A DNA stretch of 64,000 nt from Anaerolineales bacterium (GTDB lineage Bacteria > Chloroflexota > Anaerolineae > Anaerolineales > UBA11858), in contig JANTFT010000006.1 in the NCBI GenBank assembly GCA_024763275.1, positions 1,638 to 65,637 of the forward strand, given 5' to 3'. How positions within the stretch are numbered: position 1 is the stretch's first letter; every line of letters starts with the position of its first letter. Below the pieces are notes generated by a model that was not told the origin of the DNA, searched no databases, and saw only the letters and a list, made by a program, of their open reading frames with translations. This document shows positions 1 to 64,000 of this stretch, one piece after another. The translations under genes and the position numbers were made by a program.

Positions 1-487
1 CTTTGGTGGGGTAGCTGGCATAGGAAAAATGTTTTTCTACAGCACCGGGATCCTGCCAGTCGGGTTTTCCTTTGGCGACGTAAGGGATCAGTTTGGCGTA
101 CAGAGGCAGAATTCTCAAGCGGGGATCGTCGATCTGGTAGGGCGCTGACATGCTCACCAATCCAGCGGCAGGCAGGAAGGAAGCATGATAGAGAGTGAGC
201 GCTCCTCCCATAGACAGGCCGATCAGGAACACCCTCTTGGTGATGGGCCGCAGCAGGTGCCAGCCGTCCAGGATCGAGTTGGACCAGTCCTGCCAGGTAA
301 CCCGGTTCATATCCTCAATGCGGGTACCGTGGCCAGCCAGCCTGATCCCCAGCACACTGTAGCCTTTACCGGCCAAGTATTCGCCCAGCGGGCGCATTTC
401 GGTGGGGGCGCCGGTAAAACCGTGGATCAACAAGCACCCGGTCTGGTTTCCGGGATAATAGAAGGGTTCAGCGTTTTTCACTAACAT
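1..487 (-). CDS. alpha/beta-hydrolase, carboxylesterase/lysophospholipase-like (C-terminus cut by window edge)
   Basis: Absent from the ORF track because it runs off the window. Reverse complement from ATG 487-485 reads MLVKNAEPFYYPGNQTGCLLIHGFTGAPTEMRPLGEYLAGKGYSVLGIRLAGHGTRIEDMNR...VFLIGLSMGGALTLYHA, with an HGF oxyanion motif and a GLSMG nucleophile elbow. Confidence 0.75.
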   Translation of the reverse strand, partial: MLVKNAEPFYYPGNQTGCLLIHGFTGAPTEMRPLGEYLAGKGYSVLGIRLAGHGTRIEDMNRVTWQDWSNSILDGWHLLRPITKRVFLIGLSMGGALTLYHASFLPAAGLVSMSAPYQIDDPRLRILPLYAKLIPYVAKGKPDWQDPGAVEKHFSYASYPTK

Positions 488-530
488 GCTCTGCTCCTGT
501 GGTTTTGATGTGTAATTGCGTCCTAGGAAA

Positions 531-1673
531 TCAGATCATAGAATCGTCCGGCAGCAGCTGGCCGAGTTCTCTGGACAGTTCGGTCAGGGAGCGGCAGCCG
601 TCCTCAGTTATCAGCACATCATCCTCAATCCGCACACCTCCCCGACCGGGAAGGTAGATTCCCGGTTCGATCGTAAAGGTCATCCCAGGTTTGAGGATGG
701 TCTGGTCAAATTCGCTGATGTAAGGTTCTTCATGAGCTTCCCCGCCCAGGCCGTGCCCGGTCCTGTGAGTGAAATAGTCGCCATAGCCGGCCTCGGAGAT
801 CACCTGGCGGACGGCCCGGTCCACCGCGCTGGCCGGTACCCCGGGTTTAGCGGCTTCCCTTCCGGCGGTGTTGGCCTCTGCCACAAACAGGGCGATCTTG
901 TCCAGTTCTGGATGCAGATCCCCCAGGGCGAATACGCGGGTGATGTCCGAGCAGTACCGTTGATAGGCCGCGCCCCAATCGATCAGTACCAGGTCGCCTT
1001 CCTTGAGAACCCGTTCACCAGGAGAGGCATGGGGATTGGCGGAGTTCTCCCCGAAGGAAACGATTGGGAAGAAGGGCAGGGCGGGATCGGAACCCTGGGC
1101 TAGCAGACGGCCGACCAATCGGGCCGCGACTTCCTTTTCGGTCTGCCCCGGCTTGAGGGAGGACAGAATTCCTGTCAGGGCGCATTCTGCGATCCGGACA
1201 GCTTCGCCCATCTTTGCCAGCTCACTCCCGTCCTTGATCATCCTCATCTGGGAGATCAAATCCTGGGCGCTCTCGAATTCCAGATCAGGGGCTGCCGATT
1301 GCAAGTAGTTCAGCTCGAGCACGCGCAGGCGGCGCGGGATCAGGCCAAGCTTTCCACTGCTCAGACCGGCTTCCTGGAGAGCTGCCTGGAATATTCCAAC
1401 CCAGGTTCCAGGATCCTCGTTGAAGAAGAACGGGCGGATCGGGTAAGGGAGATCGTCAACCTTGGCAGATTCCAATTCAGGAAGGATCAGCACCGACGGG
1501 CCATCGCCTGGCAGGATCAAAAGTACCGGCCGTTCCATCAGATGAAATTCCAATCCGCTGAAATAGGTCAGGTCCGGCCCCGGGTTCAAGGCCACAGCCT
1601 GCAGGCCAGCTTTGCCGAGCAGAGCCTGGATTCGTTGCTGACGTTTGAGGTGCTGGTTCTCCGACATGATCAC
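531..1673 (-). CDS. M24B family Xaa-Pro aminopeptidase/dipeptidase
   Basis: 380-aa ORF with a creatinase-like N-domain and the pita-bread metal-ligand pattern (DLVLIDWGA, DITR, HRTGHGLGGEAHEEP, TIEPGIY, GVRIEDDV). Confidence 0.9.
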   Translation of the reverse strand: MIMSENQHLKRQQRIQALLGKAGLQAVALNPGPDLTYFSGLEFHLMERPVLLILPGDGPSVLILPELESAKVDDLPYPIRPFFFNEDPGTWVGIFQAALQEAGLSSGKLGLIPRRLRVLELNYLQSAAPDLEFESAQDLISQMRMIKDGSELAKMGEAVRIAECALTGILSSLKPGQTEKEVAARLVGRLLAQGSDPALPFFPIVSFGENSANPHASPGERVLKEGDLVLIDWGAAYQRYCSDITRVFALGDLHPELDKIALFVAEANTAGREAAKPGVPASAVDRAVRQVISEAGYGDYFTHRTGHGLGGEAHEEPYISEFDQTILKPGMTFTIEPGIYLPGRGGVRIEDDVLITEDGCRSLTELSRELGQLLPDDSMI

Positions 1674-2002
1674 TCCTTTAAAGCCTGCAATTCCCCACTG
1701 CAGGGAATTCCACCTTGGTCAGGTTGAGAGATATTTACCTTATGATAACGTATTTTGAAATCAGCCCCGGGTTGATTTCAGTCAGGCTGGGTCAGGAAGG
1801 ATTCCGTTCTGAAATAAAAGTGAGGACAGCCCCCAGACTCAGGTTGGCGAACTCCCCCAGAAAAACTACCTGATTTGAAAAATATTATGGAGTGATGCGG
1901 TTTCCAATCTCTGTCCGCTGGGGACCTGCGCCAGGATGCGCAGATCTTGAGAGTTAGGATTACTTCCTTTCTTGATATATCCCCCGCAAGAGTGAAGATG
2001 CT

Positions 2003-2431
2003 TCAGCGCTGATTTTCCAGCGTTGAGAAAACCAGCTGTTGGCCGGACCCGGTTTTAAGTACCAATCTGGTCCCCTGGATCTGGTAGGTAGCCGAGGAGC
2101 CCAGAAAGCTCATGATCTCTCTCTCTTGCTCCATGACCCCCTCTGGGTTCAGGCAGGCCATCTCAGTCCAGCCCAGCCCCTCGATCTCGATCCTGCCCCC
2201 GCTGGCCTGATAGTCCGCAAAATAATGGTTACAGCTGGCAGAGCCGCTCACCTGGCCGTCCTCAAACACTGCGGTCATGGTTGAGCCCGGGAGGGGGGCC
2301 TTGCCCCCGTAGCTTTCCAGTACCCAGGCTGTGCCGTCCAGGTCTTTCCTGGACCGGGGCAGCAAGCTGCATCCGCTCAGGATCACGACTGCTGTGATGG
2401 CTATCAAAATCAAAATCAGTTTTTCCTTCAT
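2003..2431 (-). CDS. META-domain (HslJ-like) lipoprotein
   Basis: Lipobox signal MKEKLILILIAITAVVILSGCS. META-like strings WVLESYGG and SGSASCNHYFADYQ. Confidence 0.7.
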   Translation of the reverse strand: MKEKLILILIAITAVVILSGCSLLPRSRKDLDGTAWVLESYGGKAPLPGSTMTAVFEDGQVSGSASCNHYFADYQASGGRIEIEGLGWTEMACLNPEGVMEQEREIMSFLGSSATYQIQGTRLVLKTGSGQQLVFSTLENQR

Positions 2432-2598
2432 GTTATCCTCCTCTATGAACTGCTGAAAAATAGACGCCTGAAGATTATCAGAAGTTCCCTGTCATCCCGG
2501 CGATGCATGTTTCCTGCCTGAAAGGGATTCTAACATCAGGGCGATATCAATCTGGTTGGGGTATATAATTTATCAGTAGGTTTGGATGCAGGGAGGTC

Positions 2599-3555
2599 GT
2601 GATGCGCAAATTTATCTGGTGGAAGTGGGTCGGAGGGATAGGACTGGGAATCGCCCTGCTGCTGGGGGCGGTGTATCTGATCCTGCGAACCGAGCACCTG
2701 GAGCTGGACAGGGATGCCCGGCTGTCAGCGCCGGGGGATTTTGTCGATCTGTCTGGAGGAGCTGTTCACTACCAGCTGAGGGGACCATCCCAGGCCCCTC
2801 TGGTCGTGCTGGTCCATGGGTTCTCCGTGCCCCTGTATGTCTGGGAGCCCACGGCTTCTGCTCTGGAAGAAGCCGGATACCGAGTACTGAGCTATGACCT
2901 TTATGGACGGGGATATTCCGCCCGTCCGGTGGCTGAATATGACCTCGATCTGTTCGACACCCAGCTGGAAGAGCTGCTCGCGGCCCTGGACATCGAGGGG
3001 CCCTTTACCCTTGCCGGCCTGTCGCTGGGAGGCCCTGTTGCCACCCATTATGCCCGCACCCATCGCGACCAGATAAATGGAGTGATCCTGATCGCTCCCG
3101 AGGTCAGCCAGGTCCAGACCGGGGAGATCTTCCCGCTGAATCTGCCGCTGGTGGGCGAATACCTGATGTCCGCGGTGATGGAGCCCCTGGTTCTGCCCGG
3201 CCTGCAGACGGCTGATTTCCTCCACCCTGAAAGCTACCCGGATTGGGAAGCCCGCTACCGGGTCCAGCTCCAGTACCGGGGCACCGGCCGGGCCCTGCTG
3301 TCTACCATCCGCCATTTGACCGAATTGGATCCAGCAATAGAGTATCAGGGCCTGCGAGAAACTGGGCTTCCGGTGCTGCTGGTTTGGGGGAAAGAGGACC
3401 AGACCATCTCCGCCGGGGATATCGAAACCCTGCAGGATCTCCTGCCAGATCTGGAGCTGCTGGTGGTAGAAAACGCCGGCCATCTGCCCCATATTGAGAG
3501 GGCGGATCTCATCAATCCACGGATCATAGAGTTCCTTCAGGAAATTACCCGCTGA
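2599..3555 (+). CDS. alpha/beta-fold hydrolase with N-terminal TM anchor
   Basis: 318 aa. VLVHGFS oxyanion region, GLSLGG nucleophile elbow, and C-terminal ENAGHLPHIE with the catalytic His. Confidence 0.85.
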   Translation: MMRKFIWWKWVGGIGLGIALLLGAVYLILRTEHLELDRDARLSAPGDFVDLSGGAVHYQLRGPSQAPLVVLVHGFSVPLYVWEPTASALEEAGYRVLSYDLYGRGYSARPVAEYDLDLFDTQLEELLAALDIEGPFTLAGLSLGGPVATHYARTHRDQINGVILIAPEVSQVQTGEIFPLNLPLVGEYLMSAVMEPLVLPGLQTADFLHPESYPDWEARYRVQLQYRGTGRALLSTIRHLTELDPAIEYQGLRETGLPVLLVWGKEDQTISAGDIETLQDLLPDLELLVVENAGHLPHIERADLINPRIIEFLQEITR

Positions 3556-3615
3556 CACCCGCCCTGCGGCTTGACATTGACCGGGGCGTCAACTACAATG
3601 TTGAGGCAAAAAGAT

Positions 3616-3688
3616 GGGCCTGTAGCGCAGTTGGGAGCGCGCATCAATCGCACTGATGAGGTCGCGGGTTCGAATCCCGCCAGGTCCA
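3616..3688 (+). tRNA. tRNA-Ala (anticodon CGC)
   Basis: Manual cloverleaf: acceptor GGGCCTG/CAGGTCC with G3:U70, D arm GCGC-AGTTGGGA-GCGC, anticodon arm CATCA-ATCGCAC-TGATG, T arm GCGGG-TTCGAAT-CCCGC. CCA is not encoded. Confidence 0.9.
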
Positions 3689-3738
3689 CTCGGTTGACTT
3701 AGCCGCCAGAAGCGAGTAAAATAAGCCCTTACAGACCT

Positions 3739-3811
3739 GGGCCCATGGCGCAGTTGGGAGCGCGTCTCAATGGCATTGAGAAGGTCGTGGGTTCGAATCC
3801 CACTGGGTCCA
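3739..3811 (+). tRNA. tRNA-Ala (anticodon GGC)
   Basis: Manual cloverleaf: acceptor GGGCCCA/TGGGTCC with G3:U70, anticodon arm TCTCA-ATGGCAT-TGAGA, T arm GTGGG-TTCGAAT-CCCAC. Confidence 0.9.
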
Positions 3812-3854
3812 CTGACAGGCACTTCCTCCGGGAAGTGCTCTATATTCAAAATCG

Positions 3855-4098
3855 GGAGTAGTAGGCTATCTGCCAGAGAGGTGAAATCAGCGGCTGAGAG
3901 TTTCACCAGGGGCGCCCGCAGAGCGCCTGAAGGCCGAACTCGTCCGGCACAGGAAACTGTGGATCTGTCCCGGAAACCAAGTAAGGGACAGCGGGTCCTC
4001 CCGATACAGAGGCCCCAAGAGGTGGTGCCTGGCATCACAAGCAGGGTGGTACCGCGGAGAAACCCTTCGTCCCTGGCCGGCGGAGGATTTTTATTTTA
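3855..4098 (+). promoter_or_regulatory. T-box leader (tRNA-sensing riboswitch) of leuS
   Basis: GGGTGGTACCGCG at 4044-4056 matches the invariant T-box core. AGAGAG bulge-like element at 3875-3880. CTC (Leu) at 3939-3941 in a GAACTCG context is a candidate specifier. A GC-rich 3' hairpin region is followed by a T-run at 4088-4097, just upstream of leuS. Confidence 0.75.
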
Positions 4099-4146
4099 AT
4101 GAGGTATGGCAATTATCTGAGAGCGGTTGATAGCAAGGGAGTGTGA

Positions 4147-6615
4147 TTGATGACAAGGGAATACAATCCTGGCGAAATTGAGCCCAAATGGCAGAAAAAA
4201 TGGGATGAGGATGGAATTTACAACGCAGACATCGATGAATCCCGGCAGAAGTTCTATGCTCTGACCATGCTACCCTATCCCTCGGGGGATCTACACATCG
4301 GTCACTGGTACGCCATGGCTCCCTCGGACGCTCGAGCCCGCTTCAAGCGCATGCAGGGTTACAATGTCATGTTCCCGATGGGATTTGACGCTTTTGGCCT
4401 GCCAGCTGAGAATGCTGCCATCTCTCGCGGGATCCATCCCAAGGAATGGACTTACGGGAATATCGAGCGCATGCGCCAGCAGCTGCGCAGCATGGGAACG
4501 ATGATCGATTGGCGCCGGGAAGCGATCTCGGCTGACCCGGAGTATTACCGCTGGACCCAGTGGTTCTTCATCCAGCTCTATAAGCACGATCTGGCCTACC
4601 GCAAGCTCTCCCCGGTGGACTGGTGTCCCCAGTGCAATACCACCCTGGCCAGGGAGCAGGTCCACGGCGATGACCGCCACTGCGAGCGCTGCGGAACCCC
4701 GGTGATCAAGAAGGACCTGGAGCAGTGGTTCTTCAAAACCACCACTTATGCCGATGAGCTGATCAACTTCTCCCACATCGACTGGCCGGACCGGGTCCGC
4801 ACCCTGCAGACCAACTGGGTGGGGCGCTCAGAAGGTGCCGACGTGTTCTTCAAGACCGAGGACGGCGCTGACCTGACTGTCTTCACCACCCGGCCTGACA
4901 CGCTGTGGGGGGCAACCTTTATGGTGTTAGCTCCCGAACATCCTCTGGTGGAAACGGTCACTGTTCCTGAATATGTGGAAGCGGTTCGAGCTTATCAGGC
5001 AGAAGCGGCCGGTAAAACCGAGATCCAGCGGGCCGCGGCCGACAAGGAAAAGACCGGCGTGTTCACCGGCGGCTACGCAGTTAATCCGGTCAACGGCGCC
5101 CGGATCCCGATCTGGATCGCTGATTACGTGATGATGGGCTATGGGTATGGGGCCATTATGGCTGTGCCCGCCCACGACGAGCGCGACTTCGCCTTCGCCC
5201 GCCAGTATGGTTTGGAGATCATTCCTGTCATCCAGCCGGAAGGAGAGCAGCTTGACGGGGCGATCATGACAGAGGCTTATGTCGGTCCCGGGAAGATGAT
5301 CAACAGCGACCAGTTCGACGGCACGGAAGTGACCGACGACAAAGGAAGGAAGAATCCTGGGCTGGCGAAGGTGATCGACTGGCTGGAAAAGGAAGGGCTG
5401 GGGAAGGAAGCGGTCAGCTACAAGCTGCGCGACTGGTTGATCTCACGCCAGCGCTACTGGGGTGCGCCCATTCCCATGGTCCGCTGCGACGACTGCGGCT
5501 GGAATCCGGTGCCGGATGAGGAGCTGCCGGTGCTGCTGCCGGACGATGTCGAGTGGCTTCCTACCGGGGAGAGCCCACTCAAGCTGCATCCTACCTGGAA
5601 GGACACCACCTGCCCGGTTTGCGGAAAGCCGGCTGTTCGGGAAACCGACACCATGGATACCTTCATGTGCTCCTCCTGGTATCACCTGCGCTACCTGAGC
5701 CCGGATTATGATCAGGGTCCCTTTGATCCGAAGGAATATGATTACTGGATGCCTGTGGACACTTACACAGGGGGCATCGAGCACGCCAATATGCATTTGA
5801 TCTACACCCGCTTTTTCCACAAGGCCCTGCGCGATATGGGGATCACGGAAGGCCATGAACCAATGCTGCAGCTGCGCAACCAGGGCATGGTGCTGGGCGA
5901 GGATGGAGAGAAGATGTCCAAGAGCCGCGGCAACGTGGTTGCCCCGGATGACCTGGTCAGACAGTACGGGGCGGACACTGTGCGGGGCTACCTGATGTTC
6001 TTCGCCCGCTGGGACCTGGGCGGTCCCTGGAACAGCCAAGGCATAGCCGGAACCGAGCGCTGGTTGAAGAGGGTTTGGGCCCTGTTCACGGAAACGCCCG
6101 AGGAGGGGCAGGCTGGGGAAGAGGTTATCAAGGGTGCCAAGCAGGCTCTCCACGCTGCCCTGGACCGCATTACCCGCGATTATGAGCGCTTTGAGTTCAA
6201 TACCATCATCTCCTCACTGATGGAGCTGCTCAACGATCTCTATGAGGCCCGCAGGAAGGGGGCCGGGAACCATCCCGATTGGCCTGGGATCCTGGAGACC
6301 TATACCCTGATGATGGCCCCAGCGGTGCCGCATATCGCTGAGGAGCTGTGGAGCGAGGTGCTGGGAAAGCCTTATTCCGTGCATGACCAGGCCTGGCCAG
6401 AGGTCGACCCCCAGATGCTGGTCAAGGAGCAAATCACCCTGATCGTGCAGGTCAACGGCAAGCTCCGCGACCGCATCACTGTGCCGGCCGGTATCAGTGA
6501 AGCGGAGGCAGAGAAAACCGCCCTGGCCAGCCCCGGCGCGGCCCCCTATCTGGAAGGGAAGGAGATCCGCAAGGTGGTCGTGGTCCCGGGCCGATTGGTG
6601 AACATTGTGGTCTAG
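4147..6615 (+). CDS. leuS: leucine--tRNA ligase
   Basis: 822 aa. HIGH-type motif (PYPSGDLHIGH), KMSKS motif, CP1 editing-domain strings (TTRPDTLWGATFMVLAPEHP). Start is TTG 4147 or ATG 4150. Confidence 0.97.
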   Translation: MMTREYNPGEIEPKWQKKWDEDGIYNADIDESRQKFYALTMLPYPSGDLHIGHWYAMAPSDARARFKRMQGYNVMFPMGFDAFGLPAENAAISRGIHPKEWTYGNIERMRQQLRSMGTMIDWRREAISADPEYYRWTQWFFIQLYKHDLAYRKLSPVDWCPQCNTTLAREQVHGDDRHCERCGTPVIKKDLEQWFFKTTTYADELINFSHIDWPDRVRTLQTNWVGRSEGADVFFKTEDGADLTVFTTRPDTLWGATFMVLAPEHPLVETVTVPEYVEAVRAYQAEAAGKTEIQRAAADKEKTGVFTGGYAVNPVNGARIPIWIADYVMMGYGYGAIMAVPAHDERDFAFARQYGLEIIPVIQPEGEQLDGAIMTEAYVGPGKMINSDQFDGTEVTDDKGRKNPGLAKVIDWLEKEGLGKEAVSYKLRDWLISRQRYWGAPIPMVRCDDCGWNPVPDEELPVLLPDDVEWLPTGESPLKLHPTWKDTTCPVCGKPAVRETDTMDTFMCSSWYHLRYLSPDYDQGPFDPKEYDYWMPVDTYTGGIEHANMHLIYTRFFHKALRDMGITEGHEPMLQLRNQGMVLGEDGEKMSKSRGNVVAPDDLVRQYGADTVRGYLMFFARWDLGGPWNSQGIAGTERWLKRVWALFTETPEEGQAGEEVIKGAKQALHAALDRITRDYERFEFNTIISSLMELLNDLYEARRKGAGNHPDWPGILETYTLMMAPAVPHIAEELWSEVLGKPYSVHDQAWPEVDPQMLVKEQITLIVQVNGKLRDRITVPAGISEAEAEKTALASPGAAPYLEGKEIRKVVVVPGRLVNIVV

Positions 6616-6641
6616 GACGTAGGAACGAAAAACCATCCTTA

Positions 6642-6674
6642 AAACAGCCGCGGGGTTGAGCCCCACGGCTGTTT
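6642..6674 (+). terminator. hairpin downstream of leuS (possible intrinsic terminator)
   Basis: AAACAGCCGCGGGG-TTGAG-CCCCACGGCTGTTT, a 14-bp stem with one mismatch. The trailing T-tract is short. Confidence 0.5.
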
Positions 6675-6792
6675 GCGTATAGGCAACAAGAGATCCTACG
6701 GGGGGTTTCCCCGGGCCCGTTTGGAAAGAAAGAATGGGGTATACTTAGAATGGTAGCACCCAATTGAAAATGCACTCTCAAGGAGTCAGAAT

Positions 6793-7182
6793 ATGGGGAA
6801 TAAAAAGGAAATAGTGGTTGCTGAAAAAGCCCCCATGGCCATAGGTCCTTACTCAGCGGCTGTCAGGGCCGGTCAGTTCCTGTTCAGCGCTGGACAGCTG
6901 GGAATCGATCCGGCCAGCGGAGAGTTTGTCCCGGGTGGAATTGAGGATCAGACCCGCCAGGCCCTCCTGAATTTGCAAGCAGTCCTGGAAGCAGGGGGAT
7001 CCTCTCTGGAAGGAGTGGTCAAAACCACCGTATTTCTGAACAATATGGATGATTTTGCGGCTATGAACGGGGTCTATGGTGAGTTCTTCACGGAAAACTA
7101 CCCGGCCCGCTCCGCTGTCCAGGCGGCCAGACTGCCCAAAGGCGGCCTGGTGGAGATCGAAGCCGTAGCCCTGCTGGATTGA
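6793..7182 (+). CDS. ridA: RidA/YjgF/TdcF-family reactive-intermediate deaminase
   Basis: 129 aa. APMAIGPYSAAV, TTVFL..M.DF..MN.VY, PARSAVQAARLPKGGLVEIEAVA. Confidence 0.9.
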   Translation: MGNKKEIVVAEKAPMAIGPYSAAVRAGQFLFSAGQLGIDPASGEFVPGGIEDQTRQALLNLQAVLEAGGSSLEGVVKTTVFLNNMDDFAAMNGVYGEFFTENYPARSAVQAARLPKGGLVEIEAVALLD

Positions 7183-7203
7183 TATTTCTGCCTGATTTCC
7201 CCT

Positions 7204-7887
7204 ATGAGCGGCGAACTGATCCTCCTGGTAGATGACGAACCCAATATCATTGAACTGGCCCAGCTCTATCTGGAGCGGGAGGGATTCAAGATTATCGCGG
7301 CCAGCGATGGCAGAGCTGCCCTGGAGGCGGTTGAGCGGGAGCACCCCGCCCTGATGGTCCTGGACCTGATGCTGCCAGAAATCGACGGCCTGGAAGTCTG
7401 CCGGACTCTGCGGGGCAGGGGTGACCCGGTGGCTATATTGATGTTAACCGCCCGCGATGAGGACATCGACAAGATCCTCGGCCTGGAGCTGGGAGCCGAC
7501 GATTATCTCACCAAACCCTTCAATCCCCGCGAGCTGGTCGCTCGGGTCAAAGCCGTTCTGCGCCGGGGAGGATCGGGAACGGCTCCCCAGGAGGGAGAGC
7601 CTATCAAGATCGCTGACCTAGAGGTCGATCCCCTGCGGCGGGAGGTTCGCGTGGGTGGAGAGCTGATCGAGACCCGCACCCAGGAATTTGACCTGCTCTA
7701 CACCCTGGCCAGGCATCCCGGCATCGTGCTTTCCCGGGATCAGCTCCTGGACCAGGCCTGGGGCTATGACTACTACGGCAATACCCGGACGGTCGATGTA
7801 CATATCGGACACCTGCGCCGGAAGTTGGCCGATTCCCGGGTGAGTATCGAGACAGTTACCAAGGTGGGATACAAATTGATCCCGTGA
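7204..7887 (+). CDS. OmpR/PhoB-family response regulator
   Basis: Receiver domain (LLVDDEP, MVLDLMLPEIDG, LTARD, KPF) plus a winged-helix output domain (FDLLYTLARHPG..VDVHIGHLRRKL). Confidence 0.92.
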   Translation: MSGELILLVDDEPNIIELAQLYLEREGFKIIAASDGRAALEAVEREHPALMVLDLMLPEIDGLEVCRTLRGRGDPVAILMLTARDEDIDKILGLELGADDYLTKPFNPRELVARVKAVLRRGGSGTAPQEGEPIKIADLEVDPLRREVRVGGELIETRTQEFDLLYTLARHPGIVLSRDQLLDQAWGYDYYGNTRTVDVHIGHLRRKLADSRVSIETVTKVGYKLIP

Positions 7888-7906
7888 GTGTCCGGGATCT
7901 AGGATT

Positions 7907-9340
7907 ATGTTCACTTCTCTGCGCGCCCGGCTGTGGCTGACTTATGCGCTGCTGATCATCCTGATCATCAGCATTCTAGGGGTGGGGATACTGGTCTATA
8001 TCGTCCGCAATCCTCTGGTCGACCGCCAGGCGCTGGCCCGTCTGGATGCCGCCATGCAGCTGATCAGGCGCCAGCTCAATGATCGCTCCTTGATTCCCCG
8101 CGAACGACAGCTTCTCTTCCAGCGCCTCAGCGATTCCCTGGAGATCCGCGTGATCCTGTATGATGTTGACCGGGAGCCAGTATTGGACTCCCAGCCGGAT
8201 TCCCCCCGGATCAGCTGGCCAGAAGCGGACTCCGAACCTGCCCTCAAAGGCCAGATCACTGACCAGGAGGGAAAATCCTGGCTGTACAGTTCCTGGCCGC
8301 TGGATAGCGGGGATGTCCTGGTGCTGGCCCTGCCGCGCCGGGGCGGCCTGCAGCTACTGAGCAGCCCTTTCCTGCGTGAAACCCTCCGGGAGGATTTTCT
8401 GCCCACTTTTCTGCGGGCAGGGCTGGTGGCTCTGGTGGTGGCATTGATCTTCGCGGCCTGGATGGGCAGCTGGATCGCCAGCCCCCTCCAGGAGATGGAA
8501 AAAGCTGTCCGCACCCTGCCTGAAGGGGAGTACCAGCAAATTCCCATCACCGGCCCCGATGAGGTCAGAGCACTGGCTGGAGCGTACAACGAAATGTTGG
8601 AGAAGGTGCGGGCTACCCAGCAATCCCAGCGTGATTTTGTCGCCAATGTATCCCACGAGCTGAAAACGCCCTTGACGTCCATCCAGGGCTTTTCTGGTGC
8701 CATCCTGGACGGTACGGTAGAAGGAGGTCCAGCTCTCCGCAGGGCAGCCGGGATCATCAAGACTGAAGCGGACCGCATGTACCGATTGGTGGTGGATCTT
8801 TTAGACCTGGCGCGTTTTGATGCCGGGACGGTCACGCTGGACAGGCAGGTAGTGGACCTGGAAGCCCTGCTCCGGCGGGTCGAAAGCCAGCTCATTCCCC
8901 AGGCAGCGGAAGCGCAGGTCAAGCTCAAAGTGAACATTGGATCCCTGCCCACCTGCGTGGGCGATGAGGACCGCCTTTCCCAGGTGTTCACCAATCTGGT
9001 CGACAATGCCCTCAACCATACCCCGCCTGGAGGTTTTGTGCAGCTGACAGCCAGGAGTGGGGGGGGAATGGCCCGGATTGAGGTAATCGACAGCGGAGAG
9101 GGTATCCCCGAGGAGCATCTGCCGCGCATCTTCGAGCGCTTTTACAAGGTGGATGGCTCCCGGAAAAAAGAAAGGACACCTGGTACCGGTCTGGGTTTGG
9201 CCATCGCCCGGCAGATCGTCGAGGCTCATGGTGGGGAGATCTCCGTGCGCAGCATTGTAGGAGAGGGTACAGCCTTTGAGGTGATCCTTCCAGTGGTCAG
9301 ATCAGACGACCGCACTGTGGCGGTTGAGAGGAAGAGCTGA
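7907..9340 (+). CDS. membrane sensor histidine kinase (HAMP-HisKA-HATPase)
   Basis: Two TM segments, H-box FVANVSHELKTPLTSIQGF, N-box LVDNALNHTP, G-boxes DSGEGIP and GTGLGLAIA. Adjacent to the response regulator. Confidence 0.92.
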   Translation: MFTSLRARLWLTYALLIILIISILGVGILVYIVRNPLVDRQALARLDAAMQLIRRQLNDRSLIPRERQLLFQRLSDSLEIRVILYDVDREPVLDSQPDSPRISWPEADSEPALKGQITDQEGKSWLYSSWPLDSGDVLVLALPRRGGLQLLSSPFLRETLREDFLPTFLRAGLVALVVALIFAAWMGSWIASPLQEMEKAVRTLPEGEYQQIPITGPDEVRALAGAYNEMLEKVRATQQSQRDFVANVSHELKTPLTSIQGFSGAILDGTVEGGPALRRAAGIIKTEADRMYRLVVDLLDLARFDAGTVTLDRQVVDLEALLRRVESQLIPQAAEAQVKLKVNIGSLPTCVGDEDRLSQVFTNLVDNALNHTPPGGFVQLTARSGGGMARIEVIDSGEGIPEEHLPRIFERFYKVDGSRKKERTPGTGLGLAIARQIVEAHGGEISVRSIVGEGTAFEVILPVVRSDDRTVAVERKS

Positions 9341-9345
9341 CACCC

Positions 9346-10362
9346 ATGAAAGTATCCCTGATCATCCCCTGCTATAACGAACAGGAAACCATCCAGGACC
9401 TGCTGGCTTCTATTTGCGAGCAGGATTATCCCCTGCAGGATCTGGAGGTGGTTATCTCAGACGGTATGTCCACAGACGCCACCCGGGAGAGGATCCGTGA
9501 GTTTGCTGAATCCATTCCGGAATTGAAGGTCAAGGTAATTGACAACCCGCAGCGTACCATTCCTGCCGGGCTGAACAAGGCCATTAAAGCCGCTACCGGG
9601 GAGATTCTGGTGAGAATGGATGCCCATTCCCTGCCTGATCCCGACTATATCAAGTTCAGCGTCCAGGATCTGCAGGAAGGGGTAGGTGATAACGTGGGTG
9701 GTGTGATCACTATTAAACCGGCCGATCCGGGCTGGATCGCGCGCTCGATCGCCTTAGCGGCCGGACATCCATTGGGTGTAGGAGATGCCAAGTACCGCAC
9801 CGGGGCGCAGGCAGGAGAAGTCGACACAGTGGCTTTTGGGGCTTACCACTCCTCCCTGATAGACCGGATCGGGGATTATGATGAAAGCCTGCTGACCAAC
9901 GAGGATTATGAGTTCAATGTCCGGGTCAGGAAATCAGGCGGGGTGGTCTGGCTGGATCCCAGGATCACTGCCACTTACTTTTCCCGGGCGACTCTGTGGG
10001 ATCTGGCGGCACAGTACTGGCGCTACGGTTTTTGGAAGCTGCGCATGCTGCTGCGCTATCCGGAAACCATTCGCTGGCGCCAGATATCGGGTTTTTTCGT
10101 TCTCAGCTGGATAGGTTTGGGTCTCCTCAGCATCTGGTTCCCACTGGCGCGCTGGCTGCTGCTGGCAGAAGCGCTGGTTTACGGCTCAGCCTTATTGACT
10201 GCTGGCTTCAGGGCAGCTCTGGACAGAAAATCACCCGCGTTGATCCTGGGCCTGCCTTTAGCGATTGCCACCATGCATTTCTCCTGGGGCAGCGGCTTTT
10301 TGGTGAGCCTGATTTTCCATTCATTTGATAAAATATTCAGGAAATCAGCCAGGACCCGGTAA
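9346..10362 (+). CDS. family-2 glycosyltransferase with C-terminal TM segments
   Basis: VSLIIPCYNE start, DGMSTD (DxD-like), NEDYEF motif, C-terminal hydrophobic helices. Confidence 0.85.
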   Translation: MKVSLIIPCYNEQETIQDLLASICEQDYPLQDLEVVISDGMSTDATRERIREFAESIPELKVKVIDNPQRTIPAGLNKAIKAATGEILVRMDAHSLPDPDYIKFSVQDLQEGVGDNVGGVITIKPADPGWIARSIALAAGHPLGVGDAKYRTGAQAGEVDTVAFGAYHSSLIDRIGDYDESLLTNEDYEFNVRVRKSGGVVWLDPRITATYFSRATLWDLAAQYWRYGFWKLRMLLRYPETIRWRQISGFFVLSWIGLGLLSIWFPLARWLLLAEALVYGSALLTAGFRAALDRKSPALILGLPLAIATMHFSWGSGFLVSLIFHSFDKIFRKSARTR

Positions 10363-10373
10363 AGGGATCTTTT

Positions 10374-11801
10374 ATGAGCGATTACTATGACCCCCAAAAA
10401 GAGCGCCGCTTCCGCTTCAGATTTGTAGAGCGGCAGGTGCTGTTGGTCATCGGCGATATCCTGGCTGAAGTCCTGGCTTTGGTGGCCGCCCTGGTGGTCT
10501 GGGGGAACCAGGCCCAGACCCAGGGCTTTACGTTCAAATTCATACTGGAGAGAGTCCCGGGCTGGTTCTATCTGCTGCCACTGGTGTGGTTCTTCCTGAT
10601 CATCGAGCTTTATGATGTTCGCAAGGCTTCCAGCTGGAACCGCGTCCTGCAGGGTGTGGTGACCGCGGCCCTGATCGGTTCGGTCCTCTATCTGGGCATC
10701 TATTTCACATCTCCCCCGGAATCCCTGCCCCGCACCGGCGTGGCAGCCTTCATTTTGAGTTCGGCTGCATTTACCCTGCTCTGGCGCCTTTTTTACATTC
10801 GCGTGATGACTTCCGAACTGTTCCTGCCCCGGGTGCTGCTGGTTGGCGGCGGTGTTTCCGGCCGCCTGCTGCTGCAGGCTTTCAACAGGATCGAGCCCAA
10901 ACCTTATTATGTGATCGGGATCATCGATGACGATCCTTCCAAACTGGGTCAGGAGATCGAAGGCTTCCGAGTGCTGGGCTCAGGGCCGGACCTGCTGGAT
11001 GTGATAGAAAAGGAGAAGATCTCCGATATCATTGTTGCCATCACCGGTGTGATCAAGGGCGGCACTTTCCAGGCGCTGCTGGATGCCCAGGAGCTGGGTG
11101 TGGAGATCACCCGCATGCCGGTGGCTTACGAGGATCTCACCCAGACTGTTCCCATCCGCATCCTGGAAGCGGACTGGATCCTGCGCTCCTTTGTGGATGA
11201 TACCGGGGTAAGCGGCCTGTACCACGTGGCTAAAAGGATCCTGGACCTGCTCGGGGGGCTGATAGGGGTGGCGATCTTCCTGGTTCTTTTACCACCAGTG
11301 GCACTGTTGATCTTCCTGGATGATGGCCTGCCGATCTTTTACCGCCAGGAACGCCTGGGCCAGAGCGCCCGACCCTACCGGATCATCAAGTTCCGCACCA
11401 TGGTCAAAGATGCTGAGGTTGACGGCCAACCCCAGTGGGCCAAGTCTGGCGACCAGCGGGTCACCCGGATCGGCGGTTTCCTGCGCAAAACCCATCTGGA
11501 TGAGTTTCCCCAGTTCATCAACGTTCTCAGGGGGGAAATGAGCCTGGTCGGGCCGCGCTCTGAGCGCCCCAGTCTGGTGAAAAAGCTCCAGAAAGAAGTG
11601 CCTTTTTACCGCGCCCGACTGCTGGTCAAACCTGGAGTCACCGGTTGGGCCCAGATCAACTATGGATACCCAGAAACGGTTGATGAAACCATCAATAAAC
11701 TGGAATATGATCTCTATTACATCAAGAATCGCACCATTCTGCTGGACCTGCGCATCATCCTGGGAACTCCCGCAACCATCTTTGGGTTAAAAGGAAAATA
11801 A
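10374..11801 (+). CDS. polyprenyl-phosphate glycosyl-1-phosphate transferase (WbaP/EpsL-like initiating sugar transferase)
   Basis: Four to five N-terminal TM helices, a Rossmann-like middle region, and the C-terminal bacterial sugar-transferase domain (KFRTM, DELPQ-like [29 protein letters not shown]). Confidence 0.9.
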
Positions 11802-11808
11802 AAAACCG

Positions 11809-12747
11809 ATGACTTCACTGATCACAGGAGGCGCTGGTTTTATCGGATCGCATCTGGTGGACGCTCTGCTGGCGCGGGGCGATGCTGTCCGGGTTCTGGA
11901 TGATTTTTCTTCCGGAAAGCCGGAGAACCTGGCTTCTGTCCAGGATCGGATCCAATTATTTGAGGGAGATCTCCGCGACTCCTCCCTGCTTGAGGATGCG
12001 CTCCAGGGAGTGGAACTGGTATTCCATCAGGCAGCCTTTGTCTCTGTCCCGCAGTCTCTCCAGGACCCCGATGCCTGTCTGGATATCAACGTTGGAGGTA
12101 CTCGCCAGCTCTTGGAGGCCAGCCGCCGGGCGGGCGTTCAAAGGATAGTGCTGGCTTCCAGTGCTGCTGTCTATGGAGAGAATCGAGCTGTCCCTTTAGT
12201 TGAGGACAGCTCTCCGGATCCGCTTTCCCCCTATGCGGCATCAAAGTACATCACAGAGATATTGGCAGCGCTTTACACCCACCAGCTGGGCCTGGAGGTG
12301 ACAGCGCTGCGTTATTTTAACGTCTATGGCCCCCGCCAGAACCCCGACTCAGATTATGCGGCGGTGATTCCGATTTTTTTTCGGCGTCTGCTGGCGGATG
12401 AAAAGCCGATGATTTACGGAGACGGAGGGCAGAGCCGCGACTTTATCTATGTTTCCGATGTGGTGCGTGCCAACCTGCTGGCTGCTGAATCCAGCAGGGC
12501 AGCAGGTCGGGTGTTGAACATCTGCTCCGGCCAGGAGACCAGTTTGCTCGATCTGATCAATGTCCTCGGGTCTATCTTTGATCGGGAGATCCTGCCCGAG
12601 TTCCAGGATTCCAGGGCAGGGGACATCTACCGCTCACTGGGGGATCCTTCCCTGGCCAGGGAGCTGCTGGGATTCGAACCACAAGTCCCGCTGGCTGAAG
12701 GGCTGGAAAATACCACTGCCTGGATGAGAGGGTCTGACCATGGCTAG
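11809..12747 (+). CDS. NAD-dependent nucleotide-sugar epimerase/dehydratase (SDR extended family)
   Basis: TGGAGFIGSH Rossmann motif, catalytic YAASK, 312 aa. Confidence 0.9.
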   Translation: MTSLITGGAGFIGSHLVDALLARGDAVRVLDDFSSGKPENLASVQDRIQLFEGDLRDSSLLEDALQGVELVFHQAAFVSVPQSLQDPDACLDINVGGTRQLLEASRRAGVQRIVLASSAAVYGENRAVPLVEDSSPDPLSPYAASKYITEILAALYTHQLGLEVTALRYFNVYGPRQNPDSDYAAVIPIFFRRLLADEKPMIYGDGGQSRDFIYVSDVVRANLLAAESSRAAGRVLNICSGQETSLLDLINVLGSIFDREILPEFQDSRAGDIYRSLGDPSLARELLGFEPQVPLAEGLENTTAWMRGSDHG

Positions 12748-12786
12748 GCATCAAGGTTCCCAGACCGAACTTGAGAGGGATCTTTA

Positions 12787-13791
12787 ATGGCTGTAGTGGA
12801 CCGGTCCACCTGGCGGGAATTTCTCGCTGGATATCCCCAGGCCCATATCATGCAGACCCCTGCCTGGGGGGAACTGAAATCCAGCTTTGGCTGGAAGCCG
12901 GTCTGGATCATTCAGGGGTCCCTGGGGGTTCAGGTGCTTTTCCAGGATCTTCCCCTGAGCTACCGGGTGGCTTACATTCCCCGCGGTCCGGTGGCTCCAC
13001 CTGGCTCCCCGGTGGACCAGCCTGACTGGACGGACTTCCAGGAGGAGCTGGACTGGGTCTGTCGGGAGAGGAAGGCAGTCTTCCTGAAAGTAGAACCGGA
13101 CGGCTGGGAAGGAAACCTTCCCGTTTTTCCGGGCTATCAACCCAGCATACATAGCATTCAGCCTCCGCGGACCATCCTGGTCAGCCTGGAGGGTACCGAG
13201 GAACAGATCCTGGGGAGGATGAAATCCAAGACCCGCTATAATATCCGCCTGGCAGCTCGAAAAGGGGTTAGCGTCCGCCTCATCACTGATGTGGAGCCTT
13301 TCTACTCCCTGTTGGAGGGGACCGCTGAGCGGGCGGAGTTCGGCATCCACACCCGGGAATACTACCGGAGAGCTTATGAGCTGTTTCAGGCAGAGGGAGA
13401 ATGTGCCCTTTTCCTGGCGGAATATGAGGGAGTTGGATTGGCCAGCATCATGGTCTTCACCCGTGGGGAGCGCAGCTGGTACTTCTACGGAGCATCCTCC
13501 CGCCTGCACCACGAGCTGATGGCTCCTTACCTGGTGCAGTGGGAAGCCCTGCGCTGGGTAAAAGGGCGCGGCTGTACCAGCTATGACCTCTGGGGTGTCC
13601 CGGACGAGGATCTGGAGACCCTGGAAGCGGGCTTCTCGCGGCGGAGCGATGGATTGTGGGGAGTCTACCGATTCAAGCGGGGATTTGGCGGCAGGCTGTT
13701 ACGGAGTCCCGGTCCCTGGGATCGGGTTTACCGCCCCGGACTGTATGGACTCTATCTACTACGCAACCGCTTGGCTGGAGTGGGGGAATGA
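12787..13791 (+). CDS. FemAB-family peptidoglycan bridge-formation aminoacyltransferase, copy 1
   Basis: 334 aa. Typical FemX/FemAB strings (QTPAWGELKSSFGW, KSKTRYNIRLAARKG, WGVYRFKRGFGG). Confidence 0.8.
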   Translation: MAVVDRSTWREFLAGYPQAHIMQTPAWGELKSSFGWKPVWIIQGSLGVQVLFQDLPLSYRVAYIPRGPVAPPGSPVDQPDWTDFQEELDWVCRERKAVFLKVEPDGWEGNLPVFPGYQPSIHSIQPPRTILVSLEGTEEQILGRMKSKTRYNIRLAARKGVSVRLITDVEPFYSLLEGTAERAEFGIHTREYYRRAYELFQAEGECALFLAEYEGVGLASIMVFTRGERSWYFYGASSRLHHELMAPYLVQWEALRWVKGRGCTSYDLWGVPDEDLETLEAGFSRRSDGLWGVYRFKRGFGGRLLRSPGPWDRVYRPGLYGLYLLRNRLAGVGE

Positions 13792-14960
13792 ACTCAAATG
13801 GATCTTCCATGCCAAAGACCAGCTGGAACCAACTGATCTCCGGTCTCTCCGATCCTCATCTGCTGCAGACCTCCCAGTGGGCGACAGTTAAAAGCCGCTA
13901 TGGCTGGATCCCGCATTATCTGGTCTGGGAAGGAAGTGCCGGCGATTGGAAGATGAGCGAGTCGGTTACGGGAGATTTCAAGCAGGTTCAGCCTGCTGCG
14001 GCCGGCTTGCTGCTCGAGCGGCAGGTTTTTCCCGGGCTCTCGGTTTTGTATATGCCGAAGGGACCGCTGCTGGCGGACCCTGGCGACCTGGCAGTGTGGG
14101 AGGTGGTCCTGGCAGACTTGGAGCATTTTGCCCGCCAGCGGGGCGCGCTGCAGCTGAAGATCGATCCTGACGTGGTCATCGGTTTGGGAGTGCCAGGAGA
14201 GGATGCTGCCCGCGAACTGCCCGGGGGGCTGGCTTTCCAGGAGAGGCTTGCCGAACGGAGCTGGATCTTTTCCCGGGAGCAGATCCAGTTCCGCAATACC
14301 GTCCTGGTGGACCTGCGGGATGATGAAGATGCCCTGCTGGCCAGGATGAAATCGAAAACCCGGTACAACATTCGCCTTTCTGGCAGAAAGGGGGTCCAGG
14401 TACGGAGGGGTTCCAAGGATGACCTGGGGACCCTTTACCGCATGTATGCCGAGACTTCCCTCCGGGGCGGATTCACCATCAGGGGAGAGGATTATTACCG
14501 TACCGTCTGGATGACTTTTTTTGATTCCCCGATTGGGGTGGGGGAAGGTCCCTTCGCTCAGCCGCTGGTTGCTGAATACCAGGGCCAGCCGGTTGCCGGA
14601 GCGGTGATCTTTGCCTTCGGGAAGCGAGCCTGGTACCTGCATGGTATGTCCCTCCCGGAGCACAGCGACAAGATGGCCACCTATCTGGTGCAGTGGGAGG
14701 CTATGCGCTGGGCCAGGGAGCGAGGCTGTACCAGCTATGATATGTGGGGAGCGCCGGACCAGTTCACGGAAGATGATTCCCTCTGGGGTGTGTACCGATT
14801 CAAGAGCGGGTTCGGCGGCCAGGTTTCCAGGACGATCGGCGCCTGGGATTTTCCCGCCAGGCCGATACGCTATACTCTCTACACACACTGGCTGCCCCGG
14901 CTGCTGGCCGGTATGCGCTGGTTTGGCAATTTCCGGACCCGCCGGCTCGCAAGTCGCTAA
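13788..14960 (+). CDS. FemAB-family peptidoglycan bridge-formation aminoacyltransferase, copy 2
   Basis: Same family strings (QTSQWATVKSRYGW, KSKTRYNIRLSGRKG, WGVYRFKSGFGG). I chose ATG 13788, which overlaps the upstream stop (ATGA). The track start at 13656 would overlap copy 1 by 135 nt. Confidence 0.8.
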   Translation: MNSNGSSMPKTSWNQLISGLSDPHLLQTSQWATVKSRYGWIPHYLVWEGSAGDWKMSESVTGDFKQVQPAAAGLLLERQVFPGLSVLYMPKGPLLADPGDLAVWEVVLADLEHFARQRGALQLKIDPDVVIGLGVPGEDAARELPGGLAFQERLAERSWIFSREQIQFRNTVLVDLRDDEDALLARMKSKTRYNIRLSGRKGVQVRRGSKDDLGTLYRMYAETSLRGGFTIRGEDYYRTVWMTFFDSPIGVGEGPFAQPLVAEYQGQPVAGAVIFAFGKRAWYLHGMSLPEHSDKMATYLVQWEAMRWARERGCTSYDMWGAPDQFTEDDSLWGVYRFKSGFGGQVSRTIGAWDFPARPIRYTLYTHWLPRLLAGMRWFGNFRTRRLASR

Positions 14961-15002
14961 GCTGGCTCTGTGGCGGGCACCGATTTTATTAAAGGAGTGA
15001 TC

Positions 15003-15962
15003 ATGCTGCCCAGGGAAGAATTCGCTCATCTACCGACTCCGGTCGAAGGACTGCCCCATCTGAGCAAGCTGCTGGGAGGGCCCGAGCTGCTCATTAAGCG
15101 CGACGACCAGACCGGCCTGGCGTTTGGGGGCAACAAAACCAGGAAGCTGGAATATCTGCTGGGTGAGGCTAGAGCCAAAGGGGCTACCAGGCTGCTGACC
15201 ACAGGAGCCGCCCAGTCCAACCACTGCCGGCAGACCGCTGCCGCTGCGGCCCGCAGCGGCCTGGACTGCACCCTGGTTCTGGTCGGCCCCCAACCATCCA
15301 GGCCCTCCGCTAATTATTTTCTGGACCAGCTGCTAGGAGCGGAGATCATCTGGACCGATCGGGAAACCAGGGACCTCACCCTGGAACAGGCCTGCCGGGA
15401 AGCTGAAGAGAACGGCGCGGTTCCCTATCTGATTCCCTACGGCGGTTCCAATGCGCTCGGAGCTTATGCCTATTTTAGCGCCTACCAGGAATTGCGGGAC
15501 CAGATGGCAGGTGAGCTGCCTGACTGGATCGTGTTTGCCTCCTCTTCGGGCGGCACACAGACTGGCTTGTTTCTGGGAAGCGTCCTGCTGAGTGGCCCGC
15601 GGGTGCTGGGAATCAGCGTGGATGAGCCGGCAGCGATCCTGCAGGGGAAGATTGCCGGCATAACCAGGGATTTGAGCGCTCTTATCAAGCAGCCGGTTGA
15701 ATTTGACGTGGATGACATCCTGGTCAATGACGCCTATACTGGAGAAGGCTATGGGATTATGAACGACCGCGATCGGGAAGCCATTCATCTGTTTGCAGAA
15801 ACTGAGGGCGTTTTGCTCGACCCGGTTTATACAGGAAGAGCTGCTGGCGGGCTGCTGGATTTGATCCGCAGGGGGTTTTTCAATCGGGACCAAAGGGTGT
15901 TGTTCTGGCATACTGGAGGAACTCCCGGATTGTTTGCGGACCGCTACCTGGCGCATATTTAA
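15003..15962 (+). CDS. PLP-dependent D-cysteine desulfhydrase / ACC-deaminase family protein
   Basis: GGNKTRKLEYLL lysine motif, GGSN and SSSGGTQTG loops. ATG 15003 sits behind AAAGGAG (14991-14997). Confidence 0.85.
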   Translation: MLPREEFAHLPTPVEGLPHLSKLLGGPELLIKRDDQTGLAFGGNKTRKLEYLLGEARAKGATRLLTTGAAQSNHCRQTAAAAARSGLDCTLVLVGPQPSRPSANYFLDQLLGAEIIWTDRETRDLTLEQACREAEENGAVPYLIPYGGSNALGAYAYFSAYQELRDQMAGELPDWIVFASSSGGTQTGLFLGSVLLSGPRVLGISVDEPAAILQGKIAGITRDLSALIKQPVEFDVDDILVNDAYTGEGYGIMNDRDREAIHLFAETEGVLLDPVYTGRAAGGLLDLIRRGFFNRDQRVLFWHTGGTPGLFADRYLAHI

Positions 15963-16174
15963 CCAATCTGCTACCGGCAGATCATCAGCGGCATTGTGAA
16001 AAGCCGGTCGATCATCAGCTGAGTCTTTGAAAAAACTGTTCAGACTCCCTGAAGGAATTCGGAGAAGAGCTGATTTTTGTAATATTTCTCCTGCTGATTT
16101 GTATGGTAAAATTCACCAGTTGATGCGAAAATTCACAACCATCTGCGAAGTAAGTTCTTGGACAAGGAGAACAT

Positions 16175-16531
16175 ATGCAAGCTTATTGGGTGTATATCGG
16201 TATTTTTCTGATTGTCGCTCTGGGATTCCCTACGATCGCCGTCACTCTCCCGGCCCTGATCTCCCCCCGGAAACCAAATCGGCGTAAACAAGAAGTTTAT
16301 GAATGCGGCATAGAAACGAAAGGCAATGTCCGGGTTCAATTCAAGACTCAATATTATATCTACGCTCTGCTGTTCCTTGTGTTCGATATTGAAACGATCT
16401 TCCTTTTTCCCTGGGCGGTCTCCCTGGGAAAACTCCCTTTATTTGCGGTCATTGAAGGTGTGATCTTTATCGTTATATTGTTGGCGGGTCTGGTCTATGC
16501 CCTGCGCGAAGGCGCATTGGCCTGGTCGTAG
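16175..16531 (+). CDS. nuoA: NADH-quinone oxidoreductase subunit A
   Basis: 118 aa, three TM segments, YECG motif, FDIETIFLFPWA. Confidence 0.9.
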   Translation: MQAYWVYIGIFLIVALGFPTIAVTLPALISPRKPNRRKQEVYECGIETKGNVRVQFKTQYYIYALLFLVFDIETIFLFPWAVSLGKLPLFAVIEGVIFIVILLAGLVYALREGALAWS

Positions 16532-16560
16532 ATCCCGATTGAGGCAGGCAGGAGATATTC

Positions 16561-17769
16561 ATGGCTGATTTGATTAATGTGATTGAAAACTGGCTGAACA
16601 AATTGCTGCTGGGTTGGGGGGCATCACCAGGTCTGACGCAGTTCATACTTCAGGCTCTGGGTAGCGTACTGGTGGTCCTGATCTGTTTTATGATCGTCAT
16701 TGCCCTGATCTGGGTCGAGCGTAAGCTGGCAGGCAGGATCCAGGACCGCTTCGGACCCAATCGGGCTGGACCTTTTGGTATCTTCCAGTCCTTTGCTGAT
16801 ATCATCAAGATTTTCACCAAGGAATATATCACCCCCCAGGGAGCGGACAAAGTTACCTTTAATATTGCTCCTGTGCTGGCCATCGCTTCAGTGCTGGCGA
16901 TCTGGGCTGTGTTCCCCTTCGCGAGCAATGTCATCGGCGCGGACGTCAACGTTGGCGTGCTGTATATTGTGGCGATTGGCTCTTTCGGCATCCTGGCCAT
17001 CCTGATGGCCGGCTGGTCTTCCAACAACCGCTATGCCCTGCTTGGTGCTTCCCGGTCTGTCGCCATGCTGATTTCCTATGAGATCCCCATGGTGGTCTCA
17101 CTGCTGATACCAGTGCTTTTAGCCCATTCCATGAAGCTTTCAGCCATCATCGACACCCAGCGTCCCTGGTGGTTCATCCTGGTCGTACCGACCGCGGCCC
17201 TGATCTTCCTGATCTCGTCCATGGCGGAAATTGGCAAAGCGCCCTTCGACCTGCTGGAAGCGGAATCAGAGCTGGTCGCTGGCTACCACACTGAGTACTC
17301 CGGGATGAAATTCGGCATGTTCTATGTGGCAGAATTCCTCCATCAGTTCACTGTGGGAGCGCTGATCACGATCTTCTTTCTGGGAGGCTGGACAGGCCCG
17401 ATGGCTGCTCACTGGCCGATCCTGGGCGTGATCTATTTCTTCGGGAAAGCATTCCTGGTATACCTGGTGATTTCCTGGATCCGCCTTTCGCTGCCCCGGA
17501 TCCGGATTGATGAGATGCTGAATTTGAACTGGAAGTTCCTCATTCCAGTTTCTTTTATTAACCTGATCGGGGTCGCAGTCGCAGACCGGATTTTGCTGGA
17601 CCTGGAACCCCCCCGCTGGCTTTATGTAGCGGTCATGTTCGTCCTGAATATGCTGATTTTGCTGGTTGCTCTTTACCTTTCCGGGAAGAGCCAGCCCGCC
17701 CTTGAGGTGGAGGAGTTTCCCCACCGTCCGGTGGCGGTCAGTCCCCGGACGGAAAAGTCCAGTTCCTGA
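16561..17769 (+). CDS. nuoH: NADH-quinone oxidoreductase subunit H
   Basis: ERKLAGRIQDRFGPNR, NRAPFDL-like GKAPFDLLEAESELVAGYHTEYSGMKF. Confidence 0.95.
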   Translation: MADLINVIENWLNKLLLGWGASPGLTQFILQALGSVLVVLICFMIVIALIWVERKLAGRIQDRFGPNRAGPFGIFQSFADIIKIFTKEYITPQGADKVTFNIAPVLAIASVLAIWAVFPFASNVIGADVNVGVLYIVAIGSFGILAILMAGWSSNNRYALLGASRSVAMLISYEIPMVVSLLIPVLLAHSMKLSAIIDTQRPWWFILVVPTAALIFLISSMAEIGKAPFDLLEAESELVAGYHTEYSGMKFGMFYVAEFLHQFTVGALITIFFLGGWTGPMAAHWPILGVIYFFGKAFLVYLVISWIRLSLPRIRIDEMLNLNWKFLIPVSFINLIGVAVADRILLDLEPPRWLYVAVMFVLNMLILLVALYLSGKSQPALEVEEFPHRPVAVSPRTEKSSS

Positions 17770-17802
17770 TATTGAATCCCATTGGAGTAAGGGAGTCTTT
17801 AG

Positions 17803-18309
17803 ATGAATTTTAGCATTTTGATCTTTCTTTTTGTTGCTGTGTTGACAACCTTCGCGGCTTTGGTGGTGGTGACAAACAAGAACCTGGTTAGCGCAGCTAT
17901 GTGGCTGATAGTGGCCCTGTTCGGCGCTGCATTAACCTTTGTGCTGCTTGAAGCGACCTACATTGCTGTGGTCCAGGTAGTTGTCTATATTGGTGCCATT
18001 GCGGTCCTGATCGTTTTCACGATCATGCTGACCAGGCGCAGCGCTGAAAAAGAGCCGTCCGGAGCCACCAAACAGTGGCCTATTGCGGCCGTGCTGAGCT
18101 TAGCCCTGTTCTCGGGGTTGACTTATTTCTATCTGACTGTCCCGGGAACCGATCGTCTGGCGCCTGTTCTGGACAAAGAGCTGAATATGGTCAGCGCCCT
18201 GGGGCAGCTGCTGGTCTCGCCCTCAGGTTATGTGCTGCCGTTCGAACTGGCGTCAGTCCTGCTGCTAGCCGCATTGATCGGTTCCATTGTAGTGGCATGG
18301 AGAAAATGA
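17803..18309 (+). CDS. nuoJ: NADH-quinone oxidoreductase subunit J
   Basis: 168-aa polytopic protein in the conserved nuoH-J-K order. VQVVVYIGAIAVLIVF motif. Confidence 0.88.
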   Translation: MNFSILIFLFVAVLTTFAALVVVTNKNLVSAAMWLIVALFGAALTFVLLEATYIAVVQVVVYIGAIAVLIVFTIMLTRRSAEKEPSGATKQWPIAAVLSLALFSGLTYFYLTVPGTDRLAPVLDKELNMVSALGQLLVSPSGYVLPFELASVLLLAALIGSIVVAWRK

Positions 18310-18352
18310 ATATGAAAAGGATAACTCTCCTCAGAGGTAAAGGGAGGCAGCT

Positions 18353-18661
18353 ATGATCCCGCTTGCATGGTACTTGATTTTTGCAGCCGCGGTTTTTTCT
18401 ATTGGCCTGTACGGGGTTCTGGCCAGGAAGAACATCGTTGCCATCCTGATGTCCATTGAACTGATGCTGACCGCTATCAACATCAACCTGATCGCTTTTT
18501 GGCGTTATTCACTGGACCAGGGACTGGCTGGCCAGGTATTTACGATTATTGTTTTTGCTGTTTCAGCATCCGAAGTTGCAGTGGGATTGGCATTGGTGAT
18601 CTCCATCTACCGGCGGTTTAAAGAGATTTCCGCGGAGGATATCAACCTTCTGAAATGGTAA
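18353..18661 (+). CDS. nuoK: NADH-quinone oxidoreductase subunit K
   Basis: 102 aa, three TM segments. SIELMLTAININ and SEVAVGLALV motifs. Confidence 0.9.
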   Translation: MIPLAWYLIFAAAVFSIGLYGVLARKNIVAILMSIELMLTAININLIAFWRYSLDQGLAGQVFTIIVFAVSASEVAVGLALVISIYRRFKEISAEDINLLKW

Positions 18662-18693
18662 TACCCACCGGATCTAGATAACGAGGAATTTCT

Positions 18694-20850
18694 ATGGCGA
18701 TTGATAACTTGGTTTGGTTGCTTCCACTCCCTCCCCTCCTAGCATTCTTTGTGATCGTTCTTTTCACCTACCGCAGGAAGGCCCTGAGCCACAGCCTGTC
18801 CGTTGGGGCAGCGCTTCTGTCCTGGCTGGGCAGCATGGTAGTCTTTTTCAGTTCTGTCAGGGCGGGGGCGGAAGGTTTGGGAGAGCATCCTTTTGGTTCA
18901 ACGCTGAATTGGCTGCCAGTAGGTGAGGGATGGTTTCAGATTGGCGTATTGGTGGATCCCCTGACCGCTGTAGTGCTCTTTTTTGTGGCCTGGACAATCC
19001 TGATGATCACCCTCTACAGCGTTGGCTACCACAACTTTGGCCAGCCTGAAGGCGATCACGATCGTCCGGGTTTGCCGCCTGAAGGTGCAACAGTTGACGG
19101 TCATAGGGTGCCTTCGATTGAACCCCTTTACTCCCGCTTCTTTGGCTTTATCAGCCTGTTCGCTTTTGGCATGTACACCCTGGTCGTCTCCGACAACCTG
19201 CTGACACTTTTTGTAGGCTGGGAGATCATGGGATTGTGCTCCTACCTGCTGATAGGTTTCTGGTATGGAAAGCTTTCAGCCCGGGCAGCCATGATCAAAG
19301 CCTTCCTGGTCACCAGGATCGGCGATGTGTTCATGCTGCTGGGTATCGCCTATCTGTACTCGGCTACAGGTACGCTGAGCTTCCGGGGGATCTTCTTCAA
19401 TCATGAAGTGCTCCAGCAGCTGGCTACCCAGCCCTCTAATTTCCTGGGGCTGTCATCGGCCGGGTTGATCGGCATCCTGCTCTTTATTGGAACGGTAGGC
19501 AAGTCAGCCCAATTCCCGCTTCACGTCTGGCTGCCGGACGCCATGGAAGGCCCGACACCGGTTTCAGCCATGATCCATGCCGCCACTATGGTCTCGGCGG
19601 GCGTATATATGGTCATCCGCATTTTCCCGCTCCTCAGTGCCGGGGCCGCCGAAGGAGGGATGACCTCACCGATGCTGGTTATGGCCATCATCGGCTCCTT
19701 CACAGCCCTATTCGCGGCGACCATCGCTGTCGCTCAGCGGGATGTCAAAAGGGTGCTGGCTTACTCAACTATTTCCCAGCTCGGCTATATGGTGGCCGCG
19801 GTAGGGGTAGGGGCCTATGTGGCAGCCACCTTCCACCTCATCACCCATGCCTTCTTTAAAGCGCTGCTGTTCCTGGGATCGGGATCGGTCATCCACGGCA
19901 TGGAGCACGGGGTCTATCACACCGGGGATCATCTTGACCCGCAGGATATGTTCAACATGGGAGGGCTGCGCTCGAAAATGCCAGTTACCTTCTGGACCTT
20001 CCTGATCGGCGGGCTGGCTCTGTCCGGTTTCCCCCTGGTCACAGCCGGGTTCTGGTCCAAGGACGAGATTTTCGCTGATGCCTTTGGACACGGACATCTG
20101 GCCGTTTTCATCACCCTGGCTTTAGCGGCCCTGCTGACCGCTTTTTACACCATGCGCCAGATCAGCTTGACCTTCCTGGGAAAACCAAGGACCAAGGCGG
20201 CGGAACATGCCCACGAGACACCCTGGACGATGACCACCCCGCTGGTGGTGCTCGCGGTTTTCGCCATCGGTTTTGGGTGGCTGGGCATCCCGGAGCATTT
20301 CCCTGTGCTGGGCGGGATCATCCCCAACTGGCTGGGTGAATTTGTGCCCGCCAGCCTCCCCCATCGCCTGGCTGAGATCGAGTTCAGCTGGACTCCCCTG
20401 GTGACCTCTCTGGTCGTGGCGCTGGGAGGGCTGACGCTGGGCTGGTGGATATACCGTGATGTGCCAGAAGGGGCGGAGGACCCTATCCGCAAATGGTTGG
20501 GACCGGTCTATACCCTGCTGGAGAATAAATACTACTTTGACGAAATGTATGACAGGGTCTTTGTGAAGCCTGCCACCTGGCTGGCGGAAACTTTCACTTA
20601 CAAGTGGATGGATCGAGTGGTCATCGATGGATTCCTCCATTCGGTTGCCAGGACGGCTCAGCTGGTAGGAACCTTCCTGCGCGACAAGATCGATCTCCCG
20701 ATCATCAACGGCTTTGGCGATGCGGTGGGAGCGATCACTGCCAAGGCAGGCGAGAAGGTGCGGAGGATCCAGACCGGAAGGGTCCAGCAGTACATGCTGA
20801 TCGCCCTGGTGGTCGCTATTGGAACCCTGTTTTATTTCATAGTGCAATAG
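18694..20850 (+). CDS. nuoL: NADH-quinone oxidoreductase subunit L
   Basis: 718-aa antiporter-like subunit (GKSAQFPLHVWLPDAMEGPTPVSA) with the long C-terminal extension typical of NuoL. Confidence 0.95.
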   Translation: MAIDNLVWLLPLPPLLAFFVIVLFTYRRKALSHSLSVGAALLSWLGSMVVFFSSVRAGAEGLGEHPFGSTLNWLPVGEGWFQIGVLVDPLTAVVLFFVAWTILMITLYSVGYHNFGQPEGDHDRPGLPPEGATVDGHRVPSIEPLYSRFFGFISLFAFGMYTLVVSDNLLTLFVGWEIMGLCSYLLIGFWYGKLSARAAMIKAFLVTRIGDVFMLLGIAYLYSATGTLSFRGIFFNHEVLQQLATQPSNFLGLSSAGLIGILLFIGTVGKSAQFPLHVWLPDAMEGPTPVSAMIHAATMVSAGVYMVIRIFPLLSAGAAEGGMTSPMLVMAIIGSFTALFAATIAVAQRDVKRVLAYSTISQLGYMVAAVGVGAYVAATFHLITHAFFKALLFLGSGSVIHGMEHGVYHTGDHLDPQDMFNMGGLRSKMPVTFWTFLIGGLALSGFPLVTAGFWSKDEIFADAFGHGHLAVFITLALAALLTAFYTMRQISLTFLGKPRTKAAEHAHETPWTMTTPLVVLAVFAIGFGWLGIPEHFPVLGGIIPNWLGEFVPASLPHRLAEIEFSWTPLVTSLVVALGGLTLGWWIYRDVPEGAEDPIRKWLGPVYTLLENKYYFDEMYDRVFVKPATWLAETFTYKWMDRVVIDGFLHSVARTAQLVGTFLRDKIDLPIINGFGDAVGAITAKAGEKVRRIQTGRVQQYMLIALVVAIGTLFYFIVQ

Positions 20851-20875
20851 CAATATTGCAGAAAATTTATACGGA

Positions 20876-22432
20876 GTGAATTTGATGGAATTAGTTACAA
20901 ACAACCTCCTGACTTTGATACTATTCCTGCCAGCAGTGACAGCTCTTGTGCTGGCCCTCATCCCCGGAAAGAACGAAAAGCTGATCCGCTGGCTGGCCTT
21001 AGCAGGCAGCCTGGTACCTTTCGCCCTTTCAGTGGTGCTCTGGACCCAATTCAACGCTGCCGAGCCCGGATTCCAATTCCAGGTAAAGCTGGATTGGTAC
21101 GAGGCCATCAACTCATCCTACCATCTGGGAATAGATGGGATATCCCTGACGATGGTGCTGCTGACGACCATCCTCACTCCGCTGGCAATCCTGACATCCT
21201 TCAACATCACTGATAAGGTCAAGGCCTACATGGTGCTGTTCATGCTTCTAGAAATGGGGATGCTGGGTGTGTTCCTGTCTCTGGATCTGCTGCTGTTCTT
21301 TGTTTTCTGGGAGTTTGGTCTGGTGCCCATGTATTTCCTGATCAATCAATGGGGCAGCGAGAAAGGGGAACGGACGCTCTGGAAGGGCGTTACAGTTAAA
21401 GCCAGGACCTATGCCTCGATGAAATTCATGCTCTATACCATGGCAGGGTCGCTGGGTCTGCTGCTGGCCATCCAGATGATAGGCGTTGCTGCGGGCACCT
21501 TTGACCTCCCGCAGCTGTTCTCGATCTGGAAGGGAGTAGAGGGCAGCTTCTTCGGTCTGGATATGGAGTCTGTGAAAACGATCGCCTTCTGGGCATTTGT
21601 GATTGCCTTCGCTCTTAAGGTCCCCGTCTGGCCATTCCACACCTGGCTGCCGGACGCTCATACTGAAGCTCCCACCGCAGGGTCGATGATCCTGGCGGGT
21701 GTGCTGCTGAAGCTGGGCGCGTACGGTTTCATCCGACTGGTGCTCCCGCTTTACCCTGAGCAGGCCAGTCAATACGCCGGCGTGTTGGCTTTTCTGGCAG
21801 TGGCGTCGATCGTGATCGGTGCCTTGAATTCCTTCGGTCAGGAGGACTTCAAGCGTCTGGTGGCTTATTCATCAATCAATCACATGGGTTTTGTGATCTT
21901 AGGTATAGCAGCAGCGGCCCGGGTAGGTGGGGGACCTGATGCCACCCTGGCTCTCAATGGAGCTGTCCTGCAGATGTTCAACCACGGGATCAGTGCCGCC
22001 GCGATGTTTTTCCTGGTTGGCGTGATCTACGGAAGGACCCATACCCGGGATATGAATCAGTATGGCGGATTGTTCCCGCTTGTGCCTGTTTATGGAGGGA
22101 TACTGATCTTCAGTTCGATGGCAGCTCTGGGGCTGCCCGGCCTGAATGGATTTGTGTCTGAGTTTCTGGTGGTCCGGGGAGCCTGGCCGGTGTTCTCTGT
22201 TTACACTGCCGTGGGTATGATCGGCCTGTTCTTCACAGGCGTCTATGTCCTCAAGAGCCTCAAAAAGGTGCTCCATGGACCGCTGAATGAAAGCTGGCAG
22301 GGAAAATTAACGGACATCAATTTCCGGGAGATCGTGGTAGTTGCTCCCTTGATGGTCCTGATGCTCTGGATCGGCATCTGGCCGGCCTGGATCCTTAAAG
22401 TGATCAACTGGGCTGCGGGCTGGATGTTTTAG
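20876..22432 (+). CDS. nuoM: NADH-quinone oxidoreductase subunit M (copy 1)
   Basis: 518 aa. KVPVWPFHTWLPDAHTEAPTAGS and SSINHMGF motifs. Confidence 0.93.
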   Translation: MNLMELVTNNLLTLILFLPAVTALVLALIPGKNEKLIRWLALAGSLVPFALSVVLWTQFNAAEPGFQFQVKLDWYEAINSSYHLGIDGISLTMVLLTTILTPLAILTSFNITDKVKAYMVLFMLLEMGMLGVFLSLDLLLFFVFWEFGLVPMYFLINQWGSEKGERTLWKGVTVKARTYASMKFMLYTMAGSLGLLLAIQMIGVAAGTFDLPQLFSIWKGVEGSFFGLDMESVKTIAFWAFVIAFALKVPVWPFHTWLPDAHTEAPTAGSMILAGVLLKLGAYGFIRLVLPLYPEQASQYAGVLAFLAVASIVIGALNSFGQEDFKRLVAYSSINHMGFVILGIAAAARVGGGPDATLALNGAVLQMFNHGISAAAMFFLVGVIYGRTHTRDMNQYGGLFPLVPVYGGILIFSSMAALGLPGLNGFVSEFLVVRGAWPVFSVYTAVGMIGLFFTGVYVLKSLKKVLHGPLNESWQGKLTDINFREIVVVAPLMVLMLWIGIWPAWILKVINWAAGWMF

Positions 22433-22464
22433 AGTTGGACTCATTGTATAGGCTGAGGTGACGA

Positions 22465-23943
22465 ATGCAATTTCCAATTATCAGCGTTATCGTATTAACC
22501 CCTGTGGTAACGGGATTGATCCTCTTCCTTCTCCCGGGAGAAAGAAAGAACCTGATCCGGTATACCGCGCTGACAGCGGCAGTGATCGATCTGCTGCTGT
22601 CGTTCTGGGTGTATCTGTCCTATGACATAACTGCCGGCGGATACCAATTTCTAGAAAAATTCACCTGGCTGCCGCAGCTGGGCATTTCTTATTCTGTCGG
22701 CGTGGATGGAATGAACGCTCCCCTGGTTCTGCTGACAGGGGTGGTGATGTTCACCGGCGTGCTGATTTCCTGGGGAATCGATGATCGCCCCCGCGAATTC
22801 TTCGGCTTTTTGTTCATCCTGGCAACTGGTGTATTCGGGGTTTTCGTTTCCCTTGATGTGTTCATGCTGTTCTTCTTCTATGAGATCGCTGTCTTCCCGA
22901 TGTATCTGCTGATCTCTATCTGGGGCTGGAAGAAAACCCGGGAATACGCCGCCATGAAGCTGACCCTCTACCTGTTCATCGGCTCGATGGTCTCGCTGGT
23001 CGGCGCTCTGGCCATGTACTTTGTTTCTGGAATGGGCAGCTTCGATATGTTCGTTCTCCAGGACGCCAATTTCTCGGTAGCTTTCCAGCGGGTCTGGTTC
23101 CCGTTTGTGTTCATGGGCTTTGCAGTTCTAGGCGGTATCTGGCCTTTCCATAACTGGAGCCCGGACGGCCATGTGGCTGCCCCGACAGCGGTATCCATGT
23201 TCCACGCTGGTGTGCTGATGAAGCTGGGCGCCTTTGCGGCCTTGCGGGTTGGGATCATGCTCCTGCCAGAAGGCGCAAAATTCTGGATGCCCTATGTCAT
23301 TTTGCTGGCCCTGGTCAACGTGGTTTATGGAGCTTTCATCGCCATGCGCCAGAACGATTTTAAATACGTGATCGGTTTTTCATCGGTTTCCCATATGGGT
23401 CTGGTGATGATGGGCTTCGCAACATTGAACGCCGATGGTTTGACGGGAGCTGGTGTGCAGATGTTCTCCCACGGAATCATGACAGCACTCTTCTTTGCTG
23501 TGGTGGGAATGATCTATGACCGGGCTCATACCCGCCAGATCGATGAGCTGGGTGGATTCGCCAAGAAGATGCCCTTTGTCGCGGTAGCTTTCATTGTGGG
23601 TGGTTTGGTATCGATGGGTATGCCAGGATTTTCCGGGTTTGTGGCCGAATTCCCCATTTTTATGGGCGTCTGGCAAACCCAGCCCTGGATTGCTGTGGTG
23701 GCCTCCATCTCTATCGTGATCACCGCTTCCTACATCATTCGCATTGTTACCAGTGTCTTTTTCGGTAAAATGCCTGAATCCTATGCGGATCATATCGGGG
23801 ATGTGGCCCTCAGGGATAAGATCGCTTTGGGCTTGCTGTCGGCGCTGCTGATTCTGATCGGCATCCTTCCTTATCCTACTCGCATGGTACCGTTGGTTAC
23901 TTCGGGGGTTGAGAATATCCTCCGGCTGCTTGGAGGTGTGTAG
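22465..23943 (+). CDS. nuoM: NADH-quinone oxidoreductase subunit M-like paralog (copy 2)
   Basis: 492 aa. WPFHNWSPDGHVAAPTAVS and SSVSHMGLV. Sits in tandem with copy 1. Confidence 0.88.
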   Translation: MQFPIISVIVLTPVVTGLILFLLPGERKNLIRYTALTAAVIDLLLSFWVYLSYDITAGGYQFLEKFTWLPQLGISYSVGVDGMNAPLVLLTGVVMFTGVLISWGIDDRPREFFGFLFILATGVFGVFVSLDVFMLFFFYEIAVFPMYLLISIWGWKKTREYAAMKLTLYLFIGSMVSLVGALAMYFVSGMGSFDMFVLQDANFSVAFQRVWFPFVFMGFAVLGGIWPFHNWSPDGHVAAPTAVSMFHAGVLMKLGAFAALRVGIMLLPEGAKFWMPYVILLALVNVVYGAFIAMRQNDFKYVIGFSSVSHMGLVMMGFATLNADGLTGAGVQMFSHGIMTALFFAVVGMIYDRAHTRQIDELGGFAKKMPFVAVAFIVGGLVSMGMPGFSGFVAEFPIFMGVWQTQPWIAVVASISIVITASYIIRIVTSVFFGKMPESYADHIGDVALRDKIALGLLSALLILIGILPYPTRMVPLVTSGVENILRLLGGV

Positions 23944-25391
23944 TGTCTAATCTTATCGATCAAACTATGATTATTGCAATCCTGCCCGAAATCGGCCTTG
24001 TGGTGCTGATTGGCCTGGTCCTGCTCTTTGGTGGGATCTGGAAGGGAAAGAGACTCAAGGGCCTGGGATGGCTGACAGCTGCCGGCCTGGGCGTATTGAT
24101 AGTCCTCTCCCTGGTTTTCGCTGGTCCCCAGGCCGAAAACCAGCTGGTGTGGGGGAACATGCTCCACCATGATTGGTACGGCCTGGTCTTCCGGCTGATC
24201 TTCATGCTGGGCGCTGCTATCACTGCGATCATCGCCATGGAATACGATTACGGTCAGAAAAGTGAATTCTACATCCTGCTGCTGACCTCTACCCTGGGGA
24301 TGAACCTGATGGCTTCGGCGGCTGATCTGATCATGCTTTATCTGGCATTTGAGACCGCTTCCATCCCGCTCTATGTGCTGGCAGGATTTCTGAAAAGGGA
24401 AAAGAGTTCTGTGGAGGCTGGGTTCAAATACCTGCTCTTTGGAGCGATGTCCTCAGCCCTGATGCTGTTCGGCTTCAGTTTGATTTACGGATTTACCGGG
24501 ATGACCAATTTGGCTGATCTGGCCCAGGCAGTGGTCCAGGGTGTGTTTCCACCCTCCGCCGTACTGGTCAGTTTACTCTTAGTGCTGATTGGCTTCAGCT
24601 TCAAGATCTCCGCCTTCCCGTTCCATTTCTGGGCACCCGACATCTACCAGGGAGCAGCCACTCCCATCTCGGGTTTCCTGTCCACAGCTTCCAAAGCGGC
24701 TGGATTCTCCGTGCTCCTTCGGGTCATGTTCGTGGTATACCCGTCCCTGACCGGGCAGTGGCAGCTCATCCTGGGAATCATATCCGGACTGACCATGACG
24801 GTTGGGAATATAATTGCCCTCACTCAGAAGGATCTCAAACGCCTGCTGGCATATTCGTCCATCGCCCATGCTGGTTATATCCTGATTGGCATTTCCGCCG
24901 CCTCCGCGTTTGGCGTGGGGAGCGCAGTATTCTATATTGGAACTTACTTGCTGACCAACTTGACGGCCTTTGGGGCAGTGGCTCTGGCAGGTGAAAAAAC
25001 GGGTTCATTTGCTGTTGATGATTTCGATGGCTTGAGCCGACGGTCTCCCGGACTGGCCCTGATCATGCTGGTTTCTTTATTGTCCCTGGCAGGGATGCCT
25101 CCTTTTGGCGGCTTCATTGCCAAGGTCCTGGTATTCGCGGCCGGTGTCAGGGGCGGCATGCTCTGGCTTGTGGCAGTGGGAGCCCTCAACTCGATCATCG
25201 GTTTGTTCTACTACCTGATCGTCCTCAAGCATGTGTATTTGTATCTGCCGCAGGAAGGGGCACCAAAATTGACCTTCCCCAAGCCTGCAGTCGCCACCCT
25301 GGCTCTGCTATCGCTGGGAATAATCGTGATAGGAACGCTTTTCAGCCCCTGGTATCACTGGGCTTTGAACGCTGCCCAGAACCTGTTTTAA
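23943..25391 (+). CDS. nuoN: NADH-quinone oxidoreductase subunit N
   Basis: 482 aa. KISAFPFHFWAPDIYQGAATPIS and YSSIAHAGY. The start overlaps the preceding stop. Confidence 0.93.
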   Translation: MSNLIDQTMIIAILPEIGLVVLIGLVLLFGGIWKGKRLKGLGWLTAAGLGVLIVLSLVFAGPQAENQLVWGNMLHHDWYGLVFRLIFMLGAAITAIIAMEYDYGQKSEFYILLLTSTLGMNLMASAADLIMLYLAFETASIPLYVLAGFLKREKSSVEAGFKYLLFGAMSSALMLFGFSLIYGFTGMTNLADLAQAVVQGVFPPSAVLVSLLLVLIGFSFKISAFPFHFWAPDIYQGAATPISGFLSTASKAAGFSVLLRVMFVVYPSLTGQWQLILGIISGLTMTVGNIIALTQKDLKRLLAYSSIAHAGYILIGISAASAFGVGSAVFYIGTYLLTNLTAFGAVALAGEKTGSFAVDDFDGLSRRSPGLALIMLVSLLSLAGMPPFGGFIAKVLVFAAGVRGGMLWLVAVGALNSIIGLFYYLIVLKHVYLYLPQEGAPKLTFPKPAVATLALLSLGIIVIGTLFSPWYHWALNAAQNLF

Positions 25392-25449
25392 GCCTGGAAT
25401 TTGAGTGTCGTTGCCTTTTTACTGGGACCTATGATAAAATACCGCTGAT

Positions 25450-25755
25450 ATGGTGGACCACAAAAACGATCCGAAATTGAAACCATATGCAGGCCTTTTC
25501 AGTAATCGAGTCTTTGCAGTTACAGGTGAAGTAGGGTGTTTTACGCTGCTGATCGTGCTGGCAGCGCTGGCTGGAGGGTTGTGGATTGATGCGCAGTTTA
25601 ATAGCAAACCGCTGTTTACAATAATCTTGATGGTTGCCAGCGTTCCGGTGACCATGATCCTGCTAATTCGGCTTGTACGAAGCTCAGTTAAGGAAACAGA
25701 TCAAGGGTCAGATAACGACCAACCACTTGTTGAAGAGGAGAACGATGGTGGCTGA
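25450..25755 (+). CDS. AtpZ/AtpI-like small membrane protein preceding the F0 genes
   Basis: 101 aa, two TM helices, located immediately upstream of and overlapping atpB. Called mainly on position and topology. Confidence 0.55.
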   Translation: MVDHKNDPKLKPYAGLFSNRVFAVTGEVGCFTLLIVLAALAGGLWIDAQFNSKPLFTIILMVASVPVTMILLIRLVRSSVKETDQGSDNDQPLVEEENDGG

Positions 25756-26734
25756 TAATACACTTGCGACACCTGAAAAACCGAAGAAAAAGTGGCGCTA
25801 CGGGGTAAATCGCTGGTTTGTCTTATTATTCATCATCCTCGGTGTCTTCGCCAACCGGGCGTTCTCGCCCATCCTCCCTCACATTCAGCTTCCGGCTGAG
25901 CGTTATTCCCATACACCTCTTCTCACCTTACCGGTGATCGGGGATTTCTACTGGACCAATACCCTGACTGCGGCCGTCCTGGTTGACCTGATCCTACTGA
26001 TCATCGCCCTTGTCGTGCGCAAGGCGCTGAATAGCGGGAAGCAGGTCCTGGAGGGATTTGCGGGGGCGGTGGAGGCGTTTCTGGAGATGATCTACAATCT
26101 GACCGAGTCCACTGCCGGACACCATGCTAAGAAGATCTTCCCCTATTTCGCGACCATCACCTTGATGGTCCTGGTCGCCAACTGGATGGAATTGATCCCC
26201 GGGGTGGACAGCATCGGAATTCTGGAGCCATCCAGCCACGGTTACCCGGTTGAGAGCTTTCTGGGATTCGCGGAAACCCTGGTCAAGGGGGAGGGGGCGG
26301 GTCACGAAGGGAGCACCTATACACTGATCCCTTATGTCCGGACACTGTCCACGGATTTGAATTTTACGGTGGGGCTGGCTCTCATCTCGGTATTTATGAC
26401 CCAGGTAATCGGTCTCCAGGCGAGAGGGGTCAACTACCTCAGTAAATTCTTCAACGTTAAAGGGCTATTCTCGAAACCGATCTTTGGAGTGATCGATTTT
26501 GGCGTAGGCCTGCTGGAGATTGTCAGCGAAGTCTCGAAGATCCTTTCATTCTCCTTCCGTCTCCTGGGCAATATCTTTGCGGGCACGGTGCTGCTGTTCG
26601 TGATCGGATCGCTGGTGCCTGTTTTTGCCCAATCAATGTTCCTGATGCTGGAGTTCTTTGTGGGTCTGATCCAGGCAGTGGTTTTTGGGATGCTGACCAT
26701 GATGTTCATGGCTCAAGCCACCCACGGGCACTAA
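25745..26734 (+). CDS. atpB: F0F1 ATP synthase subunit a
   Basis: C-terminal SFSFRLLGNIFAG (essential Arg) and polytopic topology. ATG 25745 behind GAGGAG is preferred over the track start 25673. Confidence 0.9.
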   Translation: MVADNTLATPEKPKKKWRYGVNRWFVLLFIILGVFANRAFSPILPHIQLPAERYSHTPLLTLPVIGDFYWTNTLTAAVLVDLILLIIALVVRKALNSGKQVLEGFAGAVEAFLEMIYNLTESTAGHHAKKIFPYFATITLMVLVANWMELIPGVDSIGILEPSSHGYPVESFLGFAETLVKGEGAGHEGSTYTLIPYVRTLSTDLNFTVGLALISVFMTQVIGLQARGVNYLSKFFNVKGLFSKPIFGVIDFGVGLLEIVSEVSKILSFSFRLLGNIFAGTVLLFVIGSLVPVFAQSMFLMLEFFVGLIQAVVFGMLTMMFMAQATHGH

Positions 26735-26834
26735 CGGTGGCGGTTTGGTTTGATTTGAATATACTCCCTGGAAGATCCCTATCTGTCCAGGACACATAAT
26801 CACTGGAAAATTTAAGACTGTAGGAGAAAATTCT

Positions 26835-27062
26835 ATGGATAAAGAAGCAGCAAGATTGATTGGCGCCGGAATAGCGATGATTGGAGCGATCGGGGGAGGA
26901 CTGGGCATTGGTGTGCTGGTGAGCGGTGCGGTGCAGGGGATTGCCCGCAACCCGGAAGCCAGCGGAGATATCCAGACAAATATGATCCTGGGGATCGCCT
27001 TTGCGGAAGCGGTAGCGATCTACTGTCTGGTGGTTGCCCTCCTGATCCTGTTCGTCATCTAG
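26835..27062 (+). CDS. atpE: F0F1 ATP synthase subunit c
   Basis: 75-aa hairpin. GxGxGxG stretch (GAIGGGLGIG), RNPE loop, carboxylate in IAFAEAVAIY. Confidence 0.92.
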   Translation: MDKEAARLIGAGIAMIGAIGGGLGIGVLVSGAVQGIARNPEASGDIQTNMILGIAFAEAVAIYCLVVALLILFVI

Positions 27063-27093
27063 TTTGACTGATCGCTAATTAAGGAGGATACCA

Positions 27094-27831
27094 TTGGAAG
27101 CACTGGGATTGAATCTAGGGTATTTGCTTGTCCAGATACTGAACTTCGCAATTGTCTTTGTGGTTCTACGGGCCTGGGTCTATAAGCCTATAGTCAATGT
27201 TCTGGAAAACCGGAAGAAGAAAATCGCGCAGAGCCTGGAAGACGCTCGCAAAGCCGAAGAAGCACGTCAGAATGCAGAAGCTGAAGCTGCTAAAATTATT
27301 GATGAGGCGCGCGGTAAAGCCAAAGATATAGTCCGGGAAGCGGCTGAACAGGCTGATCTTACTGCCAAGGACATAATAGAAAAAGCCAAGCAGCGAGCCA
27401 AGGAGATTCATCAGGAAGCTCTCGCTGAGGCTGGAGAGGAAAAAAACCGTATCCTGGCAGACATGCGCGGACAGGTAGCGGCTCTGGCAATTGCCGCAGC
27501 CCAGAAGTTGATCGGTTCGGCTTTGGATGAAAAGCGGCAGAAAGCCCTGGTTGACGAATTCTTCTCCGGCGTCAAAGGCGGCAAGATCGTTGTGCTCGAG
27601 GGTGAGGGATTTGAGGGTGAAACAGTCCTTGTTTCCAGCGCTCTGCCTTTGACAGAGGCGGAGAAGAAGGTTCTTGAAAAGGATATACTGAAACGATCTA
27701 AAGGGGAGCCAGAAGTCAATTTTGCGGTAGACCCGACTTTGCTGGGGGGGCTGACCATCAAGGTGGGCGATAAAGTTTACGATTACTCGGTTTCCACCCA
27801 GCTGGCTGAACTGGGCAACATGATGAATTAA
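27094..27831 (+). CDS. atpF: F0F1 ATP synthase subunit b with a C-terminal delta(OSCP)-like extension
   Basis: N-terminal TM plus a long charged coiled coil (b-like, about 150 aa). The C-terminal ~90 aa (VSSALPLTEAEKKVLEKDILKRS...VDPTLLGGLTIKVGDKVYDYSVSTQLAEL) resemble the C-terminal half of delta subunits. Confidence 0.8.
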   Translation: MEALGLNLGYLLVQILNFAIVFVVLRAWVYKPIVNVLENRKKKIAQSLEDARKAEEARQNAEAEAAKIIDEARGKAKDIVREAAEQADLTAKDIIEKAKQRAKEIHQEALAEAGEEKNRILADMRGQVAALAIAAAQKLIGSALDEKRQKALVDEFFSGVKGGKIVVLEGEGFEGETVLVSSALPLTEAEKKVLEKDILKRSKGEPEVNFAVDPTLLGGLTIKVGDKVYDYSVSTQLAELGNMMN

Positions 27832-27858
27832 TGGGCCTGATTTTTCTGGTGTACAATG

Positions 27859-27892
27859 AAAACGCCTGGATTTGATCCGGGCGTTTTTCTCA
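27859..27892 (+). terminator. intrinsic terminator after atpF
   Basis: AACGCCTGGA-TTTGA-TCCGGGCGTT stem (one G:U pair) followed by TTTTCT. Confidence 0.7.
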
Positions 27893-27917
27893 TCAGGGAA
27901 ACGGCAGGAGCACAGCA

Positions 27918-29495
27918 ATGAACCTGACAGATTTGATCCGCGAAGTTGATATCGTCAGCGCGCGGCCTCAGGACTCACCGGAAATAACTGGTATCAGCAT
28001 GGATTCCCGGGAAGTAGCCCCCGGAGATCTTTATGTGGCTGTACCGGGTGGACGGACGGACGGCCACGACTATATTGCACAGGCGCTGGCTGCCGGGGCG
28101 TGTGCAGTGCTGGGCTCCCGACCTGCCCGGGATTACAGTGGAATCGCTGTGCCTTATCTGCAGGTGGAGGACAGCAGAGCGGCACTGGCCCTGCTGGCGG
28201 CGGCCTGGTACGGCTTTCCTGCCCGCAAACTGGTGGTGATCGGGGTCACCGGCACAGATGGCAAAACCACCACCGTGAATCTGATCCATCAGATCCTGGC
28301 CGCCTCAGGTTTGAAGGCAGGGCTGATTTCCACAGTGAACGCGGTGATCGGCAACCGGGTAATGGATACCGGATTTCACGTCACCACCCCTGAAGCCATG
28401 GATATTCAGTACTACCTGGCGGAGATGGTCAAAGCCGGTATCACTCATGTGGTGCTGGAGGCTACCTCCCACGGGTTGGCCCAGAAGCGGGTGGCGACCT
28501 GTGAGTTCGACATCGGTGTTGTCACCAATATCACTCATGAACACCTGGATTATCACGGTGATTACCAGGGCTACCTGGAAGCCAAGGCTGAACTGTTCAG
28601 GCTGGTTGGTAAGTCGCGGCTTAAAGGGACCCCCGTTAAGAAGCTGGCAGTGCTCAATAGGGATGACCGGTCTTATCCTGGGTTGAAGAGGATTGTGGAA
28701 GGGGTGGGAATTGCTCTGGTCGATTATGGGATCGACCAGCCGGCAGACTACCGGGCGGTGGAGGTCCAAACTGGCTCAACAGGGATCCAGTTCGAGGTTG
28801 TTCACGGTGGGAAGGATTTCCCGCTGCACAGCGTTCTGCTGGGCGAATACAACGTTTCCAACTGCCTGGCCGCGGCAGCTGCCTGCCTGGAAGGCCTGGG
28901 ATTGGATATCGAGCAAGTTCAGCGGGGAATCTCCGGGCTCTCAGGTATCCCCGGCCGGATGGAGCTGGTCAACCTGAGCCAGGACTTCACAACTGTGGTG
29001 GATTTTGCCCATACTCCTAATGCGCTTGGGCGGGCGCTGGCTGCTGGGAGGGAGCTGGGAGAAGGGCGGCTGATCGCGGTGTTTGGATCAGCCGGGCTGC
29101 GCGACCGCGCGAAAAGGCGTATGATGGCTGAAGTAGCGGCTGAACTGGCGGATATTGTCATCCTGACTGCCGAGGACCCCCGTGTAGAATCTCTCAGCGA
29201 GATTCTTGAGGAAATGGCCCGGGGAGCAATCGGGAAGGGGGGAGTGGAAGGCCAGGATATCTTCCGCGTGGAGGACCGGGGTGAAGCCATCCGTAAAGCG
29301 GTTCAGCTGGCAGAGAAGGGGGACGTGGTCATGATCTGCGGTAAGGGGCATGAACAATCGATGTGCTTCGGGGAAATTGAATATCCCTGGGATGACCGCA
29401 CCGCTGCCCGGGCAGCCCTGGCAGAACTGCTGGGAGAGGAAGGGCCTGATATGCCCTACCTGCCAACCCAGGATAATGCACCCGGTAAGGCATAA
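27918..29495 (+). CDS. murE: UDP-N-acetylmuramoyl-L-alanyl-D-glutamate--diamino-acid ligase
   Basis: 525 aa. P-loop GVTGTDGKTTT, Mur ligase middle and C-terminal domains, LTAEDPR motif. Confidence 0.95.
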   Translation: MNLTDLIREVDIVSARPQDSPEITGISMDSREVAPGDLYVAVPGGRTDGHDYIAQALAAGACAVLGSRPARDYSGIAVPYLQVEDSRAALALLAAAWYGFPARKLVVIGVTGTDGKTTTVNLIHQILAASGLKAGLISTVNAVIGNRVMDTGFHVTTPEAMDIQYYLAEMVKAGITHVVLEATSHGLAQKRVATCEFDIGVVTNITHEHLDYHGDYQGYLEAKAELFRLVGKSRLKGTPVKKLAVLNRDDRSYPGLKRIVEGVGIALVDYGIDQPADYRAVEVQTGSTGIQFEVVHGGKDFPLHSVLLGEYNVSNCLAAAAACLEGLGLDIEQVQRGISGLSGIPGRMELVNLSQDFTTVVDFAHTPNALGRALAAGRELGEGRLIAVFGSAGLRDRAKRRMMAEVAAELADIVILTAEDPRVESLSEILEEMARGAIGKGGVEGQDIFRVEDRGEAIRKAVQLAEKGDVVMICGKGHEQSMCFGEIEYPWDDRTAARAALAELLGEEGPDMPYLPTQDNAPGKA

Positions 29496-29585
29496 TTATC
29501 TACAGAATTTCCATCTATTGACAAATTGCAGTTAGACAGGTATACTGGAACCGCTTTCTTCATTCAAGAAAGACGGGGAGGATCC

Positions 29586-29984
29586 ATGCCAGGGAGAAGG
29601 AGAAGGGAGGGGATTCCCTGCCGGCCGCGGTGGAAAAGGGGTTTGCGCCTGGTGCTGCGCCCCAGTTTGCTGCTGATGCTGGCTGAGCACGATTCCCATG
29701 GATACGAGCTGATGGAACAGCTGACCACGCTGGGATTTGACAACGAATGCCTGGACTCCAGCGTCATTTATCGGGATCTGCGCGACATGGAAGAAATGGG
29801 TTTTATCCGATCTTTCTGGGATGAGGAAGACAGCAAAGGGCCCAAACGCAGGGTCTATCAGATCAAGGAGCAGGGTTGGGAGCGTCTGGAGGATTGGCTG
29901 GAAGGATTGGACCAACTCCGGGAGCAGATCACCGACCTGTCCGCACGTTATCAGAAGTTAAAAGGAGTGAAGGGCAAATCATGA
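29586..29984 (+). CDS. PadR-family transcriptional regulator
   Basis: LLLMLAEHDSHGYELMEQL...SVIYRDLRDMEEMGFIRS...KRRVYQIKEQG winged-helix pattern. ATG 29586 sits behind GGGGAGG. Confidence 0.85.
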   Translation: MPGRRRREGIPCRPRWKRGLRLVLRPSLLLMLAEHDSHGYELMEQLTTLGFDNECLDSSVIYRDLRDMEEMGFIRSFWDEEDSKGPKRRVYQIKEQGWERLEDWLEGLDQLREQITDLSARYQKLKGVKGKS

Positions 29985-30382
29985 AAATCGCAATTTCAGC
30001 CAATTCTGTCAATCCAGAGAGCCAATTCAGTTCTCGTTTCGCGCGCTGTAGTTACTTTTTAATCACTGACCCAGCAGCTGAGGTTTGGGAAGAGCTTCCC
30101 AATACTGCTGCGGATGCTCCGGGTGGAGCAGGTGCCCAGGTGGTGCAGCTGCTGGCCGATCATGGGGTGGATGTCGTTATCAGTGGACGCTATGGTCCAA
30201 CAGCCTTCGAGGCTTTGCAGGCTGCTGGCATAGAAGCTTACCTGGCGAAATCTGGCACCCCCCGGGAACTGGTCTCGCAATTTCAGGAAGGACATCTGAC
30301 AGCGGCAAGCGGACCTACTGGAGAAGGCTTTCACGGTGGTGGTGGACGCCACGGTGGAAGGGGACACGGGCGGAGATGGTAA
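29981..30382 (+). CDS. NifB/NifX-family (dinitrogenase FeMo-cofactor-binding fold) small protein with a Gly/His/Arg-rich tail
   Basis: MKIAISANSV...SSRFARCSYFLITD...GAGAQVVQLLADHGVDVVISGRYGPTAFEALQAAGIEAY is typical of COG1433-type proteins. The ATGA start overlaps the padR stop. Confidence 0.75.
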   Translation: MKIAISANSVNPESQFSSRFARCSYFLITDPAAEVWEELPNTAADAPGGAGAQVVQLLADHGVDVVISGRYGPTAFEALQAAGIEAYLAKSGTPRELVSQFQEGHLTAASGPTGEGFHGGGGRHGGRGHGRRW

Positions 30383-31242
30383 TTGCCGTAGCGAGCGGGA
30401 AAGGGGGGACCGGGAAAACCACGGTCGCGGTTTCCCTGGCGCAGACCCTGGCTGAAAGGGGCATCGCCCCGGTCTTGCTGAGCGATTGTGACGTGGAAGC
30501 ACCCAACGCCCACCTCTACCTGAACCCGGCCTTCAGTGCCGAAGAGGTTGTGAACCATTTCATTCCCCGGGTGGACCTCGAACGCTGCACGGGCTGCGGA
30601 GTCTGCGCGGAGGTCTGTCAATTCAACGCTATCCTGGTCTTCAAGGGAGTCCCCAAGGTTTTTCCTTCTTTGTGTCACGGCTGCGGTAGCTGTACGCTGC
30701 AGTGTCCTGCCGAGGCCATTGAGGAGATTCCCTACCAGATAGGGTTGCTGGAAAGCGGAACCAACCCGGAAAAGCTGAATCTGCGCCAGGGCCTTCTGCA
30801 GGAAGGTGAGCCTCTGGCAGTTCCGATAATTAACGCCTTAAAGGACTGGACCGTGTTTGAGCAGCCCCCTGCTGTGGAAATAATAGATTCTCCTCCCGGA
30901 GCCTCCTGTCCTGTTGTGGCAGCGGTCCGGGACGCCGATTATTTGCTGCTGGTGACCGAGCCCACTCCCTTTGGCCTGCACGACCTCAAACAAGCAGTCC
31001 AGGTAGCCAGGGAATTAGGGATCAAAACCGGGGTGATCATCAACCGGGTTGGGATCGGGCAGGAGGATATCCGGGGCTACTGCCGGAAGGAGGGACTTCC
31101 GGTACATCTGGAAATTCCTCTTGACCGGAAGATTGGTGAGGGGCTGGCTCGCGGAAAAACCCTCCTGGAAATAGATCCCGGCTACCAGGATCAGTTTTAT
31201 GCCCTCTGGCAGAGCCTTCTGGGGGCAGGGGGGGAATCCTGA
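30376..31242 (+). CDS. MinD/ParA-superfamily P-loop ATPase with an inserted 2x[4Fe-4S] ferredoxin domain (COG1149-type), copy 1
   Basis: Deviant Walker A ASGKGGTGKTT. Two CxxCxxCxxxC motifs (CTGCGVCAEVC, CHGCGSCTLQC). SPPGASCPV motif. Confidence 0.85.
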   Translation: MVIAVASGKGGTGKTTVAVSLAQTLAERGIAPVLLSDCDVEAPNAHLYLNPAFSAEEVVNHFIPRVDLERCTGCGVCAEVCQFNAILVFKGVPKVFPSLCHGCGSCTLQCPAEAIEEIPYQIGLLESGTNPEKLNLRQGLLQEGEPLAVPIINALKDWTVFEQPPAVEIIDSPPGASCPVVAAVRDADYLLLVTEPTPFGLHDLKQAVQVARELGIKTGVIINRVGIGQEDIRGYCRKEGLPVHLEIPLDRKIGEGLARGKTLLEIDPGYQDQFYALWQSLLGAGGES

Positions 31243-31244
31243 TC

Positions 31245-32156
31245 ATGACCCAGCTGGTAATACTCAGTGGAAAGGGTGGGACGGGCAAAACCAGTTTGAG
31301 CGCAGCGGTGGCTCACCTGGCGGCTGCTGACCATCCCCAAAACCAGCACATCCTGGTAGACGCGGACGTGGATGCCTCCAACCTGGAGCTGTTGCTGGGA
31401 GCCAAACGAATTTCCAGCGAACCGTTCCAGAGCGGCGCGGTGGCGGAAGTGGAGCCAGATCTCTGCACCACCTGCGGGAGATGCCAGGAAGTCTGCCGCT
31501 TTAACGCTGTCCTTCCAGGAGAAGACTACTTCCAGATTGATCCGGTCGCCTGTGAGGGATGTGCTGCCTGCCTGTACGAGTGCCCGGAGCAGGCTATCTC
31601 CATGAAGCCACAGCAGGCCGGGGAGTGGTATATCTCCGAAACCGATTACGGCCGGCTGTTCCACGCTCACCTGTACCCTGCCAGGGAAAATTCCGGTAAA
31701 CTGGTTTCCCATATCAAGCGCCAGGCCCAGCAGGCGCTGGAGGAAGGACAGGGAGATTGGATGTTTGTGGACGGACCTCCCGGAATTGGCTGCCCGGTGA
31801 TTTCTGCAGTCTCGGGAGCAGATGCTGTCCTGGCGGTGACCGAGCCTTCCCTGGCTGGTATTCATGACCTCAAACGTGTGCTGGGGACCTCGGAATACTT
31901 TCAGGTTCCTGTTTTTGTCTGTGTCAACAAGGCGGACCTTTACCCGGAGGGAGCAGAGGAAATCAAATCCCTCTGCCAGGAGAGGGATCTGCCGTTCCTG
32001 GGAGAAATTCCTTATGACCTGGCAGTTCCCCAATCTCTGGCAGCTGGAATCCCGGTAACGGAATATCAGCCAGATGGAAAAGCCGCCAGAGCGATCAGGG
32101 AGATCTGGGTAAAAATCAATCAGTTAGCTGCAGGTGGGAATCTGGGAGCTAATTGA
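31245..32156 (+). CDS. MinD/ParA-superfamily P-loop ATPase with an inserted 2x[4Fe-4S] ferredoxin domain (COG1149-type), copy 2
   Basis: SGKGGTGKTS, CTTCGRCQEVC, CEGCAACLYECP, GPPGIGCPV. Confidence 0.85.
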   Translation: MTQLVILSGKGGTGKTSLSAAVAHLAAADHPQNQHILVDADVDASNLELLLGAKRISSEPFQSGAVAEVEPDLCTTCGRCQEVCRFNAVLPGEDYFQIDPVACEGCAACLYECPEQAISMKPQQAGEWYISETDYGRLFHAHLYPARENSGKLVSHIKRQAQQALEEGQGDWMFVDGPPGIGCPVISAVSGADAVLAVTEPSLAGIHDLKRVLGTSEYFQVPVFVCVNKADLYPEGAEEIKSLCQERDLPFLGEIPYDLAVPQSLAAGIPVTEYQPDGKAARAIREIWVKINQLAAGGNLGAN

Positions 32157-32199
32157 GTTACCTAGAATCAAGAATTATTTTATGGAAAGGAGAAACACC

Positions 32200-32610
32200 A
32201 TGCGTATCGCAGTATCTGTAGAAACCAACCAGGGGCTGGACAGCCTGGTCGCCCACCATTTCGGTCGCTGTCCTTTTTTTGCCCTGGTAGATGTCGAGGG
32301 CGATGAGATCCAGTCAGCCACCATCATTGAGAATCCTTTTTACGCTGCCCATCAACCTGGGCAGGTGCCCGGATTCATCCACCAGCAGCAGGCTAATGTG
32401 ATGCTCAGCGGAGGGATGGGGGGTAGAGCGATCCAGTTTTTCGACCAGTACGGCATTGAGGCAGCTACCGGCGCCAGCGGCACTGTAGGCGAGGCAGTTA
32501 CCTCCTATCTGGAGGGAAAAATAGCCGGGGCTTCTTCCTGCGCGGAAAGCGAGGCGCACGGACACGGCGACGAGCATCACCACGGCCATGGTCATGGTCA
32601 TGGATACTGA
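32200..32610 (+). CDS. NifB/NifX-family small protein with a His-rich C-terminal tail
   Basis: MRIAVSVETNQGLDSLVAHHFGRCPFFALVDV...MLSGGMGGRAIQFFDQYGIEA. The tail is ESEAHGHGDEHHHGHGHGHGY. ATG 32200 sits behind AGGAGA. Confidence 0.8.
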   Translation: MRIAVSVETNQGLDSLVAHHFGRCPFFALVDVEGDEIQSATIIENPFYAAHQPGQVPGFIHQQQANVMLSGGMGGRAIQFFDQYGIEAATGASGTVGEAVTSYLEGKIAGASSCAESEAHGHGDEHHHGHGHGHGY

Positions 32611-32624
32611 TTCCCTGCTGGGTT

Positions 32625-33248
32625 TTACCTCTCATTTCCCCCTTTTCTCTTCTCAGAAGGGTTAAAAACACAGGGGGAATAGGGGTCTGTTCCAAAAGAG
32701 CGTTTCTGTGTCAAGATCAGTTTTATGCCACATAAACTGCTGAGCAGCTCTTCATCGAACTGGCAGAGGAGAGGATGAGAGCTGGCCAGATCCAGATAAG
32801 GGCAGTGGCGCAGGATTATCCGGGGGCCTCCTGGACGGGCTTCCCAGCTGGCCCGGTAGTTGTGATCGACCAGGAATTCAACAGCGAGGTTGTAGCGCTT
32901 AACCCGATTTACAGTCTTGACCTGTTTATCCCCGGTGAAGCTTTCCGCGATCTGGCGGATTTCCTCCCGGGGTTTTTCTGATCGGGCGATTCGCTCCAGC
33001 ATGGTCTTGAGAAGGGGGTAGAGATTATTGCCCAGTGATTCTGAGGTCAGGTTGTAGAGGAGGATGGGCCGGCCGGCACCTCCCGGGGAACGGCTGTCGG
33101 AGACCTGGACCAGACCTTCCTGTTTGAGGATCTCCAGATGATAGCGGATGTTGGGGGCCGTCATTTCCAGGTAGCGGCTGATGTCCTCGGCTGAGGAGCG
33201 GGGATTATCCTCCAGGTACCTCAAGATCTTACTGCGGGTTGACTGCAT
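32625..33248 (-). CDS. ArsR-like winged-helix transcriptional regulator with a Cys-containing C-terminal domain
   Basis: RSKILRYLEDNPRSSAEDISRYLEMTAPNIRYHLEILKQEGLV HTH region. Divergent from nuoB. Confidence 0.7.
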   Translation of the reverse strand: MQSTRSKILRYLEDNPRSSAEDISRYLEMTAPNIRYHLEILKQEGLVQVSDSRSPGGAGRPILLYNLTSESLGNNLYPLLKTMLERIARSEKPREEIRQIAESFTGDKQVKTVNRVKRYNLAVEFLVDHNYRASWEARPGGPRIILRHCPYLDLASSHPLLCQFDEELLSSLCGIKLILTQKRSFGTDPYSPCVFNPSEKRKGGNER

Positions 33249-33305
33249 AAAAACAGTATATCATCCCTGAATAATTTAACAAAGAGAATTTATTTTAAAT
33301 AATGA

Positions 33306-33335
33306 TTGACAAGGGCTGGGAGAGGACAATATAAT
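33306..33335 (+). promoter_or_regulatory. sigma70-like promoter for nuoB-CD-I
   Basis: TTGACA (33306-33311), 18-nt spacer, TATAAT (33330-33335), about 45 nt upstream of nuoB. Confidence 0.5.
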
Positions 33336-33379
33336 AGGGAAGTTGCATCTATTGGACGGAGGATCGATTAAGAGGAGAG

Positions 33380-34009
33380 TTGTTCATGCCGGATGAAATT
33401 AATGTACCTGACTACAACATTCCGCCAGAACTGGAAGGGACGATTGCCATTACCACCCTGGACCGCATCTATAACTGGGGACGCCGCTACTCGGTATGGC
33501 CGATGTTTTTCGGGCTGGCCTGCTGCGCGATCGAGATGATCGCCACTGCTGGAGCGCGTTTTGATCTGGCCCGTTTCGGGATGGAGATTATGCGGCCCAG
33601 TCCCCGGCAGTGTGATTTGATGATTGTTTCCGGAACGGTCACTAAGAAGATGATTCCCCAGGTGGTGCGCCTGTACAACCAGATGCCTGAACCAAAATAT
33701 GTGCTTTCCATGGGGGCCTGCGCCTGTGGGGGAGGTCCTTTCAAGCGCGGTTATAACGTGATCTCAGGCGTGGATAAGTACATTCCTGTGGATGTTTATG
33801 TGCCCGGCTGCCCTCCCACCCCCCAGGCGCTGCTGTTCGGGTTGATGAAGATCCAGGAGAAGATTGACAAACAGTCCATCAAAGAGGTCAGCTGGTATCA
33901 GAAAGAAGAGGATCCCGGCATCCCCGTTCCCATCCTGGGACCGGATCTGATCGATCCGCGGGATTTCCCTGAGCTGATGGCGAGAATAAACAAGGAAGAT
34001 CAGGCATGA
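33380..34009 (+). CDS. nuoB: NADH-quinone oxidoreductase subunit B
   Basis: [17 protein letters not shown]-type and GCPP cysteines for cluster N2. Start is TTG 33380 or ATG 33386. Confidence 0.95.
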
Positions 34010-35754
34010 ACGAAGAAACCAAAGTCCTCGAATCGTTTGAAACGGCTGTTCTGGAGCGCTTTCCGGATTGGGTGACCCCCGATGAGCGGGAAGGCTACCA
34101 GGGCTTGCTGGTGGATCCGGCCAACTTGATCGACCTGATGTCCAGCTTGCGGGATGAGCTTGGCTACGACCATCTCACCTCCCTGACAGGTGTGGATTAT
34201 CTGCCGGACGAGAAAATGGAAGTGGTCTACCATCTCGTTAAATCCACCGGCGGACCCATCCTGGAGATCAAGACCCAGCTGCCGCGTTCCAATCCCGTCG
34301 CTCCCTCACTGGTAGGCCTTTACCCCGGCGCGGCCTTCCAGGAAAGGGAAGCCTGGGACCTGCTGGGCATCAAATTTGATGGCCATCCCAACCTGAAGCG
34401 TATCCTGATGTGGGAAGGCTTTGCCGGACATCCCCTCCGCAAGGATTGGGTGGAAGCTTATCACGGTGAAGAGAAAAAGCCTTATGACGACCGCTGGCCG
34501 GAAGGAAAGGCCAGGAAGATCGAAGCGGACAATCCCTACCGGGAAAACGTTTCCTATCCGGAAGGTTTCAATCCAGAGACCTGGATACCGGATACGCAGG
34601 AGCTGCTTTTTGAAGGAAGCCAGCGTTTTCAGCTGGATGACGATCTGGAGACCGAGCAGCTGGTGGTCAACCTTGGCCCCCAGCACCCTTCCACTCACGG
34701 CGTGTTCCGAATGGTGGCAAAGCTGGAAGGCGAGACCGTGGTAGATCTTGAACCGGTCATGGGCTACCTCCACCGCAACCACGAGAAGATCGGCGAGAAG
34801 AACACCTTCGCCATGAATATGCCCTACACCGATCGATTGGATTATTTCTGCTCCATGAGCAACAACTTCGGCTATGCCCTGACCGTGGAAAAGCTGCTGG
34901 GTGAGAATTACCAGCCGCCTGAGCGGGCTCAATACATCCGGGTGATCATGGCAGAGCTCACCAGGGTGCTGAATCACTTCATGGCCATCGGCTTTTTCCT
35001 GAATGACCTGGGCGCCTACTTCACGCCCGCGCTTTACACCATTAAAGAGCGGGAGCTGATCCTGGATATCTTTGAAGCGGTTGCCGGATCGAGGATGATG
35101 TGCAATTACTACCGCTTTGGCGGCGTTGTGCGTGACCTGCCCGAGGGCATGGAAGAGCATATCCGGAAGCTGGTTTACGAGCGGCTTCCCCGCCAGATCG
35201 ACGAGCTGGACCGTTATCTGGTTGAGAATGAGATCGTGGTGGCCCGCGGCAGGGGTGTGGGAGTGCTCACCCCAGAGCAAGCTATCGGCCTGTCGGCTGC
35301 CGGCCCGGTGCTGCGTGCGTCCGGTGTGCCCTATGATATCCGCAGAGCAGACCCCTACAGCATATACGACCGCTTTGATTTCGATGTGGCGGTCCGCTAT
35401 CACGGCGATGTCTATGATCGCTTCCTGATCCGCTATGACGAGATCAGGCAGAGCATCCGCATCCTCCAGCAGGCCATTGACGGTATTCCCAAGGGAGAGG
35501 TGCTGGCTAATAAAAAAGCCTACAAGTACAAGATGCCCAAGGGAGAGGCTTACGGCCGGGTTGAAGGGCCCAAAGGAGAGCTGGGGTACTATGTTGTCTC
35601 CGACGGCACAGACAATCCCTGGCGCTACCATGTCCGGGCTCCCTCATTTATCAACCTGACCGGATTGAAGCAAATGTGCCTGGGTGAAAAAGTAGCTGAC
35701 CTGGTTGCCATCCTGGGTTCGATTGATATTGTATTGGGTGAAGTGGACCGTTAA
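34006..35754 (+). CDS. nuoCD: NADH-quinone oxidoreductase subunits C and D fused
   Basis: 582 aa. N-terminal 30-kDa (NuoC) part ([18 protein letters not shown]), linker, then the 49-kDa NuoD part ([14 protein letters not shown]...DIVLGEVDR). Confidence 0.95.
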
Positions 35755-35774
35755 TAATACCTTCGGAGAGAACT

Positions 35775-36383
35775 ATGAAAGGATTCGGGATTATCAAGGG
35801 ATTGGGTGTCACCCTCAAGCATATCTACGACACTTACGCAGAGGATATCAAAGCCGGCCGCAAGCGCTATTACACAAAAGAGGGTGTGCTTCAGCGGAGG
35901 ACCACGGATACCAAAGGTATATTCACAGTCAATTATCCGGAAGAGCGTCTGGCTGTACCGGAGAACTTCCGTTTTGTGCCCTTCCTGGTGTATGAGGACG
36001 AGGATGGAGAAAAAGTTCCCCGCTGCACTGCTTGCGGGATCTGCAGCAAAGTCTGCCCTTCCCAGTGCATCTGGATCACCCGCGCAGTGGATCAGGAAAC
36101 TGGAAAGCCGCTGAAAACTCCGGCCGAGTTTTACATCGATATCGATCTGTGTATGAACTGCGGCTACTGCGCGGAACACTGCCCCTTTGACGCCATCAAA
36201 ATGGACCATGATTACGAGCTGGCCAATTACGACCGGACGCAGAATAACATCCATGACAAGGAGAGGCTGTTAAAACCAGCTTCTTACTACGCAGAGATCA
36301 GGCCCGGCTACTATGCTATGGAGCAAAAAGCCAAGGCGGAAGAGGAAGCAAAACGGGCGGCTCGCCGCCGACCACGTGAATGA
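35775..36383 (+). CDS. nuoI: NADH-quinone oxidoreductase subunit I
   Basis: Two 4Fe-4S motifs (CTACGICSKVCP, CMNCGYCAEHCP). 202 aa with a Lys/Glu/Arg-rich tail. Confidence 0.9.
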   Translation: MKGFGIIKGLGVTLKHIYDTYAEDIKAGRKRYYTKEGVLQRRTTDTKGIFTVNYPEERLAVPENFRFVPFLVYEDEDGEKVPRCTACGICSKVCPSQCIWITRAVDQETGKPLKTPAEFYIDIDLCMNCGYCAEHCPFDAIKMDHDYELANYDRTQNNIHDKERLLKPASYYAEIRPGYYAMEQKAKAEEEAKRAARRRPRE

Positions 36384-36411
36384 GAGATGAGTTAGATTAT
36401 TGGTGTTTGAG

Positions 36412-36579
36412 ATGGTTGAGAGAGAACAGGAAATACAGGAACTGCGGGAGGAAATAGAGGAAATTAAGGCCTCCCTTCCCGCCCACTCAGTGAAAGCCGC
36501 CACCCTCCTGCATCTGGAGGATCTGGAGGAGCAGCTTGAGAATCTCCTGGCTGATCAAGAGGGGGATTCAGATGCCTAA
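36412..36579 (+). CDS. small acidic coiled-coil protein (hypothetical, 55 aa)
   Basis: Below the track size cut-off. ATG 36412 reads MVEREQEIQELREEIEEIKASLPAHSVKAATLLHLEDLEEQLENLLADQEGDSDA then TAA at 36577-36579. The stop overlaps the next ATG. Confidence 0.35.
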   Translation: MVEREQEIQELREEIEEIKASLPAHSVKAATLLHLEDLEEQLENLLADQEGDSDA

Positions 36580-36781
36580 GTCTACGATCCTTCTGGACTA
36601 TTCACGCTGTGACCCTTCACAGTGCGAAGATGGGATCTGTGCTGCTTCAAAGGTCTGCGAGCGCAAAGTGCTGAGGCAGGAGGCGCCGGGAGAAATGCCA
36701 GATGTATATCCAAATATGTGCTTAGGATGCACGGATTGCCTGAGTTCCTGCCCCACAGGAGCGATTAAAAAGATGCAATGA
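36572..36781 (+). CDS. small ferredoxin-like Cys-rich protein (69 aa)
   Basis: MPKSTILLDYSRCDPSQCEDGICAASKVC...CLGCTDCLSSCPTGAI contains one canonical CxxCxxCxxxCP motif plus a second Cys cluster. Confidence 0.55.
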   Translation: MPKSTILLDYSRCDPSQCEDGICAASKVCERKVLRQEAPGEMPDVYPNMCLGCTDCLSSCPTGAIKKMQ

Positions 36782-37188
36782 AGAAGGATGCGGGATCCTG
36801 AAAACCCCAATTGCTGTCCGGGCAATGATTAACAGGATTCCGCATCTTGCCGGAAGGAATGACTGGGTGACGGGGGGACTGGGGGTTTTACGATCCACTT
36901 CTCAGAATGCTTGATCATAGTAACAAAAATCAGGATATGATCGTATTCCCGGATTAAAGTGTCAGTCTGATGCTCAGACACATCGGCACATACCCTGCTG
37001 AAGGATAACCATACCTGCGTCTCAGCTGTTTCCATTCAATATGGTTAAGACTGTATATATAAGTAGCCGGGTAAACCCTTTTTTATCCTTATTCATCCTA
37101 TCTTAAAATCAACACTTTATAATACCCAACCATTTTCTCCCAGTCACCAAGTCTGCTGGTCAAATAGCCAGGATGTAAATCCTGATTC

Positions 37189-37413
37189 CTATGACTCATC
37201 CGGATCTGCTAAGCCCAGGACCTGGCGGGCTTTTTCCAGATCGTTTTCCATTACCAGCAGCTCAGCAAGCTGGTTGTCTCCCACAACAAAAGAAGGTGCC
37301 TTATAGTGGGGAATAACCACTGCCCTGATGCCGTTTTCTTCCAGAATAGCCTGGTCCCGGTTGGCGTCTACTGTGGCTTGAATGGATAATCTCACTGATC
37401 TCATGGGTATCAC
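37189..37413 (-). CDS. small hypothetical protein (74 aa)
   Basis: Isolated ORF in an otherwise non-coding AT-richer stretch. No confident motif. Confidence 0.35.
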   Translation of the reverse strand: MIPMRSVRLSIQATVDANRDQAILEENGIRAVVIPHYKAPSFVVGDNQLAELLVMENDLEKARQVLGLADPDES

Positions 37414-37647
37414 CGTGGCTTATTAACCTATTTTCCCATTCTACCTTATTTGACGCTGTAACCAGCGCTTATCTTCCGGCATGCTATAATGGCTGGGATG
37501 GGGGGGCATGATTTGAAACCGGTGCTAACAAAACTAACAGCCCGCGGAAGCTAAAAGGCTTTATAATTGGACATAAGAGAAAAAATCTCCTGAGAGAGAG
37601 GGGTTATGACCGCATTCCTTACAGTATTGTAAGGTATGCGCCATGAT

Positions 37648-37676
37648 TTGACGCTGGAGAGGTCTGCCGCTATAAT
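37648..37676 (+). promoter_or_regulatory. near-consensus sigma70 promoter of the TadE/TadG-vWA operon
   Basis: TTGACG (37648-37653), 17-nt spacer, TATAAT (37671-37676). This also argues for the ATG 37702 start. Confidence 0.55.
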
Positions 37677-37701
37677 GAGAATATTAAGCCAGGAAAATGA
37701 T

Positions 37702-38430
37702 ATGAATGGAAAGCGTAAGCCCTCCAGAGGGGATCATACCGGTCAGAGTTTTGTTGAGCTGGCGATAGTACTGCCCCTGCTGCTGTTCCTGCTGATCTCA
37801 TTTGTGGAGATTGGGGCGATCATTTACAACTATCTCTCTCTGCTGGACGTGGTCAGGGAAGCGGCCCGTTTTGCGGCTGACCGCGATCCAGAGGTGCTGA
37901 ACGGGGATATGAGCAACTATCCGATCAGCGCCTGTGAGGACGACGCTCTGCATTATTACCTGGACACTGCCTGTGTGGTAATCGGCACAAACTTCAACAA
38001 GGATATCACCCTCAACCCGGCTACGGATGACATCGCCATCTCGATTTTCACCATCGACAACAATGTGGTGGCGGACCGTAAACCCCATGACGCGGACAGG
38101 GTCTGGTCCCTCTACTCGGATAACTGGACCAAGAACTGTGATGGTTCCTTCCGTTCTAACACACCGTTTTTCCCCCAGCTGCCCGGCGATTCCTGGGTAA
38201 CCTATTCCACCCCGACCGCAGGTCCTGGCACGCCCACTCCAGGAGCGGGCACGGTAGTGCCGGGAGGACCGACCGATAAGGGCATCGTTTTAGTGGAGAT
38301 CTATTACTGCCACCATCAGCTGCTGAATCTGCCGCTGATCAGCAGTCTGATTCCCAACCCGGTCCCGCTGCATGCTTTTGCGGTCATGCCGGCACCTTTA
38401 GCAGCTCCTACAGCGACCCCTCTGCCTTAA
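37702..38430 (+). CDS. TadE-like (Flp-pilus minor pseudopilin-type) protein
   Basis: N-terminus GQSFVELAIVLPLLLFLLISFVEIGAIIY...AAREAARFAA-like is the TadE signature. Pro/Thr/Gly-rich stretch near the C-terminus. Confidence 0.8.
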   Translation: MNGKRKPSRGDHTGQSFVELAIVLPLLLFLLISFVEIGAIIYNYLSLLDVVREAARFAADRDPEVLNGDMSNYPISACEDDALHYYLDTACVVIGTNFNKDITLNPATDDIAISIFTIDNNVVADRKPHDADRVWSLYSDNWTKNCDGSFRSNTPFFPQLPGDSWVTYSTPTAGPGTPTPGAGTVVPGGPTDKGIVLVEIYYCHHQLLNLPLISSLIPNPVPLHAFAVMPAPLAAPTATPLP

Positions 38431-38446
38431 GGCAAAGCAGGTTCTT

Positions 38447-40087
38447 ATGAAAAAAAAGAAATCAGGACATCAAAGAGCGATCTTTTCCATCTTCTCTCAT
38501 AAGCTGGATCTCATCCACCGGGGGAGCACCCGGGAGCGGGGACAGGCGCTGGTGATCACCGCTGTGGCCTTCATGGCCATGCTGGCTTTTGCCGGGTTGG
38601 TGACGGACGCCGGCACCCTCTACCTGAATTTCACCCGCTTGAAAAGAGGCCTGGACTCCGCAGCTGTGGCAGCTGCCAACCAGATCCGGGACTCGTCCCT
38701 GCCAGCTGCCCAGCGCAAAGCCCTGATCCGGGAGTCCGCCCGGGAGATGCTGATGTTGAACAATGTCAGCGATATTTACTCCCTGGAAACCTACATCTGT
38801 GAGGACACCGGCATCCCGGCCGCTTTTGCTTCAATATGCCCTGCCTCTGGGGAGGATAAGCGCAAGCTGGCCTGGATCCAGGCTACCCAGAACAGCCCGG
38901 TGTATTTCCTGAGTCTGTTTGGCATAAACTCTATTCCCATCACCACCCATTCGATCGGTGAAGCTGCTTCTATTGATGTGGTGCTGGTAATTGATACTTC
39001 CGAGTCGATGGCCAGTGCAACCTCAGGCTATGACGCTAACTTTGACCCCTCGGCCTGCAACGCGGCCAACAACTGCCAGCCGCTGTTGGCTGCTAAAGAA
39101 GCGGCTAAAGCCATGGTTGATAAATTATTCGATGGTTACGACCGCGTTGCGGTGGTGACCTTTGATTTTAGCGCCACCATCCATGACCCTGATCTTTCGA
39201 CAAGTGACCTTTTGGAATCGGATCATACAGCAGTCAAAGCTGCCATTGACGCCATCCAGCTGCACGATGACACGGATCTGAATGACATTATCGCCACTGG
39301 TAAAAATCCCCTGGCGGGAGAGCTGAACCCGCTCGATATCGATGGGGATGGCACCTACGTGAGCGGCGTTCCGACAGGGTTTGGAGATGCCATTGTATCT
39401 ACCTGCACCGGATGTGGGGTGCGAGTTGCTGGGGATATCCTCAAAGCCCAGGGCCGGGTAGACAGTGTCTGGGTAATTGTACTGCTGTCAGATGGAGCTA
39501 CGAATGTGAGCGATCTGCCTGACGCTTCCGATGCCAATAATCCAGTCCCGGCTGGTTATATCAACGGTTTTTGCGGCGGAAACCCAGCCTTCCCCAGCCC
39601 AAACCGCATGTGGGATAAACCCTGGTGCACAGACAGCGATCCATCTACGCGCCACTGCGGGCCATTCCACGCCAACGCCGGGGAATGCCCTCCGGGTGCT
39701 GTCTGGGTAGGAAACAACACTCCTCCTTACGATGTGGAGGATTATGCCCGGGACATCACCGACCGGGTGGCTTTGCTGTATTCCACTAACAGCAACGAAC
39801 CCACTGGCGGTGAGGAAATCGCTATCTATACGATCGGGCTGGGAGTTGCAGCGGCTCCTCCTGATTATGACGGCGAGGAGATGCTGCGCTATATAGCCAA
39901 TATCGGGGACGACAACTTCCGCAACCCAATTCCGGACGACCCGACGGACGCTTATCCGCCCGATCCCTGTGACGGCGTCGCTCCTCAAACCTCCTGCGGC
40001 CAGTATTATTACGCTCCCAGCGGGGCATATTTGACCCAGATCTTCGAAAAAATTGCCGGGAGCATTTTCACCCGGATCACCCAGTAG
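38447..40087 (+). CDS. TadG-like N-terminal domain + von Willebrand factor A domain protein
   Basis: ERGQALVITAVAFMAMLAFAGLVTDAGTLYL (TadG/Tad_N-like). vWA MIDAS motif VVLVIDTSESM, with later LLSDGATN. Confidence 0.85.
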   Translation: MKKKKSGHQRAIFSIFSHKLDLIHRGSTRERGQALVITAVAFMAMLAFAGLVTDAGTLYLNFTRLKRGLDSAAVAAANQIRDSSLPAAQRKALIRESAREMLMLNNVSDIYSLETYICEDTGIPAAFASICPASGEDKRKLAWIQATQNSPVYFLSLFGINSIPITTHSIGEAASIDVVLVIDTSESMASATSGYDANFDPSACNAANNCQPLLAAKEAAKAMVDKLFDGYDRVAVVTFDFSATIHDPDLSTSDLLESDHTAVKAAIDAIQLHDDTDLNDIIATGKNPLAGELNPLDIDGDGTYVSGVPTGFGDAIVSTCTGCGVRVAGDILKAQGRVDSVWVIVLLSDGATNVSDLPDASDANNPVPAGYINGFCGGNPAFPSPNRMWDKPWCTDSDPSTRHCGPFHANAGECPPGAVWVGNNTPPYDVEDYARDITDRVALLYSTNSNEPTGGEEIAIYTIGLGVAAAPPDYDGEEMLRYIANIGDDNFRNPIPDDPTDAYPPDPCDGVAPQTSCGQYYYAPSGAYLTQIFEKIAGSIFTRITQ

Positions 40088-40099
40088 TACAGCACTTTC

Positions 40100-40140
40100 C
40101 TAACAGAATTGTTAACTTTTAGGCAGTTTTATGTTATACT
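40100..40140 (+). promoter_or_regulatory. variant copy of the locus-specific inverted-repeat/promoter element
   Basis: CTAACA-GAAT-TGTTAA (40100-40115) overlapping a TTAACT -35, then the extended -10 TGTTATACT (40132-40140), 33 nt before ATG 40173. Confidence 0.5.
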
Positions 40141-40172
40141 GGCTGTACTCATTTAAAGGGAACGAGTGAAAA

Positions 40173-42284
40173 ATGGCAGTGGGGCGGGTAGCTCACTCTA
40201 AAACCAGAGGGCGGGGCCAGGCGATTGTGGAATTTGTGATTGCCCTGCCGATCCTGCTTTTCGTGATTTTCGGCATCATCGAATTTGCCCGGATGGTCTT
40301 TGCCTGGATGGCGGTCCAGAACGCGGCCCGCTTTGGCATCCGTTATGCGGTGACCGGTGAGTACGATGAGGCTTACTGCGTTGAGGCCGGCAACCTGCTG
40401 GGTGCCGCTTATGTCAACGCCGATACCGATGGGGGTGATCCCCAGGACTGCCAGATTCCCGATTCCTATACCGGGGCCGATAAAGCCGATAAGGAGCGCG
40501 AGCTGATCGATATGGCCCGCCTGTTCTCGATCCGAGATGTCGCTGTGGGGGGAGGGACCGGGCTGTGGCTGCGTCCCAGCGTTTCTGGCAATTATGAACA
40601 GTACCTGGGCTTGCACAATGCCGCGTTTATAGGCCTGCCTGACGAGACCGGGTTTTACCATATCACGGTTTGCAGCAACCGCAGCGGGCAGTACGCCATG
40701 GATTACGGCAATTACGCCATCCCGCTTTGCAAGGATGTGGCTAGCGGCGTGTTAATGGATGATGCTGGCGGCCCGGGCGACCGGGTCAAAGTCCACGTGG
40801 AGCACCGCCATCCCCTGTTCCTGCCGCTGCTCTCCAATATCTGGCCTTCGGTCAGCCTGAACGCAGAGCGCGACGGCATCGTCGAAAAATTCCGCACCTC
40901 GCGCTCCCTGGGCGTATCCGGCCCCATCCTTTCGGCGCCCACCTGGACCCAGACGCCCACCATCACGCTCACGCCTACCATCACCTACACCCCTACAGAG
41001 ACCTATACGCCGACTCCTACCGCCACGGACATTCCGGTGGATTGCGACCTGATCGATATCGATTACAGCTTCATAGGGGATTACGGGGGGGGGTTCTTTG
41101 GCGCTCTGGTCAGGATTCGCAACAACAATCCCGTGCCCATCCACCTCTTCCAGGCGGATGTGGGCTGGGATCTGATTCCCCCCAGCCGCTATCTGTGGGC
41201 CATGCAGTTCAATTTGAGTCCCTGGGAGATCTTGGATGATTTCTCTCCTCCCACCAGCTGGGTGCCACATCCCCCGGTGGCGATGGCTGCAGGAGGACTG
41301 GGCGATTATGTGGCTCTCTTCAAGCCGGTCGCAGAACCCGTCCAGGGTGTGACCACGGTGAACCTGACCTTTGAGGATGGCTGTACAAAAGGCATCACAG
41401 CCAACCTGCCCACATCCACAGCTACCCTGACCCCGACCATCACCGACACGCCCACGGTGACCCCCACGCCGGACTGTTCACAGTACAGCATGTCAGCTTT
41501 CACCTTCCAGAACTACGCCATCCAGCGCTTAACGGTCTCCAACAGCGATGTTGTCGATGCCCGGGTGAGCTCCATCCAGCTGGACTGGAGCTATGCCGAG
41601 AATTTCGGGGCCGTGAATGGTTATCCCAACCTGAACGTCGACTGGTTCAGATGGGACAGCAGCTATTTCCATCTGGGAGGCAACGGCGACGGGAATATCG
41701 ACTCGAGTTCCCCCACCAGCTGGAGCGGATCCCTGCCCTTTGACAGCGGGGACAGCTATTCCTGGTCTCTGGATTTTGACAGCGATTGGGGCGGAGGCGG
41801 GCCGCTCTCTGGCGTGGTAAGCAGTGATTTTGGCGTGATCATCAATTTTGACAATGGCTGCCAGCTGCGGCGGGACGCGATACCCCGGCCGATCCATTCC
41901 TGGACGCCCTCTCCAACTCCCACAGCCAGTTTAACGGCAACACCCCCGCCGCCTCCCACTGACACCCCGCTACCCAGCAACACGCCGACGGCCAGCAACA
42001 CTCCGCCGCCCAGCAGCACGCCGACGACCACCTACACGCCGACCATCACCCCGTCACCCACGAGAACCCCGGTGCCATCTGCCACGCCGCTGCCAACCAA
42101 CACCCTCCCGCCTCCTACAAGGACGAACACGCCAATCCCGAGTTTTACACCGGTTCCTACCAACACTTATACGCCGGTGCCGACGCATTCACCGACGCCG
42201 ACGCCGATACCCACCTGGACTCCAGCCTGTCCCTTCGATGATCCCAACTGGCCCTGCCAGCCAACCTGGACGCCCACGCCGTAG
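40173..42284 (+). CDS. TadE-domain, Pro/Thr-linker-rich secreted/surface protein, paralog 1 (703 aa)
   Basis: N-terminus GQAIVEFVIALPILLFVIFGIIEFARMVFAWMAVQNAARFGIRYAVTGE. Three PT-rich linkers separate two unknown ~120-140-aa domains. C-terminal motif TWTPACPFDDPNWPCQPTWTPTP. Confidence 0.85.
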   Translation: MAVGRVAHSKTRGRGQAIVEFVIALPILLFVIFGIIEFARMVFAWMAVQNAARFGIRYAVTGEYDEAYCVEAGNLLGAAYVNADTDGGDPQDCQIPDSYTGADKADKERELIDMARLFSIRDVAVGGGTGLWLRPSVSGNYEQYLGLHNAAFIGLPDETGFYHITVCSNRSGQYAMDYGNYAIPLCKDVASGVLMDDAGGPGDRVKVHVEHRHPLFLPLLSNIWPSVSLNAERDGIVEKFRTSRSLGVSGPILSAPTWTQTPTITLTPTITYTPTETYTPTPTATDIPVDCDLIDIDYSFIGDYGGGFFGALVRIRNNNPVPIHLFQADVGWDLIPPSRYLWAMQFNLSPWEILDDFSPPTSWVPHPPVAMAAGGLGDYVALFKPVAEPVQGVTTVNLTFEDGCTKGITANLPTSTATLTPTITDTPTVTPTPDCSQYSMSAFTFQNYAIQRLTVSNSDVVDARVSSIQLDWSYAENFGAVNGYPNLNVDWFRWDSSYFHLGGNGDGNIDSSSPTSWSGSLPFDSGDSYSWSLDFDSDWGGGGPLSGVVSSDFGVIINFDNGCQLRRDAIPRPIHSWTPSPTPTASLTATPPPPPTDTPLPSNTPTASNTPPPSSTPTTTYTPTITPSPTRTPVPSATPLPTNTLPPPTRTNTPIPSFTPVPTNTYTPVPTHSPTPTPIPTWTPACPFDDPNWPCQPTWTPTP

Positions 42285-42337
42285 AATTGAGGTCATCCTC
42301 CTCAGGTAATAAAACGAAAGTCATCCAAGAAAATTTT

Positions 42338-42371
42338 ACTGACGCCTCCTTATTCCAGGCGTCAGTTTTTG
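42338..42371 (+). terminator. intrinsic terminator after paralog 1
   Basis: ACTGACGCCT-(9 nt)-AGGCGTCAGT followed by TTTTGA. Confidence 0.7.
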
Positions 42372-42564
42372 ATTCGCAGGGAACTGGACATCCCCGCCAG
42401 GGTAACAGCTGAAAACAGCCTGTCAGGAACATACGGGATCGGACATGCCGTAACATACTGTTAGCCGAAAAGCTCAATAAATAGCTCATATACCCCTTGA
42501 GTGTATACAAAATATGACAGTTAGGTTATTGGGCAGTAAAACTAAGCTAAATTTGCCCTCTCCC

Positions 42565-42618
42565 CTAACAGGGTTGTTAGTTTAAGACCCTTGCGGGAAA
42601 TGCACCCGATGCTACACT
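42565..42618 (+). promoter_or_regulatory. locus-specific inverted repeat + promoter module (copy B)
   Basis: CTAACAGGGTTGTTAGTTTA, then TTGCGG (-35, 42591-42596), 16 nt, TGCTACACT (42610-42618). Confidence 0.6.
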
Positions 42619-42643
42619 GATAGCGAAGGATAACCTGAAACGT

Positions 42644-43054
42644 ATGGCAGCTACCAGAGGGCAAAGGAAGAAGCTCATGACCAAGAGAAAACGCACCAAA
42701 TACCAGATTATCGGGCTGATCTCACTCTCCCTGATCATCGCCGCGGCCACCTACGGCTTTGCCGAAGTTAACACCTTTGGGACCGCCGGCCTGCTGGGGG
42801 CGGACTACGGGGTGCTGTCCGATTACCAGGTTTCCAGGATCTCCTACACCCTTGACGAAGCGGACCCCACCACTTTTGTGGCGGTAAGTTTCCAGCTTGA
42901 TGGGCAGCCTGGATCGGTAAATGCAGGAATTTCCGAAACCAGGACAAGTCACGTCATCTGGGCTGACAGTTGCGAATCCACCGGCTCCAACTGGATCTGT
43001 GCTTTCGACAGCAGCATCGATGTCCTGGCGGCCGATTGGCTGCACGTTCAGTGA
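42644..43054 (+). CDS. small secreted protein, paralog S1 (SipW-type-like signal region)
   Basis: Basic N-terminus, hydrophobic core IIGLISLSLIIAAATYGFAEVN, then ..YQVSRISYTLDEADPTTFVAVSFQLD..C..NWIC..LHVQ. Clear paralog of 47544-47921. ATG 42677 (behind AAGGAAG) is an alternative start. Confidence 0.7.
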   Translation: MAATRGQRKKLMTKRKRTKYQIIGLISLSLIIAAATYGFAEVNTFGTAGLLGADYGVLSDYQVSRISYTLDEADPTTFVAVSFQLDGQPGSVNAGISETRTSHVIWADSCESTGSNWICAFDSSIDVLAADWLHVQ

Positions 43055-43096
43055 ATTTTTCAAGACAGTAATTTTTTACCGGTATTAGAAAACATT

Positions 43097-43135
43097 AAAG
43101 AGGCGTGGATGATCTGCTATCCACGCCTTTTGCTT
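43097..43135 (+). terminator. intrinsic terminator after S1
   Basis: AAAGAGGCGTGGAT-(8 nt)-ATCCACGCCTTTT followed by GCTT. Confidence 0.65.
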
Positions 43136-43504
43136 GTGGAAGATTAATCAGAAGAGCGGTTCCCTGCCAGTACCAGACAACAACCACAGCCAGGGACAGT
43201 GATTCGGGATCGGATTGCATCGCCGCAGCTGTTTCCGGGGAGGGGAGGTCCCCGGGATTTCCTAAACACCGATGAGTATCCTGGCACAGATGGCAGTGGC
43301 AGAGAACGGGAACTGAGCGATCTGGTCTGGACACCTCCTCGCCGACTGAGCTCCTGTTCAGCCGGTACCTTTTATTAAGACCTGGAAAATCGTCCAGAAC
43401 AACCAAGGAATGAGGTTTGCATGAAAGCCTAACAGAGTTGTCAGGCTTTTTATCTGCGCCCCCGTAGAGAGGAATGCCGGACCAGCGAGAGAAAAGGCCT
43501 TCTT

Positions 43505-43558
43505 CTAACAGGATTGTTAGGTTAACTGCCTTGAATAACCTCCCCCTGATGCTACACT
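43505..43558 (+). promoter_or_regulatory. locus-specific inverted repeat + promoter module (copy C)
   Basis: CTAACAGGATTGTTAGGTTA, TTGAAT (43531-43536), 16 nt, TGCTACACT (43550-43558). Spacing is identical to copies B and D. Confidence 0.6.
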
Positions 43559-43659
43559 GGTTTTACCCTGCCTGGGCATGATTGGTGGGGAATCAGGGAA
43601 ATATCCACTGGCGAAGGACTTCAGCGAGAGTATCCAGACGGTGGGTGTTTCCAGCACAT

Positions 43660-45771
43660 ATGTTACTAAAAAACACAGCACAGCCCAAACGGACCGGCCA
43701 GTCGATGGTGGAGTTCATGCTGGCTCTACCGGTCCTGCTGTTTGTGATCTTTGGGATCATCGAATTCGCCCGCATGGTATTTGCCTGGATGGCGGTCCAG
43801 AATGCTGCCAGGTTCGGGATCCGCTATGCGGTCACCGGTGAGTTCAACGATATTTACTGCGTCCCGGCTGGAGCCATGCTGGGATTGGATTATGTAGCCG
43901 CCGATACTTTTAACGGTGACCCTCAGGACTGCCGGGTGCCCAATGATTATACTGGAGCGGATGGCACCGACATCGAGCGGGAATTGACCGACCTGGCCCG
44001 CCTGTATTCCATTCAGGATGCCGCTGAAGGGGGAGGGACAGGCCTGTGGTTCGAGCCTGCTGTTTCGGGGGATTATTCCCAGTACCTTTCCATGCATGAC
44101 CCGACCTTCATCGGCCAGGCTGATCAGCGGGGTTTCATCAATGTCACCGTATGCAGCAACCGCAACAACCAGTATGTGGTGGATTACTTCAATTATGACG
44201 TACCCCTCTGCTACGACAGCCTCGGACCTTTCTTGATGGATGACGCCGGGGGCCCGGGGGACCGGGTCAAAGTCCGGGTGGATCACACCCATCCCCTGCT
44301 GCTGCCGATCATCAGCAACATCTGGCCCACGGTCCATATCAACGCAGAGCGGGACGGCATCGTCGAGAAATTCCGCACCTCCCGGGTGCTGGGAGTTTCC
44401 GGCCCGATCCTTTCCGCGCCTACCTGGACGCAAACCCCAACGGTTACCAATACGCCGACCATCACTCAGACACCCACACCTTCGTTGACGCCAACCTCGA
44501 CCAACACCCCCATTCCGGTGGATTGCGACCAGATCACGGTCACCAACAGCTACGTCGGGCACTGGGTGTCCGGGTATTACATTCAATCAGTGGACATCCG
44601 CAACGACAATCCGGTTGACATCCACTTCCTTTCCGCCAATCAGGTCTGGCAGAAAGACCCCGCTGAGCGCTCGATATATGCCATGCGCTTTGATTCCAGC
44701 GGCTGGTACATGATGTATGATGGCGTCCCCGATACTACCTTTACGCCTTCTTCCCCGGTGACCATGGCGCCCGGGGCGACCGGCCAGTACATCGCTCTCT
44801 TCCTCCCTCGCTACGCTCCGGTTGTAGGCCTGACTTCTGCATCTCTGACGTTCGATGACGGCTGTGTCAAAGGCGCCTCTGTGGACATTCCCACCCCGAC
44901 CTTGACGCCCACGCCCAACTGCGATTACACATTGAGCGTCTTTGACTTCCACAACAGCCACCAGCAGGAGATTATGGTCACCAACAACGACCCCTGGAAT
45001 GACACCCGGGTGACGCGCATCCGCTTTGACTGGATCTACACCCAGCAGTGGGGCGCGGCAAACGGCTGGTCCGGTCTGGTACTGGACTGGATGAGCTGGA
45101 ACGGCGCCAGCGCCTGGGGAAATGGGGATAGTGCTCCGATCGATGTCCTGGCCATCACTGATACCCAGTCAGATTCTCCGGGAACCTGGCGGGGCCCACT
45201 GCAGTTCAACCACGGCAACTCTTATGCCCTGCGTTTCGATTTTGACGGTGGACCGGGAAATGGATCGCTCCCCAACGTGCACGCGGAGGATTTCGGGCTG
45301 TTCATCGATTTCGAAGATGGCTGTACGCTGTACCAGCCCTCCATACACAAGGGACTGGTAACCTGGACGCCGACCGCTACCCCGCTGCCTTCCAACACTC
45401 CCACGCCGACGCCCACCGGCACAGCTACCAACACGGCCCTGCCGCCCACGGACACGCCGATCCCATCCGCTACCGGGACGCCAACGATCACACCCAAACC
45501 CAGTAAAACACCAAAAAAGTCCCCCACACCGACCCCCTCGCGGACCCCGCTGCCCACCAGCACGCCGACCGTCGGGTTCACTCCCCTGCCTACCAGCACG
45601 CCGATCACACCAACAGCGACCCGAACGCCGGTTCCGACGATCAGCAATACCAATACTCCCACTCCCATACCCCCTACGCCAACCAACACCCCGATCCCGA
45701 CCTGGACCCCGGCCTGCCCGTTTGATGATCCCAACTGGCCCTGCCAGCCAACCTGGACGCCAACTCCTTAA
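43660..45771 (+). CDS. TadE-domain, Pro/Thr-linker-rich secreted/surface protein, paralog 2
   Basis: GQSMVEFMLALPVLLFVIFGIIEFARMVFAWMAVQNAARFGIRYAVTGE. Same domain/linker order and identical C-terminal TWTPACPFDDPNWPCQPTWTPTP. ATG 43660 chosen by alignment to paralog 1 (track start 43582). Confidence 0.85.
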   Translation: MLLKNTAQPKRTGQSMVEFMLALPVLLFVIFGIIEFARMVFAWMAVQNAARFGIRYAVTGEFNDIYCVPAGAMLGLDYVAADTFNGDPQDCRVPNDYTGADGTDIERELTDLARLYSIQDAAEGGGTGLWFEPAVSGDYSQYLSMHDPTFIGQADQRGFINVTVCSNRNNQYVVDYFNYDVPLCYDSLGPFLMDDAGGPGDRVKVRVDHTHPLLLPIISNIWPTVHINAERDGIVEKFRTSRVLGVSGPILSAPTWTQTPTVTNTPTITQTPTPSLTPTSTNTPIPVDCDQITVTNSYVGHWVSGYYIQSVDIRNDNPVDIHFLSANQVWQKDPAERSIYAMRFDSSGWYMMYDGVPDTTFTPSSPVTMAPGATGQYIALFLPRYAPVVGLTSASLTFDDGCVKGASVDIPTPTLTPTPNCDYTLSVFDFHNSHQQEIMVTNNDPWNDTRVTRIRFDWIYTQQWGAANGWSGLVLDWMSWNGASAWGNGDSAPIDVLAITDTQSDSPGTWRGPLQFNHGNSYALRFDFDGGPGNGSLPNVHAEDFGLFIDFEDGCTLYQPSIHKGLVTWTPTATPLPSNTPTPTPTGTATNTALPPTDTPIPSATGTPTITPKPSKTPKKSPTPTPSRTPLPTSTPTVGFTPLPTSTPITPTATRTPVPTISNTNTPTPIPPTPTNTPIPTWTPACPFDDPNWPCQPTWTPTP

Positions 45772-45953
45772 ATTAACTCCGATTATATAGAATATTAATC
45801 TGATATAAACTCTTCAGACTGTTTATGGTATTCCTGCGGAGGCGCTTCAACCGAGTGAAACTCCCAAGAAGTCCATCAATAAATCCCTTTCCTGCCCTCC
45901 AATAACTGATCCAGATGTTATGTTAGGATCAGAATATAGAGGAGGCAGATAAG

Positions 45954-47010
45954 ATGACGAAGCGCATACACTAGACGCCAGGGCAGATCATCACCAAATT
46001 GCATGAAGCTGAGGTGCATCTCAGCCAGGGAAAAACAGTCGGTCAAGCCTGCAAAGCCCTGGGGAGCAGCGAGGGGACCTGCTACCGCTGGCGCAGGGAA
46101 TACGGGGGAATGGACCTCACCCAGGCCAGGAAGCTCAAAGAAATGGAAAAAGAGCATATCCGGCTGAAGAAGCTGGTGACGGACCTCTCTTTGGACAATG
46201 CCATTCTTAAAGAAGTGCTGGATGTGTCTGAGCGCAGAGCCTGTCGGGTGGTGGGACAACCGCGATCAACCCAGAGATATCATAAACAGCCAGCCGATGA
46301 TGAGGAATTCCTGACCGCAAGGATCATTGAGCTGGCCAGCCAGTACGGCCGCTTCGGCTACCGCAGGGTGGCCGCCCTGCTGCGCAACGAGAGCTGGATA
46401 GAACGAGTACAAATCACACACGGGTGGAGCAGATATGGCGTGGGGAGGGGCTGAAAGTCCCTCAGAAACAGCCTGAACGAGGGAGGCTGTGGCTCTATGA
46501 TGGCTCTGTAGTCCGCCTGAAACCGCTCTTCCCGCCCCATTTCTCGAGCTACGATTTCATGCAGGCCAGGACCCACACCGGGGTGCCCTTTCGGATCCTG
46601 GACTGACCTGCGAGCATTCCCGGGAATGTCTGACATCCAGGGTAGCCAGAAAACTTACCCAGCATGATGTCCGGGCTGTTTTGACCAGGTTGTTCATCCA
46701 GAAAGGAGTGCCGGTCCACATCCGCTCGGACAACGGCGCTGAGTTCACCGCCAAGCGGGTGGGCGGCTGGCTGTCCAACTAGCAGGTCAAGCCGTTGTTA
46801 ATTGAGCCGGGCAGTCCCTGGGAAAATGGCTATATTGAATCCTTCAATGGAAAAATGAGAGACGAATTGTTGAAGGGAGAGATCTTTTACACTTTGAAAG
46901 AGGCTTAGATAATGATCGAGAAGTGCAGGAAGGAGTACAACACGGTCAAGCCGCACAGTGCCTTAGGTTACCGGCCCCCAGTCCCCCAAGTGATCATGGC
47001 AATTTCAACT
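45954..47010 (+). pseudogene. decayed IS3-family insertion sequence (orfA/orfB transposase remnants)
   Basis: MTKRIH*TPGQIITKLHEAEVHLSQGKTV..CYRWRREYGGM..LKEMEKEHIRLKKLVTDLSLDNAILKE (orfA-like, with an early TAG). orfB-like pieces lie in different frames and carry in-frame stops (EGLKVPQKQPERGRLW; HIRSDNGAEFTAKRV..WLSN*..IEPGSPWENGYIESFNGKMRDELL..; YNTVKPHSALGYRPP). Confidence 0.8.
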
Positions 47011-47425
47011 GGTTGGACTAACATAAGGAGTGGTACATATAAAGAGGGCATGTCAACGCGAACCTCCTCGGATGCTCCAGTATCGTCTCGCATGTCCGAT
47101 CCGACAAATACACCACGTCACGACTACAAACCGATACGCCCACAGCAACACCGGATACTTCTGGGCCGACCACATAGCCGCTGCCAACTCTACCCTAATT
47201 CTTTGCATGAAAGAGTGCAGAAAACGATGGAAAGCTTATAAGCGCCTTTTGATCTGGGTACCCTTTTCATGATGAGGCTATCAAAAATCAGAAACTTTTC
47301 GAGCCTTGAAAAGGATCACTTTGCCTGCCGCGATGTATTTTATAAGCTGACCTTTCAGGATTGTTAGCCGTTTTAGAGGACAAAACACGGGAAAAATCAC
47401 GCTATTCAACTAAAACTGGCCAAAC

Positions 47426-47479
47426 CTAACAGGATTTTTAGGTTAGAGGGGTTGACCAAAAAGGGTGGAATGCTACACT
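47426..47479 (+). promoter_or_regulatory. locus-specific inverted repeat + promoter module (copy D)
   Basis: CTAACAGGATTTTTAGGTTA, TTGACC (47452-47457), 16 nt, TGCTACACT (47471-47479). Confidence 0.6.
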
Positions 47480-47543
47480 GACAACGCATCACCATCAGGT
47501 GAAGTGAAAAAAGTAAAATTCAATTTTATTTTGGAGGAATATT

Positions 47544-47921
47544 ATGAACTCAGTTATGAAATTTCGATATCGGATTTTAGCCCTTCTGGTTCTTGGAGTA
47601 ATCCTGAGTGCAGCCACCTATGGCTTTGCCGCTGCGAACAGTGTTCCCGACGGTGTTGCCGGCGAAGGTTCCGGAGCGATCTCTGGTTATACGGTTTCCA
47701 ACGTTGTCTACACTCTGGACAGCTCAGATCCCACTCAATTCGCCAGTGTTGCCTTTACCCTGGACGCGAATGCATCGGATGTATATGCAGGTATTGGGAA
47801 CGGATCTGTTATCTACTGGACCAGCTGCGCAGGCGGCCCCACTAATTTCACCTGTGATCTGACCAGTTCTACAGTCAGTGTTGCCGCTGCAATCGAACTG
47901 CATGTCTCTTCCGTGCAGTAA
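47544..47921 (+). CDS. small secreted protein, paralog S2 (SipW-type-like signal region)
   Basis: GGAGG RBS at 47533-47537. MNSVMKFRYRILALLVLGVILSAATYGFAAANSVP..ISGYTVSNVVYTLDSSDPTQFASVAFTLD..C..NFTC..LHVSSVQ. Confidence 0.75.
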   Translation: MNSVMKFRYRILALLVLGVILSAATYGFAAANSVPDGVAGEGSGAISGYTVSNVVYTLDSSDPTQFASVAFTLDANASDVYAGIGNGSVIYWTSCAGGPTNFTCDLTSSTVSVAAAIELHVSSVQ

Positions 47922-47949
47922 TCCCCTGGTTTGCAAATAAAAGAGAATA

Positions 47950-47984
47950 GAGGGGCGTGGTAAGGTACAATTACCGCGCCTCTC
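47950..47984 (+). terminator. strong hairpin between S2 and the signal-peptidase gene (terminator/attenuator candidate, no U-tract)
   Basis: 14-bp stem GAGGGGCGTGGTAA / TTACCGCGCCTCTC (two G:U pairs) with a 7-nt loop. No T-run follows. Confidence 0.4.
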
Positions 47985-48000
47985 TCTGTAAATAGAAAAC

Positions 48001-50361
48001 ATGATCTTGTTTGTTCGAAAAAATTTCCGAATTATCCTGATTTTCACGGTACTGGCAGTTGTACTGTGGATATTATTTGCGCCCCTGAAGCTGGGAGGCC
48101 AGGTATCCTATGTAATTATCACAGGGAACAGCATGGAACCGGAGATTGAGTTTGGAGATCTTGTGATAGCCAGGGCAGCGTCGAGCTATCAGCTTGACGA
48201 CCGGGTTGTTTACCGTCATCCCCAGGTTGGTTTTGTATTCCACAGGATCATCGGTCGGGACGATAATACTTTTACATTAAAGGGTGATAATAATGAATGG
48301 ACGGATTCTTATCACCCCCTGAAGAGTGATATTATTGGCAAGTACTGGTTCTTGATACCAGGGGGTGGAGCTGCAATTAATAAACTCCGCGAGCCAGTGT
48401 TCTTTGTTATTTTTACCCTTATAATTCTTTTAGTGATTGCGTTCATCTTCTTATTCCAGAGAAAAGAAATTCCTCTAAAGAAGTTGCGCTCGAAAAGGCA
48501 TCTTATGGACACTCAACAAACTCCTTCTACCGGTGAATTCCGCCAGGAAATACTGCTGGTTTTAGGTATCATAGCCATCGCCGCTCTGATATTCGGGGTG
48601 ATTTCTTTTACCCGTCCTCAAACCAAATCCATTGCGGATAACCTGACCTTTGAACATAGCGGTGGATTTGAATATAGCGCTCAGGACCAGGACAATATCT
48701 ACGATAGTGAACAGATCAAGACTGGCGAACCGATCTATCTGCTGCTTACGTGTGATATGAATATGGATTATTCCTATGAGTTTCTGGCCCAGAGGATGAC
48801 GAACAAAGAAGCAGAGCAGATAACCGGAACCTATCGGGTTGATGCATTGTTATCTGATATTGATGGCTGGGAACGCTCCTTTTCCCTGATATCGGATACG
48901 GATTTCAAGGGGTCTTCTTTTAAATCCAATATGGATCTGGATCTATGTGATATCCGTTCCCTGATCATTGAAAAAGAGGAAAAAACCGAAGCAAAGAATC
49001 GCTGGTACAACCTGACTATCTTACCAAATGTAAAACTCCAGGGCAGTATAGAAGGCCATCCTTTTCAGGAGAACTATCAAGCAGCGATCAATTTCCAGAT
49101 CGACACGAATATCATGAGGTTGCCTGATGGTCTTGACGGAATCGTCCTGAACCAGGAAGGTATGATTGAAAACTCGCGGGAAGTACCCAACACGATGCTG
49201 ATATTTGGTAGGGAGATCAGTGTGAAAGATGCCAGGAGAATTGGAGTGATCGTCTTCATACTCTCCCTGCTTGGAGCAGTTTATCCAGCCTGGTCCTTGA
49301 TCAGGGACATCAGATTTTCTGACGTATCACGAATCCAGGTCCAGTATTATCCTTTATTGGTGGATATTGAAGGAGGAAACCCTGCTAATCAGGCTGAACA
49401 GGTAGTTGCAGTAGCTTCCTTTTCCGATCTGACAAAAATGGCTGAGCGATATGGAGCAATGATCATGCATGAAAGGTTAGGGAGTTATCACCGCTACTCA
49501 ATTCAGGATGATCAAACAGTCTATCAATACGCCATCGAAGTGTTCAAGGAAGGATCTCTCTTCCCTAATATGAACGATTTTAAGAAATCAATCAGGCAGG
49601 CTATCGATGAAAACCAGCTCGAGCTGTACTACCAACCTGTAGTACGACTCCAAGATAAAGCAATTGTTGGGGTTGAAGCGTTCCTGCGCTGGTCACACCC
49701 AGAATTTGGAATACTGTATCCTGCTGATTTTATCTCCCATGCTGAAGAGGCCGACCTGATAGCAGATATCGATCGCTGGGTGTCCAGAAAGATCTGTTGG
49801 CAGATTCACAAATGGAAAAATGAAAACGTTCCGCTTGTTCCAATTTCGGTCAATCTTTCCCCGGAGACGATAGTAAGCAACGAGTTCATTCGTGGTTTTC
49901 TGGCCACCATGCTTGAAAACCAGTGCGATCCGGGTCTGATTCAAATAGAGATAAACCGATCCAATCAAGTCTTTCAGAGTGAAAAAGTAATGGATCATAT
50001 AAACCAGCTACATGAGGTCGGAGTCCGCCTGGCGGTAGATGACTTTGCGACAGATGCTGCGAATCAGATTAATCAGATATTACAGATGCCAATAAATACA
50101 ATCAAGATTGATCGAACTGTCATCCAGGAAATCACTGGAAACCCTAAAACTCAACGGCTGGTCGGTGCAATCGCCACAATGGCAAAAGGACTTGATATGG
50201 ATGTCGTCGCTCAGGGCGTCGAATCGGAAGAAGATTTGAAAGTCCTTAAAGCACAGAAGATAGAGATTGCCCAGGGATTCTATCTTGGTAATCTGGTCCA
50301 GGCTCAGGGGTTGGTTGACTTGTTAGAAAAACCGGTAGGATCCAAAACTAAAGAGGGGTAA
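48001..50361 (+). CDS. SipW/ER-type (Ser-His) signal peptidase I fused to an unknown extracytoplasmic domain and a C-terminal degenerate EAL domain
   Basis: aa 41-47 TGNSMEP, aa 81-83 HRI and aa 94-98 KGDNN form the archaeal/SipW-type S26 signature. Four predicted TM segments (aa ~10-30, 133-152, 184-203, 414-434). aa ~530-775 carry EAL-domain motifs YYQPVV, VEAFLRW, SVNLS, EINRS, DDFATDAA, KIDR, AQGVES, AQGFYLG. Confidence 0.85.
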   Translation: MILFVRKNFRIILIFTVLAVVLWILFAPLKLGGQVSYVIITGNSMEPEIEFGDLVIARAASSYQLDDRVVYRHPQVGFVFHRIIGRDDNTFTLKGDNNEWTDSYHPLKSDIIGKYWFLIPGGGAAINKLREPVFFVIFTLIILLVIAFIFLFQRKEIPLKKLRSKRHLMDTQQTPSTGEFRQEILLVLGIIAIAALIFGVISFTRPQTKSIADNLTFEHSGGFEYSAQDQDNIYDSEQIKTGEPIYLLLTCDMNMDYSYEFLAQRMTNKEAEQITGTYRVDALLSDIDGWERSFSLISDTDFKGSSFKSNMDLDLCDIRSLIIEKEEKTEAKNRWYNLTILPNVKLQGSIEGHPFQENYQAAINFQIDTNIMRLPDGLDGIVLNQEGMIENSREVPNTMLIFGREISVKDARRIGVIVFILSLLGAVYPAWSLIRDIRFSDVSRIQVQYYPLLVDIEGGNPANQAEQVVAVASFSDLTKMAERYGAMIMHERLGSYHRYSIQDDQTVYQYAIEVFKEGSLFPNMNDFKKSIRQAIDENQLELYYQPVVRLQDKAIVGVEAFLRWSHPEFGILYPADFISHAEEADLIADIDRWVSRKICWQIHKWKNENVPLVPISVNLSPETIVSNEFIRGFLATMLENQCDPGLIQIEINRSNQVFQSEKVMDHINQLHEVGVRLAVDDFATDAANQINQILQMPINTIKIDRTVIQEITGNPKTQRLVGAIATMAKGLDMDVVAQGVESEEDLKVLKAQKIEIAQGFYLGNLVQAQGLVDLLEKPVGSKTKEG

Positions 50362-50377
50362 GGAGTCCTTGATCAGC

Positions 50378-50836
50378 ATGAGACTGAAATGGCGACCGCT
50401 GGCGGCTTTTATGTTTTTGATTTTTGCAGTACTGGTGGTCGTGTCTGTAATGAACGCTTTTGCTACTGCCAACACTGTTCCTCAAACCAGAGCTGATAAG
50501 AACAGTATAGGTCTGGGAGTCAATGAGCTCCAGCCGCCAGAATGTGTCGGGTTGGGGTTGACCAATATCGTAGATATCGGTGCTGGTGAAACGGGTACAA
50601 GCGCCAATGATCTGATACTAGGGACAGCTAATTCTGACGCTGTGATCAGGGGCGGGGCAGGAAATGACTGTATCCTTGGCGGGGCAGGAAATGAACGACG
50701 TTGGTTTTTCTTCTTCTGGATTCCAGGTATTTTTGGGGACGAAGGAAACGATGTGATTATTGGCGGTCCCGGAAATGATGTGTGTTATGGCGGGGCTGGT
50801 AATGACATTTATTACGGCTGTGAAATAACATACTAG
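50378..50836 (+). CDS. small secreted protein S3 with RTX-like GGxGxD repeats
   Basis: AAGGAG RBS at 50360-50365. The signal region ...VVVVSVMNAFATANTVPQT resembles S2 (AAANSVP). Repeats are GGAGNDCILGGAGNE...GDEGNDVIIGGPGNDVCYGGAGNDIYYG. Confidence 0.65.
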   Translation: MRLKWRPLAAFMFLIFAVLVVVSVMNAFATANTVPQTRADKNSIGLGVNELQPPECVGLGLTNIVDIGAGETGTSANDLILGTANSDAVIRGGAGNDCILGGAGNERRWFFFFWIPGIFGDEGNDVIIGGPGNDVCYGGAGNDIYYGCEITY

Positions 50837-50920
50837 AAATCATATTTCCAAACTACCCAAATAGGCTACAGGAGATATTTCTGGTATATACCTGAACAAA
50901 CCACTTTGATTGTTTTATTT

Positions 50921-50949
50921 TTATTGTTTCCACTCTCCAATGTTATAAT
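50921..50949 (+). promoter_or_regulatory. candidate extended -10 promoter of the giant adhesin gene
   Basis: TGTTATAAT at 50941-50949 with TTATTG at 50921-50926 (17-nt spacer), about 30 nt upstream of the ORF start. Confidence 0.4.
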
Positions 50950-50980
50950 TCCCTAATAATGCAAACATTCTATCCGGTGT

Positions 50981-53900
50981 GTGTCTATGATTCCCGCTTC
51001 GAGTAATATAACAACAAAGCACTTCCGCTGGCTTGGATATTTAACAGCTATCATATTAAACGTTTTCCTGCTGGTAGATTTACCATCCCCAAGCCTGGCA
51101 AAGCCATTAGCGGCAGCTGCTCCTGCGGTGACAATTGCTCCCTCGTCAGTGATGATCGGCGAGGATTTTGATTTTTTGGTCACCTTTAACAATACCGGAA
51201 CAGATTCTGGTTACGGGCCGTTCATTGATCTGGTATTCCCGTACACCGGCCAGGACGGCGATGACGGGATCGAATATTATTCTTCCTCCTATCTGGGTGC
51301 GTCCCTGGAAGATGACATCCAATACTTCCCGGATCAAGGCGGGGGGTGGGGATGTGTCACTCATCCCTGGCTGCGTGATAATACCGGAAGCTATGTGGAC
51401 GTTTGTGGAAGAGCAGGTGACCAGTTTGTCTCCATCCGTCTGCCGTTCGGATCCTTCACACCCGATCAGCCCCAGCTGGATATCACTGTGAACGCCCACT
51501 TGAGCATTAATGCTGATCTTAATCCAGGATTGTTCATCTATGGCCGGGGTGGATTTATGTTTGGCGAAACCCCAGAAGATGATTGGTGCTGCGGTGACAC
51601 CCCCTTTGCGGTCCCCAATGGTACAGACAGCACAACCTGGCCAGCGACCCCGGTCACACCCCAGGTGATAACCTTCAGCAAAGCCTATACCGGCCCGGGC
51701 AATACCGAGGACGAGACTTCCACCGGCCCGAATTTCCCCCGCCAGTATACCCTGACTGTCGATATCGCCAGCGGCCAGACCCTTACCAATATCGAGATCC
51801 AGGACCAGCTGCCGGATAACGTCCAGTTCATCGGCATCGACGCCGGGGGTACCACAGCTGGTTATACTGTGACCTCCCTGCCGAGTACCTCCACTCCAGG
51901 AGGGACGTTGTCCTTGAATTACGCCAGCGGAAGCGGGACGGTAGTGGTCACCTATGACTTTTATATCCCCGAATTGTATGACCAGGATGGGGACACGCTC
52001 TTTGATGAGCCGGTGATCGATCCACTCTCCGGCGATGATGTCTCTTCAGCCAATATCGCCTGGGTGGATGCTTCCTGGGATCCAGTAGACCCCCGTGATC
52101 CAGTAGCGCCCCTTACTTCCGATGCCACCTGCCCGACCTGCCCGCCGCTGCACACCCTGATGGATAAATCGCTGGCTATCCAGAAAAGCGTGGCTGTTGT
52201 GCCTGGCACCGGCGGAGGCCCGTTAGGCGACCAGGTTGCCCCGAATGCGATCCTGGAGTATACCCTTTCAATCCAGGTTTCAGATTACTTCACATTGGAC
52301 AATCTGGTTGTCACCGATACGATCTCGGATGGCCAGCATGTTTTACCTGCCTCGACCTTCACACCTACGGTCCAGGTCAGCAGCAACCCGGGGGCTTTTG
52401 GCCCGCTAGCGTTTAACAGCTCGAATTATGAAATTAGCTGCGATTACACTGGCGCTACAATTACAGCACCTCCTCCTACAGAATGCACCATTGTCACGGG
52501 GGGTGCGACCGGTCAGACAACACTCACGTTCAGGCTGTCAGATGAGATCAATGCTAATTTGTCTGATGGGACGATGCGGGGTGGATGTGTCAATCCGGTT
52601 TCTCCCTTTGGTCTGTACTCACCCTGCGATCGCTCCAACCTGCGTGATGGGCCAACGACTGCAACGATCATTTATAGAGCCAAGGTGCTGGACCAATTTG
52701 TGGATGATTATCCTTCGGGCGATATCAGTGTTGACCAGGGAGATGAACTGGATAACACAGTGGACGTGACTGGAGATGTGCTAGACAACACTTCAGGTGG
52801 AGTAGTTGGAGTGGAGTCTGATGATGCCGCAGCCGGCACAGCCATCGGACGTGAAACCCTGTCTAAATCAATTTACGCCATAAATGGCGAGACAAATTCA
52901 GCTCTCTGGGATCGGGATGCGCTTGGTCGGGTCAGGGTAAATCCCGGGGATGTTGTGACATACGAGCTGGAATATGATCTATTGACCTCTGACGTCGAAG
53001 AACTTACCTTTGACGATTATTTCCCGCTGCCGGTTTTTGATGTTACCGACCCTGATGATGATGGTGCTGCTGGTCCTTCCTGGACATTCTCGAGTTCAGG
53101 GGGTATTCCTGCCCCGGGAGTTGTTGGTTTGCTCCTGCCCGGAGACACCTTTTATCAGTATATGACTGATGGGTTGAGTGGGGGTACGGGCACACTATCG
53201 CCCTCGACCAATAACCCAATTCCCACGCAGGATCCTGTGATCACGGCAGATGGCCTGAACAACAAGATCAATATCTATTACGCGGATTATGATGATACCC
53301 GCAATCAGTCCAAGACCGTGGATCTGCTGATCTCGATCACAGTTTCTGACGATCCCTTTGCGGACGGTCTGTTCCTGACCAACATGGCCCATGCCTTTGA
53401 GGGCAGCACCAATGCGGGCACGAATACCGAAAATGCGATTATCCAATTTGTGCTCGGTGAGCCGGTGCTGGTATCAACCAAAGGGATTATATGGTCCAGT
53501 AATGCAGATGCCAGTGTTGTGTTCGATCCCCTCCCGGCTGGCCCGGTTGGTATTACATTCCAGGACCCCTCTTTTGCACCCCGCTGGACAGGAACTCCAG
53601 GAATCATCAATTCCAGCGGCCTGGCTGCCAACCCGATCGACAGCGATCTGAGCGGCGTTGACGCTAGTGACACGGTCACCTTTGCCATCACGATTGAAAA
53701 TCAGGGCAGCAGTATCAACGGCGCCTTTGACATCCAGCTCAGAGATATGATCGATACCGCTTTTTACCAGGTTCCTGCTACTGGAGCTGATCTGAACCTA
53801 CAGGTTTATTACGGGGATGGCACTGGCCCAATTGCGTATAGATCTATCAGGCTCAACGGACCGAATCCGTTCTGCACGGCGAGCGCTAATGCCGATGATT

Positions 53901-56900
53901 GCGGCCTGGAATTATTTAACCAGGGCATCGAGCTGATCGATCCGGTCGGAGCAGGGGTCTGCTCTGCGCATGATCCCAATCTTGGCAATAACGTCATCCT
54001 CATCACTTATGATCTGGTCCTCAGGGATGATGTCAACCCTGGGCAGGCTCTGAACACGTCCTCTGTGTTCCATTATGCCGGCTCGGAGGGAGGGCCGAAT
54101 CACCTGGAGGGGGTCAATCCCCTGGAGGATGACGCCACCGTAGATGTGATCGGTGGGCTGGAAAAGACCCTGGTGGAGACGGAGATTGTCTCAGCCACCA
54201 ATGTGGATGATTTTATCAATGATATCTATGAGGCTGTCATTGGAGAATTGGTCACTTACCGGATCTCCGCCATTGTTCCTGAGGGGGAAGTGCCTGGAGC
54301 CAGGCTGGTGGATCATCTTGACGGTGGGCTGGCCTTTGTCTCCTGTGATGCTGCTGTCATTCCCAACCCGGCTGCTTCAGTGGGGATCTCAACTGATTTT
54401 GGCTCTGGCTCGACAACCGACTTTTCCAGTGTTTGCCCTGCGACCGAGGCTTCCGGAGTATCCAATAACGGACAGGATATCGTTTTCGATCTGGGGAACC
54501 TGGTCAACAGCGATCGGAACAACACTACCGAAGAACGGATCGTGATCACCTACCAGGTGGTTGTGCTGAATGTGAGCGGGAATCAGGCCGGGACACTCCT
54601 TGATAATCAGGTTGATTTCACGATGAATGCTGGCTCTGGCGACGTGGTGCTGGCGACAGCCGACGCCCAGGATGTGACGGTCATCGAACCGGCAGTAATA
54701 ACTGAGAAATACACCCCGGCCGGGACGACCGGTACATCCACAAGCGGTGATGCTGGCGATCCGGTGTCCTACACGATCACGCTTAGCAATCCATCCACCC
54801 CGGCGGATACGGATGCCTTTGATGTGGAATTCAATGACAGTTTCCCGATGTGCCCGGACCCAACCGACGGGTCGGCGGTGCGTGACCTGGCAATCGATTC
54901 CCAGAGCGGCGGGGCCACTTTTATTCTGACCGGGGACAATACAGCCGGGTGGCAGTTGAGCGCCACTTATGATGGCGCTCCTGGAACTCCGATCGATTTT
55001 GCCCCGGGGGAGACGGCCACTGTCGATCTCTCCGGGACGCTGGCCTATTGTGTCACTCCGGGATTGTCGGTCGACAATACCGGGAATACGACCTGGACCA
55101 GTCTGAGCGGGGATTATGCTTCGGTGGCCCGATCGACCTATAACCCGGACGCCCTGGAGCGGACGGGCGGGGATGGCGTGAACGGTGCCCTGAATGATTA
55201 TGCCAGCCAGGCTACAGCGAGCGCTGTGATTGTCAACCCGACCAACACCAAATACATCATCAGCACCTCAGAAGCCCATACCGGCCTGGTGAACGGGCTG
55301 GAAAATCTGGCCATTGGGGAGATCGTCCGCTTCCGCCTGGTGTCTGTCATTCCTGAAGGAACCAGCCCGAACTTCCAGATCAGGGATCTGCTGCCCGGGG
55401 GATTGATATTCCTGAACGATGACACATCTGTGGTCGCCTTTGTTTCCGATGGTGGCATCACGTCTTCGCCAGCTGGAACTCTTCCTGTACCGGCTGTCCC
55501 CAATATCTGCAACCAGGTCGGTTCAACTGCGGATGCCAGCACCCCGGTGATGGATCCGGCGAACTGCACCCTGGCCGACAACAATGTCAGCAGAAGCCCC
55601 AGCACCAGTCTGGACGGGGATGATGTCTTTGCCGTGCCGGGAAGGGATGTCTATTTCAAACTGGGCGACCTGGTCAACAACGACAGCGACGCGGATTCCG
55701 AGTATGTAGTGATCGAGTTCAACGCCCTGGCGCACAACTTCAGCACGAACCAGAACGATTTTGGGGATACTGTCACCAATCAGAGCCAGGTCTACATCAC
55801 AGGCAGCCCCAATGGCGGTCTGTCAACAGCTGCAACGCTAAGAGTTGCTGAGCCAGTGATCAGCGTGACCAAATCCCTGGTTCCTCCTCTGCCAGTAGAT
55901 GCTGGCGACCCCATCCAATATGAGATCGTTTTCAGCAATGCGGCCTCGGGTGATGCCGGGGCTACCGCTTATGACCTGGAGCTGACAGATACTTTCGATG
56001 CCTATCTCGAAGCCCTGACCATATCCTCCGTCAGCACAACGCAGGGTGGGGTCTGTGTGGGAGATGGAGCAGGGACAACAGCCTTCACTCACTCGGAATC
56101 TCTGGCAGCGGGCGCCCTGACAGTGGACCTTTCCTGCCTGGATCCGGGCGAGAGCGTCACGGTCAACGTGACCGGCAATGTGGTTGATAATGTTCCTGCC
56201 GGCACAACGCTGCTTAACAGCGCTGTGGGGACAGGGACCAGCCTGGAGGGCGCCAACGGCACGACTGGCAACTCCACGGGCTCTGACACCCCCGGAGCAT
56301 CCGGATTGGACACAGGAGAACGCGACGGCAGCGATAGCGATACAGGCGGCCCCGATGATTATTATGATGCCGGTACTGCCAACCACAGCCTGGCCGTCCC
56401 TGTGATAAGCAAGTCCGTTGAGCCACCCGGTGAGTGGACCATCGGGGAAAGCTTCACCTACGACCTGGTCATTACCCTTCCGGAAGGCGTCACGCCGGAT
56501 ATGGTGGTCTATGATGACATACCGGATGGACTGGAATTCGTCAGCTACAACCTGATCACCACCACAGCCGGTGCTGGCAGTTTGCTGGTGGAGGATTTTG
56601 ATGGTACTCTGCCATCTCCTGTTGTGACCGCGGCAGGGGGCTCTGGTGGAGACCTGGAATTGGACTTCGGGGATACCACCACAAACGAGGAATATCCCAA
56701 TAACACAAACAACAACAGCTTCCAGGTTCAGATCACCGTTCAGGTCCTGAACATTGCCAGCAATCAGAACGGGGTCGTCCTCACCAACCAGGGCGAGCTG
56801 CGCTATTCCAGCGGCACAACTGCGACAGGCACAGTGGACATTGAAATCATTGAGCCGGTTCTGAACATCGCTAAAACGGTGGATGACGATACCCCGGGTC

Positions 56901-59656
56901 TGGGCCAGACCCTTACCTATTCTCTTGTTATTTCCCATGACCTGGATGGCGCTGGGGAGGACAGTCAATCTGATGCTTTCAACGTTCATATCACGGATAC
57001 CCTGCCGGCGGGATTGAGCAATTTGACCAATATCACCACCTCCAGCACAGGGAACTGCGCTTCAGGATTCGATACCTCCGGGTCCAGCGCTTCAGTGCTG
57101 GATGTAGCCATTAACGAGATTCCTTACTCGCTGCCTGCCCCGGGATGTGTGGTGACGATCACCTTCGATGCCACGGTGGACAGCCCGCCGGATCCTAACA
57201 CACCTGCATTGGGGAGCGTGATCGATAATACCGCTGAGATCACCTGGACGTCCCTGCTGGTCAGCAACGGTCAGGAGCGTTCTGGTGATGGCATCGCCGG
57301 CAACGTGGATGATTACGAGACAGCTGATACTCAGGCTGCAACGATCACCAATCCGGAACTGCGTGTTACCAAAGACGACGGGGTGGGAGTATATATCCCG
57401 GGTGATTCGGTTACCTATACCATCCTGGTGGAGAATATTGGCAACGCTGATGCGGTGAACGCGCTGGTGGAAGACAGTTTGCCCAGGGAAGTCAATCCGC
57501 CCAATGACCTCATGGTCAGCAGCTGGGATTGGGTATGTGCCGGCTCGACCGGCGGCGCCTCTGGCTGCACCGGCAGCCTGGGTCTAAGCGCTGATTTCAG
57601 CGATCTGGTGAACCTGCCAGCGGGTGCGTCGATCACTTACCAGGTGACTGCAAATATCCTCTCCTCCGCTGAAGGCGATCTGGTCAATACGGCCACAATC
57701 AGTATGCCAGCAGGGATCATAGAGCCGACCCCGGCTGACAACACAGCGACTGATACGGACATCCAGGAATCCCATGCGGATCTGAGCGTCACCAAGGACG
57801 ATGGGGTGACGATCATCTCTCCCGGGGAGGTGATCACCTATACCATCGTAGTGTCCAACATCTCACCCAGTGATGTCAGTGGGGCAGTTGTGGGTGACCT
57901 GATTCCGGCTGAGATCGACTCCTGGACCTGGGACTGCTCGGCAGTGCCACCCACTGGCGGTGCCTCTGGCTGTGATGGCGTGACCGATTCCACAGCTGAT
58001 TTCAATGACACGGTGAACTTACCAGCAAGTTCCTCGATTACCTACCAGGTAACTGCCCGGACGTCCCCGTCCGCCAGCGGCACGCTTACCAATCAGGTCA
58101 CGATAGCTGTACCAACTGGTGTGATCGAGGACAATCCCGCTGACAACACTGCCAGCGATGCGGACGGCTTCCCGACCCACACCAAGACTCTCACTGGTGT
58201 GGTCCACGGTGTGGCAGCACCGCCGGATGTGGCAATCGGGGAGATTCTCATTTACGAGATCACCCTGGCTGTACCGGATGGCACCCTGCCCAATCTGCAT
58301 CTGATCGATTCCCTTGATCAAGGACTGGCATTCTTGGGGTGCGATTCAATCACCGCACCCGGGCTTACTACCAGTGCCCCGGGTGGATTCACCGGGATCT
58401 GCGGCAGCCCTGTGGTTTCTGAACTGCCAGGCGGTAACCCGGAAGAGGTGAACCAGGGGCGGCGGGTGGATTACGATTTTGGGACCCTTATCAATTCCAG
58501 CGGTGGATTTGTGGACCTGGTGCTGCGCTACCAGGTTGTGGTCCTGGATAGTCTGGGCAACCAGAGCGTTTCCACACCGCCGCTGAATAATGATGCGGAA
58601 TGGGTCTGGGATTCCGGTCAGCTTTCTGATCAAGCCGTGGGCGTCACTATTCTGGAACCGGATCTGACCATCAGCAAGAGCGCGGATCCGATCACGGTCT
58701 ATCCGGGCCAGGTCACCACCTTCACACTGGTTGTGGAGCACTCGGCTTCCAGCCAGACCTCAGCCTACGATGTGGAGCTGACCGACATCATTCCGGCAGA
58801 TTTGATCTACCAGCCGCCCATCCGTCATGTCAGCGGTCAGGCTCCTACGACAATTAGCGACGCGGGGGATCCAACCCTGGTCGTGACCTGGGATGAATTC
58901 CTGAACAACGGTGTGAATTCGGTGATCGAGATCGATGTCATGCTCGATCCGGCTTTCAATCAGCGCCGCTTTGTTCAAACCATCACCAATGACGCATCGC
59001 TGTCCTGGAGCAGTTTGCCAGGGGATTTCTCTGCCCCGCAATCTCCCTATAATACGCTTTCTACTGAGAGGCGCTACGATCCGCTGAGCAACATTGACAT
59101 CTACAGTGCCGCTGATGGCGCCAGGATCAGAATCCCGCGCCTGCCAGACACCGGCTTTGCTCCTGGCAGGGTGACTGACCTTCCGGCCCAACCCCCCGCT
59201 GCTGCCTATAGGGATCTCAATGGACTCCGGCTGTGGATCCCGGATCTGGGAATATCCCTGCCGATCGTCAGTGTGCCAAACTCTCAGCAGGGCTACGACC
59301 TTACCTGGCTTGGCTCCCAGGCAGGCTGGCTGGAGGGCACTGCGTATCCATCGTGGAAAGGCAATACCGTGATCACCGGCCACGCCTACCTACCCAGCGG
59401 TTTACCCGGGCCGTTCGTGGATCTGGATCAACTGGTGTGGGGTGATGAGCTTATCCTTTATGCCAACGGCTACCGATATACCTATCAGGTCATAAACAAC
59501 AGGCTGGTCTCCGGTGACGATCTCAGCATTCTGGGGCACAAGGATCAGGATTGGCTGACTTTGTTCACCTGCAAGGAATACAGTGATAATCTGGGTGGTT
59601 ATCTGTGGAGGCAGGTAGTCCAGGCCGTTTTGATCGAAGCGGAAAAACTCAAGTAA
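50981..59656 (+). CDS. giant (2,891 aa) repeat-rich surface adhesin (DUF11/'conserved repeat domain'-type modules) with C-terminal LPDTG motif fused to a sortase domain
   Basis: N-terminal signal/anchor (WLGYLTAIILNVFLLVDLPSPSLA). Many modules of the type VTK..P....PG..VTY.I.V.N.G...A..V...D.LP. LPDTG at aa 2721-2725 (nt 59141-59155). The sortase-like C-terminus has TGH (H2801), LTLFTC (C2864) and WRQ (R2877). Confidence 0.9.
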   Translation: MSMIPASSNITTKHFRWLGYLTAIILNVFLLVDLPSPSLAKPLAAAAPAVTIAPSSVMIGEDFDFLVTFNNTGTDSGYGPFIDLVFPYTGQDGDDGIEYYSSSYLGASLEDDIQYFPDQGGGWGCVTHPWLRDNTGSYVDVCGRAGDQFVSIRLPFGSFTPDQPQLDITVNAHLSINADLNPGLFIYGRGGFMFGETPEDDWCCGDTPFAVPNGTDSTTWPATPVTPQVITFSKAYTGPGNTEDETSTGPNFPRQYTLTVDIASGQTLTNIEIQDQLPDNVQFIGIDAGGTTAGYTVTSLPSTSTPGGTLSLNYASGSGTVVVTYDFYIPELYDQDGDTLFDEPVIDPLSGDDVSSANIAWVDASWDPVDPRDPVAPLTSDATCPTCPPLHTLMDKSLAIQKSVAVVPGTGGGPLGDQVAPNAILEYTLSIQVSDYFTLDNLVVTDTISDGQHVLPASTFTPTVQVSSNPGAFGPLAFNSSNYEISCDYTGATITAPPPTECTIVTGGATGQTTLTFRLSDEINANLSDGTMRGGCVNPVSPFGLYSPCDRSNLRDGPTTATIIYRAKVLDQFVDDYPSGDISVDQGDELDNTVDVTGDVLDNTSGGVVGVESDDAAAGTAIGRETLSKSIYAINGETNSALWDRDALGRVRVNPGDVVTYELEYDLLTSDVEELTFDDYFPLPVFDVTDPDDDGAAGPSWTFSSSGGIPAPGVVGLLLPGDTFYQYMTDGLSGGTGTLSPSTNNPIPTQDPVITADGLNNKINIYYADYDDTRNQSKTVDLLISITVSDDPFADGLFLTNMAHAFEGSTNAGTNTENAIIQFVLGEPVLVSTKGIIWSSNADASVVFDPLPAGPVGITFQDPSFAPRWTGTPGIINSSGLAANPIDSDLSGVDASDTVTFAITIENQGSSINGAFDIQLRDMIDTAFYQVPATGADLNLQVYYGDGTGPIAYRSIRLNGPNPFCTASANADDCGLELFNQGIELIDPVGAGVCSAHDPNLGNNVILITYDLVLRDDVNPGQALNTSSVFHYAGSEGGPNHLEGVNPLEDDATVDVIGGLEKTLVETEIVSATNVDDFINDIYEAVIGELVTYRISAIVPEGEVPGARLVDHLDGGLAFVSCDAAVIPNPAASVGISTDFGSGSTTDFSSVCPATEASGVSNNGQDIVFDLGNLVNSDRNNTTEERIVITYQVVVLNVSGNQAGTLLDNQVDFTMNAGSGDVVLATADAQDVTVIEPAVITEKYTPAGTTGTSTSGDAGDPVSYTITLSNPSTPADTDAFDVEFNDSFPMCPDPTDGSAVRDLAIDSQSGGATFILTGDNTAGWQLSATYDGAPGTPIDFAPGETATVDLSGTLAYCVTPGLSVDNTGNTTWTSLSGDYASVARSTYNPDALERTGGDGVNGALNDYASQATASAVIVNPTNTKYIISTSEAHTGLVNGLENLAIGEIVRFRLVSVIPEGTSPNFQIRDLLPGGLIFLNDDTSVVAFVSDGGITSSPAGTLPVPAVPNICNQVGSTADASTPVMDPANCTLADNNVSRSPSTSLDGDDVFAVPGRDVYFKLGDLVNNDSDADSEYVVIEFNALAHNFSTNQNDFGDTVTNQSQVYITGSPNGGLSTAATLRVAEPVISVTKSLVPPLPVDAGDPIQYEIVFSNAASGDAGATAYDLELTDTFDAYLEALTISSVSTTQGGVCVGDGAGTTAFTHSESLAAGALTVDLSCLDPGESVTVNVTGNVVDNVPAGTTLLNSAVGTGTSLEGANGTTGNSTGSDTPGASGLDTGERDGSDSDTGGPDDYYDAGTANHSLAVPVISKSVEPPGEWTIGESFTYDLVITLPEGVTPDMVVYDDIPDGLEFVSYNLITTTAGAGSLLVEDFDGTLPSPVVTAAGGSGGDLELDFGDTTTNEEYPNNTNNNSFQVQITVQVLNIASNQNGVVLTNQGELRYSSGTTATGTVDIEIIEPVLNIAKTVDDDTPGLGQTLTYSLVISHDLDGAGEDSQSDAFNVHITDTLPAGLSNLTNITTSSTGNCASGFDTSGSSASVLDVAINEIPYSLPAPGCVVTITFDATVDSPPDPNTPALGSVIDNTAEITWTSLLVSNGQERSGDGIAGNVDDYETADTQAATITNPELRVTKDDGVGVYIPGDSVTYTILVENIGNADAVNALVEDSLPREVNPPNDLMVSSWDWVCAGSTGGASGCTGSLGLSADFSDLVNLPAGASITYQVTANILSSAEGDLVNTATISMPAGIIEPTPADNTATDTDIQESHADLSVTKDDGVTIISPGEVITYTIVVSNISPSDVSGAVVGDLIPAEIDSWTWDCSAVPPTGGASGCDGVTDSTADFNDTVNLPASSSITYQVTARTSPSASGTLTNQVTIAVPTGVIEDNPADNTASDADGFPTHTKTLTGVVHGVAAPPDVAIGEILIYEITLAVPDGTLPNLHLIDSLDQGLAFLGCDSITAPGLTTSAPGGFTGICGSPVVSELPGGNPEEVNQGRRVDYDFGTLINSSGGFVDLVLRYQVVVLDSLGNQSVSTPPLNNDAEWVWDSGQLSDQAVGVTILEPDLTISKSADPITVYPGQVTTFTLVVEHSASSQTSAYDVELTDIIPADLIYQPPIRHVSGQAPTTISDAGDPTLVVTWDEFLNNGVNSVIEIDVMLDPAFNQRRFVQTITNDASLSWSSLPGDFSAPQSPYNTLSTERRYDPLSNIDIYSAADGARIRIPRLPDTGFAPGRVTDLPAQPPAAAYRDLNGLRLWIPDLGISLPIVSVPNSQQGYDLTWLGSQAGWLEGTAYPSWKGNTVITGHAYLPSGLPGPFVDLDQLVWGDELILYANGYRYTYQVINNRLVSGDDLSILGHKDQDWLTLFTCKEYSDNLGGYLWRQVVQAVLIEAEKLK

Positions 59657-59674
59657 CCATCAACCCGGAAAAAT

Positions 59675-59714
59675 AAACAAGCCCCGCATTATTAGAAAGC
59701 AGGGCTTGTTTTTA
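59675..59714 (+). terminator. intrinsic terminator after the giant gene
   Basis: AAACAAGCCC-(17 nt)-GGGCTTGTTT followed by TTA. Confidence 0.7.
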
Positions 59715-59893
59715 TGTGAAATGGGAAGGGTTTGCTCTCAGATGAGCTGCTGGGGCTTGTCTGAGCTTCCAGGGGCTGTTTTTAACCCGGAAAGCAGGAT
59801 TGATATGGATGCAGCTGACCGGGCCTGTCTGCAGGCGTTTCTCGCTGAGGCTATTTTTGGGGTTGATTCTGAGGGATTTTCCGGGATGAGGTT

Positions 59894-60949
59894 TCAGGCT
59901 TTCCAGGTGCGCTCCAGCACCCTGAGCCAGTTCTTCCAGCAGATGCCCTCCCTTTCTTCCCGGGAGAAACCAGCTGCTTCCAGCAGGTTCACCAGTTTCT
60001 GATAACCGCTCACATCACCCAGCTCAGAGGGGATTTTAGTACCGTCAAAATCCGATCCAAAAGCGACATGTTCGGTTCCGATCAGCTCGCTGATATGGAG
60101 GATGTGATTGATAATGGTAGAGATGGGGGCATCGTCCTTGGGGCGTACCCCACCATACAGGTCATTGACCGAGAAGATCACCCCTACCACACCTCCGCTT
60201 TCAGCGACGGCTTTGAGCTGGCTGTCGGTCAGATTACGGGCTTTGGGGACCAATTTATGAGCGGCCGTGTGGGAGGATACCAGGGGTACAGAGGAGCGCT
60301 TGGCAACGTCCCAGAAACCCTTTTGGTTCAGATGAGCCAGATCGATCAGTATCCCCATATCATTGCAGGCGTCGACCAGGGCTTTGCCTGCCGCGGTCAG
60401 TCCAGGCCCGCTGTCCGGATGCCCTGGGTAAACAAATGGAACCCCGCTGCCAAAGGCATTGGGTCTGCTCCAGGTGATGCCCAGCGAGCGCAGTCCCTTA
60501 TCGTAGAATTCCTGCAGATTCTCTAGATCGGGCCGGATGGGCTCTGCGCCTTCCAGGTGCAGTACGGCAGCCATCACCTCGTTTTCAAGGCAGCTGCTGA
60601 GCTCCTGGAAATCCCTGACAATTTTCAGCTGGCCCTGGGAATCGTCCTGGATCCGGTGAAGGAGATCGATCATCTTCAGGGCTGAGCTGAGGGCGTAATC
60701 TTCCGGGAGTTCTGGCGCCAGGGGCACGCGGTAGCCGTCCTCGCTGAAGACTATTCTCTCTATCTCAGAAGGCACTTCGGGAGGGTCGGGGGTGTAAACC
60801 GCGAAAAACCCCCCGGCGAAACCACCCCGCCTGGCCCGGGGCAAATCCATCTGCCCCGATCCTCTTTCCAGGAAAGCCCTGGTATCAAGAGGATCAGCGG
60901 AGCTGGCGATCTTGCTGAGGATATCGTTGTGGCCGTCGAAGATTTTCAT
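59894..60949 (-). CDS. M19-family membrane dipeptidase
   Basis: MKIFDGHNDIL start, LHLEGAEP, IDLAHLN, SSHTAA and GSDFDG metal-ligand motifs. Confidence 0.9.
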   Translation of the reverse strand: MKIFDGHNDILSKIASSADPLDTRAFLERGSGQMDLPRARRGGFAGGFFAVYTPDPPEVPSEIERIVFSEDGYRVPLAPELPEDYALSSALKMIDLLHRIQDDSQGQLKIVRDFQELSSCLENEVMAAVLHLEGAEPIRPDLENLQEFYDKGLRSLGITWSRPNAFGSGVPFVYPGHPDSGPGLTAAGKALVDACNDMGILIDLAHLNQKGFWDVAKRSSVPLVSSHTAAHKLVPKARNLTDSQLKAVAESGGVVGVIFSVNDLYGGVRPKDDAPISTIINHILHISELIGTEHVAFGSDFDGTKIPSELGDVSGYQKLVNLLEAAGFSREEREGICWKNWLRVLERTWKA

Positions 60950-61282
60950 ATTCTAATGGAGGCTTCGCAGCTGAGCGAGGATCGGTGTGAAGCACAACTT
61001 CTTAACCGAGGATCCTTGCAGGACCGACCGGATTGCCTGCCCACTAAGCTGGAAGCTGTGAAAAGTAAGTTGAGCTGATATTATATGATTGGTAATGATT
61101 CCTCTGGGGCCTGATGCGGGTTTACAGCTTGCTAAAATGCCTCGTATTGTGCTGCAGGATTTCCTTGTCTCCTGGTCTCTCTGTTCACCAGCCAATTTTC
61201 CAGTCTTATTACAGCGATCGGCCGAGCAGCGCCACAAGGTCTCTTTAATCCGGTCTTAAGAGAAGCAAAGCTGAACTGTTTT

Positions 61283-61972
61283 CTAGAACGCTTCTGTTTC
61301 ATCATCGGTGCGGTCGAACTCAATCAGATCCCCGGTGATCGTGAAGATGGTCCTCTCGCAGATATTTGTCACCCGGTCAGCCGCCCGTTCCAGGTTGTGG
61401 GCAACCCAGAGGTGGAAAGTGGCCCGGTCGATGTTCTCCCGGTCTGAGATCATCAATTCCAGCAGATCCTGGTAGATCATATTGTAGAGCAGATCGACCT
61501 GATCGTCCTCTTTGGGGATGGAAAGCGCGGTCTGTTTATCCAGCTCTACAAAGGCATTGAGAGCCCGGTGCAGCATATCGGCTGTGATCTCGGCCATCTT
61601 GGGGATGTTCACCAGCTGCTTCAGGGGCGGCTGATCTCCCAGACGCATGGCGATGCGGGCGATGCCCTTGGCGTAGTCCCCGATGCGCTCCAATTCTCCG
61701 GCGATGTCGATGATCGACGAGAGCCGCCGCAGGTCGGTGGCCATGGGCTGCTGGGTGGCGACCGTGATCAGGGCTTTGCGTTCGATCTCATATCTTCTCT
61801 CATTGATCTGGTTGTCCTGGTCATAGAGGACTTTAGCGTACTCCAGATCCCGCTCTACCAGTGATTTGACGCAGCCCAGGACAGCTTTCTCAACGATGCC
61901 ACCCAGTTCCAGGATGGCGTCGTTCAAATCCCTGATCTTGCTATCGAGAGTCTCTCTGGTTTCTCTGGCCAT
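61283..61972 (-). CDS. phoU: phosphate signalling complex protein PhoU
   Basis: 229 aa. Duplicated PhoU repeats (ELERIGDYAKGIA, NLERAADRVTNICE). Sits downstream of pstB. Confidence 0.93.
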   Translation of the reverse strand: MARETRETLDSKIRDLNDAILELGGIVEKAVLGCVKSLVERDLEYAKVLYDQDNQINERRYEIERKALITVATQQPMATDLRRLSSIIDIAGELERIGDYAKGIARIAMRLGDQPPLKQLVNIPKMAEITADMLHRALNAFVELDKQTALSIPKEDDQVDLLYNMIYQDLLELMISDRENIDRATFHLWVAHNLERAADRVTNICERTIFTITGDLIEFDRTDDETEAF

Positions 61973-62103
61973 GATTAACCTCGTTCGAATCTATGCCCGC
62001 CCTGCCGGGATGGGCATTGGCTTTCTCTATCCAGTCTAAGTCAGCCAGCCTGCAGCGGAAAGGGATAGAGGCTATATGTGAATATAATTGTGGATACAGT
62101 ATA

Positions 62104-62859
62104 TCATCCAAATCTTCCCTGAATATAGTCCTGGGTCCGCTGATCCTGGGGATTGGTAAAGATCAATTCAGCGCGGTTGGTCTCGACCAATTCTCCCTGG
62201 AGCATAAAGGCAGCGATGTCAGCGGTTCTGGCAGCCTGCTGGACGGAATGGGGGACCAGGACGATGGTATAGTCCTTCTTCAGTTCCTGGAGGGATTCCT
62301 CCACCTTTCCGGTGGAGATGGGATCAAGCCCGGAAGTAGGCTCATCGAGCAGGATCACTTCTGGCTCGAGGGCCAGGGAGCGTGCCAGGCATAAACGCTG
62401 CTGCTGTCCGCCTGAGAGGGCCACCGCAGGATCGTCCAGGCGGTCTTTGACTTCCTCCCACAGAGCGGCTTTGATCAGGCTGCTTTCCACCGCACCCTCC
62501 AGCCGGTCGGGATCGTTTATCCCGGCAACGCTCAGTCCGTAGGTCAGGTTCTCGCGTATGGAAAGCGGCAGCACTACAGGACGGGCAAAGACCATCGCCA
62601 CCTTGCGGCGAAGCTGGATGACATCATAGGATGGCTGGAAAATATCCTCCTGGTCCAATTTGACTGTGCCCTGCATCCGGACGACATCAGCCAGGTCGTT
62701 CAGCCGGTTAAGGGTCCGCAGCAGGCTGGATTTGCCTCCCCCAGCGGGGCCGAAGATCACAAAGATCTGGTTAGCCGGGATCTCCAGGCTGATATCGCGC
62801 AGAGACTCGGTGCCGTCGGAGTAAGTCAGGCAGAGTTTGTGGATGGTGATCTTGTTCAT
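62104..62859 (-). CDS. pstB: phosphate ABC transporter ATP-binding protein
   Basis: Walker A GPAGGGKSS, signature LSGGQQQRL, Walker B ILLDEPTSGLD. The C-terminus TQDYIQGRFG is typical of PstB. Confidence 0.95.
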   Translation of the reverse strand: MNKITIHKLCLTYSDGTESLRDISLEIPANQIFVIFGPAGGGKSSLLRTLNRLNDLADVVRMQGTVKLDQEDIFQPSYDVIQLRRKVAMVFARPVVLPLSIRENLTYGLSVAGINDPDRLEGAVESSLIKAALWEEVKDRLDDPAVALSGGQQQRLCLARSLALEPEVILLDEPTSGLDPISTGKVEESLQELKKDYTIVLVPHSVQQAARTADIAAFMLQGELVETNRAELIFTNPQDQRTQDYIQGRFG

Positions 62860-62866
62860 GGTCCCT

Positions 62867-63727
62867 CTACCATTGCCTGCGGGCCCGGGCCCGGGAGCGG
62901 ATGGTGGTGGCGATCAGGTTCATGCTCAGCACAAAGACCAGCAGCACCAGCGCTGTGCCGTACTGGATCTTGACCGGCATGCCAGGAACCTGGGTGGATA
63001 TCACGAAAAGGTGATAGGGCAGGGCCATGGTGGCGTCCAGTGGGGAGTGCGGCAGGCGGGGAAGGAAAAAGGCCGCCACCGTGAATAGAATGGGAGCGGT
63101 TTCCCCGGCCGCGCGCTCCAGGCCGAGGATCACCCCGGTGAGGATGCCGGGAAGAGCCTGGGGGAGGACGATCCGGCGGATGGTCTGCCACTTGGTGGCC
63201 CCAACGGAGATGCTGACCACCCGGAATGCCTGGGGGACAGCCCGCAGGGCTTCCTCGGCGGTGCTGATGATGACCGGCAGGGTCATGATCGACAGGGTCA
63301 GCGAGCCGGCCAGGATGCTGGTCCCGAATCTCAGGAAGAGCACAAACAGCCCCAGACCGAAGAGCCCGTAGACGACCGAGGGAATCCCCGCCAGGTTGAT
63401 GATGGCGATGCGGATCAGCTGGGTCGCCCGGTTGTGCGGGGCATACTCGGACAGGTAAATTGCCGCCCCGAGGCCCAGGGGGACGGCGAAGATAGCTGTG
63501 CCCAGGGTGAGAAGGAATGTTCCCACAATGGCCGGTAGGATGCCTCCAGCCCGCATCCCCTCGCGGGGGAAAGCACTGAGGAATTCCCAGTTGATGGCCG
63601 GGTAGCCCAGCACCACGATGTAGATGACCACCGCCGCGATGGGGAGCACGGTCAGTAAGGTCATCAGGGAAAGAAGCCCAAAACCAAAGCGCTGCTGCTG
63701 GAGCCGAAAGGATCTTTTCATAATCAA
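62867..63727 (-). CDS. pstA: phosphate ABC transporter permease PstA
   Basis: 286 aa, six TM segments, EAA-like loop (EEALRAVPQAFRVVSISVGATKWQTIRRIVLPQALPGI). Confidence 0.9.
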   Translation of the reverse strand: MIMKRSFRLQQQRFGFGLLSLMTLLTVLPIAAVVIYIVVLGYPAINWEFLSAFPREGMRAGGILPAIVGTFLLTLGTAIFAVPLGLGAAIYLSEYAPHNRATQLIRIAIINLAGIPSVVYGLFGLGLFVLFLRFGTSILAGSLTLSIMTLPVIISTAEEALRAVPQAFRVVSISVGATKWQTIRRIVLPQALPGILTGVILGLERAAGETAPILFTVAAFFLPRLPHSPLDATMALPYHLFVISTQVPGMPVKIQYGTALVLLVFVLSMNLIATTIRSRARARRQW

Positions 63728-64000
63728 GAAAGGATGCGGTCCTGCTTCCTCTTCTGGCCGTAGACCACCGCGGAGGCGGTGATATTCACTACCAGGGAGA
63801 TCAGGAAGAGCAGAATGCCGATCATAAATAAGACATGATAATGGGAGCTGCCGTTGGCTACCTCGCCCATCTCGGCCGCTATGGTGGCGGTCATGGTCCG
63901 CACCGGGGAAAGTAGGTCTCTCAATCCTCTGGGCATGATGGGAGCGTTTCCAGTGACCATCATCACCGTCATGGTTTCTCCGATGGCCCGGCCGATGCCC
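63724..64000 (-). CDS. pstC: phosphate ABC transporter permease PstC (C-terminal part only; continues beyond window)
   Basis: The reading frame is open to the window edge. ...MMVTGNAPIMP...TMTATIAAEMGE... is typical of a PstC C-terminus. The stop overlaps the pstA start. Confidence 0.8.
   Translation of the reverse strand, partial: GIGRAIGETMTVMMVTGNAPIMPRGLRDLLSPVRTMTATIAAEMGEVANGSSHYHVLFMIGILLFLISLVVNITASAVVYGQKRKQDRILS

What the first reader, a model, noticed from the sequence alone, without database searches (positions are those of the whole stretch)
37648..59714. One 22-kb locus looks like an undescribed c-di-GMP-linked surface-fibre/adhesin processing system
These genes are contiguous, all on the + strand, and bounded by housekeeping genes. 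(i) A TadE-like gene and a TadG-N/vWA gene. (ii) Two duplicated modules, each a ~700-aa TadE-domain PT-rich protein plus a ~125-aa secreted paralog. (iii) A SipW-type signal peptidase fused to a degenerate EAL domain. (iv) A third small paralog with RTX-like repeats. (v) A 2,891-aa adhesin that ends in LPDTG plus its own sortase domain. Several units share one private promoter/operator motif. Two established precedents make a functional link plausible. In Bacillus subtilis the tapA-sipW-tasA operon uses a dedicated SipW peptidase to mature fibre subunits. In Pseudomonas fluorescens the degenerate-EAL receptor LapD uses c-di-GMP to control proteolytic release of the giant adhesin LapA by LapG. 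Here the peptidase and the c-di-GMP-type domain are one polypeptide, and the adhesin carries its own transpeptidase. I do not recognise this combination as a described system. The functional coupling is my inference.
Basis: partly seen in the sequence, partly recalled or inferred. Interest (0 to 1): 0.85.

Follow-up and report, generated by a model that had tools for sequence, protein, structure and literature searches.

The report
Signal-peptidase surface-fibre cassette with c-di-GMP domain
This locus is built around a three-gene cassette common in Chloroflexota, in which a dedicated signal peptidase sits between two small secreted proteins it probably matures; here the peptidase carries a catalytically degenerate c-di-GMP-type (EAL) domain on its cytoplasmic side, and the cassette is flanked by pilin-like anchor proteins and by a giant adhesin fused to its own sortase.

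Summary

Eighty related genome loci show the true unit. It is a trio of small secreted protein S, SipW-type peptidase fused to DUF5305, and the RTX protein S3. S is present in 79 of 80 loci and S3 in 76 of 80. An EAL domain is fused to the peptidase in 27 of 80 loci, plus two split by frameshifts. One homologue carries an HD-GYP domain instead.

The EAL domain has a degenerate loop 6 throughout the family. It usually also lacks the catalytic glutamate, yet it evolves as slowly as the peptidase. A c-di-GMP sensor is therefore the likeliest role.

The TadE/vWA genes and the operator occur only in a small subclade, but always together with the trio. The sortase-fused adhesin also occurs far from any trio, so it is an independent module.

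Dedicated peptidase plus DUF5305 fibre loci are already described (TasA/SipW, Tafi, AbpX). This locus is a new variant of that kind, not a new kind. Three features are unreported in the literature I could search: the S/S3 family, the c-di-GMP-domain fusion, and the in-cis LPxTG-sortase.

The parts
37618..37680 (+). Operator palindrome (CTTACAGTATTGTAAG) followed by a TTGACG-17-TATAAT promoter for the TadE-like/vWA unit
37636..38430 (+). TadE-like pseudopilin-type protein. The likely true start is ATG 37699. N-terminus has G/QSFVEL, a class-III-like motif.
   Evidence: PF07811 at 6.7e-11; start inferred from the promoter position
38447..40087 (+). TadG-like N-terminus (PF13400) plus a vWA domain with an intact DxSxS MIDAS motif
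   Evidence: orthologues in all 8 subclade loci
40100..40115 (+). Operator copy upstream of T1, followed by TGTTATACT, an extended -10-like element
40173..42284 (+). T1: TadE N-terminus, three Cys-bounded globular domains, PT-rich linkers and a conserved C-terminal CPFDDPNWPC motif. Orthologous to T1 of relatives (75-79% identity).
42565..42619 (+). 55-nt operator plus promoter repeat (palindrome, TTGCGG, TGCTACACT) upstream of S1
42644..43054 (+). S1: small secreted protein of the S family, of the S1 type that always follows T1
43429..43559 (+). Two operator copies 76 bp apart plus a promoter, upstream of the second TadE-PT gene
43582..45771 (+). Tb: a divergent TadE-PT paralogue, 53-58% identical to T1, T2 and T3 of relatives
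45999..47241 (+). Decayed IS3-family transposase remnant. It is not part of the system. It occupies the T2/T3-to-S2 interval, where relatives carry a further TadE-PT gene.
   Evidence: HTH_Tnp_1 and rve_3 fragments in several frames; gene order in relatives
47352..47480 (+). Two operator copies 74 bp apart plus a TTGACC-16-TG-n-TACACT promoter, upstream of S2 and probably of the S2-peptidase-S3 operon
47544..47921 (+). S2: presumed main substrate or subunit. Sec-type signal, conserved YGFAAANxVP, and a ~90-aa beta-sandwich with 2 conserved Cys.
48001..50361 (+). 786-aa fusion protein. ER/SipW-type signal peptidase (aa 12-149; S44, H81, D96, D102), four TM segments, DUF5305 (Pfam match aa 290-510; hydropathy places the whole extracytoplasmic loop at aa 206-410), a cytoplasmic alpha/beta region, and a degenerate EAL domain (aa 530-763).
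50369..50836 (+). S3: the same signal and A-x-NTVP N-terminus as S, followed by Cys-containing RTX Ca2+-binding repeats
50981..59656 (+). 2,891-aa DUF11/isopeptide-domain adhesin with an ordinary Sec signal. It is a loosely associated, independent module.
59141..59155 (+). LPDTG motif (aa 2721-2725), 139 residues before the TLxTC motif that holds the catalytic Cys (TC at aa 2863-2864)
59234..59632 (+). C-terminal sortase domain with catalytic H2801, C2864 and R2877
   Evidence: PF04203 at 5.9e-19; invariant residues; Foldseek to class C/E/A sortases at about 1e-10

Best explanation
Core unit. The functional core is a three-gene cassette: S2, the peptidase and S3. The peptidase is a membrane-embedded ER/SipW-type signal peptidase I fused to its DUF5305 accessory module. 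The inferred mechanism has three steps.
1. The peptidase removes the Sec-type signal peptides of the small S proteins and of S3, close to the shared A-x-A/NTVP site.
2. The matured ~90-aa beta-sandwich S subunits, together with S3, assemble outside the cell into a surface fibre or matrix polymer. The conserved new N-terminus probably acts as the inter-subunit strand. S3 has that N-terminus plus a Ca2+-binding beta-roll but no S domain, so it would act as an end or cap subunit.
3. The C-terminal EAL domain sits in the cytoplasm. It has lost catalytic features but stays under selection. It most likely binds c-di-GMP and passes that state across the membrane through DUF5305 to the peptidase/assembly site. 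This would be inside-out control, analogous to LapD.

Subclade additions. In this organism's subclade the cassette has gained a TadE-like gene, a TadG/vWA gene, TadE-PT stalk proteins and a second S type (S1). All are driven by promoters that carry one conserved palindromic site. These proteins probably act as membrane anchors or adhesive accessories of the same structure.

The adhesin. The neighbouring giant adhesin is a separate module. Its invariant LPxTG lies directly before its own sortase domain. This suggests a single-turnover, in-cis transpeptidation that attaches or polymerises the adhesin.

Shown: gene content, co-occurrence, motif conservation, residue conservation and predicted topology. 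Inferred: cleavage by this peptidase, polymerisation, c-di-GMP binding, the direction of signalling, and sortase action in cis.
For: Dedicated peptidase and its substrates:
- TIGR02228 scores above its cut-off, and S44, H81, D96 and D102 are invariant in 32 homologues.
- DUF5305 scores above its cut-off.
- In 80 species-level genome loci, S is adjacent in 79 and S3 in 76. BLAST clustering finds no other widely shared neighbour except a hybrid response-regulator/kinase in 18 loci.
- S and S3 share the motif F-A-x-A-N-T-V-P right after a Sec-type signal, across the whole family.
- Natural single-chain fusions S-S-S3like(-S-S3like) exist (P0421, P0380).
- The S family has 1,825 clusters at 50% identity, almost all of 110-140 aa.
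- Published precedent: TafD peptidase with TafG (DUF5305) is needed for Tafi pilin processing, and AbpX loci carry SPase I plus DUF5305.

c-di-GMP link:
- EAL is fused in 27 of 80 loci, plus 2 frameshifted.
- One homologue has an intact HD-GYP domain (HD, HHE, GYP) at the same position.
- Arthrobacter and Ornatilinea loci have GGDEF or EAL genes nearby.
- Loop 6 is degenerate in all members. The EGVE glutamate is replaced by Q, V, K or S in all but two of the 32 aligned homologues (plus Ornatilinea). EITE becomes EINR in the closer relatives. The substrate-side residues E, R, N, K and Q are kept.
- The EAL part diverges at the same rate as the peptidase part.
- Four TM segments place the peptidase and DUF5305 outside and the EAL domain inside.

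Subclade accessories:
- The order TadVWA-T1-S1-T2-T3-S2-peptidase-S3 is conserved in related genomes.
- The operator has 7 copies here against 0.71 expected. The exact palindrome occurs only in the TadE-bearing loci among the 88 loci then held.

Sortase:
- LPxTG sits at a fixed -139 residues from TLxTC in about 90% of homologues, with x variable.
- P, T, G, F, H, C and R are invariant.
- In the AF2 model the LPDTG segment has pLDDT 90-92, while the preceding linker has 54-67.
- The fold matches sortases.
Against: - S is not detectably a TasA-superfamily protein. Forty S members give no consistent Pfam or NCBIfam hit at E up to 10. The S profile finds no PDB sequence. The Foldseek best hit is E 0.14, to generic Ig domains. 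Fibre formation therefore rests on analogy and on the S-S-S3 fusions.
- No experiment shows cleavage, polymerisation or c-di-GMP binding.
- About two thirds of loci have no c-di-GMP domain, so the control is optional.
- Some members, for example Ornatilinea, keep the EGVE glutamate and could retain activity. The HD-GYP variant looks catalytically competent. This fits an enzymatic output as well as a sensor.
- TadE-type N-termini normally need a prepilin peptidase and Tad machinery, and neither is in the window.
- The adhesin has an ordinary signal peptide, has no operator, and is found elsewhere without the cassette.
Confidence: 0.6

Rival explanations
1. The 22-kb block is three unrelated modules that happen to be neighbours. 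The first is a set of Tad minor pilins and a vWA tip adhesin serving a Tad pilus encoded elsewhere. The second is the S-peptidase-S3 cassette. The third is a self-contained sortase adhesin. Only the middle one depends on the peptidase.
For: - The trio occurs alone in about 74 of 80 related loci.
- GC content of the trio is 0.44-0.51, against 0.55-0.60 for both flanks.
- TadE N-termini carry the class-III G/xxxxE motif, which is not an SPase I site.
- Cytochrome genes separate the trio from the adhesin in L003, L006, L012 and L013.
- Sortase-fused DUF11 proteins occur without the trio.
Against: - All 8 subclade loci keep the TadE/vWA genes directly upstream of the trio.
- An S-type gene (S1) is embedded between the TadE-PT genes.
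- The same conserved palindrome precedes the TadE units and the S1 and S2 units, and is absent elsewhere in the window.
- No Tad ATPase, platform protein or prepilin peptidase is nearby.
Confidence: 0.25
2. The EAL or HD-GYP domain is an output, not a sensor. The fusion protein would be a phosphodiesterase, or a trigger enzyme, whose activity depends on substrate flux or assembly state at the peptidase. Secretion status would then feed back on the cellular c-di-GMP pool.
For: - The HD-GYP variant keeps its HD, HHE and GYP motifs.
- A few EAL members keep the EGVE glutamate: P0035, P0047 and Ornatilinea.
- The metal and substrate residues E, N, E, D and K are kept in the window protein.
Against: - Loop 6 (DFG(T/A)GYSS), which from my knowledge of RocR and TBD1265 studies is required for EAL activity, is degenerate with a one-residue deletion in every member.
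- The EGVE glutamate is Q in the window protein and in all 24 homologues that are at least 47% identical to it.
- DDF becomes DNF in most members.
Confidence: 0.15
3. S and S3 are not fibre subunits. They are small secreted or wall-associated proteins, for example a Ca2+-dependent coat, sheath or matrix component or a signalling peptide carrier. They would need a specialised peptidase only because of their unusual signal peptide.
For: - No fold or sequence link to any solved donor-strand pilin.
- The S domain is only ~90 aa.
- S3 is mostly an RTX beta-roll.
Against: - Conservation extends well past the cleavage site, through NTVP...AGEGxGxISGY. This is expected for a functional N-terminal strand.
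- Tandem S-S-S3 fusion proteins exist.
- Every experimentally studied system with a dedicated ER-type peptidase, with or without DUF5305 (TasA, Tafi, AbpX), makes fibres.
Confidence: 0.25

Closest known systems
Haloarchaeal Tat-fimbriae (Tafi): TafD signal peptidase I, TafG (DUF5305) and the TafA/TafE pilins (PMC11821415; PMC12337348)
   Same: A dedicated ER-type signal peptidase I works with a DUF5305 protein. Both are encoded next to several small secreted subunits and variable accessory or tip proteins. Deleting the peptidase blocks pilin processing. Assembly needs no chaperone or usher.
   Different: - Here the peptidase and DUF5305 are one polypeptide and carry a cytoplasmic EAL domain.
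- The subunits use Sec-type rather than Tat signals.
- The subunits are ~90-aa domains with no detectable similarity to Tafi or TasA pilins.
- The host is a bacterium (Chloroflexota).
- TadE/vWA proteins are present.
AbpX calcium-responsive biomatrix fibrils and their loci (bioRxiv 10.64898/2026.01.04.697558)
   Same: - SPase I (TIGR02228) plus a DUF5305 accessory next to the fibril subunits.
- The preprint notes the SPase-DUF5305 fusion in Anaerolinea thermophila.
[quoted passage not shown]
- Calcium is involved (the RTX repeats of S3 here).
- The subunit carries two Cys.
   Different: - AbpX is a 163-aa TasA-superfamily protein, whereas S shows no such relationship in my tests.
- In AbpX loci the c-di-GMP enzymes are separate neighbours, not fused to the peptidase.
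- The AbpX-associated peptidase is described as having ten TM helices, whereas this one has four.
Bacillus subtilis tapA-sipW-tasA
   Same: A dedicated ER-type signal peptidase is encoded between its secreted matrix-fibre substrates. The substrates share a private signal-peptide motif.
   Different: - No DUF5305 and no c-di-GMP domain.
- TasA is a ~230-aa Peptidase_M73-fold protein, and no M73 or TIGR04088 hit is found here.
- The NCBIfam SipW equivalog scores 34 bits against a cut-off of 190.
Pseudomonas LapD/LapG/LapA inside-out c-di-GMP switch
   Same: A degenerate cytoplasmic EAL domain sits on a membrane protein whose extracytoplasmic part governs a proteolytic step affecting a surface protein.
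   Different: - LapD has HAMP, a degenerate GGDEF and an EAL domain, and it sequesters a separate cysteine protease, LapG.
- Here the EAL domain is on the protease itself, which is a serine signal peptidase.
- There is no LapG, no LapD periplasmic domain, and no T1SS adhesin with a retention module.
- The LapD NCBIfam model scores 71 bits against a cut-off of 1020.
Class C (pilus-assembly) sortases and LPXTG pilins/adhesins of Gram-positive bacteria
   Same: A sortase fold with the His-Cys-Arg triad. The substrate has isopeptide (RrgB-D2-type) and DUF11 domains and an LPxTG motif.
   Different: - Enzyme and substrate are one chain.
- LPxTG is followed by a conserved FAPGRxTxLPxQP linker and the sortase, not by a hydrophobic anchor and a charged tail.
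- The sortase has no membrane anchor of its own.
- All NCBIfam sortase class models score below their cut-offs.

Membership tests
ER/archaeal-type signal peptidase I (SipW/Sec11 type, TIGR02228) | Profile match above the curated cut-off | tested here: met
   TIGR02228 scores 61.0 bits against a cut-off of 51.85, over aa 12-149
ER/archaeal-type signal peptidase I (SipW/Sec11 type, TIGR02228) | Ser-His catalytic pair (not Ser-Lys) plus conserved Asp residues | tested here: met
   S44 (GNSMEP), H81 (HRII), D96 and D102 (GDNNxWxD) are invariant in alignments A4 and A5
SPase I + DUF5305 fibre loci (Tafi/AbpX type) | DUF5305 accessory module associated with the peptidase | tested here: met
   PF17231 scores 33.6 bits against a cut-off of 29 and is fused in the same chain. 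The same architecture appears in 86 homologues.
SPase I + DUF5305 fibre loci (Tafi/AbpX type) | Adjacent genes for secreted subunits that share a signal or N-terminal motif | tested here: met
   S adjacent in 79 of 80 loci and S3 in 76 of 80; shared FAxANTVP motif
SPase I + DUF5305 fibre loci (Tafi/AbpX type) | Subunits belong to the TasA superfamily (TasA, AbpA, AbpX, Tafi, CanA folds) | tested here: not met
   No Pfam or NCBIfam family at E up to 10 in 40 members. No PDB sequence hit with the profile. Foldseek best E 0.14, to Ig V domains. Caveat: the model included the signal helix, and remote fold similarity cannot be excluded.
SPase I + DUF5305 fibre loci (Tafi/AbpX type) | Subunits polymerise by donor-strand complementation | not testable with these tools
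   No multimer prediction or experiment was possible. The only indirect support is the tandem S-S-S3 fusions.
B. subtilis SipW/TasA/TapA system | SipW equivalog, TasA (Peptidase_M73) and TapA homologues | tested here: not met
   NF046067 scores 34 bits against a cut-off of 190. No M73, TasA or TapA hits were found in any locus protein.
Catalytically active EAL c-di-GMP phosphodiesterase | Complete catalytic set: EAL/ExLxR, N, ExxE, DDFG(T/A)GYSS loop 6, KxD, EGxE and QG | tested here: not met
   Aligned to TBD1265 (2r6o): EINR replaces EITE, DDF-ATDAA replaces DDFGTGYSS, and QGVE replaces EGIE. The pattern holds family-wide. The roles of these residues come from my knowledge of the RocR and TBD1265 literature.
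LapD-type c-di-GMP receptor | HAMP, degenerate GGDEF, degenerate EAL and a LapG-binding periplasmic domain, with LapG and LapA partners | tested here: not met
   Only the EAL domain is present. NF045673 scores 71 bits against a cut-off of 1020. No GGDEF, HAMP or LapG-type protease is in the locus.
LapD-type c-di-GMP receptor | EAL domain binds c-di-GMP without hydrolysing it | not testable with these tools
   Requires binding and activity assays
Tad (Flp) pilus locus | TadE/TadF/TadG-type pseudopilins | tested here: met
   PF07811 in three proteins and PF13400 in one
Tad (Flp) pilus locus | TadA/CpaF ATPase, TadB/C platform, Flp pilin and TadV prepilin peptidase in the locus | tested here: not met
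   None is found among the larger ORFs scanned across the 64-kb window or in the related loci. Small Flp-type genes were not looked for.
Sortase (PF04203) with LPXTG substrate | Sortase fold and His-Cys-Arg triad | tested here: met
   PF04203 scores 68.5 bits. H2801, C2864 and R2877 are invariant. Foldseek gives about 1e-10 to sortases C, E and A.
Sortase (PF04203) with LPXTG substrate | Canonical sorting signal: LPXTG, then a hydrophobic segment, then a positively charged tail | tested here: not met
   LPDTG is followed by a conserved soluble linker and the sortase domain, with no hydrophobic anchor
Sortase (PF04203) with LPXTG substrate | Assignment to a defined sortase class (A-F) | tested here: inconclusive
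   All NCBIfam class models fall far below their cut-offs: 25-42 bits against 140-166. The closest PDB sequence is a class C sortase.

The most novel reading that the evidence does not exclude
c-di-GMP binds the degenerate EAL domain, or is turned over by the HD-GYP variant. Acting through the DUF5305 transmembrane module, this directly gates an extracytoplasmic signal peptidase. The second messenger would then control, after translation, the maturation and self-assembly of a previously unrecognised family of ~90-aa fibre subunits (S) capped by an RTX subunit (S3). Separately, the neighbouring adhesin would represent a class of self-sorting proteins. Their own single-turnover sortase would cleave the adjacent LPxTG in cis and ligate the adhesin to the wall or to another subunit.
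Probability: 0.3. Interest if true: 0.8.

Novelty: new variant of a known kind. Interest (0 to 1): 0.6.

Why it matters
Three consequences would follow if the reading is right.

1. A new point of c-di-GMP control. c-di-GMP is known to control biofilm matrix at the levels of transcription, polysaccharide synthase activity and adhesin release. I found no report of control at signal-peptide cleavage. A receptor-type EAL domain welded to a dedicated signal peptidase, and an HD-GYP domain at the same position in another lineage, would add that level.

2. A possible surface-fibre system in a poorly studied group. The S/S3 cassette is present in at least 289 species-level genomes, mostly Chloroflexota (Anaerolineales, Caldilineaceae, Dehalococcoidia, Thermomicrobiales, Chloroflexales). 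These filamentous bacteria dominate sludge, sediments and mats, and their surface structures are almost unstudied. The S family has about 1,800 clusters at 50% identity and no annotation.

3. A new way to use a sortase. The invariant LPxTG-sortase cis-fusion suggests one, and it has potential as a self-ligating protein tag.

A cultured carrier, Ornatilinea apprima P3M-1, makes the first two points directly testable.

Tried and rejected
- **TasA-superfamily membership of S.** I tested it with an AF2 model plus Foldseek against the PDB, a profile against PDB sequences, and Pfam/NCBIfam at E up to 10 on 40 members. None gave a link, so S is not filed as TasA-like.
- **S as a type IV/Flp-type pilin matured by a prepilin peptidase.** Rejected. 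S has an n-h-c Sec signal with the conserved small-residue site after the hydrophobic core. It has no G/xxxxE motif before it.
- **Tad machinery in the window.** None found.
- **Adhesin as a SipW substrate.** Its signal peptide (…SPSLA/KP) lacks the FAxANTVP motif, so there is no support.
- **A pilin motif (YPK) or a second LPxTG anywhere in the locus.** None found.
- **A recent horizontal origin of the trio, suggested by its low GC.** The peptidase gene is slightly GC-poor relative to its flanks in 48 of 59 loci. This looks intrinsic, although the dip here is larger than usual.
- **A first related-locus search with a 32-sequence alignment.** It failed for lack of a conserved stretch. A 13-sequence alignment worked.
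- **PDB sequence relatives for T1 and for the vWA protein.** None.
- **Literature searches.** Searches for sortase-fused DUF11 proteins found no relevant paper (two unrelated hits; none). The search for signal peptidase plus EAL domain plus TasA returned one unrelated genome paper.
Full report
**1. What is in the sequence**

On the + strand the order is:
- a TadE-like gene (37636-38430);
- a Tad/vWA gene (38447-40087, with an intact DxSxS MIDAS motif);
- a 703-aa TadE plus PT-rich protein, T1 (40173-42284);
- a 136-aa secreted protein, S1 (42644-43054);
- a 729-aa paralogue, Tb (43582-45771), 53% identical to T1;
- a 125-aa protein, S2 (47544-47921), 43% identical to S1;
- a 786-aa membrane protein (48001-50361);
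- a 155-aa RTX protein, S3 (50369-50836);
- a 2,891-aa protein with DUF11 and isopeptide domains (50981-59656), carrying LPDTG at aa 2721-2725 and a C-terminal sortase domain.

Upstream lie nuo and ferredoxin genes. Downstream lie an M19 dipeptidase, phoU and pst genes.

- The 786-aa protein has a DUF5305 module (PF17231, above its cut-off) between the peptidase and the EAL domain.
- A decayed IS3-family transposase occupies 45999-47241, between Tb and S2. Its pieces lie in several frames.

**2. The shared promoter/operator is real**

A 55-nt repeat occurs upstream of S1, Tb and S2. It consists of the palindrome CTAACAGGnTTGTTAG, a TTG-type -35 element, and TGCTACACT, an extended -10. The generic promoter scan independently picks up the S2 copy.

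With up to 3 mismatches the palindrome occurs 7 times in the window, against 0.71 expected. All copies are on the + strand and lie in or at the edge of intergenic DNA of this locus. They precede the TadE-like gene, T1, S1, Tb (two copies) and S2 (two copies). None precedes the peptidase, S3 or the adhesin. S2-peptidase-S3 therefore probably forms one transcription unit (gaps of 79 and 7 bp), and the adhesin's expression is not tied to the motif.

The palindrome sits upstream of the -35 element, and the second copies lie about 75 bp further up. This arrangement looks more like an activator site than a repressor operator; that reading is my inference. The copy at 37618-37633 and its TTGACG-17-TATAAT promoter overlap the first called ATG, so the first gene probably starts at 37699.

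**3. What the related loci show**

The N-terminal 520 aa (peptidase plus DUF5305) have 86 homologues in the protein collection. About 35 carry an EAL domain. Most of the others are ~500-540 aa without one. One (P0050) carries HD/HD_5 domains instead.

A scan of species-representative genomes found 289 relatives, and I fetched the 80 best loci. They come mainly from Anaerolineales, Caldilineaceae, Dehalococcoidia/Tepidiformaceae, Thermomicrobiales and Chloroflexales, and include the cultured Ornatilinea apprima P3M-1. A few MAG titles name other phyla.

I searched the window's proteins against all ORFs of these loci, with these results:

| Feature | Loci with feature (of 80) |
|---|---|
| S | 79 |
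| S3 | 76 (some absences are contig ends) |
| EAL in the peptidase ORF | 27, plus 2 split by frameshifts |
| TadE-PT/vWA genes | 6 closest loci (plus L003 and L006, fetched separately) |
| Adhesin directly adjacent | 1 (L009) |

All-against-all clustering of neighbours found no other widely conserved partner, apart from a hybrid response-regulator/histidine kinase in 18 loci. The conserved functional unit is therefore the trio S, peptidase-DUF5305 and S3.

**4. The trio as a peptidase-with-substrates cassette**

The peptidase is of the ER/archaeal (SipW/Sec11) type. TIGR02228 scores above its cut-off, and Ser44, His81, Asp96 and Asp102 are invariant.

S and S3 share a Sec-type signal followed by F-A-x-A-N-T-V-P throughout the family. 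In S, conservation continues through AGEGxGxISGY into a ~90-aa domain with two conserved cysteines. AF2 models this domain as a seven-stranded beta-sandwich with pLDDT 83. The stretch just after the signal is less well defined, with pLDDT 62-63.

S3 has the same N-terminus but then only Cys-containing RTX repeats.

A profile search of 1.84 billion representatives found 1,825 S-family clusters, nearly all of 110-140 aa. Two exceptions (P0421 and P0380) are single chains of the form signal-S-S-S3like(-S-S3like). This is Rosetta-stone evidence that S and S3 act together in a linear arrangement.

The literature gives the functional frame.
- In Haloarcula, the peptidase TafD is required to process the Tafi pilin, and TafG is a DUF5305 protein proposed to assist it (PMC11821415; PMC12337348).
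- A 2026 preprint on AbpX describes SPase I plus DUF5305 next to fibril subunits. [quoted passage not shown] It notes that DUF5305 is fused to SPase I in Anaerolinea thermophila. [quoted passage not shown]

The class of system is therefore known.

I could not show that S belongs to the TasA superfamily. There was no Pfam or NCBIfam family at E up to 10 in 40 members, no PDB sequence hit with the profile, and only generic Ig-like Foldseek matches with best E 0.14. Fibre formation by S remains an inference.

**5. The c-di-GMP domain**

Hydropathy gives four TM segments (about aa 10-30, 133-153, 184-204 and 413-435). This places the peptidase domain and the acidic 206-410 domain outside. It places aa 436-520 and the EAL domain (aa 530-763) in the cytoplasm, matching the published DUF5305 topology.

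Aligned with TBD1265 (PDB 2r6o), the window's EAL domain keeps E (EAF), R, N, the first E of ExxE, DD, K and Q. It differs in three places: EINR replaces EITE, a shortened non-consensus loop 6 (DDF-ATDAA) replaces DDFGTGYSS, and QGVE replaces EGIE.

Across 32 fused homologues:
- loop 6 is always degenerate;
- the EGxE glutamate is Q in all close relatives and V, K or S in most distant ones, and is kept only in P0035 and P0047 among those aligned (also in Ornatilinea);
- DDF is DNF in most.

From my knowledge of the RocR and TBD1265 work, these features are needed for hydrolysis.

Despite this, the EAL part diverges no faster than the peptidase part. For example, identities are 52-54% for EAL against 56% for the peptidase, and 70% against 73%. 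It is therefore under selection. The HD-GYP variant has intact HD, HHE and GYP motifs. The Arthrobacter and Ornatilinea loci have GGDEF or EAL genes a few kb away.

Two unrelated c-di-GMP-specific domains fused at the same position are strong evidence for a c-di-GMP link. A sensor role for the EAL version is the most likely reading. An enzymatic or feedback role is the rival.

**6. The TadE/vWA part**

In the subclade the conserved order is TadVWA-T1-S1-T2-T3-S2-peptidase-S3. The window's T1 is the T1 orthologue (75-79% identity). Tb is about equally distant from all three (53-58%). The window has one TadE-PT gene fewer than its relatives, the IS3 remnant lies in the Tb-to-S2 gap, and no TadE-PT remnant is left there. 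The "two duplicated modules" are therefore a derived, damaged layout.

The exact palindrome is found only in the TadE-bearing loci among the 88 loci then held. Conserved synteny, an S-type gene embedded among the T genes and the common operator together argue that these genes work with the trio.

Their N-termini are class-III-like (G/QAIVEF). No Tad machinery or prepilin peptidase is in the window, so how they are processed is open. No PDB relatives exist for T1 or for the vWA protein.

**7. The adhesin**

The C-terminal 291 aa have 141 homologues, many annotated as sortase with DUF11. LPxTG lies at a fixed 139 residues before the TLxTC motif in about 90% of them, with x free (D, A, E, S, Q, R, K and others). 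P, T, G and F of LPxTGF, and H, C and R of the triad, are invariant. No hydrophobic anchor follows the motif.

The AF2 model (pLDDT 87.6) gives the LPDTGFAPGR… segment pLDDT 90-92, whereas the preceding linker has 54-67. This is consistent with the motif being packed on the sortase domain. The fold matches class C, E and A sortases at about 1e-10.

I found no paper on this architecture.

The adhesin is not tied to the trio.
- It is directly adjacent only in L009.
- It lies 4.5-5 kb downstream, behind multihaem cytochrome genes, in L003 and L006.
- A different giant DUF11 protein takes that place in L012 and L013.
- Sortase-fused DUF11 proteins occur with no trio nearby in L089 and L090. In L089 the protein is again next to an M19 dipeptidase.

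**8. Verdict**

- There is a peptidase-centred, c-di-GMP-linked surface-protein system.
- Its real core is the widespread S/peptidase-DUF5305/S3 cassette.
- The TadE/vWA genes are a subclade-specific, co-regulated addition.
- The adhesin is an independent neighbour.
- The overall kind of system is already described (TasA/SipW, Tafi, AbpX).

Three elements are unreported in the literature I could search: the unannotated S/S3 family, the EAL or HD-GYP fusion to the signal peptidase, and the cis LPxTG-sortase.

Noticed in passing
window 45999-47241: Decayed IS3-family transposase. HTH_Tnp_1/HTH_21 and rve fragments lie in several frames. It sits in the gap before S2; related genomes carry three TadE-PT genes where the window has two, and no remnant of a third gene is left.
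   Followed up: yes
P0421 (532 aa) and P0380 (615 aa), from the representative search: Natural single-chain fusions of the form signal + S + S + S3-like RTX module (+ S + S3-like). These are Rosetta-stone evidence that S and S3 belong to one structure.
   Followed up: partly
L004 10001-12121 (P0050): A peptidase-DUF5305 homologue carries an intact HD-GYP domain (HD, HHE, GYP) where the window protein has EAL. Its locus has two S genes, S3, exopolysaccharide genes (Wzz, glycosyltransferase) and a GAF histidine kinase.
   Followed up: partly
L003 13027-17019; L006 12369-16423; L013 13126-17061: In several relatives, multihaem c-type cytochrome genes (Cytochrome_C7, NapC/NrfH-like) are inserted between S3 and the giant DUF11 adhesin. 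The window has none.
   Followed up: no
L076 (Ornatilinea apprima P3M-1) 9417-12849 and 15179-16063: A cultured strain carries S, an 823-aa peptidase-DUF5305-EAL protein (EGVE glutamate kept, loop 6 degenerate) and S3, with a PAS-GGDEF gene 2.3 kb downstream. It is a possible experimental system.
   Followed up: partly
window 12787-14960: Two adjacent, overlapping FemAB-family ORFs (peptidoglycan cross-bridge peptidyltransferases) lie next to sugar-transferase and epimerase genes. Cross-bridges are the usual sortase nucleophile, which may matter for the sortase-fused adhesin.
   Followed up: no
window 47544-50836 versus flanks: S2, the peptidase-EAL gene and S3 have GC 0.44-0.51 (GC3 0.45-0.48). 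The TadE genes and the adhesin have GC 0.55-0.60 (GC3 0.62-0.73). The peptidase gene is mildly GC-poor in 48 of 59 related loci, but the dip here is unusually large.
   Followed up: partly
window 42201-42283 and 45688-45770: The last 27 codons of both TadE-PT genes are 87% identical at the DNA level, far above the 53% protein identity of the whole genes. They encode …TPACPFDDPNWPCQPTWTPTP, a conserved two-Cys C-terminal knob of unknown role.
   Followed up: no
window operator copies (37618, 40100, 42565, 43429, 43505, 47352, 47426): The half-sites TAAC…GTTA recall, from memory, the Streptomyces BldD box (TNAC-N5-GTNA), whose binding protein responds to c-di-GMP. The spacing here is N6, and no regulator gene lies in the locus. 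This is a lead only.
   Followed up: no
window 7204-9340 and 9346-12747: An OmpR-type response regulator and a HAMP histidine kinase are followed by GT2, a Bac_transf sugar transferase and an epimerase. This is a possible exopolysaccharide unit 25 kb upstream of the locus.
   Followed up: no
window 27094-27831 and 34006-35754: Fused housekeeping genes: ATP synthase b plus delta (ATP-synt_B + OSCP) in one 245-aa ORF, and NuoC plus NuoD in one 582-aa ORF.
   Followed up: no
L089 4386-13777: An independent sortase-fused DUF11 adhesin (1883 + 367 aa, probably one gene) also lies close to a Peptidase_M19 gene (about 1.6 kb away, with an S1-domain gene between). The window's adhesin is likewise next to an M19 dipeptidase (59894-60949), so this pairing may be conserved.
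   Followed up: no

Follow-up and report, generated by a model that had tools for sequence, protein, structure and literature searches.

A Sec11/SipW-type signal peptidase fused to DUF5305 and a degenerate EAL domain in Anaerolineae: a possible c-di-GMP-gated step in the maturation of secreted proteins

Signal peptidases are usually regarded as constitutive housekeeping enzymes. A gene in which such a peptidase shares its polypeptide with a domain of the c-di-GMP type raises the question of whether the removal of an export signal can itself be controlled from the cytoplasm, and for which proteins. The gene lies in a 64-kb stretch of DNA from an Anaerolineales bacterium, the whole of which is called the window here (Table 1). 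The original prediction, drawn from the letters of this DNA, described a SipW-type signal peptidase joined to a catalytically degenerate EAL domain, and its open reading frame, Pfam and NCBIfam matches and motif positions bear this description out in every detail. In the literature searched, no relevant description of a fusion between a signal peptidase and an EAL domain was found, nor any account of a type I signal peptidase being controlled by a second messenger.

Table 1. Features of the fusion gene and its surroundings, in window coordinates; an arrow marks the predicted end of a signal peptide
Feature	Coordinates	Strand	Remarks and basis
TadE-like (264 aa), TadG/vWA (546 aa) and two ~700-aa TadE-like proteins with Pro/Thr-rich linkers	37636..45771	+	Pfam TadE, Tad, VWA_2
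Paralogue of the small secreted protein, 136 aa, signal ...AATYGFAEVNTF	42644..43054	+	between two TadE-like genes; family alignment
Candidate substrate 1, 125-aa secreted protein, signal ending ATYGFAAA↓NSVP	47544..47921	+	directly upstream of the peptidase
Conserved intergenic hairpin between small-subunit gene and peptidase gene	47949..47985	+	RNA folding, five-locus comparison
Fusion gene, signal peptidase I (SipW/Sec11 type) + DUF5305 + degenerate EAL	48001..50361	+	786 aa, ATG to stop
TM1, aa 8-30	48022-48090	+	before the peptidase domain
Predicted extracytoplasmic S26B-type peptidase domain, aa 31-125	48091..48375	+	TIGR02228, SEC11A/SEC11C profile match, invariant catalytic residues
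TM2, aa 131-155	48391-48465	+	after the peptidase domain
TM3, aa 183-205, and TM4, aa 411-438			bounding the DUF5305 beta-sandwich; hydropathy, AlphaFold2
Predicted extracytoplasmic DUF5305 beta-sandwich, aa 206-410	48616..49230	+	Pfam; AlphaFold2 pLDDT ~90, all-beta
Predicted cytoplasmic DUF5305 alpha/beta subdomain, aa 440-515	49318..49545	+	between membrane and EAL; AlphaFold2
Predicted cytoplasmic degenerate EAL domain, aa 530-776	49588..50328	+	Pfam E 6.6e-60; 2r6o alignment; Foldseek
Candidate substrate 2, 155-aa secreted protein with RTX-type Ca-binding repeats, signal ending NAFATA↓NTVP	50369..50836	+	Pfam HemolysinCabind
2891-aa DUF11-repeat surface protein, LPDTG end then sortase domain	50981..59656	+	Pfam DUF11, Sortase

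Three Pfam families cover most of the protein: Peptidase_S24 at aa 32-114 (E 5e-9), DUF5305 at aa 290-510 (33.6 bits, cut-off 29) and EAL at aa 530-763 (E 6.6e-60). The peptidase motifs GNSMEP, FHRI and KGDNN occupy residues 42-47, 80-83 and 94-98, and those of the EAL domain stand at 559 (EAFLR), 616 (SVNLS), 650 (EINRS), 680 (DDFATDAA), 702 (KID), 737 (AQGVE) and 757 (AQG). Hydropathy delimits four hydrophobic segments (~aa 8-30, 131-155, 183-205 and 411-438), basic regions are found at the N-terminus and in the loop 156-182 (positive-inside charge), and the AlphaFold2 model is consistent with the resulting topology. These three lines agree with the orientation originally proposed, in which the peptidase and the middle domain face outwards and the C-terminal part inwards; as modelled, the peptidase and the DUF5305 beta-sandwich are outside, while the cytoplasm contains the EAL domain and the alpha/beta part of DUF5305. 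The full-length model has a pTM of 0.41 and its domain arrangement is uncertain, so that any relay path between the domains is conjecture; a full-length Foldseek search ranked EAL structures alone. An artefact of assembly or gene calling was rejected, the identical architecture being present in more than 60 species-level genomes, isolates included, and a chance pattern is ruled out by the HMM E-values together with this conservation.

The N-terminal domain scores 61 bits against NCBIfam TIGR02228 (archaeal-type signal peptidase I, cut-off 51.85) and thus belongs to that family, with 24.4 bits for the bacterial-type TIGR02227 (below its cut-off of 47) and 34.1 bits for the SipW equivalog NF046067 (cut-off 190). 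Judged by these profiles, the peptidase is SipW-like in type, yet no SipW orthologue. A single-sequence search of the PDB with the N-terminal 500 aa returned no match, and a family profile was needed to reach SEC11: the best matches of the N-terminal-domain profile are human SEC11C and SEC11A (E ~1e-11), with SMEP, HR and KGDNN aligned. Residues S44 (SMEP), H81 (HR), D96 (KGDNN) and D102 are invariant in 65/65 genomes. This alignment and this invariance bear out the assignment to the Ser/His type of the endoplasmic reticulum, archaea and SipW, as opposed to LepB, and the HMM comparison recommended for the S26 and EAL parts likewise gave matches to TIGR02228, Peptidase_S24 and EAL. As predicted from hydropathy, charge and AlphaFold2, an N-terminal anchor precedes the catalytic domain, which lies on the outer side of the membrane. 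Its closest solved relative is the eukaryotic signal peptidase complex (SEC11A/C; PDB 7p2p, 7p2q), which, unlike the window protein, has no cytoplasmic signalling domain.

The middle domain, which had been called unknown, was correctly located outside the cell, but it is recognizable from Pfam and the literature as DUF5305/TafG (PF17231), a domain that also takes in the first ~75 cytoplasmic residues: its score exceeds the cut-off, and the AlphaFold2 model sets a beta-sandwich at aa 208-407, a TM helix at 408-439 and a cytoplasmic alpha/beta part at 441-513, in line with the published arrangement, in which DUF5305 has two TM helices. DUF5305 (TafG) has been proposed to be an accessory subunit of the signal peptidase in TasA-like pilus systems, and SPase-DUF5305 fusions have already been noted in Anaerolinea, Actinoplanes and Tepidiforma (PMC11821415; PMC12337348; bioRxiv 10.64898/2026.01.04.697558). 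The AbpX preprint moreover likens DUF5305 to SPC22/23, the luminal beta-sandwich partner of SEC11A/C. To this known fusion the window protein adds an EAL domain, and some relatives an HD-GYP domain, on the cytoplasmic end. The alpha/beta subdomain that joins the two is the best conserved part of the fusion protein (mean pairwise identity 0.72 within the clade) and is also found in relatives without EAL.

The C-terminal domain belongs to the EAL family (PF00563) by HMM match and by fold, its Foldseek comparison giving a TM score of 0.90 to 3n3t and an rmsd of ~2 Å to 3n3t and 2r6o. Aligned residue by residue to the TBD1265 EAL structure 2r6o, it keeps the Glu of the EAL motif and the Arg, the Asn and the first Glu of ExxE, as well as DD, KID and the final Q, whereas ExxE has become EINR, EGxE has become QGVE, and loop 6 has changed from DDFGTGY to DDFATDAA with one additional residue. 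These are the alterations and retentions that had been read from the sequence (EINR, DDFATDAA and AQGVE, with the EAL Glu, KID and final Q kept), and the structural alignment, which could have restored the catalytic Glu residues, leaves the EINR and QGVE changes in place. By the residue sets of PMC2952852 (RocR numbering), the domain retains five of the seven catalytic residues (E175, N233, E265, E268, D295, K316 and E352), E268 being replaced by R653 and the general base E352 by Q738, and all four residues that recognise c-di-GMP (Q161, R179, D296 and D318, here Q545, R563, D681 and D704). The residues of the M1 metal site are all kept, and nine of the ten residues usually listed as essential are present, but both the full catalytic set of seven and the canonical loop 6 of an active phosphodiesterase are lacking, the loop reading DDFATDAANQ, with an insertion, in place of DFG(T/A)GYSS. 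From its residues, the window EAL should be a poor phosphodiesterase or none, and it probably binds c-di-GMP without destroying it.

The three-part fusion recurs in more than 60 Anaerolineae genomes, among them those of the cultured species Ornatilinea apprima, Levilinea saccharolytica, Thermanaerothrix daxensis and T. solaris, and the EAL domain always follows the conserved cytoplasmic DUF5305 subdomain. About 35 full-length and 65 genomic homologues were collected, the latter serving for the residue census. All 65 share Q545, E559, R563 and N618 of the EAL domain, and E650, K702, E741 and Q758 are each kept in at least 61. The general-base position is far more variable, with Glu in only 22/65, Gln in the window's clade and Val, Met or Lys in many relatives; the D296 equivalent is Asn in most of that clade, although the window protein itself keeps D681, and the canonical loop 6 is absent from every one of the 65. 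All seven catalytic residues are nonetheless present in 16/65 members. The view that this EAL is degenerate and probably a poor phosphodiesterase or none is hence supported for the window protein and does not extend to the family as a whole. Since dS is saturated in almost all comparisons, only dN can be compared between domains; it is no higher in the EAL than in the peptidase domain, and by this measure purifying selection continues to act on the window EAL. The SPase-DUF5305 proteins form 940 or more clusters; in 40 long representatives, the C-terminal additions are EAL in 26, HD_5 (HD-GYP type) in five and FGE-sulfatase in one. The HD-GYP motifs of P0050 are intact. In O. apprima and one MAG, the surroundings of the fusion include GGDEF genes whose active-site motifs are intact; no gene for a diguanylate cyclase was found within the 64-kb window.

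As to what the peptidase might cleave, the original prediction envisaged secretory proteins in general. The likely targets are instead two flanking gene families with a dedicated signal motif: the gene is co-inherited with two genes for small secreted proteins that share the signal AAAN(T/S)VP and that lie on either side of it almost everywhere. Every context examined has a small-protein gene directly upstream of the peptidase. With a strict form of the motif, such an open reading frame is found upstream in 53 of 76 loci and, on the downstream side, in 54 of 74. N32 of the small secreted protein does not vary across 58 sequences. Candidate substrate 2 begins 8 nt past the peptidase stop codon. 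In view of the conserved cognate motif and synteny, a general housekeeping role for the peptidase was judged unlikely, though processing of further proteins is possible. Candidate substrate 1 is modelled (AlphaFold2, pLDDT 82) as a conserved flexible N-terminal segment of ~17 aa followed by a small six-stranded beta-sandwich with two conserved Cys. The flexible segment gives a suggestive hint, at the level of the model, of donor-strand complementation. In the mature small protein, the segment NSVPDGVAGEGSGAISG may be a candidate donor strand. The small flanking proteins have no match in Pfam, NCBIfam or PHROGs, none below E 0.5 in a profile search of PDB sequences, and none below E 0.1 in Foldseek, which gave just a generic Ig-like resemblance; a TasA/Abp/Taf-like pilin was thus considered and finds no support in any of these searches. 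The intergenic hairpin (minimum free energy -28.4 kcal/mol, z -4.5), whose stem is invariant in five related loci, may act as a partial terminator or attenuator; promoter and terminator scans gave counts no higher than chance.

Other neighbours are more restricted. The TadE/TadG genes are conserved in the related loci L001, L002 and L010 and not in L003, and the paralogue between two TadE-like genes has the same arrangement in L001, L002 and L010. The DUF11/sortase gene, whose product carries an ordinary signal peptide that lacks the AANTVP motif, is conserved downstream in L001 and L002 and missing in distant relatives. Both the TadE/TadG genes and the giant sortase-bearing protein were weighed as core parts of the system and set aside: they are restricted to the window's clade and absent at 31% identity, and are for this reason treated as neighbours only.

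Several known systems resemble the locus in part. The TafD/TafG pair of haloarchaeal Tat-fimbriae and the AbpX/TasA-superfamily loci share with it a dedicated Sec11/SipW-type peptidase paired with DUF5305 and a peptidase gene adjoining small secreted subunits, and c-di-GMP enzymes are sometimes encoded close to them; the window adds to the cytoplasmic DUF5305 end a degenerate EAL, which goes unmentioned in the reports showing that TafD is needed for TafA processing and describing TasA-like pilus loci that encode a dedicated SPase alongside DUF5305 (PMC11821415; PMC12337348; bioRxiv 10.64898/2026.01.04.697558). Of the hallmarks of a TasA-superfamily filament, the locus has the SipW-type peptidase and DUF5305 but no TasA/AbpA/TafE/DUF1102-like subunit, its small proteins lacking detectable similarity to TasA, Abp, Taf and DUF1102 subunits; because they show no pilin similarity, the locus is not filed under that superfamily. 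SipW of Bacillus subtilis, an ER-type Ser/His peptidase that processes matrix-fibre proteins, is likewise encoded in an operon with proteins bearing its cognate signals (TasA/TapA), but it has neither DUF5305 nor EAL, and the candidate substrates in the window are unrelated to TasA. In the LapD-LapG-LapA system, an extracytoplasmic protease directed at surface proteins is controlled across the membrane by a cytoplasmic degenerate EAL receptor of c-di-GMP, and the arrangement proposed here is analogous (PMC3032553; PMC3032545); the targets in the LapA system are RTX-type repeat proteins, as is candidate substrate 2. LapD, however, is a HAMP-GGDEF-EAL protein with KVL that sequesters a separate cysteine protease, LapG, whereas the window protein has no HAMP or GGDEF, keeps the EAL Glu and has as its protease an S26 signal peptidase on the same chain; it scores 71 bits against the NCBIfam LapD model, far below the cut-off of 1020. 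The likeness is one of mechanism, by analogy, and not a homology of systems. FimX offers another parallel, as a non-catalytic EAL protein that binds c-di-GMP and controls type IV pili biogenesis, although it is soluble and works through PilZ and PilB (PMC3527489).

These observations would fit a dedicated signal peptidase (SipW/TafD-like) with an accessory DUF5305 and a cytoplasmic EAL domain whose main task is to sense c-di-GMP and which gates the peptidase from inside, a reading in which we have about even confidence. Somewhat more tentative is its specific form, in which binding of c-di-GMP to the EAL domain (or to HD-GYP in the sister proteins) directly gates cleavage of AAAN(T/S)VP-tagged proteins at the step of signal removal. 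The fused peptidase would cleave both flanking proteins, with AxA↓N as the probable site. Whether the EAL domain is occupied by nucleotide would be relayed through the conserved alpha/beta subdomain and TM3/TM4 to the outer face, where it would turn cleavage on or off, and a surface or matrix structure would thereby mature in step with the cellular c-di-GMP level. Receptor and protease would act in one chain, in the mode of LapD/LapG, and general c-di-GMP biology suggests as a guess that high c-di-GMP would mean more processing. The domain may also hydrolyse the signal, like a trigger enzyme, in those relatives whose HD-GYP is intact or whose set of EAL catalytic residues is fuller. That a sensor of this kind need not have the full set of residues is illustrated by LapD, which binds c-di-GMP although its EAL motif reads KVL (PMC3032553; PMC3032545), and by FimX, which does so with just 4/10 conserved residues (PMC3527489), as against 9/10 in the window EAL; the recognition residues expected of such receptors are present, Q545 and R563 being invariant in the family. 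The recurrent addition of EAL and HD-GYP strengthens the inference of c-di-GMP binding and inside-out control.

The signal could also run the other way. Most membrane EAL proteins couple an N-terminal sensor to an EAL output, and since the catalytic set of seven is complete in 16/65 members and the HD-GYP variant also looks catalytically intact, enzyme output and not sensing could be the ancestral logic: the peptidase and DUF5305 would sense substrate load or assembly state, and the EAL or HD-GYP output, weak or lost in the window's clade, would lower local c-di-GMP. We regard this as unlikely, given the missing general base and E268 equivalent in the window protein, the change of D296 to Asn in most of its clade and the non-canonical loop 6 of all members; nor are purifying selection and invariant binding residues expected of an output that has been lost. 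Several degenerate EAL proteins (YdiV, BluF, CsrD) are not known to bind c-di-GMP, and the domain might, like those of the YdiV and BluF type, be a nucleotide-independent scaffold for dimerisation or for docking of a cytoplasmic partner or the translocon. EAL domains often dimerise (PMC3527489; PMC3032553; PMC3032545), degenerate ones with non-nucleotide functions exist, CsrD being mentioned among them, and one study regarded c-di-GMP binding by degenerate EAL-only proteins as unlikely on the whole (PMC2952852). Even so, a scaffold seems quite improbable, as there would be little reason without a ligand for all four recognition residues and the full M1 site to be (near-)invariant in 65 genomes. 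HD-GYP, another fold with the same ligand, is moreover fused independently at the same position. Hardly more credible is a working, perhaps slow or conditional, phosphodiesterase anchored on the peptidase with no coupling to proteolysis. The domain matches active phosphodiesterases very strongly by HMM, nine of the ten usual essential residues are there, and the Gln at the general-base position could ligate metal and may still permit slow hydrolysis; yet the general-base Glu and loop 6 are reportedly both required for efficient catalysis in RocR and TBD1265, many relatives have Val, Met or Lys at that position, and a fusion found in more than 60 genomes, always behind the same DUF5305 subdomain, argues for functional coupling.

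If the c-di-GMP-gated peptidase is borne out, a widespread and conserved fusion to a second-messenger sensor would make the removal of an export signal itself a regulated step, with commitment to a surface or matrix structure made at signal-peptide removal, and Chloroflexota would possess a single-chain counterpart of LapD/LapG. The gating idea is directly testable because cultured species carry the fusion. The AAAN(T/S)VP motif is a previously unannotated sorting signal that defines two orphan families of secreted proteins. The architecture further suggests that the cytoplasmic DUF5305 subdomain relays information from the cytoplasm to the peptidase, which would bear on the TasA-like pilus systems of both archaea and bacteria, and it would give c-di-GMP a post-translational output in Chloroflexota, a little-studied phylum.

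The open reading frame at 48001-50361 (+) is real and encodes a 786-aa protein joining a signal peptidase to DUF5305 and an EAL domain (see table), in which every motif quoted in the original prediction is found where it had been placed; homologues with a database name are labelled plainly as 'signal peptidase I'. The protein scores 61 bits against TIGR02228, the NCBIfam model for archaeal-type signal peptidase I (cut-off 51.85), and falls far under the cut-offs of both the bacterial LepB-type model and the Bacillus SipW equivalog (NCBIfam). The best solved matches to a profile built on the N-terminal domains of 23 relatives are human SEC11C (E 1.3e-11) and SEC11A (3.2e-11), whose Ser/His/Asp motifs align with SMEP, HR and KGDNN of the profile, while bacterial Ser/Lys enzymes score much more weakly against it; the enzyme is thus of the Ser/His type shared by ER, archaeal and SipW peptidases, as had been proposed, and not of the Ser/Lys LepB type. 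No substitution of S44, H81, D96 or D102 occurs in 25 metagenomic homologues or in any of the 65 EAL-bearing genomic homologues with the N-terminus present (hereafter, the 65 genomes), and the peptidase appears fit for catalysis.

Four hydrophobic segments (about aa 8-30, 131-155, 183-205 and 411-438), with basic residues in the N-terminus and the 156-182 loop, lead to the same predicted four-helix topology as before. In the AlphaFold2 model (mean pLDDT 80, pTM 0.41) TM1 leads into a beta-rich peptidase domain; after TM2 come a disordered basic loop and TM3, then a confidently modelled beta-sandwich (208-407), and TM4 is followed by a small alpha/beta domain (441-513), a linker helix and finally the EAL barrel. 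The outside domain originally described as unknown belongs to DUF5305, which consists of this ~205-aa domain, TM4 and the first ~75 cytoplasmic residues; its cytoplasmic alpha/beta subdomain, the most conserved segment of the whole protein (mean identity 0.72), joins the membrane to the EAL domain. DUF5305 is the TafG of haloarchaeal Tat-fimbriae and a putative signal-peptidase accessory subunit in AbpX/TasA-superfamily loci; processing of the major subunit TafA needs the adjacent dedicated peptidase TafD, and SPase-DUF5305 fusions have been noted in Anaerolinea thermophila, Actinoplanes and Tepidiforma (PMC11821415; PMC12337348; bioRxiv 10.64898/2026.01.04.697558). These papers do not mention an EAL domain on such a protein, and the AbpX preprint comes no closer than noting diguanylate cyclases and HD-GYP proteins sometimes encoded near such loci (bioRxiv 10.64898/2026.01.04.697558). 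The G+C content of 48001-50000, in the fusion gene region, is 0.44 vs 0.53-0.59 in its surroundings.

Features of the fusion protein (aa) and its gene neighbourhood (nt)
Feature	Position	Strand	Remarks
Peptidase_S24	aa 32-114		Pfam, 5e-9
DUF5305	aa 290-510		Pfam, 33.6 bits (cut-off 29)
EAL	aa 530-763		Pfam, E 6.6e-60
TadE-like paralogue, ~700 aa	40173-42284
Small-protein paralogue, second	42644-43054	+
TadE-like paralogue, ~700 aa	43582-45771
IS3-like transposase remnants	45999-47241		HTH_Tnp_1 ORF and short rve_3 fragment
Small protein, 125 aa	47544-47921	+	upstream of fusion gene
Hairpin	47949-47985		in 79-nt gap between small-protein and peptidase genes
RTX protein, 155 aa	50369-50836	+	Ca-binding repeats; starts 8 nt past fusion-gene stop codon
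DUF11-repeat surface protein, 2891 aa	50981-59656	+	LPDTG, then complete sortase domain

About 35 full-length homologues occur in metagenomes (30-77% identity, Chloroflexota wherever named), and scanning one genome per species yielded 411 relatives, the best 80 loci of which place the full three-part protein in the class Anaerolineae. It is present in the isolates Ornatilinea apprima P3M-1, Levilinea saccharolytica KIBI-1, Thermanaerothrix daxensis GNS-1 and T. solaris, and in an Anaerolinea thermophila MAG; a larger EAL-less SPase-DUF5305 family of 500-600 aa spans Anaerolineales and Actinobacteria. In the two closest genomic relatives (L018 and L024, 72% identity) the gene is broken into shorter ORFs (425 and 428 aa found); tblastn covers residues 3-785, and the split is probably an assembly indel error rather than a real pseudogene. 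The N-terminal 525 aa matched 940 clusters (E <= 1e-30, library clustered at 50% identity), and the 40 longest among the top 150 representatives carry EAL (26), HD_5 of HD-GYP type (5), FGE-sulfatase (1) or nothing recognisable, with no GGDEF, PilZ or other signalling domain among them. This domain census thus limits the recurrent cytoplasmic add-ons to the two folds that handle c-di-GMP, by binding and cleaving it; in one HD-GYP variant (P0050) the HD and HHExxDGxGYP motifs are intact. The FGE-sulfatase (formylglycine-generating enzyme-like) domain replaces EAL or HD-GYP in a single long relative (among P0011...P0373).

Alignment to the TBD1265 EAL structure (2r6o) reproduced the earlier EAL mapping residue by residue: EAFLR keeps its Glu and Arg, SVNLS its Asn, and KID and the final QG are retained, while ExxE reads EINR, EGxE reads QGVE and DDFGTGY reads DDFATDAA with an extra residue. 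Judged by the RocR residues defined as catalytic (E175, N233, E265, E268, D295, K316, E352) and as recognition (Q161, R179, D296, D318) sets (PMC2952852), the protein keeps five of seven (E268 is R653 and E352 is Q738) and all four, respectively, and its loop 6 is degenerate. Throughout the 65 genomes Q545, E559, R563 and N618 do not vary, and at least 61 of them keep E650, K702, E741 and Q758. At the general-base position 22 have E, 10 have Q, 15 have V, 7 have K and 5 have M, and 37 have N for the D296 equivalent. All seven catalytic residues are found in 16 of the 65, with D296 as well in three of those, O. apprima among them, and the canonical DFG(T/A)GYSS loop in none. EINR, D(D/N)FATDxANQI with a two-residue insertion, and AQGVE form a signature of the window's own clade. 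Judged from substitution rates, the EAL domain is not decaying, because its dN against close relatives does not exceed the peptidase domain's and falls below that of the outer beta-sandwich (dS being saturated), indicating that purifying selection acts on it. The domain, cytoplasmic by the predicted topology, has kept its binding residues and lost part of its catalytic ones.

The fusion gene is co-inherited with two motif-tagged secreted proteins. The trio of small protein, peptidase and RTX protein recurs in loci L001 and L002 (52-54% identity), where the entire wider cluster is kept too, at 31% identity in a gene context that otherwise differs, and around both the HD-GYP variant and one EAL-less relative; in two further EAL-less loci (Anaerolineales bacterium, Arthrobacter) the small protein upstream is retained. 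The signal common to the two flanking families consists of an n-region, an h-region and a motif, (Y/F)(G/A)FAAAN(T/S)VP in small proteins and AFTAAN(T/S)VP in RTX proteins, and ORFs with the strict pattern lie upstream in 53 of 76 loci and downstream in 54 of 74. Across 58 sequences of the small protein N32 never varies and Y26, F28, A29 and A30 hardly do, which points to cleavage between AxA and N. In its model (pLDDT 82) the small protein consists of a cleavable helix, a conserved flexible segment of ~17 residues and a six-stranded beta-sandwich with two conserved Cys; no relation of this protein to TasA, Abp or Taf subunits, or to any other family, could be detected.

We propose that the peptidase is dedicated to the AAAN(T/S)VP-tagged proteins, much as SipW is to TasA and TafD to TafA, and that c-di-GMP would occupy the EAL domain, its occupancy being relayed via the conserved cytoplasmic subdomain and TM3/TM4 to the outer face, where it would modulate cleavage, conceivably in either direction. 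Such gating of signal-peptide cleavage by c-di-GMP is a possibility that we put forward tentatively. It would resemble LapD/LapG in its inside-out signalling function, but receptor and protease are here in one chain and the proteases are unrelated. FimX binds c-di-GMP with only 4 of 10 conserved residues kept (PMC3527489), and LapD does so with KVL replacing EAL (PMC3032553; PMC3032545).

The reverse flow, outside-in signalling with the EAL domain as enzymatic output, we consider unlikely, and a slow phosphodiesterase uncoupled from the peptidase, or a nucleotide-independent scaffold, more unlikely still. If c-di-GMP does gate cleavage, relatives that carry HD-GYP or a fuller catalytic set may combine sensing of the messenger with its degradation.

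Other features of these loci deserve mention. The TadE/TadG-like genes and the DUF11 protein are neighbours in the window's clade only. The latter carries its LPDTG sorting motif and, directly behind it, a complete sortase (TLFTC cysteine) at the end of one polypeptide, an arrangement kept in relatives of 2872 and 2875 aa (L001, L002); it is unusual for an adhesin to bring a sortase of its own along with its sorting motif. Long Pro/Thr-rich linkers and the same C-terminal tail, ...IPTWTPACPFDDPNWPCQPTWTPTP, are found in both TadE-like paralogues, each of which stands before or after one copy of the small AATYGFA-signal protein. The transposase remnants sit between the TadE-like and small-protein genes, and the corresponding stretch of L001 and L002 holds no transposase-like gene. 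The hairpin (minimum free energy -28.4 kcal/mol, z -4.5) has a stem, GGGCGTGGTA...TACCRCGCC, that does not vary among five related loci and has a T-rich tract behind it; the hairpin may act as a partial terminator setting the subunit:peptidase ratio. At the Arthrobacter bambusae locus (L008, 2305-6316), separate GGDEF, PAS-EAL and receiver genes lie 2-6 kb upstream of an EAL-less SPase-DUF5305 gene, a hint that c-di-GMP may be linked to the peptidase in trans when no such domain is fused; ORFs with canonical GGDEF active-site signatures (RFGGDEF, RLGGDEF) occur a few kb from the fusion gene in O. apprima (L038, near 11815) and at L063 (near 4255).

Every component is known, and the SPase-DUF5305 fusion has already been noted; the literature searched holds no description of a degenerate EAL or HD-GYP domain added to it, or of the cognate AAAN(T/S)VP signal and the two orphan families of candidate substrates that bear it. 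The fusion merits attention for its wide distribution, its presence in cultured strains and the ease with which it can be tested directly.

Follow-up and report, generated by a model that had tools for sequence, protein, structure and literature searches.

The DNA analysed here (the window) is a stretch of 64,000 nucleotides from an uncultured Anaerolineales (Chloroflexota) bacterium. It contains the gene of a giant secreted fibrillar protein of 2,891 aa and, upstream of it, three smaller genes. The features of the locus are as follows:

Within 47544..50836, + strand: upstream gene for a secreted protein of 125 aa (Pfam, NCBIfam)
48001-50361, + strand: archaeal/SipW-type signal peptidase I fused to DUF5305 and an EAL domain (Pfam, NCBIfam)
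50369-50836, + strand: secreted RTX-repeat protein, 155 aa (Pfam, NCBIfam)
50981..59656, + strand: whole gene of the fibrillar protein, GTG start (ORF list, translation)
50981..51100, + strand: Sec-type signal peptide, aa 1-40, with a basic n-region and the hydrophobic core WLGYLTAIILNVFLLV
51101..51679, + strand: conserved all-beta head domain, aa 41-233 (AlphaFold, Foldseek, relatives)
51680..59140, + strand: stalk, aa 234-2720, roughly 17-18 domains, Ig-like and of the DUF11/CLIPPER and RrgB types (Pfam, NCBIfam)
59141..59155, + strand: LPDTG sorting motif, aa 2721-2725 (sequence, conservation in 158 sequences)
59156..59224, + strand: tether FAPGRVTDLPAQPPAAAYRDLNG, aa 2726-2748, non-hydrophobic, conserved and of fixed length (conservation, pLDDT)
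59225..59653, + strand: sortase catalytic domain, aa 2749-2891 (PF04203, TIGR01076, AlphaFold, Foldseek)
59381-59383, + strand: catalytic His2801 in TGH (sequence)
59570-59572, + strand: catalytic Cys2864 in LTLFTC (sequence)
59609-59611, + strand: catalytic Arg2877 in WRQ (sequence)

In the related loci L003 and L011 the giant gene likewise has the peptidase-EAL and RTX pair upstream of it. The upstream genes may be part of the same surface module; their link to the sortase module is conjectural. In three other related loci (L014, L056 and L069) a second sortase-fused paralogue adjoins the first.

Strong hydrophobicity is confined to the N-terminal signal peptide (no hydrophobic segment lies beyond aa 35 on the Kyte-Doolittle scale). 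This peptide is predicted to be cleaved behind SLA (aa 40), and an equivalent is present in all 22 complete relatives used for full-length comparisons. Its removal leaves a passenger of about 2,684 aa and 279 kDa, a small correction to the 2,720 aa given by a first, sequence-only reading of this DNA. The head region is modelled with an AlphaFold pLDDT of about 90 (first 200 residues), and Foldseek finds generic Ig-like or beta-sandwich matches only (E about 1e-4). The head domain is common to 15 of the 22 complete relatives; the N-termini of the other seven are unrelated. 'Adhesin' is a presumptive label for the protein, as the head domain has only generic beta-sandwich matches. The tandem Ig-like domains of the stalk match HMMs of isopeptide-fibre families: DUF11 (139.5 bits over four stretches; DUF11 is the CLIPPER isopeptide domain, PMC12617251), TIGR01451 (136.9 bits) and the RrgB-type isopeptide-forming fimbrial domain TIGR04226 (162.7 bits over three stretches). 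Stalk lysines number about one per domain at a spacing of about 130-180 aa, and the invariant Lys 234, 402 and 629 of the head region each lie at a domain start, like the lysines of intramolecular isopeptide bonds. This one domain-start Lys per domain supports putative Lys-Asn/Asp isopeptide bonds in the stalk.

The C-terminal domain is a sortase. Pfam Sortase (PF04203, peptidase C60) matches aa 2752-2884 with 68.5 bits (74.3 bits for the isolated C-terminus; cutoff 26.6) and TIGR01076 scores 45.9 and 51.4 bits (cutoff 39.35). The AlphaFold model of the domain has a pLDDT of 92.9 and a pTM of 0.86; its best 50 Foldseek matches in the PDB are all sortases (E 1e-9 to 6e-8, target TM-scores up to 0.82), led by those of classes C and E (E about 1e-9). 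Across 158 non-identical C-termini of relatives, the catalytic His is found in 158 of 158, the Cys in 157 of 158 and the Arg in 155 of 157; a triad so close to invariant indicates that selection keeps the enzyme active. The sequence-only reading had placed LPDTG, the linker and the catalytic layout (TGH, LTLFTC, WRQ) correctly and had taken the domain for a sortase, which the HMMs, the predicted fold and the family-wide triad bear out. It had also asked for an assignment to one of classes A-F, and here only the superfamily could be given. Class C pilus sortases are the nearest class, as the 15 best matches of a PDB profile search are all class C (E 3.6e-15 to 1e-10), and no class-specific model (A-F, GN) reaches its cutoff. 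The class C model NF033745 scores 41.8 and 47.5 bits (cutoff 160). For the isolated C-terminus, class D gives 47.0 bits (cutoff 165), SrtD 47.7 (140), class E 31.3 (160), class F 29.8 (166) and the GN sortase 28.2 (158); class A and B models do not appear among the NCBIfam matches listed.

No membrane anchor follows the motif. Instead of a hydrophobic helix and a basic tail, LPDTG is followed by the hydrophilic tether and the 143-aa sortase domain, 167 aa in all from Gly2725 to the end of the protein, which comes 14 residues after Arg2877 without a hydrophobic stretch. Over the last 200 aa, the Kyte-Doolittle mean of 19 residues peaks at 1.1, in line with the non-hydrophobic linker described earlier, and neither Pfam nor NCBIfam finds an LPXTG anchor (TIGR01167 / PF00746) on the 2,891-aa protein. 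Directly 3' of the stop codon lies a hairpin with a U-run resembling an intrinsic terminator (59675..59715, + strand; RNA fold -20.7 kcal/mol, z -3.25), which indicates that the gene ends with the sortase domain and that a frameshift is not concealing an anchor-coding stretch further downstream.

The pattern [LI]P.[TSA]G occurs once in the whole protein, as LPDTG; the predicted scissile bond is Thr2724-Gly2725. In the 158 relatives the first position is L in 129 and I in 18, P is found in 152, the X position is free, and T and G are each found in 156; this variation is like that of a true sortase recognition signal. Composition alone predicts 0.16 LPxTG per protein and 0.002 per 40-aa window before the sortase domain, and a chance motif is excluded because, at an expectation of 0.002, T and G are nonetheless each kept in 156 of 158 relatives. 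The 23-residue tether follows the pattern FAPGxxTxLPxQP..., in which F is conserved in 156 of 158 relatives, A in 145, P in 149, G in 125 and T in 147. In 149 of 151 sequences, 57-61 aa separate the motif from the catalytic core signature, and AlphaFold gives a pLDDT of 94 for the LPDTG block and 94-98 for the tether. The fixed spacing and the conserved, confidently modelled tether fit a segment docked on the enzyme. FAPG aligns Pro-on-Pro with the lid LDPF of a class C sortase (PDB 24rr_A); in this alignment, the only one to reach the segment, the class C lid DPF is thus matched by FAPG and not by LPDTG. On this alignment the motif could lie six residues outside the pocket in the resting state, so that cleavage by a neighbouring copy is an equally possible course.

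The layout of LPxTG and sortase is no isolated case: 146 species genomes have it, nearly all of them from Anaerolineae or elsewhere in Chloroflexota, and clustering at 50% identity gives at least 884 protein clusters with it. The sortase domain is C-terminal in all of the best 150 representatives. About 83 of the 85 sortase-bearing ORFs of the genome loci (about 98%) retain LPxTG, and of 85 occurrences of TGFAPG, 82 have a sortase after them. Among the cluster representatives 128 of 146 have LPxTG, while 10 of the remaining 18 have near variants (LPNSG, NPATG and others) followed by F[AE]P. A C-terminal helix is found in no member of the family, and the ORFs end 105-158 aa past the core motif. 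The short ORFs of the related loci L001, L005, L030, L046 and L069 look truncated in a similar way to that of L078. Canonical substrates (LPXTG, membrane helix and basic tail) are found neither in the window nor in 80 related loci (about 1.2 Mb of flanking sequence).

We favour, with modest confidence, a self-contained and probably single-use module, in which the fused sortase would cut between Thr and Gly and hand the passenger to an amine acceptor. The fibrillar surface protein of about 279 kDa, built of isopeptide-type Ig-like domains, would be exported by Sec, and its last 170 residues (LPxTG, tether and a class-C-like sortase domain without membrane anchor) would act as the sorting module. 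Because the sortase leaves the translocon last, it would fold only once the entire passenger has been exported. Cys2864 would then attack the Thr2724-Gly2725 bond in the same chain or in a neighbouring copy, cutting the main chain and leaving a passenger-Thr thioester on the sortase. An amine nucleophile would resolve the thioester, which would link the passenger covalently by its C-terminus and set free the sortase fragment of 167 aa (GFAPG...). Candidate nucleophiles are an amine of a peptidoglycan stem or of lipid II, a Lys of another subunit and a matrix protein. Enzyme and substrate would be made one-to-one, and each enzyme would probably act once. Self-cleavage with passenger transfer appears to be the most economical explanation of the conservation pattern. 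Of the interpretation first made from the sequence, the structural reading is upheld: the identity of the domains, the intact triad, the missing anchor and the joint retention of motif, tether and enzyme throughout the family are shown. We infer the cleavage itself, its action on the same or a neighbouring chain, its timing and its acceptor.

A more specific version of this explanation names the acceptor: the fused sortase would join Thr2724 to a lysine in the next copy, or in a sortase-fused paralogue, giving covalent head-to-tail fibres of giant subunits without a membrane-bound pilus sortase. The nearest solved relatives, all pilus-assembly class C sortases, the three RrgB-type TIGR04226 domains of the passenger (162.7 bits), the head domain kept in 15 of 22 complete relatives and the adjoining paralogues of L014, L056 and L069, which recall major and minor pilins, are consistent with such a self-polymerising pilin, as are the filaments made of giant DUF11 proteins in another member of Chloroflexota (bioRxiv 10.1101/2025.08.19.671072). 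However, no conserved lysine resembling that of a pilin motif is seen besides those at the domain starts, the N-termini are unrelated in 7 of 22 complete relatives, and the class C HMM reaches about 42-47 bits against a cutoff of 160; we regard this version as rather unlikely. Still less probable is that LPxTG-FAPG is an uncleaved pseudo-substrate, an autoinhibitory lid as in class C sortases, and that the giant protein displays an active sortase at the surface for other proteins, such as the small secreted proteins encoded upstream or LPXTG proteins encoded elsewhere. The Pro-on-Pro match of FAPG with the LDPF lid of the Ebp class C sortase, the filling of the substrate groove by class C lids (PMC3493515) and a tether conservation that extends well past the five motif residues agree with a lid; but a lid has no need of a perfect LPxTG with free X (the known ones read DP[FWY]), a real recognition motif beside an intact Cys/His/Arg site should be turned over, and no other sorting-signal substrate lies in the window or the 80 loci.

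Sortases slowly hydrolyse the acyl intermediate when an amine is absent. With water as the nucleophile, the sortase would be a self-removing C-terminal pro-domain, and the fibre would be freed into the matrix without covalent anchoring. Besides this slow hydrolysis (general knowledge), the similar release of cargo from engineered sortase fusions (PMC2901362; Mao 2004, cited in PMC3614425) and the fact that after signal-peptide cleavage nothing in the sequence retains the protein at the membrane point in this direction. We nevertheless think it improbable, as it would be a costly route to a simple proteolytic cut, the selected activity in every characterised sortase class is transpeptidation, and a layout conserved in more than 800 clusters speaks for a useful product. 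The least credible explanation, to which we give next to no weight, is that two genes only seem fused, through mis-assembly or read-through, or that LPDTG stands here by chance. Short ORFs in six relatives (L001, L005, L030, L046, L069 and L078) might suggest it; however, in L078, from a long-read MAG, the remainder of the gene lies in a different frame, the ORF is continuous, with the sortase always C-terminal, across the species genomes and clusters counted above, and by chance LPDTG would be expected at its position 0.002 times. These comparative data effectively refute this explanation.

The favoured module of motif, tether and enzyme can be set beside several known systems. In Hedgehog/HINT proteins an N-S acyl shift on the first Cys of the C-terminal domain gives a thioester where this domain meets the passenger; an external nucleophile then couples covalently to the passenger and the processing domain is released, in a single-turnover reaction with one processing domain per passenger. 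The logic would be the same here, whereas the fold and chemistry are unrelated and Hedgehog/HINT has no recognition pentapeptide (general knowledge). The class C pilus-assembly sortases (Enterococcus Ebp SrtC, PDB 24rr; GBS SrtC1/SrtC2; S. pneumoniae SrtC-1) are the best sequence and profile matches of the fused sortase and among its best fold matches. They share the 8-stranded beta-barrel, the His/Cys/Arg triad, the TLxTC motif, the association with isopeptide-stabilised fibre proteins and a conserved Pro-containing segment that lies about 25 residues ahead of beta-1, where class C has its substrate-mimicking lid; in class C the segment at the position equivalent to the tether occupies the substrate groove (PMC3493515). 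They are, however, separate membrane proteins with N- and C-terminal helices, whereas the fused sortase is helix-free and, unlike sortases in general, is the C-terminal domain of its own presumed substrate. Compared with the class C lid DP[FWY] (PMC3493515), FAPG keeps the Pro and lacks the Asp and the aromatic residue, and, unlike in class C, a true LPxTG directly precedes the lid-equivalent position. The pentapeptide and its conservation pattern are those of the canonical LPXTG signal (TIGR01167 / Gram_pos_anchor), in which a hydrophobic helix and basic tail keep the substrate in the membrane, where a separate sortase acts on it; here these are replaced by the tether and the enzyme.

Literature searches for self-cleaving sortase-LPXTG fusions returned engineered ones only. 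In the SrtA-LPXTG-target fusion (Mao 2004, as cited in PMC3614425) and in the self-cleaving BISOP (PMC2901362), enzyme and LPXTG are likewise on one polypeptide, and self-cleavage at T-G frees the two halves, which is a proof of principle. They differ in being artificial, in having the sortase N-terminal to the motif, in using the class A sortase of S. aureus and in serving only hydrolytic or Gly-mediated release, unlike the natural module proposed. The GhlA 'grappling hook' of Litorilinea aerophila, also of Chloroflexota, is a giant fibrillar DUF11/CLIPPER protein that shares the beads-on-a-string DUF11 stalk, the multi-thousand-residue size and an N-terminal hydrophobic segment; sortase and LPXTG are terms absent from the GhlA papers (bioRxiv 10.1101/2025.08.19.671072; PMC13319060).

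The layout of LPxTG joined directly to a sortase in hundreds of related proteins suggests that such a protein attaches or releases itself without a separate sortase. Whether Anaerolineae have evolved a membrane-independent, single-polypeptide sortase system, with a one-shot class-C-like enzyme per fibre for covalent coupling, is a proposal that we consider evenly balanced. If true, it would be a natural Hedgehog-like 'self-sorting tag', by which a fibre would be coupled to the wall, the next subunit or matrix fibres at any distance from the membrane, and it may be the main route to covalent surface and matrix structures in filamentous monoderm-type Anaerolineae.

The giant gene is a single very long ORF whose product carries both a sorting motif and a sortase domain. 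Its features, and the one directly behind it, are the following.

50981..59656 (+), giant gene, one ORF with a GTG start, 2,891 aa
aa ~17-35, hydrophobic stretch of the signal peptide, likely cut after SLA (aa 40)
nt 59141-59155 (+), LPDTG, aa 2721-2725
His2801 in TGH, Cys2864 in LTLFTC and Arg2877 in WRQ, catalytic residues
59675-59715, hairpin and U-run 3' of the stop codon, -20.7 kcal/mol, z -3.25

The sequence-only reading had placed LPDTG and the three catalytic residues at these positions, and all of its coordinates and residue numbers agree with the checked translation. LPDTG is the sole [LI]P.[TSA]G in the entire protein, lies 23 residues ahead of the first strand of the barrel and is directly followed by FAPGRVTDLPAQPPAAAYRDLNG. 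Composition predicts 0.16 LPxTG for the protein as a whole and 0.002 for the 40 residues preceding the sortase domain. Concerning hydrophobicity, the N-terminal signal peptide is the only strongly hydrophobic stretch, and nothing close to a membrane helix is found in the last 200 residues. Since the hairpin and U-run come after the stop codon, the gene truly ends with the sortase domain. No classical substrate (LPXTG, helix and basic tail) is found in the window or in the 80 examined loci with relatives. The giant protein is exported and has an intact sortase at its C-terminus and a bona fide motif, without a membrane anchor and without a separate substrate nearby.

The proposed sortase fold of the C-terminal domain was borne out by both profile and structure searches. 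The Pfam Sortase model (PF04203) covers aa 2752-2884 with 68.5 bits (cutoff 26.6), and the generic NCBIfam model TIGR01076 also passes its cutoff. The class-specific NCBIfam sortase models listed (C, D, SrtD, E, F and GN) reach 23-48 bits against cutoffs of 140-166; NCBIfam (June 2026) holds no model dedicated to the fused family, whose members are publicly named merely 'sortase' or 'LPXTG-site transpeptidase family protein'. The AlphaFold model of aa 2557-2891, built on an alignment of 110 sequences, has a pLDDT of 92.9 and a pTM of 0.86; its top 50 Foldseek matches in the PDB are all sortases, with class C and class E in the lead (E ~1e-9). The PDB sequence search and especially the profile search rank class C pilus sortases first, and these make up the 15 best PDB profile matches (E 3.6e-15 to 1e-10). 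In the HMM classification the fused domain belongs to the sortase superfamily, outside every curated class.

Full-length relatives were obtained from a genome scan (one genome per species) and from a search of cluster representatives; a word-indexed protein search returned only fragments of up to 404 aa. Relatives are encoded in 146 genomes of the scan. Among the 80 loci examined, 77 are labelled Anaerolineales, Anaerolineae or other Chloroflexota ('Ca. Aquidulcis' is likewise a member of Chloroflexota), and the three exceptions are MAGs labelled Acidithiobacillus, Methanosarcinales and Phycisphaerae (two on contigs <9 kb), which are probably mis-binned. Without exception, the sortase domain closes a large ORF, commonly >2,000 aa and often reaching past the 10-kb flank. 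These ORFs stop 107-122 aa beyond the core motif GWLEGTAYP, so no relative in the loci has a C-terminal helix. Short ORFs in some loci were considered as standalone versions and rejected as apparently frameshifted or masked assemblies, on the basis of locus L078, where the remainder of the gene lies in another frame. When the sortase domain alone served as query for an exhaustive HMMER search of 1.84 billion cluster representatives, at least 884 clusters matched at E <=1e-30; in the best 150 of these the domain is at the extreme C-terminus in all, in proteins of up to 5,246 aa. As to how common DUF11-repeat and sortase fusions are and whether they always keep their LPXTG, both raised by the sequence-only reading, sortase-ended giants are widespread, and the motif is present in 128 of 146 cluster representatives. 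The remaining 18 comprise 10 with near variants (LPNSG, NPATG, SPATG and others) followed by F[AE]P and 8 that are unscorable.

Motif and tether (the FAPG-containing segment between LPDTG and the sortase) are almost invariant among relatives. The counts from 158 non-identical C-termini are as follows.

Motif position 1, L 129, I 18
Motif position 2, P 152/157
Motif position 3 (X), essentially free: D 36, A 34, E 25, V 12, others
Motif position 4, T 156/158
Motif position 5, G 156/158
Tether, F 156, A 145, P 149, G 125; six residues further, T 147
Catalytic triad, His 158/158, Cys 157/158, Arg 155/157

Such a pattern is the hallmark of a genuine sortase recognition signal. The distance from the motif Pro to the catalytic-core signature is 57-61 residues in 149 of 151 sequences. 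Of the ORFs with a sortase in the loci, a single one shows a degenerate motif (QLKTG, locus L073) and another is N-masked; TGFAPG is followed by the sortase in 82 of its 85 occurrences. Motif and TGFAPG are retained together with the sortase, and therefore motif, tether and predicted active enzyme are inherited as a unit. That the LPXTG-tether-sortase architecture is real and conserved we regard as virtually certain. Another strongly conserved element, SLPGD...PQS.YN.LSTER.YDP (aa 2687-2706, nt ~59039..59098), lies 20-35 residues ahead of LPDTG, in a low-confidence loop of the structure model (pLDDT 50-69). Similar repeats occur near aa 1370-1400, and a similar W-T-S-L..G....ER.G.G..DY element recurs at the ends of other stalk domains.

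The passenger (the part N-terminal of Thr2724) is, when mature, ~2,684 aa long (279 kDa, pI 4.05). A Sec-type signal peptide is present at the start of all 22 complete relatives; the ~560-aa N-terminal region of the window protein (aa ~40-600) is common to 15 of them, and 7 have other N-termini. Only the first ~200 residues of this head (aa 41-240) are well modelled by AlphaFold, as a beta-sandwich, for which Foldseek gives only generic beta-sandwich or Ig-like matches (integrin, pilin, CLIPPER, cohesin; E ~1e-4). Pfam finds four DUF11 stretches in the giant protein, and by NCBIfam there are DUF11-type repeats as well as three isopeptide-forming fimbrial domains of RrgB type (TIGR04226, 162.7 bits). 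The full-length protein has 26 Lys, about one per Ig-like domain, at the domain starts. Such a distribution fits the Lys-Asn/Asp isopeptide chemistry demonstrated for DUF11/CLIPPER domains (PMC12617251). Avoidance of self-ligation was rejected as an explanation of the Lys depletion (0.9%), other secreted proteins of the window being equally Lys-poor (0.8-1.5%). In 36 aligned head regions the only invariant Lys are 234, 402 and 629, all at domain starts, and by their position they resemble putative intramolecular-isopeptide Lys. Giant DUF11 proteins of another Chloroflexota member form polar 'grappling-hook' filaments (bioRxiv 10.1101/2025.08.19.671072); the papers on these mention no sortase (bioRxiv 10.1101/2025.08.19.671072; PMC13319060).

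In the mechanism that we propose, the fused sortase would cut between Thr2724 and Gly2725, with Cys2864 carrying the passenger as a thioester; the passenger would then pass to an amine acceptor, and a 167-aa fragment beginning with GFAPG would be set free. Placing the enzyme at the C-terminus would postpone the reaction until the entire passenger is across the membrane, and fusion to the enzyme would make the usual helix-and-tail retention signal dispensable; both make self-cleavage more plausible. Engineered single-chain sortase-LPXTG proteins self-cleave (Mao 2004, cited in PMC3614425; PMC2901362). Self-processing, as proposed from the sequence, with transfer to an amine acceptor appears to us moderately probable.

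The motif may be served by the enzyme of its own chain or by that of a neighbour. In class C sortases a lid with DP[FWY], ~25 residues before beta-1, occupies the substrate groove, its Pro lying on the Pro of LPXT (PMC3493515). In the only alignments that extend there, the Pro of FAPG falls on that of LDPF, the lid of Ebp SrtC, at moderate posterior probability. The LPDTG-FAPG segment is modelled as coil, yet within blocks of pLDDT 94-98; the fixed spacing and this high model confidence show a segment predicted to be docked, in either register. On one reading LPDTG itself docks in the groove of the same chain; on the other, FAPG is a lid-like plug that presents LPDTG, six residues upstream, to a neighbouring copy, possibly for polymerisation. 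Polymerisation of giant subunits by the fused sortase is an attractive reading, favoured by the class C affinity of the enzyme, by the RrgB-type domains of the passenger and by tandem sortase-fused paralogues in three loci; however, no separate pilin-type acceptor Lys motif was found in the 36 aligned head regions beyond the domain-start Lys. The tandem pairs are listed here.

Locus L014, 99..3188 and 3498..10133
Locus L056, 2..10717 and 11448..15896
Locus L069, 9740..10618 and 13992..17591

The partner in these pairs belongs to a second subfamily of sortase-fused proteins, found beside the main type in several genomes; it starts with AQISLPAE[MV]NKSF in L014 and L056 and has the motif IPVTGFAPG in L014 and IPETGFAPG in L069. 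Such a pairing recalls that of major with minor pilins.

Directly upstream of the giant gene lie three genes.

47544..47921 (+), small secreted protein, 125 aa, no family match
48001..50361 (+), peptidase-EAL protein, TIGR02228 61 bits (cutoff 51.85), DUF5305, EAL 202.8 bits
50369..50836 (+), small secreted protein, 155 aa, RTX Ca-binding repeats

The peptidase-EAL protein is an unusual three-part membrane protein (archaeal/SipW-type signal peptidase I, DUF5305 and a cytoplasmic EAL c-di-GMP phosphodiesterase), a fusion that would couple a dedicated signal peptidase to c-di-GMP turnover. It also gives a TIGR01167 LPXTG_anchor match (48523..48603, aa 175-201; 19.2 vs 15.9 bits), consisting of TPSTGEFRQE, a hydrophobic helix and TR, which is probably due to chance; a KKLRSKRH loop precedes it, so that by the positive-inside rule TPSTGE is probably cytoplasmic. 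A gene for a small secreted protein lies on either side of the peptidase gene, and the signal peptides of the two products end alike (FAAANSVP and FATANTVP). In this the locus resembles biomatrix-fibre loci of the TasA/AbpX type, which have their own signal peptidase I and in bacteria are reportedly associated with sortases, LPXTG proteins and c-di-GMP enzymes (bioRxiv 10.64898/2026.01.04.697558); either small protein might be a fibre subunit or an acceptor for the fused sortase. When neighbouring genes were compared, most loci proved to be taken up by the giant gene alone; the peptidase-EAL/RTX pair precedes it only in loci L003 and L011, the closest relatives with upstream DNA captured.

Further upstream, a Tad-pilus-type pseudopilin cluster (37636..45771, +) contains the following genes.

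37636-38430 (+), TadE-like gene
38447-40087 (+), TadG-like gene with a VWA domain
40173-42284 and 43582-45771 (+), two TadE-like proteins, both very large (703 and 729 aa), in which the linkers are long and Pro/Thr-rich

The Tad genes are separated from the adhesin locus by what is left of an IS3-type transposase (45999..47241; an HTH_Tnp_1 ORF, then broken frames). Downstream of the giant gene, the other strand (59894..63727, -) carries an M19 membrane dipeptidase (Pfam 311.8 bits) and three ORFs that on inspection of the sequence resemble PhoU, PstB and PstA. In six loci (L001, L002, L004, L005, L008 and L034) the giant gene is followed by ORFs of matching size (351 aa and after it 229-248 aa); this suggests conserved housekeeping synteny outside the sortase module. 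Elsewhere in the window, a single 582-aa ORF (34006..35754, +) combines NuoC and NuoD domains (NADH dehydrogenase 30-kDa and 49-kDa subunits).

Textbook sortases are separate, membrane-anchored enzymes, and it is a helix plus a basic tail that keeps their substrates at the membrane; in the giant protein, by contrast, enzyme and motif are in one chain without an anchor, and neither helix nor tail is present. Full-text searches, largely of openly accessible journals, turned up engineered LPXTG-sortase fusions but none described as natural. Judged from the sequences compared here, the natural sortase-substrate fusion is real, widespread and mechanistically suggestive. Surveys confined to sorting motifs in the last 50 residues (e.g. 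PMC12617251) would overlook the fused family. If this is a large natural family, with enzyme and substrate in one chain and the retention signal dropped, it would represent a new mode of sortase biology, and the ~170-aa module (LPxTG motif, tether with FAPG, sortase) might be a self-cleaving or self-ligating protein tag already optimised by nature. The family would also carry sortase biology into Chloroflexota, a phylum with an atypical and little-understood cell envelope, and would offer a concrete handle on how surface fibres and matrix are built by Anaerolineae, the abundant filament formers of anaerobic digesters, sediments and soils.
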